Notes under the pieces: generated by a model
Seen by the model: only the letters and a program-made list of their open reading frames with translations
What the model was told of the DNA's origin: nothing
Databases searched by the model: none
Shown: positions 1 through 64,000 of the stretch, piece by piece
Numbering within the stretch: the first letter of the stretch is position 1
Layout: every line of letters begins with the position of its first letter
From: Terriglobia bacterium
GTDB taxonomy: Bacteria > Acidobacteriota > Terriglobia > 20CM-2-55-15
Assembly: GCA_965218585.1 (NCBI GenBank)
Contig: CBDCLE010000004.1
Location: forward strand, 143,006-207,005
Length of the DNA: 64,000 nt
Reading direction: 5' to 3'
Made by a program: the position numbers and the translations under genes

Positions 1-2
1 GC

Positions 3-188
3 GTGAAACGGGGGCGCAAGGCGCAGCCGAAGGATCCCCGAGATAAGCGCATTGCCCAACTGGAACTGGAGAGGCGGCGGCTGGCAAGGAAGCTGGAGCA
101 AGCCGAGACGGTGATCGAAATCCAAAAAAAAGTCTCCACGCTACTGGGGATCCCCCTGAAGAACCCCGACGAGGAGGAGAACGGCTGA
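3..188 (+). CDS. IS3-family OrfA, C-terminal part
   Basis: Coiled-coil RIAQLELERRRLARKLEQAETVIEIQKK, directly upstream of the rve transposase. Confidence 0.75.
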   Translation: MKRGRKAQPKDPRDKRIAQLELERRRLARKLEQAETVIEIQKKVSTLLGIPLKNPDEEENG

Positions 189-1189
189 TGGAAGTGGCGG
201 AAAAGTTCGCTCCGCAGTTGGGGACGGCGCCGGCATGTCGGGCCTTCGGTGTTCCCCGTGCGTCGCTCTATCGCCGTCGGCAACAGGAGGACGCTCCCCG
301 GGCTCCACGGCGCCGGCCACCGTCCCATCGCGCCTTGACCGAGGTCGAGCGCCTGGAGGTCCTCGATGTGTTGCATAGCGAACGCTTCCTGGACCAGGCG
401 CCGGCGCAGGTCGCTGCGGCACTGCTGGACGAGGACCGCTACCTGTGTTCGGTGCGCACGATGTACCGAATCCTGGATGCGAATCAGGAAGTGCGCGAAC
501 GGCGGAACCAGCGGCGGCATCCCGTCTACGAGAAGCCGGAACTGTTGGCGACAGGGCCGAATCGGGTGTGGAGCTGGGACATCACGAAGCTGAAAGGACC
601 CCGAAAGTGGACCTACTACTACCTGTACGTGATCCTGGACATCTTCAGCCGCCAGGTGGTGGGATGGATGGTGGCCGATTGCGAATCCTCGAGTCTGGCG
701 AAAAAGCTGATTCGTGAAAGCAGTGACAAGCATGGGATCGAACCGGATCAACTCACTCTGCACGCGGATCGCGGATCGTCGATGAAATCCAAGGCGGTGG
801 CTTTATTGCTCGCCGACCTGGGGGTGACCAAGACCCACTCCCGGCCGCATGTTTTCGATGACAACCCGTTTTCCGAGGCCCAGTTCAAAACGCTGAAGTA
901 CCGGCCGGGTTTCCCCGAACGTTTCGGCTGTATCCAGGATGCCAAGGCGTTCTGCCGCAACTTCTTCGGCTGGTACAACAACGTTCACTATCATTCGGGC
1001 CTGAACTGGCTGACGCCGGCGACGGTCCATTACGGCCGCGCCGACCATGTCGTCCAACGACGGCAGCATGCCCTGGATCGCGGACGTCGCGAGCATCCCG
1101 AACGTTTCGTCAACGCACCACGAACAATCGCCGGACCGCCCGAGGAGGTCTGGATCAACCCTCCTGCAAAGGTGCAGGTGGGAGCTTAA
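188..1189 (+). CDS. IS3-family transposase OrfB (rve DDE)
   Basis: WSWDITKL, LHADRGSSM, DNPFSEAQFKTLK motifs. Confidence 0.92.
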   Translation: MEVAEKFAPQLGTAPACRAFGVPRASLYRRRQQEDAPRAPRRRPPSHRALTEVERLEVLDVLHSERFLDQAPAQVAAALLDEDRYLCSVRTMYRILDANQEVRERRNQRRHPVYEKPELLATGPNRVWSWDITKLKGPRKWTYYYLYVILDIFSRQVVGWMVADCESSSLAKKLIRESSDKHGIEPDQLTLHADRGSSMKSKAVALLLADLGVTKTHSRPHVFDDNPFSEAQFKTLKYRPGFPERFGCIQDAKAFCRNFFGWYNNVHYHSGLNWLTPATVHYGRADHVVQRRQHALDRGRREHPERFVNAPRTIAGPPEEVWINPPAKVQVGA

Positions 1190-1229
1190 ACTCTCAACGC
1201 AGGTGTCTCACACTTGTTGACATTTACCG

Positions 1230-1886
1230 TCCAGGAATCGAGCGGAGACGCTCCACCACCGGTGTTTGCTCGGCCAGAGCTTTCAGCTCACCGTCCACGG
1301 TGCGCAAGTGAGACTCCAGTTCGCCAATTTCGCCGCAGACCTGGTCCAACATCTCCCGAACCACACTGGGGATCTCGACCTCGGCATCCTCGATCAGTTC
1401 CATCACTCCCGGTACCAGATGTCGTGCGCCTACAGGAATCACAAAACCAAACTCACGTAACAGTCCCCGCACCATGTTGATCCGGGTGACTCGTGTCCGC
1501 ATCCATGTCGAGCGGATTCGATGTAGCGCTGTCAGTTGCTGTTGGGCCAATGTCTTGATCGGGACCGGACGGATATCGCTGTTGCGGTAGGCCTCAAATA
1601 ATCCCTTCACATCCGCACGGTCCGTCTTGTCGCGTGGCACGTACGGCCTCACCTACTGCGGCGAGATCAGAACGACCTCGTGCCCCAGCTCCCGTATCTG
1701 CCGTCCCCAGTGATGTGCCGAACCGCAGGCTTCCATCACCACTGTCGCCGGTTCCCGATTCACGAAAAACCGAAGAAACTTCACACGACTTAAACGATAG
1801 GTTTCCTCGACATGTCCAGGTCGATCCGATACCCCAATCTCGAAAACATTCTTTGCCAGATCCACTGCAATCGTCTTATCCTGCAC
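1230..1886 (-). pseudogene. IS110-family (IS1111 group) transposase with in-frame TAG, 3'-truncated
   Basis: IAVDLAKNVF, VMEACG, KTDRAD; TAG at 1653-1655 replaces Tyr in PQYVRPY; ends at LRSIPG where the IS3 begins; left-end ATGGACTCCCC motif near 1975-1985. Confidence 0.88.
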
Positions 1887-2277
1887 TTGGACTCCTCCTT
1901 ACACACTGTGTTTAGACCGCAACATTGCGAGTCTCTTTATGACTTTGGCACTTTTGATGCCGACTAAGTCAAAGGGGGAGTCCATCCCATCAATAGAAAC
2001 ATGGCGTTTATCGTTCATATTGGGCCGGGACGCACCCATTGCCGGGAAAGCTCATAATGCCGGTTCGCTCCCTGACGTTGAGCAATAAGAGAGCTTCATG
2101 GTAACTGTCCAAGCCGCGTGATGTCATTGATTTCCCCAAATCCTCAACACCCGGTGGGGGCATGGATAGCTATCAGTTGGACCGTCAGGTGAATGACCGG
2201 ACTCGGACGGTCTGTGTTCGAACGCATCGCCTGACGCTACAGATTGGGAAAAGGTCAATTTTATCTCCGTTCCGTCC

Positions 2278-3147
2278 ATGCAACAAAGATTCAGAAGGAG
2301 GGCCCTGAATGCGTTCACGGGCGTCACTCCTGCCCAGCTGTCGCTGGAAATGCGGCAGATTCGTGAGCGCATCTCTAGCAAAGGGAAGTGGGATCTTTCA
2401 GATTACCTTCAGTCGCCAGCGCTCTACGTGGCGCTGCGGGCGTGGGTCCGCTCTGAAAGTCAGAACGTCCGTGACCGCGTTCAGGACTGGTGCGCAAATC
2501 CACAAAACTACCGTGGCCAAAGAAAACTCCTGTATTGCGAGTTGGTTGAGAAGCTGCGGGCAGCCTTCCGAGATCCGCGCCGCGAATGGCAGTTTTATGC
2601 AGACGACGTGTTTGCGTTTCACACCAGCGGACACCGCCAGGCGTGGGACGCTCTAACTGACTTTCACGTGTTGGCACGGGCAGCCGGTCTCCGGGGGTTC
2701 GTGCTGCTTTTCGACGAGTTTGAGGACGTAATCCAGAACCTCAATCGCCGAAATATGCAGGAGGCAGCGTTCCTGAATCTGTTTCGGTTCTTCGACGGCG
2801 ACCGCTTTCCAGGCATGAGCTATTTTGCCGTGACTCCAGACTTCGTCGAGAAGTGCAAGACCGAGTTGACTAAGCGTGGAGTATACGATTTCGACTATCG
2901 GCGGTTCGATCATCTGCCCTTCTTCGAAATGGAACCGATCGAGTTCGCGGAGTTCGCGGACTTGGCAACTCGCATTCTTAGTGTTTATGGGGTTGCGTAC
3001 GATTGCGATGCAGGTCGCTTGTTTCTGGCCGGCGAAATGGATCGGGTCGTAGAGGAACTGTGGACCGTGCGTTCACCGGACAGGGTGCGACGGGCTATTC
3101 AAGGCATCGTCAAGGAACTCGACGATCGTCTGGAACAGGGGATCTGA
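2278..3147 (+). CDS. DUF2791-like P-loop ATPase (BrxD/SngB-like), probably N-terminally truncated
   Basis: GFVLLFDEFEDV Walker B and YFAVTPDF; no Walker A in ORF; TGATG-coupled to an Lhr-type helicase. Confidence 0.65.
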   Translation: MQQRFRRRALNAFTGVTPAQLSLEMRQIRERISSKGKWDLSDYLQSPALYVALRAWVRSESQNVRDRVQDWCANPQNYRGQRKLLYCELVEKLRAAFRDPRREWQFYADDVFAFHTSGHRQAWDALTDFHVLARAAGLRGFVLLFDEFEDVIQNLNRRNMQEAAFLNLFRFFDGDRFPGMSYFAVTPDFVEKCKTELTKRGVYDFDYRRFDHLPFFEMEPIEFAEFADLATRILSVYGVAYDCDAGRLFLAGEMDRVVEELWTVRSPDRVRRAIQGIVKELDDRLEQGI

Positions 3148-5139
3148 TGGCGACGGCGCTCACGGTCGAGCTAGGACGTGCCTTCTACGGCAGGTTCTCA
3201 GTGCTTCGGCCAGCACAGCGGGAGTCAATCGAGCCGGTGATCGCGGGCCGAGACGTGCTGGTGCTTTCCGGAACGGGCAGCGGAAAAACGGAAGCGGTGC
3301 TTGCCCCGCTCGTCCAGCGCTGCCTGCCAGCCATGCGCCGAGATCCCGGCTGTTCGATCATCTATGTCACACCGACGCGCGCCTTGGCGAACGACCTCCT
3401 GCGCCGTATCGAAGTACCAATGCAGTCGCTGGGGCTGCGCGTTGGAGTTCGGCATGGCGAGCGGAATGACCTTAGCCGCACAGAGAAACCTCATCTACAA
3501 CACGCAACGCGGTTTTCAACTCGGTGTCCTGCTGCAGCGCCTTAAGGCCTTCACGGGGACCGCGTGCCAAGTCGTTGGCTTGTCAGCCACTATCGCTGCG
3601 CCAACGCACATCTGGCAGTTTTTCCGCCCAGGGCGACATGTTGTCACTGTGCGCGACGAGCAGACCAAACCGTTAGACGCCGTCATCCGTGAGGTCCCGT
3701 CTGACCAGGCACTGGTCGATCTGATCGACGGCCTTTCGAGCGGTGCCCGTGTGAAGATCCTACTGTTCGCCAACGCTCGCCGTGAGTGCGATCGACTTGG
3801 TGCAGTTCTGCAGAGGAGCGCGAGGTTCGGCGCCAGTGTTTACGTCCACCACTCATCCTTGGATCGCCAAGTGCGACTCGACGCCGAACGGAGCTTCCAA
3901 CTGGCCCCGAAGGCGATTTGCGTTGCAACGAGCACCCTCGAGCTGGGTATTGACATTGGAGATATCGATCTTGTCGCCCTCTACGGCCATCCAGGTGGGT
4001 GGGAGTCCTTCCTCCAGCGAGTGGGCAGAGGCAACCGACGTTCGGCCAAGACCAATGTGGCATGCCTTGTGTCACCTGATCATGGTTCTCGATTTCAGAG
4101 CATTCTTGCTTTTGAAGCACTTCTTTCGCAGATCCGATCGGGCCGCCTGGAACGTGAGCGACCCCTCGACATTTACGGGGCTGCGGCGCAACAGATCCTC
4201 TCACTAATTCTGGCGAGTAACGGAGCGTATTTGCGGACTTCGGATCTCGCCGAGCAATTCGTGGGCTGGCCTCACATGGACGTTGGCGTGGTTGAGAGCA
4301 TCCTTGGGGAACTTGCCGAATCAGGGCATCTCATCCGCCATGGCTTCCAGAATCGATTTGGTGCAGGTGAAGAGCTACACCGTCTTCGCGATCGTCGCTT
4401 GATCTGGGGGAACTTTCCTCTAAGAAGCTGTGATGTGCGATTGATGGCAAGCGGTCGCCAAGTCGGCAACGTGCCTGTGATAAACCTCATGCGGTTATCT
4501 GTTGGTGGTGTTGTTCGATTTGCAGGCCGGCACTGGCGTGTCCGCCGCATTCGTCCGGAGCACATCGACATTGAACCCTGTCGAAGCACGAAGGGAGTGG
4601 AGATCAGCTACGGGGGCACGGAAGTACGGATGGATCCGACGATCGTGGAGGAAATGCTGCGGTTGATCGATGCGGGGATCGAATCCTCTGCGATGACTGA
4701 AGAAGCTAGTCTGGAGTTCCTCGCGTCCGCCGAGCGCATGCGTCGCTACATTGGTTGGGACCGCTTACCGGTGGCGAACGATCGGCAAGGACACTATCAC
4801 TACTTCACCTTCGGTGGCCGCCTGTTCAACGGCGTAATCGCCAAGTGGGCGGGTCTCGATACCTTCGACGCAGGCGAAATTGTGCTACGCACCAACCAGC
4901 CGCTTGATCTCTCGGCCCTTTCCGGGAAACTGCGAGCCCTGGAGGACGCTGCTGCTCTGTCCCTCCAAGTGCCGGGCGACTTGACCGCTTTCCAGAGCCT
5001 ACTTCCGCACAAGATGCTCCTGCGCGAACTGGGTGACGTTTGGCTGAAGACCGCGGTCCATGAGCGGTCGCTGGACCGGCTGAGGAATTCCCAACTCATG
5101 CCTGCTCCGCTGGAGGCTCTGGCACCGCTGTGTGTTTAA
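3147..5139 (+). pseudogene. Lhr-like DEAD/DEAH helicase (BrxHI/SngC-like) with internal deletion and frameshift near 3490
   Basis: GTGSGKT, PTRAL, GLSAT, HHSSL, ATSTLELGIDIGD, QRVGRGNR; TPES and DEVH motifs absent at the frame junction. Confidence 0.85.
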
Positions 5140-5394
5140 CTAATCCGCTTGGCGACAGTACCTGAAACATCGTTCTCTTAGGAAGTGAAATTGAGCGACA
5201 AGATCGAACAAACACGACGATGTGAATGTCGAAACAATCGTTGTGAGCATCCGCGCATCAATGTTGAGTCGGGGCCTCGAGAAGTGTTGTCTAGAGAGCT
5301 TTCACGATGTACGACCATACTGACCGAAACCGAGGACACACTCTGTTCACTTTGCTCCGAACAGGCGTCAAATCCTGGTTGAGGAAGGGAAGAC

Positions 5395-5590
5395 ATGCAG
5401 CGTGAACGAGACGGGATGGTTCCCAGCGGGAAAGCCTTGGCCGATCTGGACGGGCCGGTGAAGGCGATCAGCGAAGGCGCGCACCAAGCGGTCCACCACT
5501 TCACCCGCGCCGATCAGGTGCACCAGCTTGTCTCGGCCAGTGAAGTGGGCCCTGACATGGGTTTCATGGCGCGATTGATGGCGCTGTGTG
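5395..5590 (+). pseudogene. Plasmid RepA-like replication protein, N-terminal fragment
   Basis: HHFTRADQVHQLVSASE..DMGFMARLMALC resembles the RepA_C-type N-terminus; similarity stops after LC. Confidence 0.55.
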
Positions 5591-5840
5591 TGCGGCCCGT
5601 CCGAATTAACTTCAGGTTACAGATGCCAGCTATGTGCCGACCTTGGCAAGGATTAATTTATGTCACGTTCGCGATGACGTGTTGTCCCGGGGGATCATCG
5701 GCCAGCGAGTCACCAATTCGCTGAAGACCGATATTGCCCTCTATTATTAGAATCAGCCGTCGGCCTCATTGAGACCAGACTTAACTAAAACCGTCTCTGG
5801 AGGACCCGGGGTGGTTTACCTATGTCTGCGGGGAGTTGCT

Positions 5841-7808
5841 GTGAAGCTCAAAAGCGTTCAAGTCACCAAATACAAATGTGTTGAAGATTCTACTCCTTGG
5901 AAGGTTGATCAGGTTACCACGCTTGTCGGAAAGAATGAGGCCGGAAAATCCACAATACTTGAAGCGCTATATAAACTCAACCCAGTAGATGCCGACGCAG
6001 CGGATTTTCAGACGACAGACTATCCGCGCAGGTATGCATTGACCGATGAAGGCAAAGAAGATTCAAGAGTCGCAAACGTACTAACTACGGACTGGTCTCT
6101 GGATGAATCTGACTTAGAGCTTTTGCGCGGAGAATTGCCGGAACTTGAAGTAAAAGATGATGCGATTGTCACTATTCGCAAGGGCTACAGCAACGCACAA
6201 TGCTGGGCGGTACCGGCTGACGAGGCTGCAACTGTCAAAAACCTCATTGACTCTGCTCGCTTTAATGCCGCCGAGCGAGCATCTGTCACAGGAAATCCGT
6301 TAACGATTCAAGCCTTACATGAGGTGCTAGCTGGGATCGAGGGGCCGACCAAGAAGCACCGTGAACTACAGCAAAGACTTAGTGAGAAGTATCCAAAGAA
6401 ATCAATTTCCTCGGCGACTGAAATGGTATTGCTGCCCAATCTTCCAAAGTTCGTTTACTTCAAAGAATACGAGCGGTTGCCGGGCAAGGTCTCCATCAAT
6501 CAGCTAGTTCACCTGGAGCAAAATAACCAACTCACCTTTGAATTGAAAATATTTCAGGCCCTTCTCGCTTTGGTCAATAGCAGTGCACGGGGAATTACGA
6601 AAACGGGGCGCTCAGAAGACCTCATCATGAATCTTGAGGCCATTGGGAATCGTTTGACAGACGAGATTTTCGAATATTGGAGCCAGAACAGGCACCTCAA
6701 GGTCGATTTCCGGTGTGACATGGGAGCACCCAATGACCCGGCGCCGTTCAATGCTGGTTACGTATTTAGCACCCGAATCAGAAATGAACGTCACCGCGCG
6801 TCGGTCAACTTCGATGAGCGAAGCACCGGCTTTATATGGTTTTTCTCATTCCTAATCTGGTTCTCCCAGATGAAAGCTAACTATGCCTACAAGTTGATTG
6901 TGTTGCTCGATGAGCCCGGTCTGACGCTTCACGGGAAGGCACAACAAGATCTACTCAGATATATTCGGGAAAAACTCCAACCTGACTACCAAGTCATCTA
7001 TACGACGCATTCCCCATTCATGCTCGACATCAAGAATGTTTTTTCCATGCGTACTGTAGAGGATGTGGTGAATCGAAAGATTGACGGTGTCGGCCGCGAA
7101 GAAGAGATCTTGGGCACAAAAGTTGGCGCCAGAATACTCAGCAGAGACCGCGACACGATCCTGCCGCTACAGGGGTTACTTGGATATGACATCACGCAGA
7201 CTCTCTTCGTCGGTCCGTATGTGTTCGTTGTCGAGGGATCTTCCGAGTGGGCTTATATCAATTGGTTCACTCGCAAACTGGTTGCAGATGGACGCACAGG
7301 GCTGGACATACGTTGGGCGATTGCCCCTGCCGAGGGTGCGCCCAAAGTGACGAGTTTCATTACCTTGTTTAAAGGTCGGGGCCTGAAGATCGCTGCGCTG
7401 CTCGACTATCACAACGGCCAAAAGAAAGCGGTCGAAAAGTTAGAAACGTCAAAACTCCTAGAAGATGGCCATCTTCTCAAAACGACCGACTTCGTAGGTC
7501 AGGATGAGGCGGATGTTGAGGATCTGATTGGCTGGGACCTATATGTGGCCCTGGTGAATGGCGCGCTTTCAATCCCCGAGGCCAACAAACTGCCAGCCGC
7601 CAGACCAGACGATTGTGAAATGAGAATCGTCAAAGAGGTCGAGAAACGGGCCAAATTGCTCCCGCCTGGAGTGCCGCACTTCGATCACTTTGCGCCTGCA
7701 CAATATCTCAACCAGCTGAGCTCTGACAAAATTGCCGCGTTACCAGGACTAAGCGCAGCACTGGATTGTTTTGAGGCTCTTTTCGGTAGGCTGAACAGGC
7801 TCATTTAG
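5841..7808 (+). CDS. OLD-family ATP-dependent nuclease (ABC ATPase + TOPRIM)
   Basis: GKNEAGKS, signature-like RSTG, LLDEPGLTLH, TTHSPF, VVEG and ALLDYH/DVED TOPRIM motifs; GTG start with GGAG upstream. Confidence 0.88.
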   Translation: MKLKSVQVTKYKCVEDSTPWKVDQVTTLVGKNEAGKSTILEALYKLNPVDADAADFQTTDYPRRYALTDEGKEDSRVANVLTTDWSLDESDLELLRGELPELEVKDDAIVTIRKGYSNAQCWAVPADEAATVKNLIDSARFNAAERASVTGNPLTIQALHEVLAGIEGPTKKHRELQQRLSEKYPKKSISSATEMVLLPNLPKFVYFKEYERLPGKVSINQLVHLEQNNQLTFELKIFQALLALVNSSARGITKTGRSEDLIMNLEAIGNRLTDEIFEYWSQNRHLKVDFRCDMGAPNDPAPFNAGYVFSTRIRNERHRASVNFDERSTGFIWFFSFLIWFSQMKANYAYKLIVLLDEPGLTLHGKAQQDLLRYIREKLQPDYQVIYTTHSPFMLDIKNVFSMRTVEDVVNRKIDGVGREEEILGTKVGARILSRDRDTILPLQGLLGYDITQTLFVGPYVFVVEGSSEWAYINWFTRKLVADGRTGLDIRWAIAPAEGAPKVTSFITLFKGRGLKIAALLDYHNGQKKAVEKLETSKLLEDGHLLKTTDFVGQDEADVEDLIGWDLYVALVNGALSIPEANKLPAARPDDCEMRIVKEVEKRAKLLPPGVPHFDHFAPAQYLNQLSSDKIAALPGLSAALDCFEALFGRLNRLI

Positions 7809-8047
7809 GGGTCATCTCACATCTCGCCAAGCCCTTTCATCGCCTGGCGCTTCCATATGCTCACCTGGTTCGGATGAACCTGGTGCTTCGAGGCAATCTC
7901 CTGCAGCGTCCGTTCGCCCCGAAGCGCTTCCAGCGCGACCTTCGCTTTCAACTCCCCAGAAAACCTGTGTCTCTTCGTCATCGCGTATCCCTCCTCAGTC
8001 GGTGGAATACACCTTAAACAACTGCCCGATTTTCCGGGGCCACCTCA
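7805..8047 (-). mobile_element. IS3-family left-end remnant with truncated OrfA (ATG 7981)
   Basis: TGAGGTGGCCCCGGAAAATC terminus; MTKRHRFSGELKAKVALEALRGERTLQEIASKHQVHPNQVS HTH. Confidence 0.8.
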
Positions 8048-8242
8048 AAGAACCTGGGCGATCCATGCCTGCAGGTCGAATTGCGTCATAGAGTTGTGCC
8101 AACTTACGAAGCAAATCGAGAGTGATATTTCAACCCGTTGGAATCGATGCGGCCCTGGACAAACCCACGAGCCCACAAGAACAGCATAAACTCCAGGATT
8201 GGCCTGAATCGAGAATGCTAGCGAGTGGACCGGATCAATCAC
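8048..8242 (-). pseudogene. SIR2-family protein N-terminal remnant
   Basis: MIDPVHSLAFSIQANPGVYAVLVGS then, in a shifted frame, SRAASIPTG. Confidence 0.7.
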
Positions 8243-8257
8243 GGCGTTTATCCTTAT

Positions 8258-8475
8258 TGTTTACCAACGATTCTCTCGAAATGAGAATCGGCTGATTTCG
8301 ATAACGTAAAAAGGACCCACCAAACGGGGTTCTGATCGAGGAAACGGGACCCACTCCTGATGGCCTCCCTCGGCGAGTGCCTGGATGAACCGGCACGGCG
8401 GAGGGAGGATAAGGAGTTGTTAGGGATGGATCAGTACGAATGGGTCAGGACCGCACATCGAGTTTACAAGAAACC
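8258..8475 (+). mobile_element. IS21-family left end and IstA start, truncated
   Basis: TGT terminus with AAAAGGACCCAC motif; MDQYEWVRTAHRVYKK resembles the IstA N-terminus. Confidence 0.55.
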
Positions 8476-8709
8476 GTCGGGCGTGCGGGAACACCACCTG
8501 TGGACGAGAAACTCCGGTGCGTGTAGGCTCACGGGAACCCGGGAGGCGCGACCGGAATCGTATTGGTGCCCTAGAGAGCCCGCCAAGAAACATGGTCCGG
8601 GGGTGGCTGCGGACTTGTCATTGGTGACGCCCATTGGGCGATCCCGTATAGGAAAGTGATCGTTACCGCCCATCCCTGCTCCCGGGAATTAGACATACCC
8701 GGAGGAACG

Positions 8710-9738
8710 ATGAGCAGAGACAGTAACAAGCAGGGGAAGCGAAGGGGAAAGAAGTTATCGACTGTGAATCCTACGGCAGCGGGATTGGATGTGGGCTCGA
8801 CCTTTCACGTCGTTGCGGTTCCACCGGAGCTGGACGATGAACCGGTGCGTACGTTTCAGAGCTTTACGTCGGATCTGCACGCTCTGGCCGACTGGCTCCA
8901 TGAGGTTGGGATTACCACGGTCGCGATGGAGTCGACCGGCGTGTACTGGATTCCGGTGTTCGAGATTCTCGAGCAATCCGGTTTCGAGGTGTCGCTGGTC
9001 AACGCCCGGCATGTGAAGAACGTGCCCGGGCGCAAGACCGACGTGAATGATGCCCAGTGGCTCCAGCAGCTGCACTCCTACGGGTTGCTGCGGGCGAGCT
9101 TTTGTCCCCGGGATGCGATCGTCGGGCTCCGGGCCTACCTGCGGCACCGGGAGCGTCTGGTGGATTATGCGGCATCGCACATCCAGCACATGCAGAAGGC
9201 GCTGATGCAGATGAACGCGCAACTGCACCATGTGGTCACCCATATTACGGGTGTGACTGGCATGAAGATCATCCGGGCGATTGTCGGGGGAAATCAGGAC
9301 CCCGCGGCTCTGGCCGAATTCCGGGATTCCCGCTGCAAGGCTTCCAAAAATACGATCCGTGAAGCGCTCACCGGAAACTACCGTGAAGAGCATGTCTTCG
9401 CTCTGGCCCAGTCTCTCGATATCTATGAGTTCCACCAAGCCAAGATCGCCGAGTGCGACGAACAAATCGAGGCCGTCCTCGACACACTCAACGCCGACCG
9501 GCAGGCGCCGGCCAGGCATCCGGCGAAGGCCCGCATGGCCAGGAAGCTGGCGACCTCGCCGGGACGGGCGCAGTACGCCCGACGCAAATGGCTGTCGGAG
9601 GCGCCCAACGGGTGGATCAAGGAAGTGCTCGGCTTCCGCCGATTCAGCCTGCGCGGCCTGCACAAGGTCCAGGGCGAGTGGGACTTGGTGTGTCTGGCAT
9701 TGAACGTCAAGCGGTTGCGGGGGCTTCAGGCAGCCTGA
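8710..9738 (+). pseudogene. Chimeric transposase: IS110 N-terminal part fused in frame to an IS1182 C-terminus
   Basis: GLDVG, AMESTG, KTDVND (IS110) to ~9505; thereafter near-identical to 26596-26995. Confidence 0.88.
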
Positions 9739-9911
9739 TGACAGGCATACCGCCCGCAAATCAGGCCGAACGAGGGCCGATTCAAGCACCTGTGGCGCAC
9801 CCAGCGGCGCGTCGTCGTCCAAAACGCCCATTCCCCGGTCACCGATGCCGATTGATCGCCATCTCGCGTAATCCGCCGAGTCGAAAATCCTCCTACGGCG
9901 CAGACTCCTAG
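9506..9911 (+). mobile_element. IS1182-family right-end remnant
   Basis: Homologous to 26592-26995; ends CCTACGGCGCAGACTCCTAG. Confidence 0.88.
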
Positions 9912-10135
9912 GTCCCTGGTAAACGATGTTCCCAGGCAGGTCACGTGCTGACGCTGTAAGCCACTGCAGCTGAGTGTTGCTGGTATTGTTTTATTTGCTT
10001 TAGCCAACTCACACACTCTCCATCGTTTACGACACCAGCTATTTCTCACGCACCGGGACACTACAGGGAACGATGCTCTGGCAACATATTTAGTTTAGAA
10101 TAGCCGCCATCCGCATCATAGAGTATAATTATAGT

Positions 10136-10366
10136 ATGAAAATGAAGACATCTATCACACTTGAGAAGGAAGTGGTGACAGCCGTTGAAGAGGCGGCGCG
10201 CGAAGGAGAAAGCCGATCCCAAGTGATTGAACGGTTGCTTCGTCAAAGTTTAGCCACGCGAGAACGAGCAGCGATCGACAAGCGCGACCGCGCCGCCATT
10301 AACGCGCACGCCGATGAACTCAATGAAGAAGCGATCGATGTTCTCGGTTATCAGGTGAAAGCGTGA
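10136..10366 (+). CDS. Ribbon-helix-helix antitoxin
   Basis: KTSITL...[11 protein letters not shown]; overlaps the toxin start (GTGA). Confidence 0.82.
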
Positions 10367-10725
10367 GACGGGGTGAACTCTACCGGGTTGCGAGGCCGCG
10401 ATCTCATGATCCGAAGCGCTTTCGCGTGTTCGTCATAGTTAGCCGGCAGGCGCTAATCGATTCGCGGTTCTCGACAGTCATCTGTGCACCGGTGTACTCG
10501 GCTCGCCACGGACTCGCCACGCAAGTCGATATCGGACTGAACGAAGGACTCCGTCATGAAAGTAGCGTGCATTGCGACGAGCTTGTCAGTTTGCGTAAAT
10601 CGCAGTTGACTCAGTTTGTCGGGAGCCTCGATGCCACCAAGCTCCAGCGCCTCGACAATGCACTGATGGTTGCCCTCGGACTGCTCCGCGAGACTCCTTT
10701 GCACGAGCGTGATCTTCACAGTTGA
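10363..10725 (+). CDS. mazF: PemK/MazF-family toxin
   Basis: [42 protein letters not shown]. Confidence 0.88.
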
Positions 10726-11162
10726 GTCAAGTGTTGGGTCAAGCGTCAGTAGGGTAGTTCAGTTATCTTGGTCAGCGGTTACGCGGCTGGGGCGACGCGT
10801 CCGGCGCTGGATCGCGCCGGACAATCTCAAGATGCGGTCGGCTGTGTCTCGCTGCATGGAACTAATTAGGCGCACAACGTAACTTTCCGGATCAGCTAAA
10901 CCGCGATACTGATTCTGATCCTTGCCGCAGCGATAATCCCGGTCGTTGCAGTTCGCATTTTGTTGAGAAAATAGGGTATTGGGCAGATCGGTTCGATTTT
11001 GCACGATAAGCGTAGCGTTTCCGACGAGCGTTGAGGTGCCGATAGAGCGTCGAGAGTCGCCCCGGCTAAGCCGGGGCTTACCAATTGAGTTGTCCATTTG
11101 CTGCGTCAAGCGCCCTTAGCGCCGCACCGTGCAATGTTTGCCAATGGAGGAGAGACCCCTGT

Positions 11163-14789
<3,627 letters not shown>

Positions 14790-14790
<1 letters not shown>

Positions 14791-17501
14791 TGGCGCTCCA
14801 TCCCAACTTCCCCGAATCGCCTTATGCCATCCTCGACCCGTCTATCCGTTGGTTTCCGGCGGATGAAGCCCTGCGGGAATCCAGCTCCGAGAAGCTGATG
14901 CCGCCGCTGGTGCCGCAACTGCGCAAGAAAGTGAAGGAATGGCGGGACAGCGGCTACGTGGGGGCGACCGACACCAGCAAGAGCCTGCTCAACTGGTGGT
15001 TCAACACGCCACACATGCTCCCCCAAACCGACGGCACCATGACCGAGTTCCAGTATTACTTTGCGCAGCGCGAGGCGCTGGAGACTATCGTCTATCTTTA
15101 TGACGTGGTGGGCGTGCAGGACAAGTACGACCTGATGCGTTTCGACAGTAGCGGAGCGGTCTCCACGGGCATGTTTGACGAGACCTGGCGACGCTTTGTA
15201 GTGAAAATGGCGACCGGCACAGGCAAGACCAAGCTGCTAAGCCTGGCGCTGGCCTGGAGTTTCTTCCACAAGCTGTATGAGCCGGAGTCGGAGCTGTCCC
15301 GCAACTTCCTGGTGATTGCGCCCAACATCATTGTGCTGGATCGCATCTACAAAGATTTCAGTGGTCTGCGCATCTTCTTCGCGGACCCGGTGCTGCCGGA
15401 CAACGGCGTGGACGGGCGCAACTGGCGCGACGATTTTCAGCTGACCCTGCACCGGCAGGACGAGGTTCGCATCACACGGCCCACCGGCAACATCTTTTTG
15501 ACCAACATCCACCGCGTCTATGCCGGGGACGATACTCCCGCAGCGCCCGATGATGAAGACACGATGGATTACTTTCTGGGCAAGCGGCCCACTGGCGCAA
15601 CCATCGACTCCAAAGTGGATTTGGGCATGATCGTGCGCGACATTGATGAACTGATGGTATTGAACGACGAGGCCCACCATATTCACGACCCGCGCATGGC
15701 TTGGTTCAAATCCATCGAAGACATCCACAACCGCTTGAATCAAAAAGGGTCGGCCCTTTCCCTGCAAGTGGACGTGACCGCTACGCCCAAGCACAACAAC
15801 GGCGCGATTTTCGTGCAGACCATCGCCGATTACCCGCTGGTGGAAGCTATCTCGCAAAACGTGGTCAAGCATCCGGTGCTGCCCGACGCCGCCAGTCGCG
15901 CCAAGTTGACGGAACAGAAGAGCGCAAAGTACACCGAGAAATACGCCGACTACATTCACCTGGGCGTAATCGAGTGGCGCAAAGCGTATGCCGAGCACGA
16001 AAAACTGGGCAAGAAAACCATCTTGTTCGTGATGACCGATGACACTCGCAACTGCGACGACGTAGCCAAATACCTAGAAGGCCACTACCCCGATCTGAAA
16101 GACGCTGTGCTGGTCATCCATACAAAGAGAAACGGCGAGATCTCCGAATCAACGTCAGGCAAGAACAAAGAAGATTTGGAGAAGCTGCGCGATCAAGCCA
16201 ACTCGATTGACGGGCTGGACAGCCCCTACAAGGCGATCATCTCGGTGATGGTGCTGAAAGAAGGTTGGGACGTGCGGAACGTCACCACCATAGTGGGGCT
16301 ACGAGCGTATTCGGCCCCCAGCAACATCCTGCCTGAACAGACTCTAGGGCGCGGCCTGCGGAAAATGTACCCCGGAGGCCCGGAGGAATATGTCAGCGTG
16401 GTGGGCACGGATGCCTTCATGGATTTCGTAGAATCCATTCAGGCGGAAGGAGTGGTGCTGGAACACAAGCCGATGGGCGAGGGCACCGGGGCAAAGACCC
16501 CGCTGGTGGTGGAGATTGACAAGGAAAACGACAAAAAAGACATTGGCGCGCTGGATATTGAAATCCCCGTGCTTACGCCGCGCGCCTATCGGGAATACAA
16601 GAACCTGGGCGAGCTGAACGCGAGCGCCTTGGGGCATCAGCGCGTGGCCTACCAATATTTCAGCGAGGAAGAACAACGGGAGATCGTCTTCAAGGACATC
16701 ACTACCGGCGAGATGGCGCATACCACTATTCTCGACACGGCGGGCATTGCCGATTACCGCAGTGTGATCGGCTACTTCGCGCAGACCCTGATGAAGGACT
16801 TGCGGCTGGTCAGCGGTTACGACGTGCTGTATGGAAAGGTCAAAGCGTTTGTGCAAGAACAGTTGTTTGACCGTCCTGTGAATCTAGAGACCGCCAACAC
16901 CCTGCGCAACTTGTCGGAACTGGCCGCGACCAAAACCCTGATAGAAACATTCAAGAAGGCGATCAACGCGCTCACCGTGCGGGACAAAGGCGACGCCGAA
17001 ATTCGGGGCACCATCAAACTGCGGCAGACACGCCCCTTCGTAGCCAAAGATCAGGGCTACCTTATTCCGAAAAAGAGCGTCTTTAACAAGATCATTGGGG
17101 ACAGCCGTTTTGAACTGCTGTTTGCCCGCTTCCTGGAAGATTGCAGTGACGTGGTTTCCTACGCCAAAAATTATCTGGCGGTACGCTTCAAACTGGATTA
17201 CGTGAACGCTGATGGTGACATCTCCAACTACTACCCGGATTTTCTGGTCAAGCTGTCCTCCAAGCGGATTTTCATTGTGGAAACCAAAGGCCAGGAAGAA
17301 ATTGACGTTCCGCTGAAGATGCAACGGCTACAGCAATGGTGCGAAGACATTAACCGAGCACAGGCGGCCACGGAATACGACTTTGCTTACGTGGACGAGG
17401 AGAGCTTTGAGAAATACAAGCCTGCCTCATTCAAACAATTGGTCGCAGGCTTCAGAGAATACAAAGGGGAAGTTCTCCCTGCACGGTCCGGTACTGATTG
17501 A
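14790..17501 (+). CDS. res: Type III restriction endonuclease/helicase (Res)
   Basis: MATGTGKT, NDEAHH, TATP, LKEGWD, QTLGRGLR and C-terminal YYPDF..VETKG PD-(D/E)xK. Confidence 0.93.
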
Positions 17502-17788
17502 TGGAGTGAACTTGGGAAAGTTTCGAGCCAAGCGGAGATTGGAGGAATTGGAATTTGATCTCGTCCGTGATCTCACGCAGTAGTGCCTCAGCGGTTCGGG
17601 CCATGCTCCTTCTCAGGTCCGCGCTTCCGGCCCGGCTGGCGCATCAGTTCCAGCACCCGCGCAACGTCGCCGCCAGCTTGTCAGAACGGTTCTCCGAGCC
17701 ATTCTCATTCGTTCGACGTATGCAAGACATAGAATCAGACATGGGATAAGACACACGGAGGCGCTCGCAGGAAGGCGCCATCCCCATC

Positions 17789-18575
17789 TGGCGCTGAGAG
17801 AGGATTCTGAAGCCGGGAGAAAGATGCAACCCATGAAGGCAAAGGAGGCTGCCGATCGGATCCTTGACCACGTCTACGGGAATGTAGACGCATTCAGGGC
17901 AAGACCGCTGCGGAAAGCGGAACAATTCGCTGCGGCAGGACTCATGCGGTGCTGCGGGTTGCTGAAGGGCATTCTAGTACTCGACGAGGCCAGAATGCCA
18001 GCGCTGGCAGGCATGCTCGTTCGGCAGCACTGGGAAGCCTGGCTCGTATCGCTCTACGTTCTCTTGGGTGGAGACAAAGCTCTGGAAGAAATCCGTGATG
18101 ACCACATTCAACGGAGCCACCAGCTATGCGAGTCGCTCCGGATGGAAGGAGATCACCATCATCCGGACTCTGTTAAGAATCAGAAGAAATTGAACTACTG
18201 GGAAATGCACAAACGCGTGATCGAGCTACTCCGCGAACAAGGAGAATCGGTCGATGGTCCAGCAGGAGTCACTGGTTATGATGTGATCTACCGCTCCGAG
18301 TCGCTTTTTTCGACCCATGCGAACGTGTTTACGATCGGCAGACATCTGGTTTGCGGAGACGATGAGTGGGCAGTCTCTGTGGACTCATCGGAAACACGGG
18401 GAGACGATGTCGCATCTGCGCCGGTGATTTACACAAGGGATCTGGCTCAGCGTGTCTTCAAGGAGTTCGGCCTGGATGGCAATGCGATGGCTTCTTTCGT
18501 CGCTGATTTCGCGTAGTGCTGGCACGTGCTCAGTCCGCGAATGGCGCTGAGAGACGATTCTGAAGCTGGGGAAAA
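17789..18575 (+). repeat. ~34-bp direct repeat pair (17789-17822, 18542-18575) flanking one gene
   Basis: TGGCGCTGAGAGAGGATTCTGAAGCCGGGAGAAA vs TGGCGCTGAGAGACGATTCTGAAGCTGGGGAAAA. Confidence 0.8.
17824..18516 (+). CDS. Hypothetical helical protein, DUF5677/HEPN-like
   Basis: LVRQHWEAWL and YRSESLFSTHAN loosely resemble DUF5677 motifs. Confidence 0.5.
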   Translation: MQPMKAKEAADRILDHVYGNVDAFRARPLRKAEQFAAAGLMRCCGLLKGILVLDEARMPALAGMLVRQHWEAWLVSLYVLLGGDKALEEIRDDHIQRSHQLCESLRMEGDHHHPDSVKNQKKLNYWEMHKRVIELLREQGESVDGPAGVTGYDVIYRSESLFSTHANVFTIGRHLVCGDDEWAVSVDSSETRGDDVASAPVIYTRDLAQRVFKEFGLDGNAMASFVADFA

Positions 18576-18581
18576 CCCCTT

Positions 18582-18812
18582 TTACGGTGAAAACCGGAGG
18601 AGTTCGCTGACGACCAAACGGTCGCCGCGCTGGAGGACGTTTATCAGCGCGTCGAGGCGGCGGCGCTTTTCGGAAGCCTGTCCAGAGGCGGTCGCCTCGA
18701 TGAAATCGTCGATGCGGAAGTCGTGTTTGTGTGCGTACTCGAGGATGGCGAGACGCTGGCTGCGCACGTCCTGCTGCGCGGTCGAGACCCTCAAATAGGC
18801 AACGGTTTTCAC
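18582..18812 (-). pseudogene. Serine recombinase (resolvase) N-terminal fragment
   Basis: VAYLRVSTAQQD, EATASG, GDRLVVSEL, then truncated. Confidence 0.85.
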
Positions 18813-19352
18813 GGCCTGACCAAGGAATACGTCTTCTGGTGTTTTATCTAACAGATACGAAACATGGAATGCGTTACGTTCCATGCTACTAAACTGTTAG
18901 GTCGAGACGGGCGTTTGTTCCTGACAGAACCCTGCCGGTCTCCGACCCCGACGCCTCTCGCCTCCGTCTGATTCGTGATGCCAGCTTTCTGGAAGCCGAT
19001 CGACGCGAGATCGCCCTGCGGCGGGGCCGCCACAATCGATTGGTCGGCCACATTCACGAGCACCAGGTCGTGTACCGCCGCTGATTTCATGGCGAGAGTG
19101 AACCCACCATAATCAGACCGCTGCGGCGACAGCAAGGTGTTGTCGCGCCTGAACCGGGGATTGAAATCCGAGGCGCAGGATCAGCGCGTGCATGGAAGGG
19201 GCAGATTCAGAAGCAGAGAATGCCCACAGCAAGGGGATACCGTCCCCGGAATATCCGTCACATGCTGTCCGAAGCTGCGGGTGGGAACTTGCGCCTGGCG
19301 CACAAAGAAGCGGTTTTGCGACGATCTGGCAAAGGATATAATCCTCGAATCT

Positions 19353-20708
19353 ATGGAACAGGCTAACGGACAATCCGAACCGGCCAGTGCCGGCGACCTG
19401 ACGCTACGGCGCAGCATCGGCCTATGGCAGATGACGCTCTACGCGGCCGGCAGCATGCTGGGCGCCGGCATTTACGGCCTGATTGGGCAAGTTGCAGGCG
19501 AGATGGGTTCGGCGATCTGGCTTGCCTTTTTGCTATCGCTGGTAGCGGCAGGGTTGACAGGATTATCGTATGCCTCGCTCGGGTCACGCTATCCGCGCGC
19601 GGGTGGCGCCGCCTATATCACGCAGCGCGCCTATCGTCGTCGCCTGCTCACCCATGTCGTCGGTCTCACTTTAGCCTGCTCGGGCTTCACCTCGATTGCC
19701 GCCGGCGCACGCGTGGTGGGCGAGAATCTGCAAGCCCTGCCCGGCCTTGAGGGCCTGCCCACCGGCATGCTGGCGTTCATCTATCTCGCCATCGTCGGCG
19801 GGATTGTCTATCGCGGCATTCGCGAATCGATGTGGGTCAATGTCGGCTGTACGCTGGTGGAAGCGGGGGGATTGCTGTTTGTGATCGCGGTCGGCCTGCG
19901 CTTCTGGGGTTCGGCGAATTTGTTGGAATTCCCGGTGGGCTCGGAAACCGAAGCTGGCCTTCCCCTGGTGCTGCTGGTGCAGGGCGTCGTGCTCACCTTC
20001 TACGCCTTCCTTGGCTTCGAGGATTCGATCAACATTGCCGAGGAGTTGAAGAATCCACGGCGCGACCTGCCGTTCGGTCTGGTGATGGCGCTGGTGCTGA
20101 CCGTCATCATCTATATGAGTGTGGCAATCACCGCCGTCTCGGTGGTGCCCTGGCAGCAATTGGCCGAAGCCAATGCGCCGCTGGCCGAAGTCATGACGCG
20201 CGCCGCGCCCTGGCTTCCGGCCTGGGTGTTCATCGCTATTACCATCTTTGCGGTCGCCAATACCGGGCTGATCAATTACGTCACCGCTTCGCGCCTCTTA
20301 TACGGCATGGCCCGCGACAGGCATCTGCCGCTCTCTCTCTCCCGCATCCATCCGGTGCGGCGCACGCCCTATGTCGCCATTGGGCTGATCTTCGTGGTGA
20401 TCGTGATTCTGATCCTGTCGGGCGACATCTCACAATTGGCCTCGGCCACGGTATTACTGCTGCTTTTGGTGTTCTCCGTGGTGAACAGCGCACTCGTCAT
20501 CCTCAAGCTGCGCCCCGGCGAACCTGAGGGCGCATTCGAGCTACCCCTTGCGGTGCCTGCGCTCGGCGCCGTGGTCTGTGTTGCGCTGTTCCTGGCGCGG
20601 GCCGGGGCCGGCGACTGGCGCGCGCCGGCCATTGCCGGCGTACTGCTGCTGGGAGTCGCCGCGCTCTATCTCTGGATCAGACCGAGGCTCGCCGCAGAAG
20701 AGGGGTAG
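19353..20708 (+). CDS. APC-family amino acid permease
   Basis: GSMLGAGIY, YPRAGG, FYAFLGFE, AEELKNPRR; many hydrophobic segments. Confidence 0.92.
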   Translation: MEQANGQSEPASAGDLTLRRSIGLWQMTLYAAGSMLGAGIYGLIGQVAGEMGSAIWLAFLLSLVAAGLTGLSYASLGSRYPRAGGAAYITQRAYRRRLLTHVVGLTLACSGFTSIAAGARVVGENLQALPGLEGLPTGMLAFIYLAIVGGIVYRGIRESMWVNVGCTLVEAGGLLFVIAVGLRFWGSANLLEFPVGSETEAGLPLVLLVQGVVLTFYAFLGFEDSINIAEELKNPRRDLPFGLVMALVLTVIIYMSVAITAVSVVPWQQLAEANAPLAEVMTRAAPWLPAWVFIAITIFAVANTGLINYVTASRLLYGMARDRHLPLSLSRIHPVRRTPYVAIGLIFVVIVILILSGDISQLASATVLLLLLVFSVVNSALVILKLRPGEPEGAFELPLAVPALGAVVCVALFLARAGAGDWRAPAIAGVLLLGVAALYLWIRPRLAAEEG

Positions 20709-21190
20709 CGTCGGGAGTTTGCGCCCCGGTCGCTACGAGGACCCGCCGCCGATCGAAACGGCCCGAGCTGGAGCCCTGAGGAGCGTACCCCCGGCTGCGG
20801 GCGTCACGAAGACCCGTCGGCGGTAGTCTTCGCTCTCAGACGCACCGCTCCACCCGGTCGTTGCATCAGACGATGACAGTTCCGGCCTTGCGTGCTCCTG
20901 AATCCACCTGCTCTTATCGCTCCGCCAATCCTATCTGCACCAGAACCCGTCCGTCGTCGCCCGTCGAAGGGACTGACCATGAAGCTGCACTGGGCCGTCA
21001 GATTGTCGAATCCGTAGACGGAGGGCCTGCTGCACTGCATGACTCTCGATCCGTGGTAACCTGATGCTTCAAAACACGTCGACTGACATCGCCGATGCGT
21101 TTTCGCGCAACGCCGTCGCACAGTTGACGCGTGTGCCCGGGCGACTGACCCGGCCGGCCTGGATGTGCCCGCCCAGTCCTACGTCAAATC

Positions 21191-22123
21191 ATGTCGAGCG
21201 TCGCCAGAAAACACCATTTCGTTCCACAAGGTTACCTCGCCGGGTTTACCGACGAGGGTACGATCGACGGCCGACTCACTGTCTTCGACCTGGTATCGCG
21301 CAAGACGTTTCGGACGCGGCCACGGAACGTGGCGGCCCAACGCGACTTCAACCGAGTTGACCTCGAAGGCCGTACGGCAGACGTGTTGGAACGATCTCTA
21401 GGTGAATTCGAGGGGATGGCGATTTCCGCCATCCGTCGCGTTCAGGAGAGCGTAGAGCCGCTCACGGACGATGAACGATCCGAGATCGTCAGTTTCATGA
21501 CGCTTCTCATTGCTCGCAATCCGAAGCGTCGTCGAGCGATAAACACCGCCCGGCAACATCAGCGTCGAGTCATCCTGGACATCCTTGCCTCAGACAGGGA
21601 CATGTACGAATACCACCTCGCGATGGCCAAGAGAGACGGGTTCGTTCGTGACGAGGCGGACGTGCCCTTCGAGGAAGCGGAGGCGTTCATCAAGTCCGGC
21701 CGATGCGAAATCGGGATCAGCTCGACTGAGAGCCTGTCGTTGGAACTAGATGGCATTGACAGCATCTTCGAAATGCTGGCGTCGCGTTCATGGTCGCTGG
21801 TGAGAACCGACCCGGAAGGCCCAGACTTGGTAACCTGTGATCACCCTGTGGCGGTGGTGTTCAAGGACCAGAGCGGGTGTGGCCCCATCGGATATGGCCT
21901 GCCGGGTACTGAGGTGTCGTTCCCACTGGGTCCGAGGTGCGCCGTCATCGGTGTTCTCGAAGATCCCCTTCAGCCGCTGTTCACAGCCAGCGCGGAGCAA
22001 GTGGCGGATCTGAACAGTCGTACGGTGTACTATGCAGATCGTCAGGTCTATTCGAAGACGCCGCGCGCCTTGATTCTCGAACGAGGAGGCGTTGCGGAGT
22101 TCAACCTCGAGCCTCATGGCTGA
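21191..22123 (+). CDS. DUF4238 domain protein
   Basis: RKHHFVPQGYL, LVTCDHPV, FPLGP motifs. Confidence 0.82.
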   Translation: MSSVARKHHFVPQGYLAGFTDEGTIDGRLTVFDLVSRKTFRTRPRNVAAQRDFNRVDLEGRTADVLERSLGEFEGMAISAIRRVQESVEPLTDDERSEIVSFMTLLIARNPKRRRAINTARQHQRRVILDILASDRDMYEYHLAMAKRDGFVRDEADVPFEEAEAFIKSGRCEIGISSTESLSLELDGIDSIFEMLASRSWSLVRTDPEGPDLVTCDHPVAVVFKDQSGCGPIGYGLPGTEVSFPLGPRCAVIGVLEDPLQPLFTASAEQVADLNSRTVYYADRQVYSKTPRALILERGGVAEFNLEPHG

Positions 22124-22649
22124 TTTCGGTAGCGAGCCGCCGACGTTGGGCGGAAACGGCCGTGAACGAGCCTTCTCGGGGAACGGGCACGTTGGATCTA
22201 TGTCGGCTGCGGTGTCGATGTAGACTGCCTGCCATGTCTTCAGCTACTTGAGACGTGTCGAACTCCTCCAGAGCGACGTAAACAGTGAAGTTGCGTTGCC
22301 CTACATCTTAACAGCGGGAGGAGTAGCCGCTGCGGTCCGCGAGTTGGCGAGTCGGCCAATCCAGGTCTTGCCCTGAACCGACATCCAAACGGTCGACCCG
22401 ACATCGTTCCGCTCGCGGCGCCCGAAGTAGCTGCCCAGGAACTCGTTGGGCACCTACCTGAGGAAGCTCCGCATGTGGTAGCCGAGACGATACTCCCTGT
22501 CGGCTCCGGAGAAGGCCTCGAAGGCTGAATCGGTGCGCTAATTTCAGGGCGGACTGTCGGATAATTACTAAACGGCTACAGATGGAGGGGTCATCGCAAG
22601 GTTTGTACCTGAAATTACTCTAAGGAAGAAAAACGGCCGCACATGGGGT

Positions 22650-23363
22650 TCAGTACAGTGCTCTAGCGATCCTGTAAGCCGTTGCCCTGCCAATCCCGAG
22701 CCGTTTGGCAGCCTCGCCGGGCGTCAATCCGGCTTCAATGAGTTTTTGGGCGGCCGAAACGGTGTCCGGGTGAAGCGGGGGGCGACCGGGTCTTTTACCG
22801 CGTCTTTTGGTGGCGGCAATGCCGTCGCGGGTGCGCTCGGAAATCAGACGGCGCTCGAAATGCGCAATGGCGCCGAAGACGTGGAAAACCAGTTCGCCCG
22901 CGGCCGATGTGGTGTCGATTCGTTCTTCGAGGCTGACCAGGTGAATGCGGGCATACAACGCGATGATCTTGTCGTCGAATCCCGGAAATCGCCGTTGATA
23001 CTTCCGGATCAGGGCGGGATCGAATCGGCCGTGCCGGTCTCGAGGAATCGACAACATCAGCTCGCCGTCGTCGCTGAGCACCGTCTTCCGGCTTGAGCCG
23101 TTCCGATGGTTGCCAGCTTCTTGCTCGCTCTCCCCACCGAGATGCATATCCATCTCGGCGTTCAGCATCCGCTCGGCCAACGCCTTCTTCAGATCTCCGA
23201 CAAGGCCGTCTGAGCGCAAGACCGTTGCAGGATCTTGCCCTTCCAAAAGTTCATCCAGCACCTCGGCGCTGAACCTGGTCTCTTGCTTCTCCTTCGCCAT
23301 ACCTGCTCCTTTCCCTTCCGGGAGTCAGTATGGCTCACACATACATAATTCCTGACAGGCTCC
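22650..23363 (-). pseudogene. Chimera: IS256 left end and transposase N-terminus fused to resolvase C-terminus (ORF 22650-23300)
   Basis: RNGSSRKTV..IPRDRHG..IIALYAR (IS256) joined to IHLVSLEERIDTT..AHFERRLISERT..HTH. Confidence 0.85.
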
Positions 23364-23507
23364 GGCGCCCTGTCCCAATTGAACCCCCTCGGCTCCGCGG
23401 TCGGTAACCGACTGATTTTGCTTGTGCAATATTTGTCCATAACAGACTAGTGTTCAACAGGGACAACATCGGATGCCAAGACGCCACATTCTCACCGCCG
23501 GTGCCTT

Positions 23508-25146
23508 AGACACCATGGATTGACCTGCCCTGGCCTCGTACGCGTGGGTTATGTTGCGGGGCGAGGAACCTTCGACACAGAGCCACAACGAGGAGGGCAG
23601 GTCATGAACAAGTGTAGTGCATACGTTGGACTGGACGTTCACAAGGACACGATCGCGGTGGCGGTAGCGCTGCCCGGACGTGAGGCGCCGGTGTACCGGG
23701 GCGAGATCAAGAATCAACGCAAATCGCTGCTGCGACTCATTCGCAGCCTGAGTCCGCACGCAGAGGTGTTGAGCTTCTGCTACGAGGCGGGACCGTGCGG
23801 GTATGGGGTGTATCGAGAGATCATCGACACCGGCCACTATTGCGAGGTGGTCGCGCCGAGCCTGATCCCGCGGCGCGCGGGGGAGCGAGTGAAGACGGAT
23901 CGGCGCGACGCGGTGAAGCTGGCGCGGCTGCATCGGTCGGGGGAGCTGACGGCGGTGTGGGTGCCCGACGAGGAGCAGGAGGCGATGCGCGACCTGACGC
24001 GGGCGCGCGAGGACATGAAGGCGATCGAGGCCAAGGCTCGGCAGCGACTGGGGGTGTTTCTGCTGCGTCATGATCGAGTGTATCGGGAAGGCAAGAGCCG
24101 GTGGACGCAACGGCACTTTCGGTGGCTGGAGGAGCAGCGGTTCGAGCATCCGGTACAGCAGGTGGTGTTTCAGGAATACGTCGATACGGTGATGGAGGCG
24201 CGCCGCCGCGTGGCGGGCCTGGAAGGGCAGATGCGCGAGGTGTTGGAGCAGTGGTCGCTGCGTCCGATGGTCGAGGCGCTGATCGCGTTGCGCGGGGTGG
24301 ATGTGGTCACGGCCATGACGGTGCTGGCCGAACTCGGGGACCTGACGCGTTTTGATTCGCCGCGCGAGCTGATGAGCTTTCTGGGGCTGGTGCCGAGCGA
24401 GCACTCCTCGGGGCCGCGGCGGCGCCAAGGAGCCATCACGAAAACAGGCAATGGACACGTGCGCCGCGTGCTGGTTGAATCGGCCTGGAGCTACCGGTTC
24501 CCTGCGCGCAAAACCAGGCACTTGAGATGCAAGGCGAGTGCGGCGCCGCCAGCAGTGCAGGCCATCGCCTGGGCAGCCCAGAAGCGGCTGTGTGCGCGGT
24601 ACCGGCATCTGTATAGCGCGGGCAAGGCGAAGTGCGTGGTCACCACCGCGGTGGCCCGCGAGCTGGTGGGGTTCATCTGGGCGATTGCTTGCGAGGTGAT
24701 GGGCCGAGCCCATGCAACGCGGGCGCGGAGCTGAGAGATGGGCCGGAGTTCTCCACACCTTGCCACTGCTCCGCCGTGTATTCGAAGCACGCGGTGCCAT
24801 GGACAAGGTGTGGGAAACTCCTCTGACGCCTCCCCGGGCGCAATGCCATCATGCGCTTCCGGAGCAAGGCTGGACCCAAAAAACGTAATGTGTTGGATTC
24901 AGGGCGTGGCAGGCCGGTGAGGAGAATCCTCGTGCACGCTATGAGAGGCTTGGCTCAGCCAGACCGACCCACGTCCTTAGACCGAGGCAGCTCCGCGACG
25001 AAGTGATGTCAGGTGGTAGCCAACCCACGAATATCAGAGTGATCCACCGTCGCGAATCATGCCGGCCGCGCCCTGAATCCAGCACATTGAAGGAGGCGCA
25101 TTCGAGAAACGTAACGGAAGCTTGACAGGGTCAATCCATATCAGCG
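23508..25146 (+). mobile_element. IS110-family (IS1111 group) element, apparently complete
   Basis: Subterminal IRs ATGGATTGACC (23516) / GGTCAATCCAT (to 25139); ~400-bp right non-coding end. Confidence 0.85.
23604..24734 (+). CDS. IS110-family transposase
   Basis: YVGLDVHKD, CYEAGP, KTDRRDA, GLVPSEHSSG. Confidence 0.95.
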   Translation: MNKCSAYVGLDVHKDTIAVAVALPGREAPVYRGEIKNQRKSLLRLIRSLSPHAEVLSFCYEAGPCGYGVYREIIDTGHYCEVVAPSLIPRRAGERVKTDRRDAVKLARLHRSGELTAVWVPDEEQEAMRDLTRAREDMKAIEAKARQRLGVFLLRHDRVYREGKSRWTQRHFRWLEEQRFEHPVQQVVFQEYVDTVMEARRRVAGLEGQMREVLEQWSLRPMVEALIALRGVDVVTAMTVLAELGDLTRFDSPRELMSFLGLVPSEHSSGPRRRQGAITKTGNGHVRRVLVESAWSYRFPARKTRHLRCKASAAPPAVQAIAWAAQKRLCARYRHLYSAGKAKCVVTTAVARELVGFIWAIACEVMGRAHATRARS

Positions 25147-25224
25147 TAGGATTTGGCCCCCTACCGGACTCGACCCCAAATAGATTTCAGAAGAGCATGC
25201 CCATTATCTACAATGCTGGCGAAC

Positions 25225-25464
25225 ATGACCGAAGACGAACGACAGGACCTGCTCAGAACGGTCGCCGAGAGCCACGCGAGCCTGTCCGAGGTCGCCCTCA
25301 AGTTACGGTTGGAACTGCCGCCGAAAGCTCCGGCGCTCAAGACAGCGATAAAGGCTGAACGGGAAGCCTTTCATCTCAAGCGTGCACTTCAACAAATCGT
25401 CGTGGAGGATCTTGAACACGCCGACGAGGACCACTCGTTGCCCGAAGTGCGCCGTAGGAAGTGA
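25225..25464 (+). CDS. Hypothetical small helical protein; 3' end overlaps the IS end
   Basis: ORF with plausible composition; no family recognised. Confidence 0.4.
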   Translation: MTEDERQDLLRTVAESHASLSEVALKLRLELPPKAPALKTAIKAEREAFHLKRALQQIVVEDLEHADEDHSLPEVRRRK

Positions 25465-26995
25465 ATGAGATAATAGTGTCGCAGTTAGGAGGAGAATGCG
25501 ATGCCGACGACGTTTCGCCCGTACCAGCCGGAGCAGGGGTTGCTGCTGGCGCCGGATATACGGGATTGGTTGCCGGAGGGGCACTTGGCACACCATGTGA
25601 GCGATCTGGTGGACGGATTGGACTTGACGGCGTTTTACGCGCCTTACGAGGGGGACGGTCGTCGCAAGTCGCCGTATGAGCCGCGGATGATGGCGAAGGT
25701 GCTGATCTACGGGTACGCGACGGGGGTGTTTTCGTCCCGAGGGCTGGCGCGGAAGCTGGAGGAGGACGTGGCATTTCGGGTGTTGGCGGCGGGGAATTTT
25801 CCGAGCCATCGGACGATTTGCGAGTTTCGCCGGCGTCATTTGTCGGATTTCAAGGCGCTGTTTGTGGAGGTGGTCGGTCTGGCGCGCGAGACCGGGGTTG
25901 GGAACTTCGGCAAGTTGTCGATCGACGGGACGAAGGTTCGAGCCAATGCCAGCAAGCGCAAGGCGATGAGTTACGGTCGGATGCAGGAGGAGGAGCGGCG
26001 CCTGGAGGGCGAGATCGAAGCGTTGCTGTCGCGCGCGCGGGAGACCGATGCGGCGGAGGACGCGCGTTTCGGGGAGGCGCATCGCGGCGATGAGTTACCC
26101 GAGGAGTTGCGCCGCCGGGAGGATCGGCTGGCGGCGATCCGGGCGGCCAGGGCGCGATTGGAGGCCAGGCAACGGGAGGCCGACGAGGCGCGGGGACGCG
26201 AGCCCGGTTCGAAGCGCAACCGGAAGAGCGGGCGGCCCTACAAGCGGGAATACGGCGAGCCGGACGAGAAGGCGCAGGACAACTTCACCGATCCCGAAAG
26301 CCGGATCATGAAGACCTCATCGGAGGGTTTTCAGCAGTGCTACAACGCGCAGGTGGCGGTGGAGGGAGAGAAGCAGTTGATCGTCGCCACCGAGGTGTCG
26401 TCGAACGCCAGCGACCAGGGTCGGCTGGTCCCGTTGGTGGACGAGGTGGAGGCCACCCATGGGGAACGGCCCGAGACGGTGCTGGCGGATGCGGGCTACT
26501 GCAACGAGGACGACCTGGAGGCGCTGGAGGCGCGCGGCGTGGACGGCTATGTGGCCTTGGGCCGGGAGGGCCGGCGCGCGGTCGCGGTAGACGCCGCCAG
26601 GCATCCGGCGAAGGCCCGCATGGCCGAGAAGCTGTCGATGGAGGCGGGACGGGTGCAGTACGCCCAGCGCAAATGGCTGTCGGAGGCGCCCAACGGGTGG
26701 ATCAAGGAGGTGCTCGGCTTCCGCCGATTCAGCCTGCGCGGCCTGAACAAGGTCCAGGGCGAGTGGAACTTGGTGTGTCTGGCATTGAACGTCAAGCGGA
26801 TGCAGGGGCTTCAGGCAGCCTGATGACAGGGATACCGCCCGCAAATCAGGCCGAACGAGGGTCGATTCAAGCACCCGTGGCGCACCCATCGGCGCCTCGT
26901 CGTCCAAAACGCCCATTCCCCGGTCACCGATACCGATCAATCGCCATATCGCGAAATTCGCCGAGTCGAAAATCGTCCTACGGCGCAGGCTCCTA
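25448..26995 (+). mobile_element. IS1182-family element (transposase 25501-26823); left IR clipped
   Basis: DUF772-type YEPRMM..SSR, IDGTK, TDPESR, YNAQ, LADAGY; right end CCTACGGCGCAGGCTCCTAG; only TGCGCCGTAGGA remains at left. Confidence 0.92.
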
Positions 26996-27043
26996 GCACC
27001 ATCTTGATCTCTCATCTCTCGACAAATGGAGGTCTTATCCACA

Positions 27044-27355
27044 ATGAGCATGCGAGACAAAATGCGCGCCTTCGGTTACAGCAAGGAAGACGCGTACTTC
27101 TTGAAGAAGGATCAAGACCTGATCGATAAAATGCGAAAGGAGGCGGCTCGACGGAAACGTGAGCTCGCCGAGAAGCACAAGGGAGCGCCCTACTGGATGA
27201 AGTGCCCGAAGTGCGGCTCGGACTTGGATGAAGAGCGCTACTCCGACCTGGTCAACATCGATCGATGCACCGGATGCTCGGGTTTGTACCTGGACAAAGG
27301 GGAGTTGGCAATCATCCTCAAGGCCCAGTCGAGCCGATCCCTTGGAGAGGGCTGA
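27044..27355 (+). CDS. zf-TFIIB-like zinc-ribbon protein
   Basis: EDAYF, CPKC, IDRCTGC, LDKGEL. Confidence 0.82.
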   Translation: MSMRDKMRAFGYSKEDAYFLKKDQDLIDKMRKEAARRKRELAEKHKGAPYWMKCPKCGSDLDEERYSDLVNIDRCTGCSGLYLDKGELAIILKAQSSRSLGEG

Positions 27356-27404
27356 TACGGACCTGGCGTTGCCGGGGTTCGTCGTATACGTCGAGCGAAA
27401 GAGA

Positions 27405-27462
27405 ATGGCTCGGAGAACCGTCCTGACAAGCCGGCAGAGGTCGGCCCTGTTTTCCCCTTCCG
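27405..27462 (+). pseudogene. Tn3-family transposase start remnant (second scar near 17670-17725, minus strand)
   Basis: MARRTVLTSRQRSALF; shared GAGAATGGCTCGGAGAACCGT.CTGACAAGC. Confidence 0.55.
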
Positions 27463-27589
27463 CAACGCGAGGTGGGTGAGCGGTTCCGATGTTCGGCAAC
27501 AGATTCAGTTCATCAACCAGCTGTTCGAGGTCGCTGCATGAGACGGAGCCTGGTCGATCCAACCAGTCACTCTCTTGCTGATTTTCGAA

Positions 27590-27848
27590 AGTTGCAACAC
27601 ATCCTGAAAGCTCGAGCATGTAGTCGGTGAGTGCGTCGAACACTACAATCATCACCGGCACCATGAATCACTCAACAATGTGACCCCAGCCGATGTCTTC
27701 TTCGGACGTCATCAGGACATGCTCTCCCGAAGCAAGCAGCGGACCCTGGCTCAACGCAGAATCGCGAATCTTAGGACTGGAGTGGTGTAACGTGAAAACC
27801 GTCTCTTAGCAAAACGGCATTTTTGTCCAAAATGTTCTGACGACATAC
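27590..27848 (+). mobile_element. IS3/IS481-type transposase 3' remnant with right end
   Basis: VEHYNHHRHHESLNNVTPADVFFGR; end TGTCCAAAATGTTCTGACGACATACA. Confidence 0.7.
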
Positions 27849-27963
27849 ACGCGCGCATGAAGTGCATGATTCCTTCATGTCGTCACTGGGCTGGGCGTAT
27901 GCTAAGACACTTTCGACGGGCGATTTTCTGAACGACTGAAGTCTTAATCCGAGGAGCCCAACG

Positions 27964-28680
27964 GTGCAAAATGCGATTGTCATTGGGGCATCTTCGGGAA
28001 TTGGAAGAGCGCTAGCCAAGACACTCGCCCGGGAAGGCTACGCACTGGGTCTTGCAGCGCGCCGAACGGATCTTCTGGACTTCCTAGCCCGCGAACTGCC
28101 CACCCCGACTTTCGTGGCGACGCTGGACGTCTCCCAACCCGAAGGTGGAATGAGCGCTCTCGGTGAGCTCATAGCCCGCATGGAGGATGTGGAACTCTTC
28201 GTCTTGAACGCAGGAACCGGCTTCATCAATCATGCGCTGGACTGGGAACCCGAGAACGAAACGGTCGCTGTCAATGTCGTCGGCTTCACGGCCATGGCCA
28301 ATGTTGCACTGAAACACCTCGAACAGCGGGGCGGGGGCCAGTTGGTGGGAATTTCTTCGATCGCGGCTCTCCGGGGCAATCGTGAAGCTCCCGCTTACGG
28401 AGCTTCGAAGGCGTTCATGTCCAATTACTTGGACGGCTTGCGACACAAATACGCGAAACAACGCCTCCCGATCTATATCACCGAAATATTGCCGGGATTC
28501 GTGGATACGGCGATGGCGAAGGGGGACGGGAAATTCTGGGTGGCCTCGCCTGAGAAAGCCGCCCGGCAGATCAACGCCGCGATCCGCAAACGGAAGAAAA
28601 AGTCCTATATCACCCGGCGGTGGAGACTGATCGCCTGGATCGTCAAAACTCTGCCTGACTGGATCGCCCATCGCATCTGA
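27964..28680 (+). CDS. SDR-family oxidoreductase
   Basis: GASSGIG, NAG, YGASK. Confidence 0.94.
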   Translation: MQNAIVIGASSGIGRALAKTLAREGYALGLAARRTDLLDFLARELPTPTFVATLDVSQPEGGMSALGELIARMEDVELFVLNAGTGFINHALDWEPENETVAVNVVGFTAMANVALKHLEQRGGGQLVGISSIAALRGNREAPAYGASKAFMSNYLDGLRHKYAKQRLPIYITEILPGFVDTAMAKGDGKFWVASPEKAARQINAAIRKRKKKSYITRRWRLIAWIVKTLPDWIAHRI

Positions 28681-28789
28681 GTGCTCTTGCAGGCTGTCGG
28701 ACTTGAAAGCACCGATTGAGCGTCTACGAATCGACGATTGAACGTTTGCAGAGCGATTCGGTGAAGAAGTGTCAAGAAAGACTGTGATT

Positions 28790-29107
28790 CGGCATTGTAT
28801 CGCCGAGATACCAAACTACAATGCTCTTTACGCGGAACAGGACAGCAACCAGTTTTCAGTTCTCGGAATCACCCTCCAATCTGGATCATTCGAGGACGTG
28901 GCGCCCCACATTACGGAGTTGGGAATCGAATACCCCGTCGTCATGGGAAACGAACAAGTAGTTCAAGGCTTCGGCGGATTGATTGGCTGGCCGACGACCT
29001 TCATAGTCAGCTCCGACTGACAGATCTACAAGAAATATCTAGGCCAAACGGAAGGCAAGAAACAAGCTATCGAACAGGACATTCTGGACCTCACCGGAGC
29101 TGTAGAC
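28790..29107 (+). pseudogene. TlpA/thioredoxin-like remnant
   Basis: CIAEIP..YPVVMG..WPTTFIV; N-terminus missing; TGA at 29018. Confidence 0.75.
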
Positions 29108-29442
29108 GCGGCGACGCTGTCGTTCTAAGTGGTTCTGCTCGATTCGTCGGCGCGGGTTCCGCCATCGGTCCCCAAAATCAGGCAGTATCTACGCTGGCTC
29201 CTCAATTCCAAGCACGTGGACTCCAGTGAAGCCGGCCTCGGCGACTCAATGCCGCATTTCAATTTTCGTTGACAGGCCGGCGAAGTCCAGCAAGACTTGG
29301 ATGGCAGATTAATCCCATGCCCGCTTCGCGACAACTCATCGTTTGCTTGTGCATCGTGCTCTTGGCGTGTTGTGGTTTTGTATCCATTGGGCCGCCAGAG
29401 ATTGTTTGGGTCGTTCCTCTCTTTGCTACTTTCTCGTTTGTC

Positions 29443-30992
29443 CTAGGAGTCTGCGCGGCAGAGCGGAAAGAACCTGGATTTATTGGGATTTGATCGTGTT
29501 GTCGGAGGCGACCGGACCGATTCTGCCGTTATGATGAACTCAGACCGGTGCGGACTCCAGTAGTAAGCCGTGTGATAAGGGTGGCGGTCCCGGTTTTCCG
29601 GATTAGGCCCATTCGATCTTCCCGTTCATCCGTCGTAAGTTCACTGCTAGAGTCACCAGGTTCCACTCACAGGTCACCTTGTCCAAACCTCGCAGACTGA
29701 ACTGTCGGAATCCGAGCACCGATTTGATCCACCCGAAGGGCGGTTCACCAATGTGCTTTCTGGCCCGGTAGCGATCACGCCCAGACGGGGATTTCATTTT
29801 TCTCGTCATCCGACCAAGCGCGGTATCTTGTGGCGGGAGGGGGGCATCGTCCAGGTCCTTCTCCCGCCCCATGGCGACATACCCATCAATTTGGCGTTGT
29901 TCTAACATCCCCAGATTCGACTCGGATCGATACCCCGCATCAGCGAGCACGCGGCCTGGAGACTCTCCCAGGTTGTTGTTCACCGCATCCAGAGTCGGCT
30001 CCAACTGCCCCACATCCGACGCATTGTCGCTCACCGTGGTCGCCACGATGATCCGGGCCTCGGAATCCACCATCGCCTGCGCGTTGTAACATTGCTGGAA
30101 CCCTTCCGTGGAGGTCTTCATGATCCGGCTTTCTGGATCGGTGAAGTTCTCCTGGGCCTTGGGCTTGGGCTCGCCCATGGGGCGTTTGAATGGCTTGCCC
30201 TTCTTTCCGCTTCCCGGTTCGTCGTCTCCCGGTTTCCGTCCGGCTTCCTGGTCCGCAGCCATCTGACGTTCCTCGAGTCGCTTCATCGCCGCCTGGATCG
30301 TGGCCAGACGCTTCTTACGGGTCGCCAACCCGTCGGGTAGTTCGTCTCCGCGCCGGTCCTTGCCGTAACGCTGGTCTTCGTCCTCATCGGTCGCGGTCGC
30401 CCGGTTCAACAGATCCCGAATCTGCTCACCCAACTCGGTCTCCTGCTTCTTCATGCGTTGATAGCTCATCGCTTTGCGTTTGCTCGCATTCGCCCGCATC
30501 TTGGTTCCGTCCACCGCTACCGTCCCCATCTTCACCAAACCCGCTTCTCGCGCCATCATCACCACTTGCACAAACAGCTTCCCGAACTCCTCAAGATGCA
30601 GTTTGCGAAAATCCGAGATCGTTCGGTGCGCGGGAAAGTTCTCGGCTCCCAACATCCGGAACGCCACATCTTCTCTCAACTTCGCTGCGATCTTCCTGGA
30701 TGAAAACACTCCGGTCCCGTACCCATAGATCATCACCTTCACCATCATCCGCGGATCGAAGGCCTGATTGCCAGGCCCGTCAGTTCCATGCCTCTGTTCG
30801 AACCCGCTCAAATCCATCGCGTCCACAGCATCCGATATGAAGTACGACAGGTGATCTTCGGCCAGCCAATCGCTCAGCGACGGTGGCATCAGCAGGCTCT
30901 GTTCTGGAATATAGGCTCGGTAAGTTCGTGGCATGCCCTATCTTCCATCCATTCCCGCCCAATTTCGGTCCTTCTGCCGCGCAGACTCCTAG
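29443..30992 (-). mobile_element. IS1182-family element (transposase 29603-30934)
   Basis: IRs GAGTCTGCGCGGCAGA with CTAG at both ends; intact 443-aa ORF. Confidence 0.94.
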
Positions 30993-31776
30993 CATCGCGG
31001 CGATCGCTTGTGCTGAACGTTGCAGATGTACTCCCCCACGCGAACTCGCGCCCAGGGTAACCCCGGGGTGGTTACGGGTCGCTACGAGGATTCTGGCGAG
31101 GTACTCCCTGACGGGTCGGGCGATTTCCACGTCTCTGACCTGTGCCTGCATTTCGCGTATAGTCTGACCATCCAGAACGGGTTCTACAAGTGGGTCACCA
31201 CGCTGGTTGCGCTCCAGTATTTCTACCTGTTCAGCCTCGTTCGGGTTACCTATGGTCAGGGACATTGTGAAGCGGTCGAGTTGGGCGTGGGGTAGTGGGA
31301 AAGTTCCGTAGCTGTCGATATCGTTCTGAGTGGCGACCAGCCAGAACGGGCTGGGCAAAGAATAACTTTTGCCGTCGGCCGTAACCTGTCCTTCGGCCAT
31401 CGCCTCCAGTAGTGCAGATTGAGTTCGCGTACTGGTCCGGTTGATTTCGTCTGCCAAGACTACGTTCGCAAAAATTGGTCCCTCTACGAACTCGAAACGA
31501 TTGTCCGCCTGATTAAATACAGATGACCCGGTAATGTCAGTGGGAAGAAGGTCGGGGTTGAATTGGATGCGCTTGAAGCTTGATCCCAGGGATCGGGCAA
31601 GGGAACGGGCTAAAAGCGTCTTCCCGGAACCCGGAAGATCGTTGAGCAGAAGATGTCCTCCCGCAAGCAGACTCGCGACACTCAGACGGATAACCTCCGG
31701 CGGAGCGACAACCGCCTCGGAGACGTTCCGTACTAGGCTATCCGAGTTCTGGACAAATGAATTTGTGAGAATCCAC
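30989..31776 (-). pseudogene. MoxR-family AAA+ ATPase, 3'-truncated by IS1182; apparent frameshift near the start
   Basis: PGSGKT, RIQFNPDLLPTD, LADEINR, ATQN, LDRF. Confidence 0.9.
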
Positions 31777-31788
31777 TTACTCCTATAG

Positions 31789-33256
31789 TACTACTATGTT
31801 ACAAACGAAGCGGTCCACAGAACGGACAACGAGGAAGCTGCTGAATCAGGAAGCGGGCGATGCGAATGCGAAGCGTGGCAATCGAGCAGGGGTTATGTCG
31901 TTCGGGCCGGATCCGGGGTTCCGCGGGGTTTGAAGTGTTTGGGGAGTTTGGGGACGGATAGTCCAACATGCTCGACAAATGCAGAGGGGGAAAAACGGCT
32001 CCGCTCGGCGACCAGGAACCCATAAGAGGCAATACATAAGGTGCCATGATGGTGAAATCCACGCCAGCCGCGACCTTCGTAGTGTCCCAGACCGAGTTCC
32101 TGCTTGAGTTCCTGATAGTCGCGTTCGATGATCCAGCGCTGTTTGGCCTGACCGGCCAGATCGGAAAGCGAGGTATGGGCCCCAAGAGTGGAGAGCCAGT
32201 ACCGGATCGGTTCGGATGCGGTCTTGGGCCACTCGACCAACAACCACTCTTTCGGATGCGGCGAGTGGCGCTCGTGATCCAGATGAGCGGGACGAATGCG
32301 AACTGCGGCGAAACGGGAACGCAGGGTCTCGGAGGTGCCTTCGCGCCAGGAGACGTTCTTCCAACGCTGGGGAGACAACGAGAGGGCCAGTTGCTTGACC
32401 GAAACCGGTTGATGTTTCTTGTTGCGCTGCATGCGGGTCGGTGTCCGTCCGCGGCCGGTCAAGGATTTCGGCGGCAAGGGACCCTGGCCCGGTTTCCACA
32501 CGGTCGTGGTGCCTTGCACCCCTAGGACGTAGCTAAGTCCGAGTTCGGTGATGCCGTGCCGGAACTTGTAGTTGTTGCCGTAGGCCGTATCGCCCAGAAC
32601 CGGTGCCGGAGCAATGCCGTCATCGACGGCCTGCCGGATTTGTTCCAAAGCAATTTGAGGTTTAGTTTGAAATCGAACGTCTTCGGGAATAGCGGCTTTG
32701 CTTCGACGTTCCGGATCCTTCGCCCAGGTCTCGGGGAGGTAGAGTCGCCATGCCACCGGCAAGCTGGATTTCGCTGTCGCCACCGACAGGCTCACCGCCA
32801 CCCGGCAGTTCTCAGGTTTGCCGACCTGTCCACAGTATTGCCGGGCCACACCCACCGAGTGGGTCCCCTTTTTCACGAATCCGGTGTCGTCGACAATCCA
32901 GGCTTCAATCGGACCGTTGGCTTCCATCGCCCCCAGCGCGTACTGTCGAACTTCTGCCAACAGAGCCGCATCGTCCCAGGGCGCATCCGCGACCAGATGA
33001 TGTAGCGACTGGTGCATTCGGCGTACATTATCCGGAGCCAATCGTGCAGCCATCGGCTCCACACTCTTACGTTTGATCGGCAGCAACAACCCGGTGCAGT
33101 ACGACTTCAACGGTTCATGACGATCGGCGTGTCCTGCGGCCGACGCCAGGCGTTCCAAATAGGCCGCAAAACGTTTTTCCTGAGTGCCTGGCGCCTTCGA
33201 TTTGGCGCTCATGACCGGATGCTAACATAAAATAGGCCGTTTGTAACATAGTAGTA
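31789..33256 (-). mobile_element. IS701-family element (transposase 31893-33212)
   Basis: IRs TACTACTATGTTACAAACG / CGTTTGTAACATAGTAGTA; DDTGFVKKGTHSVGVARQYCG, LGDTAYG, RWIIE..KQELGL. Confidence 0.94.
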
Positions 33257-33303
33257 GTCTACCCCCATGGGAAAAGGCGGCGCGAGAGTCCACACGAATC
33301 CGT

Positions 33304-34101
33304 TTGCCGGATGGGAAGCTGAGGCGGCGGTTGGTTAAACCGCAACTGATTGGCTCCATAGTCGGAACCGTTGAAGGCGTTATCCCCGGAGCGGGGGGCA
33401 CGATCGCTTCATTTCTCTCCTACAACGAAGCCCATCGCTGGTCGAAGACTAAAGAAGAATTCGGCAAGGGGTCCCCGGAAGGAGTGGCAGCGCCGGAAAC
33501 AGCAAACAACACAGTTGCTGCGACCGCGCTCGTTCCGTTGCTGAGTTTCGGAATCCCCGGATCGAACTCCGCGGCAATCCTGCTGGGTGGATTGCTCATA
33601 CACGGTCTCGTTCCGGGACCACGATTGTTTGAAGAAAACGCCGACGCCGTTGTCGGCCTTTATACCGGGCTCTTTGTCGCAAACCTGTCGTTGCTCCTGA
33701 TCGGCAGCGCTATCCTGCCGGTATGCCTCTGGCTGGTCAACCGGTCCAAGGCGGTACTGATGGCTTTCATATACGCGCTGATCTTCTCGGGCGTCTATAC
33801 GATCAACTTCAGCTTGTTCGACGTGGGTCTGGTACTGGCTGCCGGTACTGCTGGCCTCGTGATGCGGATTTTGGGATTGCCCTTGCTGCCGGCCGTTCTC
33901 GGTGTTGTCCTGGGCTTTCTGGTGGAGTCGAACTATCGCCGGTCTCTTGTGCTCTCAGGGGGTGAACATTCGATTTTCCTGGAAGATCCCATCGCCATAG
34001 TTCTTCTCTCGGTCGCTGGCCTGTTTATCATGGGTTCGGTCGGTACGAGAATCTGGTCGAGCATTCGGACCAACGGAGGCAGCCGAGGAGCAGGTATACG
34101 G
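33304..34101 (+). pseudogene. tctA: TctA tripartite tricarboxylate transporter permease, C-terminal half, reading through into the next gene
   Basis: PGAGGTIASFLSY, FGKGSPEGVAAPETANN, GIPGS, PGP. Confidence 0.85.
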
Positions 34102-35472
34102 ATGAATAAAGAACCGCGCCAACCCGTCGCCGTGACTCTGGCTGAGTGGATCGCGGGATTTTCTTCCGAAGAGTTGCCCGAAGCCGTCACAAAGGCCACG
34201 GCCCACACCCTGATCGACACGATCGGTCTCGCCTTTGCCGCCCGCAATACCGATTACGTCGAAGCACTCGGGCAGTCGTGGACGGAGACCGGTGCATGCA
34301 CGGTCATCGGTTCCAAAGACTCTCTGTCCCCGGAAGCCGCGGCAATGATCAACGGAGCGGCGGCACATGGTGAAGACTTCGACAACACGTTCGAAGGATG
34401 TCCGGTGCATCCGGGAGCGGTCATCGTACCTGCTGTGTTTGCGATTGCCGAAGCCAAAGGGCTCAATGGTGCCGATGTGTTGCGAGGTATCACAGTAGGT
34501 CAGGAAGTGATGTGCCGGATAGGCCTGGTCGTCGAGAAGGGGACGCACGCGGCGGGCTTTCACCCAACTGGTGTAATCGGCTCAATGGGAGCCACCGCAG
34601 CCATCGCGGCGGCTACAGGGGCAGCTCCGACGGCAACCACCAATGCTCTCGGGATTGCCGGAAGCATGGCGTCGGGCATCATCGAATACCTGTCCGACGG
34701 TTCATCGACTAAGAGGATGCATGCGGGTTGGGCAGCCCAATCCGGACTGCGCGCCCTGGCAATGGGCCGCGCGGGCTTCAAGGGCCCCGCCACCGTGTTC
34801 GAAGGCGAACACGGATTCTTTCACGCCTTCGCCCCTTCAGTGTCTCCTGACCTCCGCCTGTTGACAGAGGAACTCGGAAGCCGATGGGAAGCCGCGAGGT
34901 TGGCGTTCAAGCCGTTCGCTTGTGGGACCATGGTCCAACCCTTCGTGGATTGCGCAATTCGTCTTGGCAAACGCGGCATCGGCATCGAAGATATCTCAGA
35001 ACTCACATGCTCGGTTGGAGAAGGAACGGTGCATCGTCTCTGGGAACCTCTGGAGCTCAAGCGCAACCCGCCGACCGGATACGCCGCTAAGTTCAGCACA
35101 CCCTACTGCATTGCCGTTTCTTTCCTTAGGGGAAAAGCAGGATTGGCCGAGTTCGATGAAACGTTGGTTCAAGACCCTGAGATTCGTGCTCTTTCCAACA
35201 AGGTCGGATACAGGATCGACCCCGACGACGAGTACCCACAGAACTACACCGGTCACGTCCGGGCAATCCTGACCGACGGCTCAGTGGTCGAGGAACGCCA
35301 ACCCTATCTTCGGGGCGGAGTGCGGGAACCACTGGACCGGGAAGAACTGATCGACAAATGTGCGGCCAACCTCGGCTATGGCGGCGGGGACCCAGGACTG
35401 GCAAGTGCAATCGCTGAATGGGCGGACCGATTGCGAGAAAACACGACGGTAATCCCCCGACTGCCCGTATAA
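34102..35472 (+). CDS. MmgE/PrpD-family protein
   Basis: HGEDFD, HPG, GFHPT, FEGEHG, KPFACG, AKFS; own ATG with GAGGAG RBS. Confidence 0.9.
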   Translation: MNKEPRQPVAVTLAEWIAGFSSEELPEAVTKATAHTLIDTIGLAFAARNTDYVEALGQSWTETGACTVIGSKDSLSPEAAAMINGAAAHGEDFDNTFEGCPVHPGAVIVPAVFAIAEAKGLNGADVLRGITVGQEVMCRIGLVVEKGTHAAGFHPTGVIGSMGATAAIAAATGAAPTATTNALGIAGSMASGIIEYLSDGSSTKRMHAGWAAQSGLRALAMGRAGFKGPATVFEGEHGFFHAFAPSVSPDLRLLTEELGSRWEAARLAFKPFACGTMVQPFVDCAIRLGKRGIGIEDISELTCSVGEGTVHRLWEPLELKRNPPTGYAAKFSTPYCIAVSFLRGKAGLAEFDETLVQDPEIRALSNKVGYRIDPDDEYPQNYTGHVRAILTDGSVVEERQPYLRGGVREPLDREELIDKCAANLGYGGGDPGLASAIAEWADRLRENTTVIPRLPV

Positions 35473-35496
35473 ACGATGCGGTAAACTCTCCTCGGC

Positions 35497-38469
35497 ATGA
35501 AAGACAAGGACGCGCTCGATGCCCTGCGCCAGGGCGACTACGAAACGGCTTCCCACCTACTGGCAGATGTCGTCCGAGACAACGGATACAGTTCCGATGT
35601 CCTGAATCACGCCTACACGATTGCTCTCGATTCAGCGGACAAGAAGGACGACCTGGCCGAAGCCGCGTTCGAGATCGGGAAGCATTATCAGGACGCGAAA
35701 CCGAGCCTCGCACTGGATTATTTTCAGAGGTCTATCTTCTCTGGGCTGGATCCGGACCGAGTTCGAGGGGTTTGCGAATACCAAGCCCGTTTAACCGCGG
35801 GTCTTCGGAAGAACCCTCCAGCCGCAATCCGCACCGAACATGTTGCGCACGTGATCGGCTGCTTTCTCCCCGGTCACGCACCCAGCCTCTACATTCAATT
35901 GATGTCGAAGGCCTTGAAGCAGCAGGGTATACGGTCAACCGTATTCACGACCGAGTGGGCATCGGACTGGTTCTTCAACCCACCGGGTCAACAGTCGCAA
36001 GCATTCGAGGTTGATGGGGAAACCATTGTCGGCCCTCGAAGCGGTGGCTTTCTCGAACGTGCAGAGATAGTCGCGACGGCCATTCGGGACAAGGACATCG
36101 ATATCGCTTTCTACCATTGCGGACCGACCGAACAGATCACCGTTCGGGTCGCGGCGCTCGGATCCACACCTGTTCAGATCAACGTCAACCATGCCACCGA
36201 AGTGGACGCCGACATCTTCGACGGATTCGCCCATCTGTTTCAGAACGGCCTTGAACGTAACCGCTTTCCGCACCGTCCCTCCCGGTGGATCCCCCTGATC
36301 TCTGATATCGAAGAACGGCTCACCTCGTGTGTGCCTCGACGACGGGAGGAACTCGATCTCGAACGAGCCGAAACTGTTTCGGGCACTTACGGCAACCTTT
36401 TCAAGGTCAGTCCCGAGTACGTGCAGACGCTGGTCCGAATCATGGAAAGATTCCCCGGGCATTACGCTATAAGGAAGGACGCCCCTTTGTCGGCTGTTGC
36501 CAGGAGGAAAATCTCCCGACAACAACCCATTCAACGTAGCTGCGTTGAATTCAAAGACAAAGGAGCACGTAAATGAAACAGGCCAAGTATATCGGCATGG
36601 ATGTGCACCAGGCAACGACGGTGGTGATGGTCTTAAACGCAGACGGCAAACTGGTCTGGGAAAAGATCGTAGAGACCCAGGCCGGGCCAATCATTGATTT
36701 GCTGGAGAGTCTGAGTGGTGAGCTGCACGTGACGTTTGAAGAAACCACGCAGGCCGAATGGCTCTACAACGTGGTCCGGGGATATGTGAGCGAAGTGATC
36801 GTGTGTGATCCCAGACGGAACAAACTGCTCAGTGACGGGTCCAAGACCGACCGGGTGGATGCCCTGAAACTGGCCGAGCTGCTCCGGGCCGGATGGCTGC
36901 GGTCGGTCTACCACGGGCACGATGCGACGCGGACGTTGAAAGAACTGGTCCGCGGATATGAGACCTTGACCCTGGATACGCAGCGGACGATGGTTCGGAT
37001 CAAGGCAATGTATCGAGGACGTGGGATCCGGACGCCGGGCCACGGCGTCTACCTCCCATCGCAGCGGGAACACTGGATCGAACAGCTCGCCAATACCGGT
37101 GCACGGCGGCGTACCGGATGGTTGTATGAGGAGCTGGATCATCTGAGAGGGTTAAGAAAAAAAGCGAAGCTGGCGATGTTAACCGAGAGCCGCAAGCATC
37201 GTGCGGTGGGGATATTGCAGACGATTCCCCAGTTGGGACCGATACGTTGCGCCTTGATTGTAGCGACGGGGGACACCCCGCATCGATTTCGAACCAAACG
37301 CCAGCTCTGGAACTACAGCGGTCTGGCCGTGGCAATGCACATGAGTGCGGAGTATGAGCAGGAAGGGAGTCGTGTGGTACGTCGTCGAAAGCCGATCGCC
37401 ACGCGGGGACTGAACCGCAACGGCAACCGACGTTTGAAAGATGTGTTCATCGGGGCGGCGACCGGAGGCATGGGGGCCGAACCTTGGAAAAGCTACCTGG
37501 AGGGGCTCCAGAAAGACGGCAAGCGTAAGGAGATGGCTCGGCTGACACTGGCGAGGAAGATTGCAGCGACCGCACTGAAGATGTGGAAGAAAGGAGACAC
37601 GTTTAACGCAAAGAAACTGAACTTGGCGACATAGCCGTTTCCAGACTTCTGCCGACAGCGCGAGGCATTCGACCGCTCGTCGTCGGTGAGGCGTCGGAAC
37701 GGTAGGGTCGAGGGTGAGGATCCGATACGCGGTTGGCACACAGCGCTTGCTGAAGGCCCATGTAATACTCTATCCCCCCTCGCACGACCTGGAAAAGCGA
37801 TAGCCCTCGAGGCTCAGATAGAACCGTGGTCGGCAATCACGACCCCTTTGCGCTTTTCAGTTTCTCGAAACCACACCACGTTGTGATGAGTGATCGACTT
37901 CTCTGCGATGCCGGATCAACAGTTCGTCTCAACGGAGACAGGGGCTGGCTGCCACGACAGTGTTGGGTCCGGTGGTCCGCTCGGCGGGGACGTGTTTCTC
38001 TTGACAGCCCCTTCCATAGAACCACGTATTCGCTGGAGCGGGGGACGAAGCGCCAATCCGGGAACCTCTCGAAGCTGCCGGACTGCTATCCCGCGTTCGT
38101 TTCCTTGGATACATGAACGACATCGCCGACGTTCTGGAGATGACTGACGTGTACCTCAACACGTTCCCTGTGTCCGGGGGGCAGTCCGTGCTCGAGCCTA
38201 TGGCCGCTGCAAAACCCGTAGTCATCTTGCGCCACAGGGAGGCGACTCACTTCAATGCGGGAGCTGAACTGGCGGGACTCGAGGAAGTATTGGCCGATAG
38301 CGAAGACGGCTACCTAGAACTGGCAACCAGGTTCATCAAAGATGCCGCACTTCGACAAAAGCTCGGAGAGAAACTTCAGAAAAGATTTCGGGATAATTTC
38401 CGACCCACCGATCTGGGACCCAAGTACGTCGACTTTATGCGCGAGGTCGTCGAGACAACGACGGCTTAG
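35497..38469 (+). pseudogene. TPR-like + GT-B glycosyltransferase (GT41/GT4-like) split by IS110
   Basis: GTYGNLFKV..FPGHY | HVFAG..RVRFLGY..DVYLNTFPVSGGQSVLEPMAAAKPVV. Confidence 0.78.
36466..38022 (+). mobile_element. IS110-family (IS1111-like) element (transposase 36573-37634)
   Basis: YIGMDVH, KTDRVDA, TIPQLG, LARKIA; removal rejoins CATTAC-CACGTA; ~380-bp right non-coding end. Confidence 0.88.
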
Positions 38470-38657
38470 ACAAGTATGTACACGGCCGAAGTCGAACCGA
38501 GGCCTGGCCAAAGATCGACTTCCGCTCTTTGTGGATAATGTGTTCGACCGGAATGGCAGATGAGTATTCCTGGCGAAAAGAAACGCGAAAAGCATTCTTG
38601 ATTTAGCTTGTTCCAGATCTCATAGCACGCTAGCAGTAGACGATAAGGAGGGGTCGC

Positions 38658-39071
38658 ATGAAGCGCTTGACACTGACTCTATGTCTCTCAGTTTTTCTTG
38701 GTGGAACCCAAGCCCAAGCCCACCATTCTTTTGCTGCCGTATACTCAGAGGAAGAGACAGTCTCTATTGAAGGGGAAATCGTTCGTTTCGACTACAGCAA
38801 CCCTCATGCCTGGTTATACGTGAGTGCTCCCGATGCGCAAGGGACGGTGCAGCGATTCGGCGCAGAGTGGTCTAACCCTAATCGCCTAAGCAGGCAAGGG
38901 ATCACGGCAACGACGCTACAAGTGGGAGACTACGTCATCGTTTCCGGAAGTCCGGCACGAGATTCCACCAAACTTGACATTCACCTGAAAGGAATCGAAC
39001 GTCCGTCGGACGGATGGCAATGGGAAGAGAACCGCAACCGCCGGCGAGGCCGGGGGCGTGGGCGGCGTTAA
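38658..39071 (+). CDS. DUF6152-family secreted protein
   Basis: Signal peptide + AHHSFAA, NPHAW, GDYVIVSG. Confidence 0.85.
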   Translation: MKRLTLTLCLSVFLGGTQAQAHHSFAAVYSEEETVSIEGEIVRFDYSNPHAWLYVSAPDAQGTVQRFGAEWSNPNRLSRQGITATTLQVGDYVIVSGSPARDSTKLDIHLKGIERPSDGWQWEENRNRRRGRGRGRR

Positions 39072-39364
39072 GTCGGTCCTTCATTTCAGGAGACACTTCT
39101 GAGCGTTGCAGATCCTCGATCCCCTCTAGATCCTTGCGGCTACGTTCAGCGACGTCCCTGCAACGTCTTCATCCATCACCGGATGTCCCTACAACATAGT
39201 TGAACGCTCTTCGGGCAAACTAGGAACGGTTCCTAAACGCTCTGTGACTGGTGACAGTCGGGGCACCGTTAATCGTCCATTGAGTTACATGATTCAGCAG
39301 CAGCGTAACCAGTGATATCCTCGACGCGCCGAACGGATCCAGGAACGGAACAAAGGAGCCAGTC

Positions 39365-40279
39365 ATGGAACAAAGGAGAATTCCCGCGGAAGCGGTAGAA
39401 CTGTACACACGTTACATTCACGGTGAGGTCAGTCGTCGTGACTTTTTCGCTGGGGTGAAGCGTTTTGCCGTCGCCGGCCTTACTGCCGCGGCGATTGTCG
39501 AAGCGTTGATGCCGAACTATGCGCTGGGGCAGCAGGTTTCCAAGGATGACGAGCGGATCAAGGCGACGTATGAAACTATCCCCTCACCAAATGGAAATGG
39601 ATTCATCCGGGGCTATCTTGTCCGACCATTCAGCGCCGATTCACGCAGCGAGACTCCATCACGACTGCCCGGAGTCATTGTCGTGCACGAAAATCGGGGA
39701 CTGAATCCGCATACCGAGGACGTTGCGCGGCGCTTCGCCCTCGAAAACTTCATGGCGTTTGCGCCGGACGCGCTGACGTCGGTCGGTGGTTATCCGAGCG
39801 ACGACTACAGAGGGGGACAGTTATTCAGGATGGTCGATCGCGCCAAGATGACTGAGGATTTCGTCGCCTCCTCAAGCTGGTTGAAATCGCGTCCGGACTG
39901 TACAGGGAACATCTGCGCCACCGGTTTTTGCTTCGGAGGTGGTATGTCCAATACCTTGGCTGTTCTGCTGGGGACGGATTTGGCAGCGGCAGCCCCGTTT
40001 TATGGCGGCGCGCCCATGCCCGAAGACGTCCCGAAAATCACAGCGGCTATGCTCATACACCACGGCGCACTCGATGAACGGCTGGTCAACGCATATCCCG
40101 CGTATGAGGCGGAACTTCAGAGAAATAACATCACGCACGAAGGCCACATTTATCCGGAATCTGTTCACGGTTTCTTCAATGACGCCACGCCGGAACGCTA
40201 CAACAAGGCCGCAGCCCAGGAGGCATGGACGCACACCATTAATTGGTTCAAGCAGTACGCGGGCGGAGCCTCAGCCTAA
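39365..40279 (+). CDS. Dienelactone hydrolase family (YghX-like)
   Basis: HENRGLNPH, GFCFGG, HGFFND. Confidence 0.93.
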   Translation: MEQRRIPAEAVELYTRYIHGEVSRRDFFAGVKRFAVAGLTAAAIVEALMPNYALGQQVSKDDERIKATYETIPSPNGNGFIRGYLVRPFSADSRSETPSRLPGVIVVHENRGLNPHTEDVARRFALENFMAFAPDALTSVGGYPSDDYRGGQLFRMVDRAKMTEDFVASSSWLKSRPDCTGNICATGFCFGGGMSNTLAVLLGTDLAAAAPFYGGAPMPEDVPKITAAMLIHHGALDERLVNAYPAYEAELQRNNITHEGHIYPESVHGFFNDATPERYNKAAAQEAWTHTINWFKQYAGGASA

Positions 40280-40357
40280 CTAGGAGGGATAGCATATAGG
40301 GCTGGAGTGGTCCCGAAGCGCGGTCTATGAGCTGTGCTGGGCCACAATCCACTCCGT

Positions 40358-40437
40358 GTCCTCGGAAACGACATTCTCGGGCGTTGAACAAGGGCCCGAA
40401 AACAGGGTTTTCAATGTCCGAGAAGGGGTATCAGGCA
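40358..40437. repeat. Array palindrome: inverted-subtype copy (40358-40388) back-to-back with a degenerate direct copy (40409-40437)
   Basis: GTCCTCGGAAACGACATTCTCGGGCGTTGAA; TTTCAATGTCCGAGAAGG. Confidence 0.6.
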
Positions 40438-40648
40438 CCGAGATCGAATTTCAGCGGCGAGCAGCGTGAAACCGCATTTACGAAATCGGCATTTTTCTTT
40501 GTCGACGCACCCGGTCAGTATATGCTGCCTGAAAAATCATGATATTTGAAGTCCCCGTCATGGTGGTCTGTCATGGCTCGTGGACGAATCCGGTAGATCG
40601 GGAGTAGATTGTGACCTGCTGCTATTCTTCTCGGATTGTCGGAGGCAG

Positions 40649-41041
40649 ATGATAAAAACGAAACTTGCCGGAATCATACTGGTTGGGATACTTGCCGGTA
40701 GCCTCCCCGTCTATGGACACCACTCCTTCGCTGCCATATTTGATGCCAATGATCGGATCGATCTGACCGGGACCGTGACCAAGGTCGAGTGGATGAGCCC
40801 CCACACCTGGTTTTACATTGACGTCGAGAACGAGCGTGGCGAGGTCGAAAACTGGGGTTTCGAGATGAGTGGCCCCAACATGTTGCTACGTCGCGGTTGG
40901 ACTCGCAACTCGCTTCAGGTGGGAGATGTGGTAACCGTCGTCGGCTCCCGCGCAAGGAATGGCAGCCTCAACGGGGCTGGCCAGACCGTCACGCTTTCGA
41001 CAGGTCAAAGGCTATTTGCCGGTCAGAACCCGACCAACTAA
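40649..41041 (+). CDS. DUF6152-family secreted protein
   Basis: GHHSFAA, WMSPHTW, GDVVTVVG. Confidence 0.87.
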   Translation: MIKTKLAGIILVGILAGSLPVYGHHSFAAIFDANDRIDLTGTVTKVEWMSPHTWFYIDVENERGEVENWGFEMSGPNMLLRRGWTRNSLQVGDVVTVVGSRARNGSLNGAGQTVTLSTGQRLFAGQNPTN

Positions 41042-41246
41042 TGGATTCGGCGCCAGCCGTTTCCTAAGAACGCACTCCGCCCGTTTGGTGTTCGGACGCA
41101 CGGTTCCAGGTTCCTCTCAATATCGACCGTCATCATCCGGTCGCCTTCACGATTGAACGGTTCACCCCCGGTTGAGCGACGGGACAGGTTGCGTTCCGCC
41201 GACTCTGAAAAGGGGCTGAAAATCACCACCGTCCGGAAATACCCGG

Positions 41247-42008
41247 TTAATTCGGAATCAGTTCGAGGTACTTGTTGTTCGTGCATACCCAATCCAGCAG
41301 TTCCGTGTCCGGCAAGAACTCCCAGTCGAGGGAAACCGTCCACTCCTCGGCGTACGTCTTCGGATCATCGATCGTGATCTCGACCTCCATGTGTCCAAAG
41401 TCGACCCGGTGGAATCGTTCGATGAGGTGGAGGGCATCGCTGTGCGGATGGCCGTTGTCGTCGAGCCATGTCCCCTCGTGGACTCCGACGGTGTCCACGA
41501 CCAGCGTATCGCCCTCCCACCTCCCGACGGAATACCCGAACCAGGCCGGCTCGCGCTCGTCCGGCAGGGGGCGGCCGTCGGTCAAGATCTGACGGTAGGA
41601 GTGGTAAGCCTCAAACAGCATCACGATCTGGTCGGGAGTCTGGATGACTTTCCTCGGGGTGGGGTGCGAATCGAAATCGGTCACGCTGTGCGGGAGGCAT
41701 CCAGCGCTGGGGCGGTCCCGGCCCTCGTTTGAGAGACGCTCCCGGTACAACTCGTCGGCCCACGGTTCCATGCGTACTTCGGTGTCCGCCGCGAGGTTGA
41801 AGAGATACCTCGGAGAGGGCGTGATCCAGATTCCGGAGAGATCCGGTGTCCCATCCGCGGTCCGCGGCACGGGCGCCTCGAGATCGGGCGAGCCGTCGGG
41901 CAGGCGCGGGATTCCCGGTGACGGATAGTTGAGCCATTGCGCCTCGGCCGTCGAGAAACCCAGCAACAAGGCCACCATTCCCGCTGCAATAGCCAGCTTG
42001 GTCTTCAT
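41247..42008 (-). CDS. Conserved secreted hypothetical protein
   Basis: Signal peptide, PDLSGIW, GYSVGRWEGDTLVVDT, DDPKTY. Confidence 0.85.
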   Translation of the reverse strand: MKTKLAIAAGMVALLLGFSTAEAQWLNYPSPGIPRLPDGSPDLEAPVPRTADGTPDLSGIWITPSPRYLFNLAADTEVRMEPWADELYRERLSNEGRDRPSAGCLPHSVTDFDSHPTPRKVIQTPDQIVMLFEAYHSYRQILTDGRPLPDEREPAWFGYSVGRWEGDTLVVDTVGVHEGTWLDDNGHPHSDALHLIERFHRVDFGHMEVEITIDDPKTYAEEWTVSLDWEFLPDTELLDWVCTNNKYLELIPN

Positions 42009-42084
42009 GCGTCCCTCCTAGTCAATGATCCGATCCGTTCGCGCTCAAACGATGCGCACATGCCTGTGGAACGCCAGATTACTT

Positions 42085-43467
42085 TCATCTCTCTGGCGCG
42101 ACGCGAAACTCCTCGTTGCGCGCAGGGACCACCGCGGTCTCGATGGGGCGCTCAAGCTGGGGCACCCAGTCGTATGGTACACGGTATGCCCGGTAGAAAT
42201 TATTGATGTCGCCACGGTAGTAGGGATTGATGTACTCCCAGACGATCTCGTTGTCCATGGTTACCTCGAAGATCCGGCCTGTAGCTCCCTCGGCAACCAT
42301 CGTGTTGCCGTTAGGCAGTCGCTGGGCTGAGCTGACGTTCCGACTGAAGAACTTTACCCGTCCCTGGCCGGGAACCGAGTACTCCCAGACCTTTTCAAAT
42401 GTCACTGGATCAATCTCGAGGACGCGAGACCAAAAGCGGCCTACCGAGGACCGACCCGTGGGCGCAGTCGGGGACGGTGCTCCGTAGCCGGCCGCCCCGC
42501 CGTTGTCAAAAACCAGCAAGTTGCCAGCGCCGGGCAACCCCTCCGGGATAAGGTGCGGGTGATGCTGGCCCACGATTTGGCCCAACTCTGCCAAGGCCGG
42601 TACGTCCCGGTAGTCGGGTCCCATTTTCCAAACAATCGTGCCTGTGCGATCGATGATGCCGATGATGTTGGCTTGACGGCTGCTAAAGATGACGTTCTCC
42701 GGGTGGAACCGTTCGTCTCCTTCGTCGTACCAACGGTTCGATCCGAGATATGTCGCACTGTTGATGTGCAGCCAGTCAGCGCTGCCCCGGTTTTCATTCC
42801 AGCCGGGATAGCGATAGATCGTGTTGCGTGCATCGCCGCTGAAGCCGAACTCCTCGACATGGTCGCTGGCCAGCCACTCCCACACGACGTCCCCCTCCCA
42901 AGTAACCTCCAGGATGTAATCGTCTTCGAGTAGCTTGTCGGAAATCTCAGGCTTCAGGACGTTACGGTGCGCAAGAATCAGCGTTCGTCCCCCATCCACC
43001 ATCGGCTCGGCGTTTGGTGCATAATAACCCACGGGGCTGCCCTCACGTTGCCAGTCGTGGTGCTGCCGGGCCATCCACCCGGGGTCTTCGCCTTCTTCTT
43101 CCACTTGCTCGGTCCGATCGAACTTCCAGACGACCTCGCCATCCCAGTTCAATTGCAGCAGCTCCAGCCCCTCCTGGTGACCCTGCCGCGACCTGCTGCC
43201 ACCAACGACGTAACCGCCCGGCAAAATACGAAACGGACTCGGCGAAGCCCCCACTTCTGTCCAGTGCCTCAGCAGGTTGCCGTTCATGTCAATGAGAGCA
43301 GCCCCCGCCGTAGTGTTATCCCCCTCTCGAATATCGAAGACGGTATAGCCACTCCAGGTCTTATCTGGATCAAACACAGTTGTCCCAGTCGGGAAGATCG
43401 ATTGATAGGTGAATAGTAATGACGGCGTCAGAACAAGTATCGCGGTCCCGAGAACGAATCGTCTCAT
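42085..43467 (-). CDS. Aryl-sulfate sulfotransferase family protein
   Basis: PTGTT, QHHD, DWLHINS, QHHP, FDNG, SSAQRLPNGNT. Confidence 0.9.
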   Translation of the reverse strand: MRRFVLGTAILVLTPSLLFTYQSIFPTGTTVFDPDKTWSGYTVFDIREGDNTTAGAALIDMNGNLLRHWTEVGASPSPFRILPGGYVVGGSRSRQGHQEGLELLQLNWDGEVVWKFDRTEQVEEEGEDPGWMARQHHDWQREGSPVGYYAPNAEPMVDGGRTLILAHRNVLKPEISDKLLEDDYILEVTWEGDVVWEWLASDHVEEFGFSGDARNTIYRYPGWNENRGSADWLHINSATYLGSNRWYDEGDERFHPENVIFSSRQANIIGIIDRTGTIVWKMGPDYRDVPALAELGQIVGQHHPHLIPEGLPGAGNLLVFDNGGAAGYGAPSPTAPTGRSSVGRFWSRVLEIDPVTFEKVWEYSVPGQGRVKFFSRNVSSAQRLPNGNTMVAEGATGRIFEVTMDNEIVWEYINPYYRGDINNFYRAYRVPYDWVPQLERPIETAVVPARNEEFRVAPER

Positions 43468-43559
43468 GTCTTGTTTCCTCTCCTGCAACTCGGCACACCG
43501 GGGTTGCTCACGACCCAACTGAGTGGCGGAGCCCCTGCTTGTCGCTCGTATTAACGAAA

Positions 43560-43705
43560 TCTGAGAAAGCTGAAGGCAGTCTATAGAAGCAGTCAGTAGC
43601 GAAGCAACGAAATCTCAACGTCCGAGAAGATGATTTCTCAGGACTTGACCTCGCAAATCTAGGGAACCGGCACTCGTTCCTTAAGTTCCCCAGAACCAGT
43701 TCAGG
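43560..43705 (+). repeat. Array repeat 1 (palindrome 43612-43653; kinase-tail remnant 43659-43705 on minus strand)
   Basis: TCTCAACGTCCGAGAAGATGATTTCTCAGGACTTGACCTCG; minus strand LNWF/ELKERVPVP*. Confidence 0.9.
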
Positions 43706-43752
43706 AGTGATATGGAGAGGTTCCTTCCTGCAACGAGCGAGTCCTCCGTCGA

Positions 43753-45417
43753 TCAGTCCTGATCGCCGGAGGCGTCGTAGACGATCCTTCCTCCTACGAT
43801 CGTCATCAGAGGTTGGATGTCCTTGATCTCGCCGGCTGGAATCGTCAGGTAATCGCGGTCCAGAACTAGCAGATCCGCCAACTTGCCCGGTTGAATTGAA
43901 CCCAGATTGTTTTCCTGAAACACGAGGTAGGCATTTTCGCGCGTGTGGGCGATCAAGGCTTCCTCGCGGCCGATCGCCTGCCTGAGGACCTCGGTGCCGC
44001 CTACCATCTTCCCGGTCACGGCCCACCAGAGGGTCGTGAATGGCCGGTACTGATTCACCTCGAACGTGTCGCTTCCCAGGCCCCACACGATGCCGCTGTC
44101 CTCGATGAGCGCCAGCGGCGGCATATCGTAGGAACGGTCGCCGTGCGCGCGGTTGAAGATCTGGCCCATGACGGTGGGCCGCGTATGTACCGCGAGGTAC
44201 ATCCCGAGATCCTTCATGCGCTCGATGTGTGAGGCGTTCACCTGGTCGACATGAGCCAATGCCCAGCGCAGATTCCGGATGGGGTACTCCTCGTTAATCA
44301 GCTCGATCTGGTCGAGGAACCCAGTAATCGTGTTCTCGATTGTGGCGTGCACATGCAGCGGTAATCCAGCACGGGCAACCTCAGTCGCGACGCGTCGCCA
44401 CTGGAAAAGCTGCTCTGGTGTTGGACTGGTTGTGCGTGCCAGCATGCTGTCGTGCAGCGGGCGGTATACGCTTTCTCCGTAGGCGGTCAGATCTACCCAG
44501 TTGTCGCCCTGAAACGGTTTCAACTCGGCGATCTGCGGCAGAAGGCGATCCACTTGGGCTGGGGTGCCGGATGCTCCCGCCGGCAGAAAACAGAAGAAGC
44601 GCATATTGAGCCGACCCTCAGCTGCAAATTGCCGGAACCTGTCCACGAGGTTCGCCGGGCAGGGACCGCCGGCCGTGGTAAGACCCGCTCGGTTCATATC
44701 GCGGATCATTGCCAGACTGCTGGATTCGAACAATTCTTCTGGCGGTGCGGGACGCGCTCGCCCAACTTGGTTGATGCCTTCAGCTTCGATCACGCCTGTC
44801 GGTCTTCCGCCATCATCGCGCACGATCCACGGAGCGTTCATCTCATTCAAGCCGATGGCCTCGATAGCGCGGCTGTTGAGATAGGTGTGGGAGCGTGTGT
44901 ACTGCAACAGTACCGGGTTGTTGGGAGCAACCCGGTCCAACTCGTCGCGTGTGAAATGACTCACGTCGTCTGTGAATTGATCCGTCGCCCAACCGCCCAG
45001 CGTGAAAACCCATTCGCCCGGACCCAGATCGATTGCCCGCTGGCGTATCATCTCGAGCGCCTCGGTCCGCAATTCCACCCCATCCAGACGCAGTTCCAAC
45101 TGCCAGATTGGACCTTCTTCCATGATGTGAGCATGGTTATCGATCAGGCCGGGAATAACAGTACGTCCTCCGAGGTCGATCGTTCTGGTATTGGGCCCGG
45201 CCAGTCGCGCAACTTCCTCGGTCGTGCCGACTCCCACGATACGTTCGCCCAGGACAGCCACCGCTTCTGCGATCGTGAAGCGGTCATCTACAGTAACGAT
45301 CTTTCCGTTGGACAGAACCAGATCCGGAGCCTGATCCTGTGCATGAGCCATCGATGCAGCAACGGAACTTGCTAACAGCACAAGAGCCACTGTCGTTTTC
45401 CAGTTCAAATGTTTCAC
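43753..45417 (-). CDS. Secreted amidohydrolase (Amidohydro_3/YtcJ-like)
   Basis: PGLIDNHAH, LGSD, GSIQPGKLADL. Confidence 0.92.
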   Translation of the reverse strand: MKHLNWKTTVALVLLASSVAASMAHAQDQAPDLVLSNGKIVTVDDRFTIAEAVAVLGERIVGVGTTEEVARLAGPNTRTIDLGGRTVIPGLIDNHAHIMEEGPIWQLELRLDGVELRTEALEMIRQRAIDLGPGEWVFTLGGWATDQFTDDVSHFTRDELDRVAPNNPVLLQYTRSHTYLNSRAIEAIGLNEMNAPWIVRDDGGRPTGVIEAEGINQVGRARPAPPEELFESSSLAMIRDMNRAGLTTAGGPCPANLVDRFRQFAAEGRLNMRFFCFLPAGASGTPAQVDRLLPQIAELKPFQGDNWVDLTAYGESVYRPLHDSMLARTTSPTPEQLFQWRRVATEVARAGLPLHVHATIENTITGFLDQIELINEEYPIRNLRWALAHVDQVNASHIERMKDLGMYLAVHTRPTVMGQIFNRAHGDRSYDMPPLALIEDSGIVWGLGSDTFEVNQYRPFTTLWWAVTGKMVGGTEVLRQAIGREEALIAHTRENAYLVFQENNLGSIQPGKLADLLVLDRDYLTIPAGEIKDIQPLMTIVGGRIVYDASGDQD

Positions 45418-45429
45418 AGCACCTCTCCC

Positions 45430-45768
45430 TTAAAAAATTCTCCTGTTGCTCGATTCCCGCACCAAGACACGATGCCACACTCCTCTGGGTACTACGACTG
45501 CTTGTCCGGGAGCGACCTCAATGATGTTCTCGTCGCCGTCTTCTTCCAAGATGACATCCACACGCCCTGAGATTAGGAAAAGAATTTCGTCGGCGTCTGG
45601 GTGCATCTCTCCGCCGTGTCGCTGAGGCGGATTCAACATTACCAATGGGGCCCCAATGACGAAGCCATCTACTCGTGGCGGAGGGCTTGATTCCCACGGT
45701 ACGAGACTCGCGCTGCCGTTGCGCTTCAGTCCGATAAGGGACCGCGATAGATCCAATGTCCTAGCCAT
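45430..45768 (-). CDS. Cupin domain protein
   Basis: EMHPDADE, VVPRGVWH. Confidence 0.87.
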   Translation of the reverse strand: MARTLDLSRSLIGLKRNGSASLVPWESSPPPRVDGFVIGAPLVMLNPPQRHGGEMHPDADEILFLISGRVDVILEEDGDENIIEVAPGQAVVVPRGVWHRVLVRESSNRRIF

Positions 45769-45798
45769 GAGAACTCGATAACAGCCTGACGCCTCAAG

Positions 45799-45839
45799 GT
45801 CAACGTCCGAGAAGATGATTTCTCAGGACCTGAGAATCA
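45799..45839 (+). repeat. Array repeat 2
   Basis: GTCAACGTCCGAGAAGATGATTTCTCAGGACCTGAGAATCA. Confidence 0.9.
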
Positions 45840-45846
45840 CGTTCTC

Positions 45847-46194
45847 CTAACCGAAGAAACACGCGTACTCATCAGTGCCAACGATTTGTAGAACTTCCTC
45901 TAGGTTGTCAGCTTCCGGGACGGGATCATAGCGGTGCCACCGGAGATCGGCTCTCTGCCAATAGATCTTCCACACGCCCTTGGCCTTGACATAGGTCGCC
46001 TTTGCGACCCCCGCCTCGATTTTGCTTCCGGGCTCATTCGGCGACGGATGGATCTCGAATATTTCGACGCTCTGTCCGCTCACCCTACTACTGAGATCGA
46101 TCTTATTGCGATGTTGAGCCTGTGGCCGGAGGCGTTCGACAAACCGACGCGCCACCATCTCATACTTCTTCGATTCAAATTCACTGAAGGCCAT
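45847..46194 (-). CDS. DUF3024 domain protein
   Basis: VAKATYVK..WKIYWQRADLRWHRY..CFFG. Confidence 0.88.
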   Translation of the reverse strand: MAFSEFESKKYEMVARRFVERLRPQAQHRNKIDLSSRVSGQSVEIFEIHPSPNEPGSKIEAGVAKATYVKAKGVWKIYWQRADLRWHRYDPVPEADNLEEVLQIVGTDEYACFFG

Positions 46195-46262
46195 ACTTTA
46201 GATTACAGATTAACGTGAAGTTTACTTCTCTTGTGTCGCTATGGAACACGGTGCATCCGCAT

Positions 46263-46310
46263 GTCAACGTCCGAGAAGGTGATTTAATAGGCGTTGAGAA
46301 TCATTTTCAA
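46263..46310 (+). repeat. Array repeat 3
   Basis: GTCAACGTCCGAGAAGGTGATTTAATAGGCGTTGAGAATCATTTTCA. Confidence 0.9.
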
Positions 46311-46460
46311 GGTCGTCCGCTGGTCCGGAACACTATACCTCGCTAGCGGGGAAAACTGCCGAGGCTGGTAAGCCTCGGCAGTGACATCCGGCCTTCGCCG
46401 GGGTGACTACGCTATAATCCGGCCTGACCATTTTTTCACATCACACAGAGGGACTGTGCC

Positions 46461-46646
46461 ATGAAGCGCCTCGTCGCTGTACTCGGATCCCTTCGTGGAA
46501 GAGCGCAAGATTCTGTTGCGTACCACAACACGCAGAACGACGCCAACAACATCCGCAGCGTGTGGCGCGACTTCAACGGCGATTTCGGCGAGGACCTGCT
46601 GGCCTCCCAATACCGGGCGCACCCGCATCTCGCGCCGGAGGAATAG
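46461..46646 (+). pseudogene. DUF3500-like protein, internally deleted (start + C-terminus only)
   Basis: NTQNDANNIRSVWRDFNGDFGEDLL. Confidence 0.65.
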
Positions 46647-46661
46647 AGGAGGAATACAGCT

Positions 46662-47933
46662 ATGTCGATTCGATTCCCAGCACTCGTGATCACGCTACTC
46701 GCGCTCGTGCCCTCGACCTTGTGGTCGCAGGCGGCAGACGGCCCCGAGGCGCGCTGGACGATCCTGCACGCCGGCACGGTGCTCCCCGTTCCTGGAGAGC
46801 CACCGCTGACCCGGCAGTCGGTCGTCATCCGTGGCGATCGGGTCGACCGGCTCCTCCCCGGCTATGCGACCGCCGAGTCCCTCGGCCTCGATCCGGCCGG
46901 GGTCGACGTGATCGACCTGACGGAGTATTTCGTCCTGCCGGGCCTCATGGACATGCACGTGCACCTCACCGGCGGAGCGCCCAGCGGGGTTCCGTCCGAG
47001 GCCGCCGACCTGTACCGCCTCACGGGGGGCATCGTCAACGCCCGCCTGACGCTGCGGGCCGGCTACACGACAGTGCGCGACCTCGGCTCGACGGGATGGT
47101 CGATCTTCGCGCTGCGCGACGGCGTCGAGGCCGGCGATCTCGAGGGCCCGAGGATGTTCGTCGCGGGGCACACGATCCGCAGCTCCGCCAGCGACGGCTC
47201 GGGATCCTGCTACAGCGTGGAGAGCTGCCGTGAGGCGGTGCGGCGCCAGATTCAGATGGGCGCCGATCTGATCAAGGTCTACGTAACCTGCAGCGGTACC
47301 CAGCCCTGCGCCCACCCGGACGCGCCGGCCCTCTTCCTCAAGGACGAGCTGGTCGCCGCCGTGGAGACGGCCCGGACGCGCGAGCTGAAGGTGGCGGCAC
47401 ACGCCCATACGACCGCCGGCATCAACCTGGCGCTGGAGGCCGGGGTCGACTCGATCGAGCACGGCTCCTGGCTCGACGAGCGCTCCTACGAGCTCCTGGG
47501 TCAGACCGGCGCCTACCTGGTGCCGACGCTAGCGGTAAAGGAATTCATGCGGCAGAGGCTCGACCAACGATCGCCGGAAGAGCGCGCACGGCTCGAGGCC
47601 TCCATGGTTGAGCACCCGCGGCGGGTCTTCGAAGCCTTCCAGGCCGGCGGCAAGATCGCGTCGGGCAGCGACGCCGGGGGCTCGCGGAATGGCGAGAATG
47701 CGCGCGAGCTCGAAACCTACGTCGACATCGGCCTGACCGAGATGGAAGCGATCGTCACCGCGACGGTCAACGCGGCGGCGCTGTTGGGCGAAGCCGACCT
47801 GGGCACGCTCGAGGCCGGCAAGTTTGCGGACGTCATCGCCGTATCGGAGAACCCGCTCGAGAACATCTCGGCGTTGACCGACGTCGACTTCGTCATGAAG
47901 GGCGGCACCGTCTACGCGACCCTTCGCGACTGA
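46662..47933 (+). CDS. Metal-dependent amidohydrolase (Xaa-Pro dipeptidase-like)
   Basis: PGLMDMHVH, GYTTVRD, AAHAH, SIEHG, GSDAG. Confidence 0.93.
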   Translation: MSIRFPALVITLLALVPSTLWSQAADGPEARWTILHAGTVLPVPGEPPLTRQSVVIRGDRVDRLLPGYATAESLGLDPAGVDVIDLTEYFVLPGLMDMHVHLTGGAPSGVPSEAADLYRLTGGIVNARLTLRAGYTTVRDLGSTGWSIFALRDGVEAGDLEGPRMFVAGHTIRSSASDGSGSCYSVESCREAVRRQIQMGADLIKVYVTCSGTQPCAHPDAPALFLKDELVAAVETARTRELKVAAHAHTTAGINLALEAGVDSIEHGSWLDERSYELLGQTGAYLVPTLAVKEFMRQRLDQRSPEERARLEASMVEHPRRVFEAFQAGGKIASGSDAGGSRNGENARELETYVDIGLTEMEAIVTATVNAAALLGEADLGTLEAGKFADVIAVSENPLENISALTDVDFVMKGGTVYATLRD

Positions 47934-48015
47934 AGGTCAGGCATCGCGTCGGCGAGCAGCTGCGCGTACCCGAAGTACCAGACGAGCACGCCGGCCGATC
48001 ATACGCTCGGGGCCG

Positions 48016-48197
48016 TGTCTCTGATGTTGCTAAACCTGAAAAAGCTGGAGAACTATAGAACGAGCGGGTTGGAAGCGATGATTTGAATCAGCAGGGTTCT
48101 CAAGGTCCGAGAAGATGCTTTAACAGGCGTTGAGAATCATTTTCACGGTTATTTAAGGTGCTGGTACGCACTCGCCCAGCTCTTGGAACCAGTTCAC
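48016..48197 (+). repeat. Array repeat 4, long form
   Basis: ~80-bp extension shared with 56921; palindrome 48097-48136; minus strand VNWFQELGECVPAP*. Confidence 0.9.
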
Positions 48198-48383
48198 TGA
48201 CCTGAAGGCGTATCCTATTCACCTCCGCTAGCCTAGCACCGATCCCGCTTCGCGGACGGAGCCCAAATTTCTGCGCGGCTCGGCCATAACAGTTGTTGTG
48301 GAATCCTTCGCTTGAGGGTTCGGGGCTTCGTGGGTCCGCTATGTGGAGCTAGCGTCCTGTAGTTAAAACTCAGTTCGGAGCTC

Positions 48384-48785
48384 TCAGAAATCAGCCGGTG
48401 GAGGTGCGTTGTTGCCGTCCCAATCTTTGACGGTTCCGTCCTGGGCCTTTAGAAATCCCAGAAGACAGCCGTTGGAGCCGTCCCTGTGACGATGGCAGCG
48501 CGCTTTGACAGTGTCACCCGGTTTCACGTATTCGGGCGTGACTCCTATTCTTTCGAGCGCTGGGCGACCGGTTGCTTCCAGCGCCCACATTTGCGGGTCG
48601 CCATTGGTGTCCCTGACTTCCAGGTAGATCCAGGAGTGCGGGACGATCAAGTGAAGTTCCCTGACCACACCTTCAACATCGATAAACGTGTCGACGTAGT
48701 TGCCGTGGGAGTGGTGTGCCCACACCGGCAGGGCGAGGGCAACGCCACAAATCGCCGCAACGACAAGACCTGGGTTGAACCGCAT
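48384..48785 (-). CDS. DUF6152-family secreted protein
   Basis: AHHSHG, PHSW, WALE, PGDTV. Confidence 0.85.
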   Translation of the reverse strand: MRFNPGLVVAAICGVALALPVWAHHSHGNYVDTFIDVEGVVRELHLIVPHSWIYLEVRDTNGDPQMWALEATGRPALERIGVTPEYVKPGDTVKARCHRHRDGSNGCLLGFLKAQDGTVKDWDGNNAPPPADF

Positions 48786-48826
48786 GCTTACCCTCCTCGC
48801 AATCGATACAGAAAAAGGTTTCACGA

Positions 48827-49578
48827 TTAGCGCTCCGGGCGCCCTTGATCTGCCCGAGGAGTGTCGATCTGACCTTGACCAGGCTGAACCACCGGGTCGC
48901 CCGCACCAGCGATCGGTGGTACCGGGTACACGCCCATACCGTGGTAGGAATTGGAATAAATCATTTGATAGCGAATCCTTTGTCCGTTTCGGTCAACCCA
49001 ACCCATCGACTGCTGAAACAAGCCCGGCTCCGGGTATCCCTTCGGGACCGTGCCTTCCAGAACATACAATTTGTTTCATGCATCGCGACGTACGCAAAGG
49101 TGCGGGACTGATCGGCGTTGTTGGTCAGGTGTATGGAGTGTCCTTCAACCATGTCCTGCCAGTCCCAAGCCAGACTTGTTAACTCTGCGTCACGCTGAAG
49201 GAATCTGAACGTCGCGTAAACGATCGCCCCTCGCTCATCCTGCTTCCAATACCCGGGGCCGATAATTGGGCCGGCGTTTGACCGGCACTGCGCGTTGCCG
49301 GGGGGACATGTCTCGGAACGCTCGATGCCCTGTTGTTCCAGGGCCGTGTAATCGACGACAGTGATCGAGTAACGCTCGGTGCCCCTATCGGCGCTGTATA
49401 CACGCGCGGGAAGCCTGTAGTCCAATTGCGACTCCCAGGTGGTCTCGGTCACCGTTGGCTGCCCCGGAAAGTTCACACTAAAGCCGTCTTGCGTGTTGAC
49501 GTATACCTCCCATTCCTGGGCGACTGCGGACCCAGGCGGCGACAGCACCAACGCGAAAACTAACGCGGTCATGCGCAT
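48827..49578 (-). pseudogene. Secreted hypothetical protein, frameshift near 49075
   Basis: Signal peptide + FSVNFPGQP; continues in a second frame (YVLEGTVP..FQQS). Confidence 0.7.
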
Positions 49579-49699
49579 GACGTTTTCCTCCCTTCCGGAT
49601 AGACAATACTCTGCCACAAAACGGCTCAACCGTCGTGAATTCTTCTTGCCGCCACGGACCGATGGGCACTGGGGCAAGATTCCCGGACACTTGGGCGGC

Positions 49700-50659
49700 T
49701 CAAGGTTCAATGACACATCGGTTCGCCCCACTTCCCTCGGCGCCGCCTCCATCGCGGTACACGGCATGGCAGTTTGCGCAGGCATCGTTCAGTGAGTCGC
49801 TGAGGTCCACTAACGCATCATGATCTCTCGCCTTTGATGCTTGGTAAACCTTCTCCCCGACTTCCACGAGGTCCGCGACGTACTGCTTCCAGTCGGCGCG
49901 ATCCACCGGGACCGGTCGGCCGTTTTGGCACCGGCGTCCCGGCGTCAAAAGTAGAGGTGCAGTTTCGGTGAGAGCAACGGCAGCCTGATCGACCTTCAGC
50001 CATCCGGCATAAACAGTGGATCCCCACTCGACGTAATCAAAAGGGACGGGCATCGGCTTTGTCGGCTCGTCAGAGGGATTCTTGACCTGAAGGTTAAATA
50101 TGACATTCGAATTGGGAAAGGCGATGGCTCTCATCAACTCGGCAAGGTTGCCTTGCGGCGGGGGGAGAAACGTTTCGGACAAAGCGGCGGCGGGTTCTCG
50201 GGAAGTGCCCAACGTCGGGAGCGTGATCTCGGACAGCTCGCCTTCGCTCAGATCAGCTTGTCCGGCGGGAAACTCGCCGGTCTGAAGAATGTAGGCTGTG
50301 AGGTCAGTTGATTGTTGCCGAGAAAGGCTCCCGGGCGCGTTGAACGGCATCGTGTTCTCAATTTTGTCGACGAGATCCGACAGCGGGCGCCCGCTCCAGT
50401 TCGAGAGGAAACCGTCCCCAGTCAGCGGGGATCCCGCGCTGGCGCCTTCGAGCGCATCGCCATGACATACCGCACATTGCGCTTGGTAAATCGGTGCGGC
50501 CCGCTCTGCCTGGGGGGCGGAATAGACACCGTCTGTTATCGATCGCAGCTGCCGAGCGTTCCCGATAAGCGAGAACGCCGGGAAGATCATGCAGGCGCAC
50601 AGTCCCGCGCCCATTGCGCAGCGAATCACTTGCCGGGGCACTCGAATTATGCCGATCAT
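49700..50659 (-). CDS. c-type cytochrome (two CxxCH)
   Basis: CAVCHG, TMP, CANCH. Confidence 0.88.
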   Translation of the reverse strand: MIGIIRVPRQVIRCAMGAGLCACMIFPAFSLIGNARQLRSITDGVYSAPQAERAAPIYQAQCAVCHGDALEGASAGSPLTGDGFLSNWSGRPLSDLVDKIENTMPFNAPGSLSRQQSTDLTAYILQTGEFPAGQADLSEGELSEITLPTLGTSREPAAALSETFLPPPQGNLAELMRAIAFPNSNVIFNLQVKNPSDEPTKPMPVPFDYVEWGSTVYAGWLKVDQAAVALTETAPLLLTPGRRCQNGRPVPVDRADWKQYVADLVEVGEKVYQASKARDHDALVDLSDSLNDACANCHAVYRDGGGAEGSGANRCVIEP

Positions 50660-50796
50660 CTATCCCTCCTCCAGGTTGACGAAAAACCTCTCGCTTATGC
50701 CGCCCCCGAACCAAGGGCGGACAGGGCCGTGCGATGGCCGGCGTCTTGCCGGATTCCATCGTTATAGTCTGTCGCAGACTGACACGTGACGTTGAG

Positions 50797-50871
50797 CCGC
50801 CAAGATGATTTCTCAGGACTTGACCTCGGAAATCAGGGCACCTGAACTCTTTCACGCAGTTCTTCAAACCA
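50797..50871 (+). repeat. Array repeat 5 (left arm clipped)
   Basis: CCGCCAAGATGATTTCTCAGGACTTGACCTCG; minus strand WFEELRERVQVP*. Confidence 0.85.
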
Positions 50872-50872
50872 C

Positions 50873-51757
50873 TCAGTCGAGGCCGAGGAACCGGGCGGGA
50901 TTGCGCTTGGTCATCATGTCGATCTCGGCCTGGCTGAAGCCCGCTTCCGCGAGGTTGGCCACGGCTATTTTGAAGCCGTCGGGGTGGATCATTCTACCGC
51001 GCTGGCCGAGATCGGAGGTCACGACCACGTTTTCCGGACCGACCTCCCGGACGTCAGCAAGGTCCTGTTCGGTGAGGCCCGTGGCACCGAGCGTGTGCTC
51101 GATCAGCGCCCCCATACCGGCCGCCTCCTTCTGCATCTCCATCGACATGTTGATCCGCTCGTCCGTCGGGTGCTGCACGTATATCTTGTCGACGCCGGCC
51201 GCCCTTGCCGCCCGGATCAGCATCATAGATTCCTCCGGAGCGGAGTGTCCGGTGGACAAGCCGAGATCATACTCCGCCATGACTTCGAGGACTTCATACA
51301 CTTCCGGCAGCAGTTCCCCGTTGCGTGAGATCGGGACGGCGTCGGGTGAACCCGGATTGTAGTACTCCGACTCGAACGTCGGCATGTATACCACCTTGCC
51401 CCGCCTGCCAAGCACCGATGCCATGTTCTCCACCGCCACCGGATTGATGCCGCCCGACGGCCGGTTCAGGGCGATGCCGCCGAAGAGCTCGATACCCGGC
51501 ACCACCTGAGACACCAGGTAGGCCCAGGAAGCGGTTTCCAGATAGTGGTGCTTGAATACCAACCCTCTCATGCCGTTACGCTGGGCGATCCGGGCGGCTT
51601 CGATGGCGTTGAGCGAGCGCCTGAAAGGCGAGAGCAGCGTCTCCGGCCCCACATGCGCGTGGAGGTCGATTATGCCCTCGACTCCCGATACCTCATCGAC
51701 CTGCGCGGTTCCGACGCCCGATAAGCCGACCAGCGACCCCAGAAGAACCGACAGCAC
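50873..51757 (-). CDS. DUF6282-family (amidohydrolase-fold) protein
   Basis: IDLHAH, KHH, GGINP, STGH, SDLGQ, NPARFLG. Confidence 0.85.
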   Translation of the reverse strand: MLSVLLGSLVGLSGVGTAQVDEVSGVEGIIDLHAHVGPETLLSPFRRSLNAIEAARIAQRNGMRGLVFKHHYLETASWAYLVSQVVPGIELFGGIALNRPSGGINPVAVENMASVLGRRGKVVYMPTFESEYYNPGSPDAVPISRNGELLPEVYEVLEVMAEYDLGLSTGHSAPEESMMLIRAARAAGVDKIYVQHPTDERINMSMEMQKEAAGMGALIEHTLGATGLTEQDLADVREVGPENVVVTSDLGQRGRMIHPDGFKIAVANLAEAGFSQAEIDMMTKRNPARFLGLD

Positions 51758-51877
51758 CTATATCCGCAATTTCATAGTTCGCTCCTTGTGTTGCTTGAGA
51801 CGACTAAATACTACGAGGGAGGGGAGTTCAGGTCAATGAAGCGGTCACTGCGTGTAAAACCCCTAACCGGACAGTCG

Positions 51878-51990
51878 ATTCTCAACGTCCACGAAGATGG
51901 GTGATCTCAACCGGTCAATGCAATACTTTAGGTAGTTTAGGGAACAGGCACCCGCCCTTTCAATTCTTCAAACGAGTTCAGGACGAACGT
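51878..51990 (+). repeat. Array repeat 6 (degenerate right arm)
   Basis: ATTCTCAACGTCCACGAAGATG; minus strand VLNSFEELKGRVPVP*. Confidence 0.8.
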
Positions 51991-52107
51991 CTTGCCATCC
52001 CCTCCACTGCAAACGCCACTGATTTGACTTATCGGCCGCACGGCTTCAAATTGTCAAGACCTGGCTGCACCCGGTGCAAAAGGATTTTCGCCGGGAACGC
52101 GCCCTCG

Positions 52108-52674
52108 TTACCTCTGTCGCACCCATGAGAGCGAGTACGTTCCCCGGAGTCGAGCGAAAGTGAACACCAGTGCCGGAATCCGGAACCAACCCCTCCAGAC
52201 GAAAGTGGTCTGCACCCCGCGAAGCTTGATCTTAGTTACCAGTTGATCGCCCTGCCTGATGAATTCGTGTGATTCCACGAGCGTTCTCTCGGACTCTGCG
52301 AAGGCCGGAACTGCGGTCCACTCGTCGGATTCCGGCGGATCGAGTCCGAGGGGCGGGTATTGGAAGCTCCTGTCAATCGTTGACGGAAACAGACCGCCGT
52401 CGTGGTTCACGTCTTTCGTTTCGCCGCGGGGATTCGGACGGAAGCCGATGGCGTTGTCGGGTGGTTTGGGGGGCGGATCGCGAAACAGCGGGACGTCCTG
52501 TGTACCATCCGGAAAAGGAACGGCTTGCGAAAAGGCCCCAGTTGGCACGGGCATGCGGTCCGTCCGCACCGCTGCTATGACGGCCCTCGGCACCATCGGT
52601 TTGGGCCACGCGGCAACGCTACCGCTGGATGGTAGTTGCCGTTCGTCGAGAAACGAAAGTGAAAATCTCGGCAA
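52108..52674 (-). CDS. Hypothetical protein, possibly a fragment
   Basis: 188-aa ORF only. Confidence 0.35.
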   Translation of the reverse strand: MPRFSLSFLDERQLPSSGSVAAWPKPMVPRAVIAAVRTDRMPVPTGAFSQAVPFPDGTQDVPLFRDPPPKPPDNAIGFRPNPRGETKDVNHDGGLFPSTIDRSFQYPPLGLDPPESDEWTAVPAFAESERTLVESHEFIRQGDQLVTKIKLRGVQTTFVWRGWFRIPALVFTFARLRGTYSLSWVRQR

Positions 52675-52732
52675 ATCTAGCTACATGTAGGATTTATTAG
52701 CCAAGAAAACTGTCAGCGCTGTAATGCGGCCA

Positions 52733-52822
52733 ATTCTCAACGTCCGACAAGATGATTTGTCAGGACTTGACCTCGAAAAACTATGGCACAGGCACCCGTT
52801 CCTTCAGTTCCTCGAAGCAATT
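52733..52822 (+). repeat. Array repeat 7
   Basis: ATTCTCAACGTCCGACAAGATGATTTGTCAGGACTTGACCTCG; minus strand NCFEELKERVPVP*. Confidence 0.92.
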
Positions 52823-52928
52823 TGTTCATTTGGGAGGCGAAGCGCCAGCCGCACTGCACCGATATCGGGGAACCGCTCTCCGAGGGGCTTCCGCAGGCAC
52901 AGGCGCAGCGTCTGACGGCGGAGTTGCC

Positions 52929-55421
52929 TCAGAACTGAAATCGAAGCCCGATCTCGATCTCTCGCGGATTCTGAGCGCTTGTCGGCAGGCCGAAATTGGG
53001 GGAGGTCATCACGCCCGAAGGCAAGTTGAAATTCACGTTGTTGAAGGCGTTGGTAACATTTGCGAACACATTGAGATTGGTTCGGGTTCGGCCAGGTGCT
53101 CCGGCCGCGTCGAAGAAGAATGCTTTGGAGATGTTGAAATCGAAACGGAGAAACTTCGGCCCGTCACCCGCGTTTGGTGGCACGCCTCGAGGCCGATCGG
53201 TTAGATGGCCGTCCTGGTTCTCGTCCGTTCCCGTCGTGATGTTGTAGCGTTGGCCGCTGTTGGCCGATGTCGTCGCTGTCAGGAATATACCCAGCGGGAG
53301 CTGCGCGTTTGCCGTGCTGCTGAGTGTGTGCGCTGGGAAAAAACTACCGAGACCCCACTCCGCCCGGAGATCGTAGTTATCCGCGGGAAGAGGGTCCCTC
53401 GCATTCGGACCACCGTTGCTGTGGACTCTCTGAAACTGGTAGTTCGCCGACACGTTGAAGATGCTGAACCTCTGCCGATACGACAGTCGAAACGAGTGGT
53501 GGACCGCGGCCCGCGTACCCTCCAGATTGAGGATTTCTTGTTTCGTTGGATCCGGGCGAACACAGGTCTCCAGGCTCTGATCCTTCGTGCAGGAACGCCG
53601 CACCGACGCGGTGATGTCGTACGGCGCATTCACGTCTCTGAACCGCATTCGATGCACATCGTGCTGATACTCATATGCGGCGCTCAGGAACAGGTTGGTC
53701 AAGAATGTCCGTTCAATTGAAAGCATTCCGACCGTGAGATAGGGTGCCGACAGCGTTGGATCCGTTATCCGAACCGACGGCAGCAGATTCTGGACGGTTC
53801 CGGACTGAAAAGGATCCGGATAGGAGGGATCGTCGATGACGATCTCGAACTGACGCGTTCCGTCCAGCCGCCGCTGCCCCTCAACCAGATCGATATCGAA
53901 GCTGTTGTAGAAAATCCCGAAGCCGCTTCGCATGACCGTGGCCCGGCCGAGGGCATAGGCCAACCCCAACCGGGGGCCGAAGTTGTCCGCATCGTTCAGG
54001 TTCGTTTGCCAGTCATAGCGAAACCCGTAATAGAGGGTCAGCTCCGGGGTCAGCTTCCAATCGTTCTGCATGAAGAACGCCAGCTCCAGCTGGTTGGTAT
54101 CTAGCAGCGGCTCGCCCCGGACTACCCGATACTGGAACGGCCGCCCCTGGTTGAAATCGTCCAGGCTCGAAAACGTGAAGGTTCCGTTGAAGTTTGCCGT
54201 CGACTGGGCCCGATTCTTCCGGTATCTTCCGTCGACTCCCGTCCGGATCGTCAGGTTTTCCGACAGGTGCGTATACAGGTTGCCTAACTCGTAGATGCGG
54301 CCATACCTCTCAGAGCGGTTCTGCGCGCCGCCGCTGCTGAATGCGTCGAGGACATCGATTCGGAAGCCCTCCGTGTCCGGGATAGTCTCCTCGTAATTGC
54401 TGCTGTACGCGAAACGCATCTCATAGATGCGCTCGGCCGACAGCCGCGAGAACTGCCTCAGGTCGACGTACCAACCGTGGCCCTCGGTGGTCCATGCGCG
54501 TTCAGGCAACGTAAACCCACCGATGCCTTGGTTCTCGAAGGAGTGAGGGAAGTAGCCAGTCTCGAACGTCAGGGAATGGTTCTCGGCGAGCTGGTACGTT
54601 CCGCCGGTGCCGAACGACCGGTTGGTCGTCGGTCGCACGATCTCACGTGAAAACGCCGATCCGTCCGCCAGCGTGGCATTGATGGTTTCAACATTCTCGG
54701 CTTCGTTCTGGCTGCCTCGGAAGCTCATCGTCAGGTGACCCGGAACGACGGGCCCACTGACATTGAAACTCGTGTCCCGCTCCTGATACGGGGGTTTCAC
54801 GGTCGGCACTCTCCGGCCCCGGTTGTAAGAGCGCCGGCTGGCGTTCAACGATTCGTCAATGATCAGGAACTGCACGTTGCCGTGAAACGCACCGGCGCCG
54901 CCCCGCTCGATCACTTCCGCTCGGCGCGGGCCACTGCCGATCCGGTAGAATCCCTCCTCGGCGGTGAACACGTTCGGGTAGAGCCGAACATATTGAGTCT
55001 GCTCGGGCGGACCGCTCGGCTGTAGTTCGTCAGCCGGGAGCGCCTCGGTCGTTTCCAGATACTGGCTCCAGGCCCGGCGTTGTGCATCAGTGAGGTAATC
55101 CTCCAGGCGCGCGAGAAACTCATTCTCCATCCACTCGATTGCAGAACGCAGCCGGTCCGATTGCTGTCCCTGGGTGGGGCCCGCGCTGAAATCCATCAGG
55201 TCGCCGAACAGCTCTTCAGACGCCTGACGTCGGTCTTCCATCATCAATATGATGGCGCTGTCCTGCGAGTCGGTGAACGGGACCGCCGCTTCGTCTAGGA
55301 CGCCCTCGACCTCCAGCTTCAGCACTGGAAGGGGATTCTCCGCCGACGGTCTCCCATCCTGGGCCATAGCAAGAATGGACAGGGCTCGGAAGAGAAGGAT
55401 GAGGGCGAGTGAAGTTCTCAC
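52929..55421 (-). CDS. TonB-dependent receptor-like outer-membrane beta-barrel protein
   Basis: FMQNDWK..YGFRYD, FGPRLGLAY, C-terminal PREIEIGLRFQF. Confidence 0.87.
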   Translation of the reverse strand: MRTSLALILLFRALSILAMAQDGRPSAENPLPVLKLEVEGVLDEAAVPFTDSQDSAIILMMEDRRQASEELFGDLMDFSAGPTQGQQSDRLRSAIEWMENEFLARLEDYLTDAQRRAWSQYLETTEALPADELQPSGPPEQTQYVRLYPNVFTAEEGFYRIGSGPRRAEVIERGGAGAFHGNVQFLIIDESLNASRRSYNRGRRVPTVKPPYQERDTSFNVSGPVVPGHLTMSFRGSQNEAENVETINATLADGSAFSREIVRPTTNRSFGTGGTYQLAENHSLTFETGYFPHSFENQGIGGFTLPERAWTTEGHGWYVDLRQFSRLSAERIYEMRFAYSSNYEETIPDTEGFRIDVLDAFSSGGAQNRSERYGRIYELGNLYTHLSENLTIRTGVDGRYRKNRAQSTANFNGTFTFSSLDDFNQGRPFQYRVVRGEPLLDTNQLELAFFMQNDWKLTPELTLYYGFRYDWQTNLNDADNFGPRLGLAYALGRATVMRSGFGIFYNSFDIDLVEGQRRLDGTRQFEIVIDDPSYPDPFQSGTVQNLLPSVRITDPTLSAPYLTVGMLSIERTFLTNLFLSAAYEYQHDVHRMRFRDVNAPYDITASVRRSCTKDQSLETCVRPDPTKQEILNLEGTRAAVHHSFRLSYRQRFSIFNVSANYQFQRVHSNGGPNARDPLPADNYDLRAEWGLGSFFPAHTLSSTANAQLPLGIFLTATTSANSGQRYNITTGTDENQDGHLTDRPRGVPPNAGDGPKFLRFDFNISKAFFFDAAGAPGRTRTNLNVFANVTNAFNNVNFNLPSGVMTSPNFGLPTSAQNPREIEIGLRFQF

Positions 55422-55587
55422 AAAAGGGGCTCCACGGGCAATCGGAAACTATTTTAACCGAACCTCCGCACACGTGGATGGGAACCGTAGCAGGCAGTCG
55501 GTCAAGATCCAGCGGCGAATGACAACGCTATGAGGATGTAATTTGTCCGAACCGTTCTTACCTCACAAATAGAATGGCTTTGCTCCG

Positions 55588-55629
55588 ATTCTCAACGTCC
55601 GAGAAGGTGATTTGTCGTTACCTTGAGAG
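55588..55629 (+). repeat. Array repeat 8
   Basis: ATTCTCAACGTCCGAGAAGGTGATTTGTCGTTACCTTGAGA. Confidence 0.82.
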
Positions 55630-55764
55630 CCTCTTGCTAAGGATTCTGCGTTTACAGAGTGACGTCCCCCAATGAATCGGGGCCGTCCGACAGAACCCAC
55701 TCTGGACCAGTGGGTCATTTCGCAACGTGGAGGTCGATTTCGATGAGAGATCGACGGTGGTGGA

Positions 55765-56849
55765 CTAGAAGTCGCCAGCGCATTCAGTGGCGAGCCTGTG
55801 CCGTCTTCCACTGCGAGCGGAGCCGCGACCAGCATGAACTCCCAACGGTTCAGCTGCGCCGCGGTCTGGGCGAGCGCTTCCAGGTCCTGATTATCGAACA
55901 AGTCTATTCCCATCGCCACTATCGTCAACATGTGCACCGGGAGTCGCACATCATCGACCTGAGACGGCACGACGTCCAGCGCGCTGTCGCTGCCCATGAA
56001 CGAGACGTCACGTGCCCTCACCCAAGGCATCGCCGACGCGTGGAGTCCCGCGCTCTCGGCGGCAACATCCCAGGGGCCGAGTTCCGCGCGGCGGGCCCAG
56101 CGGCCAGTACGAACGAAGATTGCGTCGCCGGGTCGCACAGTCACGCCCGCCATCTCTTCCCACGCATCGAGGTCCTCCATGTAGATCGGTGTTCTGGGTT
56201 CTAGGTACGGAACGCCTTTGAGGCGAGGAATATCGAATAGCACCCCGCGGGTCACAATACCCTCTTGCAAGTTGAGAATGGAGGCGTTCGAACAGCCTGC
56301 TTCTGTGATCGTGTCCTCGGTCGCACCGTTGTACATCTGGCCCTTGTACATGATGTGACACAAGGCGTCGATGTGGCTATGTGCGTAGCCATGGTAGGCG
56401 ATGCTGTACTGGTCGAGGGCGCCGCTCATGAGCGCGGGCTCACCGGACAGATCAGGGAAGCTCAACATCGCGTGTCCGAACGGCTGTGGAACGTCGTCGG
56501 CTTCGTCCGTCAGGAGTCGGTGGGCAAGTGATACGGTGATCCCATCGGTGGCCAGCGCGATTGCCTCTAACCGCTTAGCGGGCGTGATCAGATTTGCCGC
56601 TCCCAATTGGTCATCAGAACCCCAACGGCCCCAGTTCGACAAGTCGTCCATGAGGCGTTCGATGTCCGACTGCGCGAGGTCGTGCGACTCGGGCGTAACT
56701 GCTGGGGGAACATAGTCCGAAACAGACGACGCGGTGTCCTGCGGTAGATTGGCGGTCTGCTCGATATCCGTTGCGCATCCGACGAGCGCGATAATGAGAA
56801 CTACCTGCAGTGAGCCTCTCGGCAGCAGTCCCAGTTTATGTTTGGTCAT
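55765..56849 (-). CDS. Cyclase-family metal hydrolase (lipoprotein); ORF-track extension to 55563 is probably a terminal frameshift
   Basis: NWGRWG.DDQLG, HSHIDALCH, RTG, GTGSPLN. Confidence 0.88.
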
Positions 56850-56920
56850 ATATCCCTCCAAAAAAGGCATCGTACGGGCCGAATTTTGTGCCTGCTGTAA
56901 GAGCCATTGGCTCGGGACCT

Positions 56921-57087
56921 TGTCTCTGATGTTACTAGAGGTGGAAAAGCTGGAGAAAGTCTATAGAACGAGCGGGTTGGAAGCAATGGTTGGAAGCAAC
57001 CGAATTCTCAATGTCCGCCAAGATGATTTAACAGGCGTTGAGAATCATTTTCATCGTTTAAGGCACGGACACGCGTTCTTTCAGTCG
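56921..57087 (+). repeat. Array repeat 9, long form
   Basis: Extension shared with 48016; palindrome 57004-57045; minus strand RLKERVSVP* in frame after the hydrolase stop. Confidence 0.9.
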
Positions 57088-57924
57088 TCACTCGAGTCCT
57101 TGACTCGCCATCGCTCGCTTAAATGCTTCAACACCCTCATTGACGGCGCGCGTCGAGATGTCTGATGGAGTCAAGAGATCAAAACCGTGAACCGTGCCCG
57201 GATAGTTGTGTAGTTCGACCTGAACACCGGCTGCCATCAGCCGCATTGCGTATATTATTCCTTCGTCACGCAGGGGATCGTGTTCGCACGTCATCACATA
57301 AGCCGGGGGCAACCCAGACAAATCATCCGCACGTGCCAGAGCCGCATAAGAGGACACGTTGCTTCGGTCTCTACCGATGTACTGGTCCCACATGTCTAGC
57401 GTGTTCTGAGAATCCCAGATATACAAACCCGCGCCGTCTTTCATCGATAGTGTCTCACAACGATCATCAACAGCAGGATAGATCAGCATCTGGAACGCCA
57501 CATCGGGACTGCCGCGATCGTGCGCCATCAACGCAACTGCTGCCGCGAGATTGCCACCCGCACTGCCGCCGCCAATCGCGATCTTTGCCGGATCGATCAT
57601 GAGTTCTTTTGCGTTCGCAGCTACCCACTGCAAGGCCGCGTAGCAGTCTTCAACGCCGGCCGGAAAAGGGTTTTCAGGAGCCAGCCGGTAGTCCACACCT
57701 ATAGAGACTGCCCCGCCCTCTGCTGCCATGATCAGACAGCGGGGATGTTCTATCTCCAGATCGCCTAGGACGAATCCTCCACCATGAAAATTGACAAAGG
57801 CCGGTCCTGCTTGGGCGCGGTCTTTGGGCATGTAGATACGAATCGGCACTTCGGGTCCACCGTCTGTCCTCTCTATTGTCCGCTCAATTTCATCGACTCG
57901 GTCATCGGGCGGTATTTCCTTCAC
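57088..57924 (-). CDS. HSL-family alpha/beta hydrolase
   Basis: HGGGF, YRLAPE, GGSAGG, DPLRDE, HGF. Confidence 0.92.
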   Translation of the reverse strand: MKEIPPDDRVDEIERTIERTDGGPEVPIRIYMPKDRAQAGPAFVNFHGGGFVLGDLEIEHPRCLIMAAEGGAVSIGVDYRLAPENPFPAGVEDCYAALQWVAANAKELMIDPAKIAIGGGSAGGNLAAAVALMAHDRGSPDVAFQMLIYPAVDDRCETLSMKDGAGLYIWDSQNTLDMWDQYIGRDRSNVSSYAALARADDLSGLPPAYVMTCEHDPLRDEGIIYAMRLMAAGVQVELHNYPGTVHGFDLLTPSDISTRAVNEGVEAFKRAMASQGLE

Positions 57925-57987
57925 TCCCCAACTCCCTCCTTCTCCGAGGAGTGGCGCTTTTGGGGGGCCCTTGCTCGTTATGTGGCT

Positions 57988-58170
57988 CTAGAACCGAGGA
58001 ACAACCGGCGGTGGTGGAGGCAATGCACCACTCGAACTGCTCGCGCTGGAACCGTCGCTACTGCTGCCTCCAGCGTCCCCTCCACGCAGCAGGCGGAGCT
58101 GCTGCTTCGTCAATCGTTTCCAGAACCAATCCTTGCCTTTACTGTTTTTCTTCGTCTGCATGTGTTTCAT
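57988..58170 (-). CDS. Small peptide with double-glycine-type leader
   Basis: GGGAG close to ATG; LTKQQLRLLRGG followed by a Ser/Gly/Pro-rich core. Confidence 0.5.
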   Translation of the reverse strand: MKHMQTKKNSKGKDWFWKRLTKQQLRLLRGGDAGGSSSDGSSASSSSGALPPPPPVVPRF

Positions 58171-58176
58171 CTCCCT

Positions 58177-58215
58177 TTCTCAACGTCCGACAAGATGATT
58201 TAACAGGACTTGACC
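58177..58215 (+). repeat. Array repeat 10
   Basis: TTCTCAACGTCCGACAAGATGATTTAACAGGACTTGACC. Confidence 0.9.
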
Positions 58216-58237
58216 ACCCTATGACCCAATCACCCAC

Positions 58238-59098
58238 TCATTCGCCGGAACCCCCCACGCATAAGGCCCGGACGCGGTAGGAGTCGCTGACGGCGGTCAA
58301 GTAACGAAGGGTACTGGTGAAGTTGAAGAGGTACGCACGCGAGTCTTCGCCCGTGGAAGTCCAGACCCAGATACCGCTCAGCCGGAACGGGTCCCGGATG
58401 TGGAGATCGAAGACACCATCGCTTGTCAATTCGTAACTTTCGTTTGCGTCGTATAGAGACTCCACCTCGTCGATCGTTCCCAACCGCCAGTCCGTGTAGC
58501 CGCCCAGCGTCAGGTCCGCGCAATACTGAGTCGCCTCGTTCCAATCGACATCGGCCCCGTTGTCCCGGATCGTCCACATCAGCTCGTCTACCACGACGGT
58601 GCCGGCTATGGCCTCGTCGGATGGAAATTGGCTCACTTCCTGCGAATCGGTGTCCTCTGCACCAGCGACCACCAACATTCTAGAGACATCGCTGTGACCT
58701 TCTCCTTCAGCTAGGCTTAACGCGGTCCTTCCATCGTTGGTCTTTGCATTCACGTCGGCCCCGGCAGCGATCAGGGTTTGTACAACCTGCGCGTGGCCTG
58801 CGATGGCTGCAAGCCTGAGCGCTGTCGTTCCATCGCTTCCCGTCGTCGCGTTCACGTCGGCCCCAGCAGCGATCAGGATTTGTACAGCCTCCGTATGGCC
58901 TGCGATGGCCGCAAACATTAACGCTGTCGATCCATCGCCATCCGTCGCGTTCACGTCGGCCCCAGCAGCGATCAGAATTCGGAGGTCGCTCGTATCGCCA
59001 GTCGCGGCGGCTGTCTTCAAACTATCCAACTGGGCGTGCGTGAGCACTGGAACGATGAACAAGAACGGGACCACAAGCCAAATTTTTCTCATATTCAT
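58238..59098 (-). CDS. Secreted ankyrin-repeat + DUF1566 (Lcl) protein
   Basis: Signal peptide; three LIAAGADVNA repeats; LMW..WNEA..YC..L.LGGYTDWRL..E..SL. Confidence 0.9.
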   Translation of the reverse strand: MNMRKIWLVVPFLFIVPVLTHAQLDSLKTAAATGDTSDLRILIAAGADVNATDGDGSTALMFAAIAGHTEAVQILIAAGADVNATTGSDGTTALRLAAIAGHAQVVQTLIAAGADVNAKTNDGRTALSLAEGEGHSDVSRMLVVAGAEDTDSQEVSQFPSDEAIAGTVVVDELMWTIRDNGADVDWNEATQYCADLTLGGYTDWRLGTIDEVESLYDANESYELTSDGVFDLHIRDPFRLSGIWVWTSTGEDSRAYLFNFTSTLRYLTAVSDSYRVRALCVGGSGE

Positions 59099-59320
59099 TT
59101 CCAGTTTCTAGCTGCAGCAGTCCCTGGCCATCTCATCTCACGGTCTGACAGTCACCCTTCTTCGTGGGAAAGACCGCCCTTATCAATGGTGGGCAGAATC
59201 TCACTGTGGCCAAGTTCGGTGGCCGAATCCAAAGGTTTGAAATCGTTTTTCGCTCTTAGAGTGCGCACACAGAAAATCTTACTAAATGTTGCTACATGTG
59301 AGAGTTAATGGCAAGAAAAG

Positions 59321-59360
59321 GGTCAAGTCCTCGCAAACGACCTTGTCGGAAGTTGAGAAT
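59321..59360 (-). repeat. Array palindrome, inverted subtype, at the upstream boundary
   Basis: Reverse complement ATTCTCAACTTCCGACAAGGTCGTTTGCGAGGACTTGACC. Confidence 0.85.
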
Positions 59361-59362
59361 CA

Positions 59363-60870
<1,508 letters not shown>

Positions 60871-61014
60871 CCCCCGCCTTCGGAACGGCAGCGTGAACTC
60901 ATCATCCTGAATGTTGCACATCATCCTGGAATGGTTCTTATACTCCCGCCAGAGCCTGCCAGCTTCTTGATCATCCAGCACGAAGCAACGCCCGAGGTAC
61001 ATTCCATCTCTAAT

Positions 61015-63318
61015 TCACGAATTTCCAGGTGCTGGCATGTGGAGATGCCACCACGCTTCAGCCCCCTCATGGGTCCATAGTTCATCTAACGCGACCTCGT
61101 CAAGAAGCTGCCAAAGCTCATCCGCAGAGTGGGGTCGATTGGCCGGCGATTTTTCGAGACAGTTCACTACAATGTCGTCGAGACCCTTCGGTATTCTTGT
61201 TTCGGCCAAAAACGACGGGGGCTCCGGAAGGGTATTGGCGTGATGCATCATCATCTTCATAGGGTTGTCTGACTCGAAGACCAACACACCCGTCAGCATC
61301 CAATAGGCTACGCAACCAAGAGCGTAAAGATCGGCTCTTCCATCAATCACCTTCTCACCAAGAATCAGTTCCGGTGCCATATAAGCCGGAGTTCCGGCGA
61401 TCTCGCCCGAACCCGTGATCATACTTTCCTTGCCACCAATCGCCGGTTTGACGATACCGAAATCGAGAACCTTGAGGAAATCGTATTCCCGTCCCATTCG
61501 ACAAACGAAGAGGTTGGCGGGTTTGATATCCCGATGGACGAGTCCTGCGGCGTGGGCCTCGCTCAACGAGCGGCAAGACTGTTTCAACAGCATGACTGCA
61601 CGCTCGGGTGCCAAAGGGCCGAAACGCTCCACCATCGACTGTAGATCGATTCCATCCAATAGCTCCATGACGAAGTAGAAAGAACCAACCTCATTGATTC
61701 CAAAGTCATAAAGTCGGACGGTATTTGGGGAACTCAGGTTGGCGGTCGTCTGAGCCTCACACTGGAAACGCTTTACGATCGAGTTCCGCCGTTGAGCATC
61801 CCCAAGAGCCTCGGGGCGAATCACCTTGACCGCGGCAGGCCGTGCAAGCAGCTGATGCTTTGCCAGCCAGACTTCACCCATGCCACCGGCACCCAGTTTC
61901 TCAACGAGTCGATAACGGTCTAGTATTACTCCTCCCTGGAGGAACGACTCATCGATCTCCAACAGAGGGGCTTCAGTGCCCACGATAACTCGCTCGATCA
62001 CGTTATCGAGCTCCCTGATGTTGCCTGGCCAGCGATAGACCTCCAGGCGCTTCATCGATTCGTCTGTAAAGCCGTCTACAGTTTTGCCTAACCGACGTGC
62101 ATGCTGCTTTACGAAGTATCCCACTAATATTCGGATGTCCTCTCGTCGTTCCGCCAGTGCGGGCACGGTGAGCTGCCCGTGGCTGAGAATTTGATGTAAA
62201 GCAGGATTGAAACCCAACCCCTGGCTCTCAGCAGCAAGATCACGCGACGTGGACGCAATCACTCGCACGTCGACACTAGGCTTTTGCCCCGCCTCTCGCT
62301 GGCACTGCAGTTCCCGGAGTACTTCGGTTAGTTGTTTTTGCGTGGCAGAGGGAAGCTCGCTGACACCGTCGAGATACACGGTACCACCATCGGCAAGACC
62401 GAACCTCCCACCTTTTGACAGTGTGCTCGATTCGGCATTGGGAGGCACCGACTCCAATAGGCTCCAGTGTCCGCTCGTTTGCAGAACAGCACACGGCACA
62501 TGGATGAAAGCCCGTTTCGCACGGTAAGACTGGTGGTGGATCGCTCTAGCGACGGCCTCATGACCCGCACCGCGAGGACCCGTGACGAGTAGTGGCCCAT
62601 CTGTCTCGGCATACCGTGTGACCGCTTCCCTGAGTCCTCTAACGGCAGGCTCTCTCCAAGCAGCGGACCTTCTACTCGTTCTTTAGCCTCCTCCAGCAGA
62701 GCCTGGGCGACCTTGAGTTCATGTTCACGGTCTTCCAGTGCTCGATTCAGATAGATATAGAACAGCAATACGACGACGACGAAGAAGAAAATAGTGGATG
62801 TAGTTGAAGCGATGTGCAATCCCGTCTGGATATTTTCCGACGCGCCAACGAGAAGGGAAGACGTAAACGAACCATACTCTGTGAAGCCGAACATGGAAAC
62901 CGCTACCAGAGACAGCACGAATATCCAGGGTTTATCCTTCCGCTGTAGAAGGAGAAAGCTGAACGTCGGAATGAGAAAGAGGAAATAATGGCCGCCGGAG
63001 CCAGGGACCAAGAAACACATTGGCTATTACGGTCAGATGAACTGTCGCCGTACCAAGAAGGAGAACAGAAGCGAGTCTGCTGAATCGTTTCTGATTGAGC
63101 CACAACACACTGAGATAGACCAAGCAGAAGACGGTATTGAGCAGAATCAGCTGCCACCATCCCTGTAGCGCATAAAACGCCGAGTAACCAACGGTGAAGA
63201 ATACTGCCAGGAGGCTAACGATATTGGTCAACCGGATACGACGACTTTCATGGGCCGAATAGCTTTCAGCCCCAGTACGCGTCAGTTTGTCAACAGTGTG
63301 GGTAATGAGCGCTCTCAC
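61015..63318 (-). pseudogene. Membrane domain + degenerate sigma54-type AAA+ + Ser/Thr kinase fusion, two frameshifts
   Basis: Hydrophobic N-terminus (62932-63318, 62328-63020); LADGGT, RVIAST, WPGNIREL; kinase GAGGMG, HRDIKPAN, DFG, YMAPE. Confidence 0.82.
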
Positions 63319-63384
63319 GATTGTCTTACCCCTATTTGTGGAAACTGCTCAGCTGTTACTCTTAGGCGGGTACACTTCGCCCAT

Positions 63385-63612
63385 GAGGTCGTTCCAATCG
63401 GTGTGTAAAAAGAGAAGGCGGTGTACGCTTTCGGTGAATCCGAAACCCTAAGCAATCCCGGCAGCAACCGGGAGAAAGGTACACCACCCATGAAGAAGAA
63501 GAACATACCGGCATCAGTGGCGTCAACGAACGCGTATGAAGGTTTGGAGGACTGGGCGCGGTCCCGGGTCCGAGTCTGGCTACAGGAGCTGCTTGAGGAC
63601 GAAGTCACGGCG
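63385..63612 (+). mobile_element. IS256-family left-end remnant
   Basis: GAGGTCGTTCCAATCGGTGTGTAAAA end; LEDWARSRVRVWLQELLEDEVT, then truncated. Confidence 0.55.
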
Positions 63613-64000
63613 ACCCACCTTACGTGCATTTTGGATTCGTCTCATTCTCTATTTCGAAAGGGTCAAATTCCGAGTTTCCTTGCTTGGTCGGATTGAAATC
63701 AGAATGAATATTTACAGGGTTTTCTCCTAAGACGACGTATTAGGAAGTAAGGGGTGTAAAATCATTTCGGGCAGGATCCAAACGCGATTGGGAGCAGGAG
63801 GCTCTGGTGAGCTGTGTGGGTTGTCATTCGGAAAATGTCAGGCGCTCACACCGCCGTCTCTGGGAGCGATTGCTTAGTCTTGTTATCTTGCCGTATCGGT
63901 GTCGCGACTGTGGAAATCGGTTTTACCGACTTCGGCTTGTCAACCGGCACTAGGTCTTGTATGCCGCGGGCAGGAGGGGGGTGTGCGATGAGCGAAACGA

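Follow-up and report, generated by a model that had tools for sequence, protein, structure and literature searches.

Arrays of a 40-bp palindrome in a Terriglobia genome are probably integron-like cassette arrays lacking an integrase

What does an imperfect palindrome mark when it recurs in one orientation between unrelated genes? Such a repeat occupies part of the window analyzed here, a 64,000-nucleotide stretch of DNA from a Terriglobia bacterium, and a preliminary description of this DNA took it for the recombination site of a gene-capture system. Our analysis leads to a similar reading: the palindrome arrays are probably cassette arrays of an integron-like kind that lack an integrase, and the palindrome an atypical 40-bp recombination site at the boundaries of mobile modules. 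The repeat most likely marks swappable cassettes, because related species hold the same modules elsewhere.

We searched the window with the 17-mer TTCTCAACGTCCGAGAA, allowing up to 3 mismatches, and obtained 12 matches where 0.27 were expected; none of 100 shuffles reached 12. Ten matches were on the plus strand, at the first position of every standard site in Table 1 except 50787, and two were on the minus strand, at 40374 and 59343. The copy near 50797 has no recognizable left arm and was therefore missed by the pattern, but it was recovered by repeat family D3 (92%) and by an nhmmer profile. The copy at 40408, with two left-arm mismatches, fell below the nhmmer threshold. By pattern search, repeat family, and nhmmer together, all 11 positions listed in the preliminary description hold a copy, giving 11 same-strand copies from 40408 to 58216; its count of 13 follows when the two inverted variants at the array ends are added. 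Positions 1 to 40000 contain zero copies by pattern search or profile, as had been noticed, and Rfam yielded no match to the repeat.

Table 1. Sites, modules, and flanking features of the array, in window positions
Feature	Position	Strand	Description
Inverted kinase-type variant site, truncated	40351..40393	-	Pattern match
Degenerate standard site	40408..40447	+	Array's last in gene direction; back-to-back with inverted variant 40351-40393
Module 1	40448..43611	-	DUF6152 (40580-41041, + strand), 253-aa ORF (41247-42008), arylsulfotransferase (42085-43518)
Standard site with extension type A	43612..43651	+	Extension about 45 nt more, to about 43700; pattern, nhmmer
Module 2	43652..45796	-	Amidohydrolase (43753-45417) and cupin (45430-45768)
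Standard site	45797..45836	+	Right arm moves with DUF3024 module in three species
Module 3	45837..46260	-	DUF3024 (45847-46194)
Standard site, type B	46261..46300	+	Right arm CGTTGAGAA; left arm and center move with DUF3024 module
Module 4	46301..48096	+	Amidohydrolase (46662-47933), reverse orientation
Standard site, type B	48097..48136	+	Pattern match
Module 5	48137..50786	-	DUF6152, 274-aa ORF, cytochrome c
Standard site, left arm scrambled	50787..50826	+	Center, right arm, and extension A intact; family D3, nhmmer
Module 6	50827..51878	-	DUF6282 (50873-51757)
Standard left arm and center	51879..51918	+	Right side is recurrent other sequence GATGGGTGATCTCAACCGGTC..; pattern match
Module 7	51919..52733	-	188-aa ORF
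Standard site with extension A	52734..52773	+	Pattern match
Module 8	52774..55588	-	830-aa outer-membrane beta-barrel protein
Standard site, unusual right arm	55589..55628	+	Arm TTTGTCGTTACCTTGAGA, common to G003 copy of cyclase module
Module 9	55629..57004	-	Putative cyclase (ORF 55563-56870, reads into site)
Standard site, type B	57005..57044	+	Pattern match
Module 10	57045..58176	-	Esterase (Abhydrolase_3, 57088-57924)
Standard site	58177..58216	+	Pattern match
Module 11	58217..59099	-	Ankyrin/Lcl_C protein (58238-59098)
Conserved leader and decayed 5' end of paralogous Ser/Thr kinase gene	59100..59319	-	Upstream of all cassettes; repeat family D12
Inverted kinase-type variant site	59320..59362	-	Center GGTCGTTTG; array head
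IS3-family insertion sequence	59559..60875	-	99.7% identity to 12855-14171; beside array head, outside site

The element is roughly 40 bp long, with the form TTCTCAAC-GTCCGASAA-GATGAT-TTNNCAGGAC-TTGA(GAA), and often carries a 20- to 45-nt extension on its gene-proximal side. It lies 3' of genes with GTTGAGA(ATT) at its distal end, and every module starts with TTGAGAATT. In the commoner form, the fold-back does have a single bulge per arm, a C at position 4 and an A at position 25. Three of the 10 well-kept copies in the window (46261, 48097, 57005) show the AAC...GTT ends reported for some copies; overall, 18 of 182 copies have them. Stop codons were said to lie within about 25 bp of the repeat; this is so at 45847 and 58238 (about 7-25 nt), but at 50873 and 57088 the conserved extension intervenes and the distance is about 41-44 nt. 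Array genes are nearly all on the minus strand (14/16 by ORF and Pfam reading).

The array is not unique to this locus; the repeat family is genome-wide. This genome (G000) has 88 nhmmer profile hits, or 75 copies by pattern at up to 4 mismatches, with 77 of the 88 hits within 10 kb of another, and they form 17 chains spanning 156 kb with a typical strand pattern of +++++-. Among the other genomes of the genus (G001-G004, of which G001, G002, and G003 are sister species), G001 has 144 copies, G003 101, G002 8, and G004 1. Outside the genus, 3 of 36 genomes had one copy each, and a reversed-pattern control gave 0; the repeat family is genus-specific. Genome-wide scatter without module gain or loss at the boundaries, which the preliminary description associated with REP or terminator elements, therefore matches these copies only in part: they are genome-wide, but they are clustered and modules come and go at their boundaries, so that the picture as a whole does not apply. 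Modules have a median size of 1949 bp and reach 8 kb (126 intervals), which is large for cassettes. Co-orientation across arrays is moderate, at 21 of 31 Pfam-supported genes in the G001 arrays and about 70% in G000 by crude ORF calls.

The arrays carry accessory genes, among them hydrolases, DUF6152, and receptors, together with many IS. The 188-aa ORF of module 7 matched no Pfam family. At the array head, the kinase leader may be the promoter of the array; in G000, the kinase start MESGTKLGHYEI.. follows about 12 of 17 variant copies. The variant at 40351-40393 has no kinase leader after it and runs into the end of a dienelactone hydrolase gene.

Window modules matched scattered, unlinked places in G001-G004. 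The amidohydrolase part of module 2 has 94% identity to G001:C5, and module 9 has 90% identity to G003:C2:2630993. Individual modules reappear beside unrelated neighbors, in a different array or a different species, at 92-99% identity, and at the syntenic locus G003 has a single degenerate site versus about 10 modules in the window. The DUF3024 module is shared with G001 and G003, and so by three species, at 92-95% identity between unrelated neighbors. Its homology runs from one site's right arm to the next site's left arm and center, then ends; the sites compared have 6 left-arm differences and identical right arms. A 1289-bp module shows 99.3% identity between two G001 arrays, again with unrelated neighbors. 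By these comparisons the repeats bound modules, as had been proposed, with homology breaking inside the repeat.

The breakpoints of recently shared modules do not fall at one fixed position. We located them between positions 3 and 4, 21 and 22, and 23 and 24, and beyond position 33, a heterogeneity that homologous exchange or repeated conversion would explain just as well as a precise enzyme. One boundary of the most recent transfer (99.3-99.75% identity) has its first difference exactly at position 4. Across 182 copies, left- and right-arm variants are unlinked: positions 4-11 and 22-38 show almost no association, while association within either block is strong (z up to 31). The histories of the two site halves are independent.

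The center of the site is also the insertion point of three kinds of mobile element, assigned by matches to the NF033542 (IS110), NF033538 (IS91), and Phage_integrase profiles. One IS110 element (IS110-A) is inserted after GATGAT in 4 different sites, and a second (IS110-B) after GATGATTT. In G003, both copies of an IS91 element with an IntI/Xer-like tyrosine recombinase lie inside the kinase-type variant, each of their junctions showing GTTTG, and in G001:C3 a related element abuts a standard site after GATGATTT. Targeting of attC by IS110-family elements is known from the IS1111-attC group, and some IS91-family elements are known to include an additional tyrosine recombinase gene. As with these target-specific IS110 and recombinase-carrying IS91 elements, the insertions here are site-specific, at the palindrome center, but the elements are guests in the sites and not the sites themselves.

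Could these patterns arise from a passive or selfish dispersed repeat (REP-like, MITE-like, or a transcript 3'-end hairpin), with shuffling as a by-product of homologous recombination between repeat or IS copies and no dedicated recombinase? The repeat is genome-wide, intergenic, gene-oriented, palindromic, and an IS110 target, as REPs are; its breakpoints are heterogeneous, and G000 offers no candidate recombinase. IS110 elements at two site centers would, through exchange and precise excision, produce center-hybrid sites. We nevertheless consider this unlikely. Copies are concentrated in the 17 accessory chains and not spread over intergenic regions at large, and modules of a single gene with a site at either end are found again in other species. 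No case was found of the repeat alone gained or lost at an otherwise conserved junction. No T-run follows the hairpin, and fold energies are not different from those of shuffles (z -0.7 to -2.2). The RAYT-like gene of G000 is flanked by a different REP, GGGGTCAGAGCCCTA, which has 24 copies. Finally, three species whose coding DNA diverges by about 20% keep a 22-nt core at 95% or more, which points to selection on the sequence, though the copies were picked with that core.

Another reading is an operator for a dimeric transcription factor, with the accessory genes and kinase paralogues as its regulon. Conservation is dyad symmetric without covariation, and a variant lies about 110 nt upstream of kinase start codons. 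Standard copies, however, adjoin stop codons and keep no fixed spacing to starts, the next of which, by crude ORF calls, lies anywhere from about 0 to 700 nt away. Nor would an operator account for the unlinked halves, for breaks of homology within the site, or for the targeted insertions of three mobile elements, and we regard it as very improbable.

A more serious alternative, possible though not favored, is that the sites are genuine but unusually short attCs and the arrays CALINs of an ordinary integron system. The genus IntI would then fold the bottom strand and exchange it between G and TT of GTTGAGA, that is, between TCAA and C on the plus strand. The position of the site 3' of the gene, the distal GTTGAGA(ATT), and the common module start match integron geometry, as do type B copies (TTCTCAAC...GTTGAGAA) and the first difference at position 4 in the most recent transfer; IS110-family targeting of attC has its precedent above. 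Acidobacteria have taxon-specific chromosomal attCs according to Ghaly et al. 2021 (PMC8352920), whose published model has 106 positions and starts with GCCUAAC. The palindrome here measures 34-40 nt and its conserved span about 50 nt. Natural attCs measure about 57-141 nt, and our sites fall below that range. Stem covariation was absent, with a score below the shuffle mean and 76.6% of cells paired versus 77.0% in shuffles, and most copies have an interrupted inner stem (positions 17 and 29 fail to pair in 74 of 112). What is conserved is the sequence, not the fold, and the variable dinucleotides are placed symmetrically around the center, as a dimeric protein site would have them. There is one bulge per arm. 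The G of GTT (C at position 4) is kept in only 118 of 182 copies, and CG at positions 28-29, which would make a matching R'', in just 18 of them all. Movement of whole sites with their genes predicts linkage of positions 4-11 with 22-38, but these are unlinked, and the DUF3024 sites differ in their left arms only.

The distribution of integrases bears on the same question. Of the five genomes of the genus, three (G001, G002, and G003) have intact IntI genes, at 440-458 bits versus a cut-off of 265; across the family, 12 of 35 genomes had hits above this cut-off. Within about 10 kb of the sister-species IntI genes there is neither a site nor a repeat array; G001 and G003 IntI, having no array of their own nearby, need substrates elsewhere. 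In G000, no integron integrase was detected (TIGR02249 best 83.7 bits), contrary to what short attCs would lead one to expect, and IntI and site number do not track: G002 has IntI and 8 sites, whereas G000, which lacks IntI, has 55-88.

The array has no linked recombinase, and whatever enzyme might serve it must therefore work in trans, as the preliminary description supposed. In tblastn searches of G000, three IS91-borne recombinases found nothing closer than matches at the level of XerC/D (34-38% identity), and there were no matches to the IS91 transposases; IS91/recombinase elements are absent from the G000 assembly, which is 95% complete, so that the absence of a recombinase is not proven. 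We found no link between the repeat and the RAYT or dif of G000. As to the enzyme, our tentative preference is a tyrosine recombinase acting on the duplex site center, of the IntI/Xer-like kind carried by sister-species IS91-family elements; the genus integron integrase, treating the site as a very short attC and exchanging at TCAA/C, is only slightly less likely, and what probability remains goes to there being no dedicated enzyme. Since neither candidate is encoded in G000, its arrays are probably static now, resembling a CALIN.

Taking the arrays as cassette arrays, we infer a cycle of excision and insertion as follows. A module comprises one to three accessory genes, mostly co-oriented, and ends at its 3' side with an extension and one site half; the next site half opens the next module. 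Arrays usually begin with a paralogous Ser/Thr kinase gene preceded by the inverted palindrome variant. A module would leave as a circle when two sites recombine, although no such circle has been seen, and recombination of the circle with another site would insert it. Repeated excision and insertion could have built the 17 chains of G000 and reshuffled modules between arrays and species.

Judged by the definitions of Cury et al. 2016 (PMC4889954), the arrays share several features with CALINs and sedentary chromosomal integrons (e.g., Vibrio repeats): same-orientation imperfect palindromes after the 3' ends of unrelated accessory genes, modules found in other contexts in relatives, a site homogeneous within a lineage, no integrase nearby but IntI in the genus, and IS110-family targeting. 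They differ in that the site is about 40 nt against the 106-position Acidobacteria model, that sequence and not structure is kept, with the R'' box and G of GTT missing in many copies, and that site halves recombine independently. The genome also has 17 chains, with a median module of 1.9 kb and a maximum of 8 kb, and at the head of the arrays stand kinase genes accompanied by an inverted variant of the site.

Like REPs and REPINs with RAYT transposases, the sites are short, lineage-specific, abundant intergenic palindromes targeted by IS110-family elements. They differ in being clustered, in direct orientation, and coincident with module boundaries, and the RAYT-like gene here is flanked by another repeat. 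The pdif (Xer) modules of Acinetobacter plasmids are likewise discrete gene modules bounded by short dyad-symmetric duplex sites (arm-spacer-arm), thought to be used by a tyrosine recombinase encoded elsewhere. Sites of the pdif kind resemble the host's dif and alternate in orientation. The sites described here are in direct orientation and unlike the dif candidate of G000 (AATGTCGCATAATGAGTATTATGTCAAGT at C10:37497), and the arrays that they form are chromosomal and far larger.

A scan of the window with the 17-mer TTCTCAACGTCCGAGAA at up to 3 mismatches gave 12 matches against 0.27 expected, a number reached in none of 100 shuffles. Ten lie on the plus strand (40408 to 58177) and two on the minus strand (40374 and 59343), and an eleventh plus-strand site near 50797, whose left arm is scrambled, was recovered through repeat families and a profile. 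By these three routes, every site position in the preliminary description, which had read the palindrome as the boundary of an integron-like cassette array, proved correct, and the repeat family itself is confirmed. The absence of the repeat from the first 40 kb was also borne out, as neither the 17-mer nor the profile search found a copy in window positions 1-40000. Rfam at gathering thresholds returned only two ALIL pseudoknots across the 64 kb, both within IS3-family copies, and the site matches no RNA family.

Across G000, the genome studied here, in which the window occupies C4:143006-207005, we counted 75 sites at up to 4 mismatches and 88 with an nhmmer profile. The family is not limited to one locus, which speaks against the array as first proposed, while clustering speaks for it: 77 of the 88 profile matches lie within 10 kb of another and form 17 chains covering 156 kb, with the remaining 11 single. 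Sites within one chain all have the same orientation, and about nine chains, by our reading of the strand strings, terminate in one oppositely oriented copy. The core occurs in 8 of 41 genomes of the class: 55 copies in G000, 144, 101, 8, and 1 in the sister genomes of the same genus (G001, G003, G002, and G004, respectively), and one apiece in three genomes of other genera. A reversed-pattern control over the 41 genomes found none. Mean core mismatches were 2.04 in G000 and 1.55 in G001, where loci had been selected through well-kept copies. The exact 22-mer was found in one stretch of a same-family Terriglobia metagenome-assembled genome and in two metagenome contigs, in sequence collections that possibly do not cover near relatives.

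We made a gap-free alignment of 182 standard copies, to which G000 contributed 73 and loci in two sister species the other 109. At positions 0 to 21, the core TCAACGTCCGASAAGATGATTT is at least 95% conserved except at positions 4, 10, and 11, a figure inflated because copies were picked by the core. The right arm NNCAGGACTTGA (positions 22 to 33) played no part in the selection and is about 75 to 83% conserved. AATTC precedes the core in about 70 to 85% of copies, and the variable dinucleotides at 10-11 and 22-23 are symmetric around the centre GATGAT. The palindrome measures 34 to 40 nt, with conservation extending from about -5 to +45, in agreement with the earlier remark that the site is shorter than canonical attC. 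Three gene-proximal extensions recur: type A (CCTCGAAAATCAGGGCACCGGCACCCGTTCC...), which contains the motif AATCRGG (AAATCAGGG), type B (GAATCATTTTCATGGTCG), and type C, in which ...TTGTCCGAATAGCC and ATACGGCCAAG... form a small inverted repeat that has GTCCGA in common with the main site.

The palindrome can fold back with one bulge on each arm, as the preliminary description had noted. Single-strand fold energies of eight copies were indistinguishable from those of shuffles (z of -0.68 to -2.15) and so give no support for a stable structure. Stem covariation was absent among 112 distinct copies: paired cells made up 76.6%, against 77.0% after shuffling, and 423 of 500 shuffles equalled or exceeded the observed share. 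The score for covariation was 0.052, below the shuffle mean of 0.059. Positions 11 and 22 are unpaired in 74 of these copies. The sequence of the site is constrained, with no detectable constraint on its fold.

Intervals between adjacent same-orientation sites have a median of 1949 bp (n = 126; range, 339 to 7999 bp). Modules of the window array encode amidohydrolases, cupin, DUF3024, DUF6152, and DUF6282 proteins, cytochrome c, an outer-membrane barrel protein, a cyclase, an esterase, an ankyrin protein, and an arylsulfotransferase. Judged from ORFs and Pfam matches, the minus strand carries 14 of the 16 array genes, which upholds the earlier reading of nearly all and means that the 3' end of a gene faces the right arm of a site. 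Co-orientation is moderate elsewhere, at 21 of 31 Pfam-supported genes between two same-orientation sites in G001 (23 more were skipped) and about 70% in G000 by crude ORF calls. An ORF scan of the G001 arrays covered 124 ORFs, out of 305 listed from all loci. These included 9 DUF6152 proteins and 18 transposase or IS proteins, the remainder being mainly hydrolases, oxidoreductases, transporters, and kinases; no tyrosine or serine recombinase was among the 124. DUF6152 genes in the window and in G001 arrays often adjoin a gene for a 250-370-aa protein without a Pfam family, which suggests a conserved two-gene unit with no function assigned. The cyclase ORF of the window crosses a standard site, so that its last 20 or so codons are encoded by the repeat.

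Locations of arrays' modules, neighbouring genes, and mobile elements (window coordinates unless a contig, C, or locus, L, is named)
Feature	Location	Match or remark
Module shared with G001	43615-45438	G001:C5, 94%
DUF3024 module	45838-46285	G003:C2:4081275, 95%; G001:C9:1146024, 92%
Module shared with G003	55585-56892	G003:C2:2630993, 90%
Cyclase ORF	55563-56870	Runs through standard site at 55589 before its stop
DUF6152 genes in or beside arrays	38658-39071; 40580-41041; 48384-48824	
Variant site at head of window array	59320-59362	Decayed kinase leader next
Conserved sequence upstream of variant (GGYTRTATCTCYCATTGTTTCAATGGAAT...)	59363-59420	Also at 4-5 other G000 variant copies
IS3-family element, first copy	59559-60875	About 200 bp upstream of array head
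IS3-family element, second copy	12855-14171	
IS110-family transposase, 353 aa	36573-37634	16 identical-scoring G000 copies among 27 IS110-family matches
ORF with AAA+ and kinase domains	61015-62499	
Hairpin GTGCGGTCTATGACCGCAC in kinase leaders, examples	G000 C2:111683; C4:47091	
Inverted repeat closely resembling the hairpin	L077:11196-11293; L078:10284-10381	Two genomes, another genus of the family
Kinase leader broken by GGGAGAAAGGTACACCACCCATG..., example	G000 C9:142271	
Second IS110-family element at a site	G000 C10:2625	
IS91/recombinase right end in tandem	L069 (G001:C3) 5320-5530	..CAATTCCGATCAACACTATTGATTT, three times
RAYT-like Y1 transposase gene	G000:C10:115406-116261	
Sole dif-like sequence	G000:C10:37497	

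Searching the 19-kb array against the four sister genomes showed that its modules map to scattered positions. The DUF3024 module is particularly well delimited. Aligned from three species, it shows identity from within the lower site's right arm until past the upper site's centre. That right arm, TTTCTCAGGACCTGAGAAT, is the same in the three, the left arms differ at 6 positions, and the sequences beyond the module are unrelated. Within G001, arrays on two contigs (C2 and C6) share a 1289-bp module at 99.3% identity, and its neighbours differ on either side. The syntenic locus in G003 has a DUF6152 and 253-aa gene pair, one degenerate site, and then an ankyrin gene and a kinase leader, and the window has about 10 additional modules at that place. 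Module order across relatives, a comparison the preliminary description had proposed for strains, points to gain or loss at the sites, with modules scattered in sister species among unrelated neighbours.

The two halves of the site have separate histories. Over the 182 copies, positions associate within a left block (4 to 11; z of 3 to 13) and within a right block (22 to 38; z up to 31), with near-zero association between the blocks and weak association of the left flank with positions 4 to 11. Among pairs of copies with flanks at least 95% identical, the first difference fell at position 4 in 2 of 8 that share a left flank; the breakpoints of other pairs fell at 11, at 20 to 22, at 23|24, or beyond 33, with no uniform position. 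These breakpoints do not show one fixed crossover point. Either exchange occurs within the site, both at its TCAA|C edge and at or around its centre, or the core has undergone repeated conversion. In short Logan contigs from public runs, searched for excised circles, the many apparent site-site joints have 21 to 38 matching letters on the shorter side, which come from other repeat copies.

A cassette system is the best fit to these data, and that interpretation is supported. The sites would be recombination sites, a module would consist of one or more genes with the adjoining site halves, and arrays may grow downstream of kinase genes. The alternative, that the sites are passive repeats shuffled through homologous or IS-mediated exchange, we regard as improbable.

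The end copy of a chain is a variant site with centre GATCGTTTG or TGTCGTTTG. G000 has 17 real variant copies, about 12 of which are followed some 110 nt on by a conserved start of paralogous Ser/Thr kinases; several of these starts are decayed or interrupted. At several copies, conservation also extends about 60 nt upstream beyond the variant, so that the head unit is longer than the palindrome. Several G000 kinase leaders contain the hairpin GTGCGGTCTATGACCGCAC, and its closely similar counterparts outside the genus indicate that it is probably a second dispersed repeat family. Another G000 repeat, GGGAGAAAGGTACACCACCCATG..., probably an IS with about 67 to 70 copies by 14-mer counts, breaks at least one kinase leader. 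Near the head of the window array lies one of two copies of a 1317-bp IS3-family element, 99.7% identical to each other and each with an ALIL frameshift pseudoknot. An ORF beyond it encodes both a Ser/Thr kinase domain and a sigma-54 activator AAA+ domain, of which the C-terminal part is present; it is either a fusion of an unusual type or a kinase to which a gene fragment has been joined.

The centre of the site harbours mobile elements of three kinds. An IS110-family element of 1.54 kb with short terminal inverted repeats follows GATGAT in four different G001 sites, one of which is otherwise a 99.7-99.9% identical duplicate of an uninterrupted site. A second IS110-family element follows GATGATTT in G000 and in three places in G001. 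The third kind combines a 292-294-aa tyrosine recombinase with an IS91-family transposase (NF033538, 420 bits). The best NCBIfam matches of this recombinase are XerA and integron-integrase models, below their cut-offs, and the three elements are about 50% identical among themselves. Both G003 copies interrupt the kinase-type variant, GTTTG stands at each of their junctions, and rejoining their flanks restores an intact variant site. The element on C3 of G001, whose recombinase has 292 aa, joins a standard site directly after GATGATTT; its other end is rearranged, leaving only one clean junction. A six-copy G001 relative lies in extension C, between ...TTGTCCGAATAGCC and ATACGGCCAAG....

The same 9.4-kb C3 contig (locus L069) carries the right end of the element three times in tandem and three standard sites over its whole length, which would fit a small replicon or a collapsed repeat. 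G002, the genome with 8 sites, has a 311-aa tyrosine recombinase in 20 identical-scoring copies (more than 20 places, C41), which likely belongs to a recombinase-borne element present in multiple copies. In G000, the IS91-borne recombinases and IS91 transposases have no counterparts beyond XerC/D-level similarity.

The preliminary description had looked to a recombinase acting in trans. By coordinates, the 12 Phage_integrase and 8 resolvase matches in G000 are all more than about 5 kb away from any chain, so a search for a linked tyrosine or serine recombinase at that distance was negative. REP elements typically occur as inverted pairs flanking a RAYT (Y1 transposase) gene. We rejected RAYT as a partner, as neither of the two Y1_Tnp genes in G000 has a site copy beside it; the RAYT-like gene on C10 has its own REP in inverted copies (GGGGTCAGAGCCCTA / TAGGGCTCTGACCCC), with about 24 copies in the genome. 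MITEs insert as whole units with terminal inverted repeats and a target duplication, leaving empty sites in relatives. The loci we compared, not an exhaustive set, held no empty/filled pair, and the halves of the unit are unlinked. Sites of the pdif type resemble chromosomal dif and bind XerC/XerD. Xer/dif was likewise rejected as a partner, as the arms of the sole dif-like sequence in G000, judged by the familiar dif motif, are unlike the site.

The enzyme may be an IntI/Xer-like tyrosine recombinase acting on duplex DNA at the site centre, an assignment to which we give somewhat less than an even chance. A more far-reaching model would be a genus-specific, non-integron cassette system with a 40-bp dyad-symmetric duplex site whose centre is recombined by IS91-borne IntI/Xer-like recombinases or another enzyme, with over 15 arrays and as many as about 150 sites in a genome, and with each array growing downstream of a Ser/Thr kinase gene whose inverted variant docks a sister element. 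We consider this model rather unlikely.

Integron attC sites end in inverted boxes, R'' (RYYYAAC) and R' (GTTRRRY), and are about 57 to 141 nt long, with an R box, an unpaired spacer, an L box, and a variable loop. They keep their structure while their sequence varies, have extrahelical bases on one arm, and cross over at G|TT in R', the entire site moving along with the upstream gene. The sites described here could be very short attCs used by IntI, a reading to which we give a slightly lower chance than to the duplex-site recombinase. It would account for the integron geometry, the GTTGAGA at the distal end on the gene strand (118 of 182 copies, with C at position 4), the position-4 breakpoint of the latest event seen (an attC predicts a first difference there, as in 2 of 8 shared-left pairs), and the orphan IntI genes in the genus. 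Against it, the palindrome is far below attC length, keeps its sequence without covariation, and has one bulge on each arm rather than extrahelical bases on one. The G of GTT is variable, and R'' is missing from most copies: 18 of 182 have the matching proximal TCTCAAC (CG at positions 28-29), the commoner form being GTCAAG. The other breakpoints, at 11 to 23 or beyond 33, and the lack of linkage between positions 4-11 and 22-38 differ from whole-site transfer.

The distribution of integrases also bears on this reading. No IntI was found in G000, which is 95% complete; its best TIGR02249 score is 83.7 bits against a cut-off of 265. G001 (at C9:714608-715549), G002, and G003 each have a full-length IntI (440 to 458 bits), and 12 of 35 genomes of the family score above the cut-off. 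No site copy was found within about 10 kb of IntI in these three sister genomes, and a search for direct and inverted repeats, which is blind to attCs conserved in structure alone, found no repeat family beside IntI either there or in four genomes of other genera (G047, G048, G009, and G020). By the definition of Cury et al. (2016, PMC4889954), such array-less genes would be integrases of the In0 type. In Ghaly et al. (2021, PMC8352920), the Acidobacteria attC model has a CLEN of 106 and opens with GCCUAAC. Available portions of the literature on Acidobacteria integron-like cassettes, on attC and integrase-less attC clusters (CALIN) in Acidobacteriota, and on IS91, tyrosine recombinases, and attC contain no description of the site family. 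The preliminary description's view of a non-attC, undescribed system is plausible: its length, lack of covariation, and mostly absent R'' set the site apart from attC, while the geometry and GTTGAGA end do not.

Integrons are, to our knowledge, the one well-understood means by which single genes are stacked and exchanged, and the origin of cassettes and their sites is still an open question. Here, a probable soil lineage has about 3% of its genome (the 156 kb in 17 chains) arranged as repeat-bounded modules. Whichever enzyme acts, the arrays help explain how Acidobacteria assemble large accessory hydrolase sets, and their compact site lends itself to recombination assays. In length that site falls well short of attC, and its sequence is under tighter constraint. 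IntI genes lie elsewhere in the sister genomes, and the insertions at the site centre include related tyrosine recombinases. Should IntI act on these sites, the minimal attC would be smaller than has been supposed, and recognition based on sequence rather than fold would become testable; otherwise they belong to a second, independent cassette system.

What the first reader, a model, noticed from the sequence alone, without database searches (positions are those of the whole stretch)
43659..57087. Six repeats carry the 3' tip of a kinase-like gene (NWFEELKERVPVP*)
Seen on the minus strand, just before the palindrome: LNWF/ELKERVPVP* (43659), VNWFQELGECVPAP* (48153), WFEELRERVQVP* (50833), VLNSFEELKGRVPVP* (51937), NCFEELKERVPVP* (52781) and RLKERVSVP* (57058). 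The peptide is conserved despite different codons and all three stop codons, so these look like tips from distinct paralogs or old duplicates. From familiarity, this is the C-terminus of acidobacterial Ser/Thr kinase + TolB-like propeller proteins, yet no such gene body is present. Cargo stops abut the tip (1 nt away at 50873; in frame, LE*RLKERVSVP*, at 57088). Inference: either kinase cassettes had their bodies replaced by cargo, or the kinase 3' end is part of an att site duplicated at each integration.
Basis: partly seen in the sequence, partly recalled or inferred. Interest (0 to 1): 0.8.

Follow-up and report, generated by a model that had tools for sequence, protein, structure and literature searches.

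The report
Kinase gene stubs beside cassette palindromes
The six short "kinase tips" are real leftovers of Ser/Thr-kinase/beta-propeller genes that once filled mobile gene cassettes, and they show that in this bacterial genus new genes have repeatedly taken over old cassettes.

Summary
Observation confirmed. All six tips are at the stated coordinates on the minus strand, each 8-20 nt upstream of an imperfect palindrome.

The peptide is the C-terminus of Pkinase+PD40 (TolB-like propeller) proteins.

The palindromes behave like integron attC sites. A DUF3024 cassette sits in three congeneric genomes with different neighbours, and identity breaks at the GTTGA box. No integron integrase lies nearby, so the array is CALIN-like.

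Kinase-propeller genes in this genus are themselves cassettes: GTTGAGAA, a 108-nt leader, the kinase-PD40 ORF ending ...NWFEELKERVPVP*, then the palindrome.

- 29 of 82 palindromes in this genome carry a 5'-truncated tail, as do 57 of 115 in sampled arrays of two congeners. Relics run from about 18 nt to whole genes.
- Orphan tips differ mostly at third codon positions (28/26/83), so they come from distinct genes that once coded.
- 32 of 122 non-kinase cassettes also keep the kinase leader, and 19 keep both ends.

Best reading: these are non-functional scars of decayed kinase cassettes whose body was replaced by, or fused to, cargo. The att-site-duplication idea is not supported. The replacement mechanism is inferred, not shown.

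The parts
43659..43716 (-). Tip 1: frameshifted relic LLNWF/GELKERVPVP*, downstream of the amidohydrolase cargo (43753-45417)
   Evidence: score 66, consensus positions 10-64. The same relic is in the 94%-identical G001 cassette. A roughly 300-nt relic sits in the G003 paralogous cassette.
43612..43656 (-). attC-like palindrome, type A (GGTCAAGTCCTGAGAA/ATCATCTTCTCGGACGTTGAGA)
   Evidence: Folds as a 14-bp hairpin with two single-base bulges.
48153..48200 (-). Tip 2: SVNWFQELGECVPAP* (second codon variant), downstream of a three-gene cargo (cytochrome c 49700-50659, unknown 48961-49785, DUF6152 48384-48824)
48097..48146 (-). attC-like palindrome, type B (ATGATTCTCAACGCCTGTTAA left arm)
50833..50876 (-). 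Tip 3: (ST)EWFEELRERVQVP*, starting 1 nt after the stop of the DUF6282 cargo (50873-51757)
   Evidence: score 51
50797..50832 (-). Degenerate palindrome: left arm kept, right arm replaced
   Evidence: no hairpin
51937..52053 (-). Tip 4: ...GKTFVLNSFEELKGRVPVP*. The relic is about 50 nt by DNA and up to 117 nt by protein match.
   Evidence: score 68
51879..51935 (-). Palindrome copy, type C left arm (GTATTGCATTGACCGGTTGAGATCA)
   Evidence: Does not fold as a hairpin.
52631..52733 (-). 5' relic of the kinase-cassette leader, at the start of the same 832-nt cassette as tip 4. The cargo ORF 52108-52674 is unrelated to the kinase.
   Evidence: nhmmer E=1.5e-11, leader positions 4-99
52781..52822 (-). 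Tip 5: TNCFEELKERVPVP*, about 105 nt downstream of the OMP beta-barrel cargo (52929-55421)
   Evidence: score 56
52734..52778 (-). attC-like palindrome, type A
57058..57087 (-). Tip 6: RLKERVSVP*, in frame directly after the stop of the esterase cargo (57088-57924)
   Evidence: score 37
57005..57054 (-). attC-like palindrome, type B
59173..59450 (-). Long-type kinase-cassette leader with an inverted palindrome copy (59321-59360), plus about 25 degenerate first codons of the kinase. It lies upstream of the ankyrin cargo (58238-59098).
   Evidence: I1-I3; nhmmer E=1.4e-12
50731..50795 (-). Weak partial leader relic at the start of the cytochrome c / DUF6152 cassette
   Evidence: E=1.7e-06, leader positions 72-114
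45797..46310 (-). Tip-less DUF3024 cassette with its two bounding palindromes. It is the reference case for cassette borders.
59559..60871 (-). IS3-family insertion sequence at the head of the array. It is not part of the cassette system.

Best explanation
The tips are non-coding scars. In this genus, Ser/Thr-kinase + PD40-propeller genes are carried as integron-type gene cassettes with a fixed layout: the R' box GTTGAGAA, a 108-nt leader, ATG(ESGTKLGHYEI...), the kinase, the PD40 propeller ending ...NWFEELKERVPVP*, 8-20 nt, then a short imperfect palindrome (attC-like).

The window holds a CALIN-type array of such cassettes. In most of them the kinase body is gone and unrelated genes sit between the surviving cassette ends: amidohydrolases, esterase, an OMP barrel, DUF6282, cytochrome c and others.

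Shown:
- The tips are homologous to the 3' ends of real kinase-propeller genes.
- They are truncated at many different 5' points.
- They diverged while still coding.
- They travel with their cargo as part of the cassette.
- They are further eroded by deletion.
- The kinase leader and first codons survive at the other end of many cargo cassettes.

Inferred: cargo arrived by non-site-specific events. These would be illegitimate recombination, IS-mediated rearrangement, or a deletion that fuses a cargo cassette to the neighbouring kinase cassette. Whatever kinase DNA was not needed to keep the palindrome has since been whittled away. The tips have no function of their own.
For: 1. Family identity.
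- Four loci in G000 end with the tail, and all are Pkinase+PD40.
- Of 20 long open tails from other Acidobacteriota-type MAGs, 18 have PD40 and 1 has Pkinase.

2. Kinase genes are cassettes.
- C2 K1, C2 K2 and the C9 gene are each flanked by palindromes.
- In 6 of 7 reference kinase cassettes the ATG is exactly 108 nt after GTTGAGAA.
- G001 has an uninterrupted 905-aa copy followed by the palindrome.

3. Cassette behaviour. The DUF3024 cassette is 92-95% identical in G000, G001 and G003, with unrelated left neighbours and right flanks. Identity starts and ends at the GTTGA box.

4. A continuum of truncation.
- 29 of 82 palindromes in G000 and 57 of 115 in G001/G003 arrays carry a tail.
- Of 85 tip-bearing sites, 32 are too short for a protein match, 46 are 42-408 nt and 7 are 648 nt or longer.
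- The 3' end is fixed at 23 or about 35 nt from the core.

5. Coding-type divergence. 23 orphan tips differ from the consensus at codon positions 1/2/3 = 28/26/83. That is 69 synonymous against 68 non-synonymous differences, where 22% synonymous is expected.

6. Erosion.
- The amidohydrolase cassette has a 109-aa open propeller relic in G003 (E=5.6e-25). In G000/G001 it has a 47-57-nt frameshifted one behind the same post-stop sequence.
- The G000 DUF3024 copy has a 64-nt deletion between its stop and the palindrome.

7. The other end. Among 122 non-kinase cassettes, 19 have leader and tip, 13 leader only, 34 tip only and 56 neither (odds ratio 2.4, Fisher p=0.04). The G001 amidohydrolase cassette keeps the leader plus 11 kinase codons.

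8. Decay in progress. All four tail-bearing kinase genes of G000 are interrupted: two by frameshifts, one by an IS256-type element and one by an IS3 copy.

9. No constraint on tips. In orthologous cassette pairs the tip (88-91% identity) is no better conserved than the cargo (87.5-96%).
Against: - No integron integrase is in this assembly (best hit 83.7 bits against a 265-bit cut-off). The IntI genes of G001, G002 and G003 have no such arrays within 12-40 kb. Who moves the cassettes is therefore unknown.
- The palindromes are about 40-45 nt, shorter than textbook attC sites (recalled: about 55-140 nt). Type C does not fold.
- The leader/tip co-occurrence is only modestly above independence, and the cassettes are not independent because there are duplicates and orthologues. 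In-cassette replacement therefore cannot be told apart from fusion of neighbours.
- The G001/G003 sample was chosen from dense arrays, not at random.
- 10 of 34 tails in G000 have no palindrome. Orphan tips also occur in other Terriglobia without palindromes (12 of 45 loci). Tail relics therefore do not need the cassette system.
- The frameshifts in the kinase genes could be assembly errors in a 26-contig genome.
Confidence: 0.72

Rival explanations
1. Neighbour fusion only. Cargo genes were ordinary cassettes with their own palindrome. Random deletions then removed that palindrome, plus the leader and most of a downstream kinase cassette (or the mirror image upstream). The tip marks a fused pair, not a replaced body.
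For: - Tip-only (34) and leader-only (13) cassettes outnumber both-ended ones (19), and co-occurrence is close to independence (expected 13.9).
- Deletions next to palindromes are seen.
- One module carries two successive tail relics about 170 nt apart.
- Degenerate half-palindromes exist.
Against: - It needs kinase cassettes to have stood next to about half of all cargo cassettes, yet only 9 of 131 cassettes now hold a kinase body.
- The OMP cargo occurs in two genomes with homology limited to the gene, and in opposite orientation relative to the palindromes.
- No tip-less twin with its own palindrome was seen for the tip-bearing cargos of the window.
Confidence: 0.3
2. Att-site duplication. 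An integrating element targets the 3' end of the kinase gene and carries a copy of it, as islands do at tRNA genes. Each integration then leaves a tip.
For: - Repeated 3' gene fragments lie beside inserted cargo.
- Tip and palindrome lie at a fixed distance.
Against: - Truncation points vary from whole genes to nothing.
- Borders of a mobile cassette lie in the GTTGA box, not in the tip.
- Tip-less cassettes move too.
- No intact kinase-propeller gene sits at either end of the window array.
- Tips differ at synonymous sites, unlike copies made by one element.
Confidence: 0.05
3. The tip is kept by selection as a working part of the site. It could be an accessory binding site for the recombinase, or a small terminator (GGAAC...GTTCC followed by a TGATTTTC tail) that insulates cassettes.
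For: - About half of all palindromes keep at least the last 20-30 nt.
- One tail was flagged as terminator-like.
- Tips go with type A/B left arms (84 of 151) far more than with other arms (7 of 40).
Against: - None of the window tips was flagged as a terminator.
- The stem needs a T that the consensus lacks.
- Tips are no better conserved than cargo in orthologous pairs.
- Differences are biased to third positions, which is a coding signature.
- Frameshifts and internal deletions occur.
Confidence: 0.08
4. The palindromes are not integron sites at all. They could be a REP-like repeat, or the target of another recombinase such as the multi-copy 306-aa tyrosine recombinase element of G001. The array would then be a decayed tandem kinase cluster of the kind seen in other Terriglobia. 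The tips would still be relics.
For: - There is no IntI nearby.
- The hairpins are short and weak, -6 to -8.5 kcal/mol.
- Other Terriglobia have tandem kinase genes with overlapping stop and start, plus orphan tails and orphan starts, without palindromes.
- A 2.3-2.5 kb recombinase element sits right at palindromes in G001.
- Two Y1 transposase genes are present in G000.
Against: - The conserved GTTGAGA box, cassette-precise borders and co-oriented arrays are the integron pattern.
- The repeat is abundant in three genomes of the genus, two of which (G001, G003) encode an IntI above the curated cut-off while G000 does not. It is rare in G004, which lacks IntI, but also in G002, which has one.
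Confidence: 0.2

Closest known systems
Integron gene cassettes in clusters of attC sites lacking an integrase (CALIN; Cury et al. 2016, PMC4889954, passages read)
   Same: - Co-oriented imperfect palindromes end in a GTTRRRY-like box.
- The mobile unit is gene(s) plus one palindrome, with borders in that box.
- Cargo is diverse.
- Integrase genes occur elsewhere in congeners as lone In0-like loci.
   Different: - Sites are only about 40-45 nt.
- Cassettes are long (median spacing 2036 nt, n=127) and often hold several genes.
- About half carry relics of a single gene family at one or both ends.
- The founder cassette has a fixed 108-nt leader.
Fused cassettes of class 1 integrons, where loss of an attC joins two cassettes (recalled from the integron literature; no call)
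   Same: A deletion that removes a recombination site merges neighbouring units and leaves part of one gene.
   Different: Here the phenomenon is systematic: 66 of 122 non-kinase cassettes. It always involves the same kinase-propeller family, and it leaves graded remnants.
Duplication of a tRNA/tmRNA gene 3' end at genomic-island att sites (textbook knowledge)
   Same: Copies of a gene's 3' end lie next to inserted DNA.
   Different: - No fixed length.
- No intact target gene at the array end.
- Copies differ at synonymous sites.
- The crossover point lies outside the tip.
Acidobacterial Ser/Thr kinase + PD40/TolB-like propeller paralog families
   Same: The domain pair Pkinase+PD40 and the ...NWFEELKERVP tail.
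   Different: Elsewhere they stand in tandem with overlapping stop and start, and without the palindrome. In this genus they are separated by the palindrome plus leader, and most are decayed.

Membership tests
attC site (integron cassette recombination site) | Conserved R' box GTTRRRY, with a complementary R'' box at the other end | tested here: met
   GTTGAGA(A) is in nearly all copies. The left arm is TCTCAAC (type B) or GGTCAAG (type A). The last base is A rather than Y.
attC site (integron cassette recombination site) | Imperfect hairpin with extrahelical bases in the folded single strand | tested here: inconclusive
   Type A forms 14 bp with two single-base bulges. Type B forms an 8-bp outer stem only. 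Type C and the 50797 copy do not fold. z-scores range from -1.4 to -2.6.
attC site (integron cassette recombination site) | Usual length about 55-140 nt (recalled, not from a call) | tested here: not met
   About 40-45 nt from the outer left arm to the end of GTTGAGAA.
attC site (integron cassette recombination site) | Cassette borders fall inside the R' box (crossover at G/TT) | tested here: met
   In the DUF3024 cassette in three genomes, identity begins at ...GTTGACAT and ends at ...GTTGA, with unrelated flanks.
attC site (integron cassette recombination site) | Scored by the IntegronFinder attC covariance model, or recombined by an IntI | not testable with these tools
   No attC model is in Rfam (one search found only ALIL). 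No assay is possible.
Complete integron | An intI gene next to the array, with attI | tested here: not met
   No TIGR02249 match above the cut-off in G000. IntI of G001, G002 and G003 has no arrays nearby.
CALIN | Two or more attC sites clustered on one strand without a nearby intI | tested here: met
   10 co-oriented core copies between 40408 and 58199, plus the degenerate copy at 50797. Valid only if the sites are accepted as attC.
Ser/Thr kinase + PD40 propeller family (source of the tips) | Pkinase N-terminal domain, PD40 repeats, and the C-terminal ...NWFEELKERVP tail | tested here: met
   for full-length genes. Tips align to the tail, and relics of up to 109 aa align to the propeller.

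The most novel reading that the evidence does not exclude
The kinase-propeller cassette acts as a reusable chassis. Its leader and its tail-plus-palindrome end persist while the coding body is swapped for chromosomal genes. In this lineage, new integron-type cassettes would then be born by ORF replacement inside an old cassette, rather than by adding a recombination site to a gene. The graded relics (whole gene, 300 nt, 50 nt, none) would be natural intermediates of cassette genesis. The conserved ends might also serve as homology arms that let cargo spread between kinase slots.
Probability: 0.3. Interest if true: 0.8.

Novelty: new variant of a known kind. Interest (0 to 1): 0.62.

Why it matters
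How integron cassettes are created is an acknowledged open question. Cury et al. [quoted passage not shown] Ghaly et al. 2021 (PMC8352920) and Ghaly et al. 2021 (PMC8618304) both list cassette genesis or formation as unresolved (passages read).

Here more than half of the non-kinase cassettes in three related genomes still carry the ends of one ancestral cassette type around unrelated cargo. Intermediates of different ages are present. That makes one route to new cassettes directly testable by comparative genomics and recombination assays: reuse of an existing cassette frame.

If instead the relics are only fusion scars, the value is smaller. They would still be a useful marker of how integrase-less arrays decay.

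My four integron/attC searches turned up no paper describing kinase relics beside attC sites. Only listings, abstracts and a few passages were seen.

Tried and rejected
- **Mobile ORF-less mini-cassette (tip + palindrome only).** Rejected. The shortest of 127 palindrome-to-palindrome intervals is 389 nt, and all four under 420 nt carry small ORFs.
- **The 'leader' is the end of the IS3 element beside it.** Rejected. The IS is window 59559-60871, with about 17 copies at 99.4-99.9%, and it does not include the leader.
- **Arrays sit next to an integron integrase in congeners.** Not found within 12-40 kb.
- **Cargo orientation as a test of random capture.** Uninformative: 68% sense (relic-bearing) against 71% (no relic), using the longest ORF.
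- **Sigma-70 promoter in the leader.** None found. Acidobacterial promoters may differ.
- **ORF 52108-52674 as an internally deleted kinase.** No similarity and no family match.
- **Y1/RAYT transposases.** Two are present in G000. Not linked to the repeats and not followed further.
- **G004 tandem kinases.** They are followed by other, partly related hairpin fragments rather than this palindrome. Not resolved.


Full report
**Where the window lies.** The window is contig C4:143006-207005 of a 4.55-Mb, 26-contig genome. Record titles of similar tails name Terriglobia and other Acidobacteriota MAGs.

**The observation.**
- Translating the minus strand shows all six peptides at the stated places. 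One (43659) is frameshifted inside the tip. All three stop codons are used.
- Two cargo stops abut the tips: 1 nt away at 50873, and in frame at 57088.
- Each tip lies 8-20 nt upstream of a copy of a repeat whose right half is nearly constant (ATCATCTTSTCGGACGTTGAGAA). The copy after 50833 is degenerate.
- The 22-nt core occurs 8 times in the window against 0.00 expected.
- Against a 66-nt tail consensus the six tips score 66, 28, 51, 68, 56 and 37. The 99.9th percentile of 2000 random genome windows is 28. The weakest (48153) carries a second codon variant that it shares with the C9 and C11 genes.

**What the array is.**
- Between 40.4 and 59.4 kb there are 10 co-oriented core copies, plus the degenerate one at 50797.
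- They separate unrelated genes: arylsulfotransferase, amidohydrolases, cupin, DUF3024, DUF6152, cytochrome c, DUF6282, an OMP barrel, a cyclase, an esterase and an ankyrin protein.
- The DUF3024 unit is 92-95% identical in G000, G001 and G003. Its left neighbours are unrelated: a type B arm, a type D arm, and a tip plus type A arm. Its right flanks differ too. Identity starts at ...GTTGACAT and stops at ...GTTGA. That is the behaviour of an integron cassette with the crossover in the R' box.
- Type A copies fold as 14-bp hairpins with two bulged bases. Types B and C fold less well or not at all.
- The genome has no integron integrase (best 83.7 bits against a cut-off of 265).
- Three of the four other genomes of the genus have one above the cut-off. 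No palindromes or repeat arrays lie within 12-40 kb of them.
- Core counts (up to 2 mismatches) are 48 in G000, 130 in G001, 82 in G003, 7 in G002 and 1 in G004. Of the 56 genomes outside the genus, 3 have 1-2 copies and 53 have none.
- By the definitions of Cury et al. 2016 (PMC4889954, passages read) this is CALIN plus In0. The caveat is that the sites are only about 40-45 nt.

**What the tips are.**
- The tail ends proteins with Pkinase and PD40 repeats. This holds for four loci in G000.
- Of 20 long open tails from other MAGs, 18 have PD40, 1 has Pkinase and 1 has no hit.
- Three of the four G000 loci are followed by the palindrome. So is an uninterrupted 905-aa gene in G001.
- These genes are themselves cassettes. 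In 6 of 7 reference cases the ATG (MESGTKLGHYEI) lies exactly 108 nt after GTTGAGAA. The seventh starts ATGGAG and was missed by the string search.
- All four G000 genes are interrupted:
  - K1 is split into 503- and 369-aa ORFs.
  - K2 is frameshifted about 50 codons before the tail.
  - The C9 gene is split by an IS256-type transposase.
  - The C11 gene is split by an IS3 copy.
  - The frameshifts could be assembly errors.

**Genome-wide pattern.**
- 29 of 82 core hits in G000 (up to 5 substitutions) have a tail remnant upstream.
- 57 of 115 hits do so in 28 loci that I chose from dense arrays of G001 and G003, so this is not a random sample.
- The 3' end of the remnant is fixed, at 23 nt (type A) or about 35 nt (type B) from the core. 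The 5' end varies.
- Among 85 tip-bearing sites, 32 are too short for a protein match, 46 extend 42-408 nt and 7 extend 648 nt or more. Some low-identity extensions may be overcalled.
- 27 of the 34 tails in G000 were ungapped. Seven with indels or a lost stop were dropped, among them window tip 1. Of the 27, the 23 orphans differ from the consensus at codon positions 1/2/3 = 28/26/83. That is 69 synonymous against 68 non-synonymous differences, where 22% synonymous is expected.
- The copies are related, so the p-values overstate. The direction is still clear: the tips diverged while they were coding.
- Tips go with type A/B left arms (84 of 151) rather than other arms (7 of 40). Tip and arm are therefore inherited together.

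**Tips belong to their cassette and erode.**
- The amidohydrolase cassette of the window (43615-45438) is 94% identical to one in G001, including the frameshifted tip.
- A 73%-identical copy in G003 has the same sequence just after its stop, then a hairpin. It then has a 109-aa open propeller relic (E=5.6e-25) before the palindrome.
- The G000 DUF3024 copy lacks 64 nt between its stop and the palindrome.
- In two orthologous or paralogous cassette pairs, the tip (91% and 88% identity) is no better conserved than the cargo (96% and 87.5%). The palindrome arms are less conserved, at 75-83%. In that call a third pair was misaligned and three further pairs share no cargo homology (see the serial-turnover item below).

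**The other end of the cassette.**
- The 350 nt after the R' box of 96 of 208 sites fall into one single-linkage cluster with the kinase leader and first codons.
- I then profiled the leader (nhmmer, E up to 1e-3) on 131 cassettes. These were same-strand neighbours 150-8000 nt apart. Leader-internal inverted copies were left out.
  - All 131 cassettes gave: both ends 25, leader only 14, tip only 36, neither 56.
  - Setting aside the 9 cassettes that still hold 200 aa or more of kinase leaves 122. These gave 19, 13, 34 and 56 (odds ratio 2.4, p=0.04, not corrected for relatedness).
- In the window, the 832-nt cassette 51906-52730 has a leader relic, an unrelated 188-aa ORF and tip 4.
- The ankyrin cassette is preceded by a long-type leader and about 25 degenerate kinase codons.
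- A weak leader piece follows the 50797 site.
- Cargo of 15 both-ended cassettes includes amidohydrolase, metallo-beta-lactamase-fold proteins, sulfatase plus arylsulfotransferase, an amidase, MOSC, glyoxalase and OMP barrels. Two of the cassettes hold IS transposases.
- The OMP gene occurs in G003 in the opposite orientation relative to the palindromes, with homology limited to the gene.

**Interpretation.**
- The tips are scars of kinase-propeller cassettes. The att-duplication alternative does not.
- I cannot separate true in-cassette replacement from deletions that fuse a cargo cassette to a neighbouring kinase cassette. The co-occurrence of the two ends is only modestly above chance.
- Tail relics also occur without palindromes: 10 of 34 in G000.
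- In other Terriglobia the kinase genes stand in tandem with overlapping stop and start, and orphan tails and orphan starts are seen there too (12 of 45 loci have fewer than 40 open codons upstream). Decay of this gene family is therefore general. What is particular to this genus is that the family is embedded in a cassette system.
- The same truncated tip with about 45 shared upstream bases sits behind different sequence in G000 than in G001/G003. That points to serial turnover.

**Literature.** Searches for attC/integron with Acidobacteria, cassette genesis, CALIN/pseudogene, kinase and cassette creation found no description of gene relics of one family beside attC sites. I saw listings and abstracts, and read passages of PMC8352920, PMC8618304, PMC4889954 and PMC13323075. 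Supplements were not opened.

Noticed in passing
window 59559-60871: IS3-family element (rve + HTH_21, ALIL frameshift pseudoknot at 60422-60538). About 17 copies at 99.4-99.9% identity in this genome. One copy splits the C11 kinase gene. The 379-aa ORF in the window reads out of the IS into the flank.
   Followed up: partly
window 61015-62499 (-): 494-aa ORF joining fragments of a sigma-54 AAA+ activator (Sigma54_activat, AAA_lid_14) to a protein kinase domain. Only about 34-36% identical to the cassette kinases, with no PD40 part.
   Followed up: no
L102 (G000:C9:77440-78770) and more than 60 sites genome-wide: IS256-type element (Transposase_mut) inside the C9 kinase gene. A 51-nt stretch at its end recurs at 100% identity in more than 60 places.
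   Followed up: partly
L106-L109 (G001:C1:92862-95370 and three other sites): A 2.3-2.5 kb element, 99.8-99.9% identical between copies, encoding a 306-aa tyrosine recombinase (six equal hits). It begins right after, or ends right at, a palindrome copy, in either orientation. It may target or use these sites.
   Followed up: partly
window 48000-48092 and 56905-57000: About 95-150 nt downstream of the R' box are 83-86% identical in two cassettes with different cargo (D7, D11). It is not the kinase leader. Meaning unknown.
   Followed up: no
L031, L034, L035, L037, L041, L073 (other Terriglobia MAGs): The stop of the tail overlaps the start of the next kinase gene (…VPVP* then IGKTLGHYEI). In several loci that next gene is cut off after 12-25 codons, the mirror image of the orphan tips.
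   Followed up: partly
L060: An open frame in which a kinase domain (Pfam positions 10-139) runs within about 55 residues into the ...NWFEELKERVPVE* tail, with no PD40 match. It looks like an internally deleted kinase-propeller gene.
   Followed up: no
window 58238-59098 (-): Cassette cargo with ankyrin repeats plus an Lcl C-terminal domain. The 100-nt tandem repeats at 58740-58999 (D4, D6) are its ankyrin units.
   Followed up: no
L029:3867-7851 (G003): An OMP barrel gene and an IS30-like transposase (HTH_38 + rve) lie antisense inside a cassette that keeps the kinase leader and tip. This is a possible case of IS-mediated capture.
   Followed up: no
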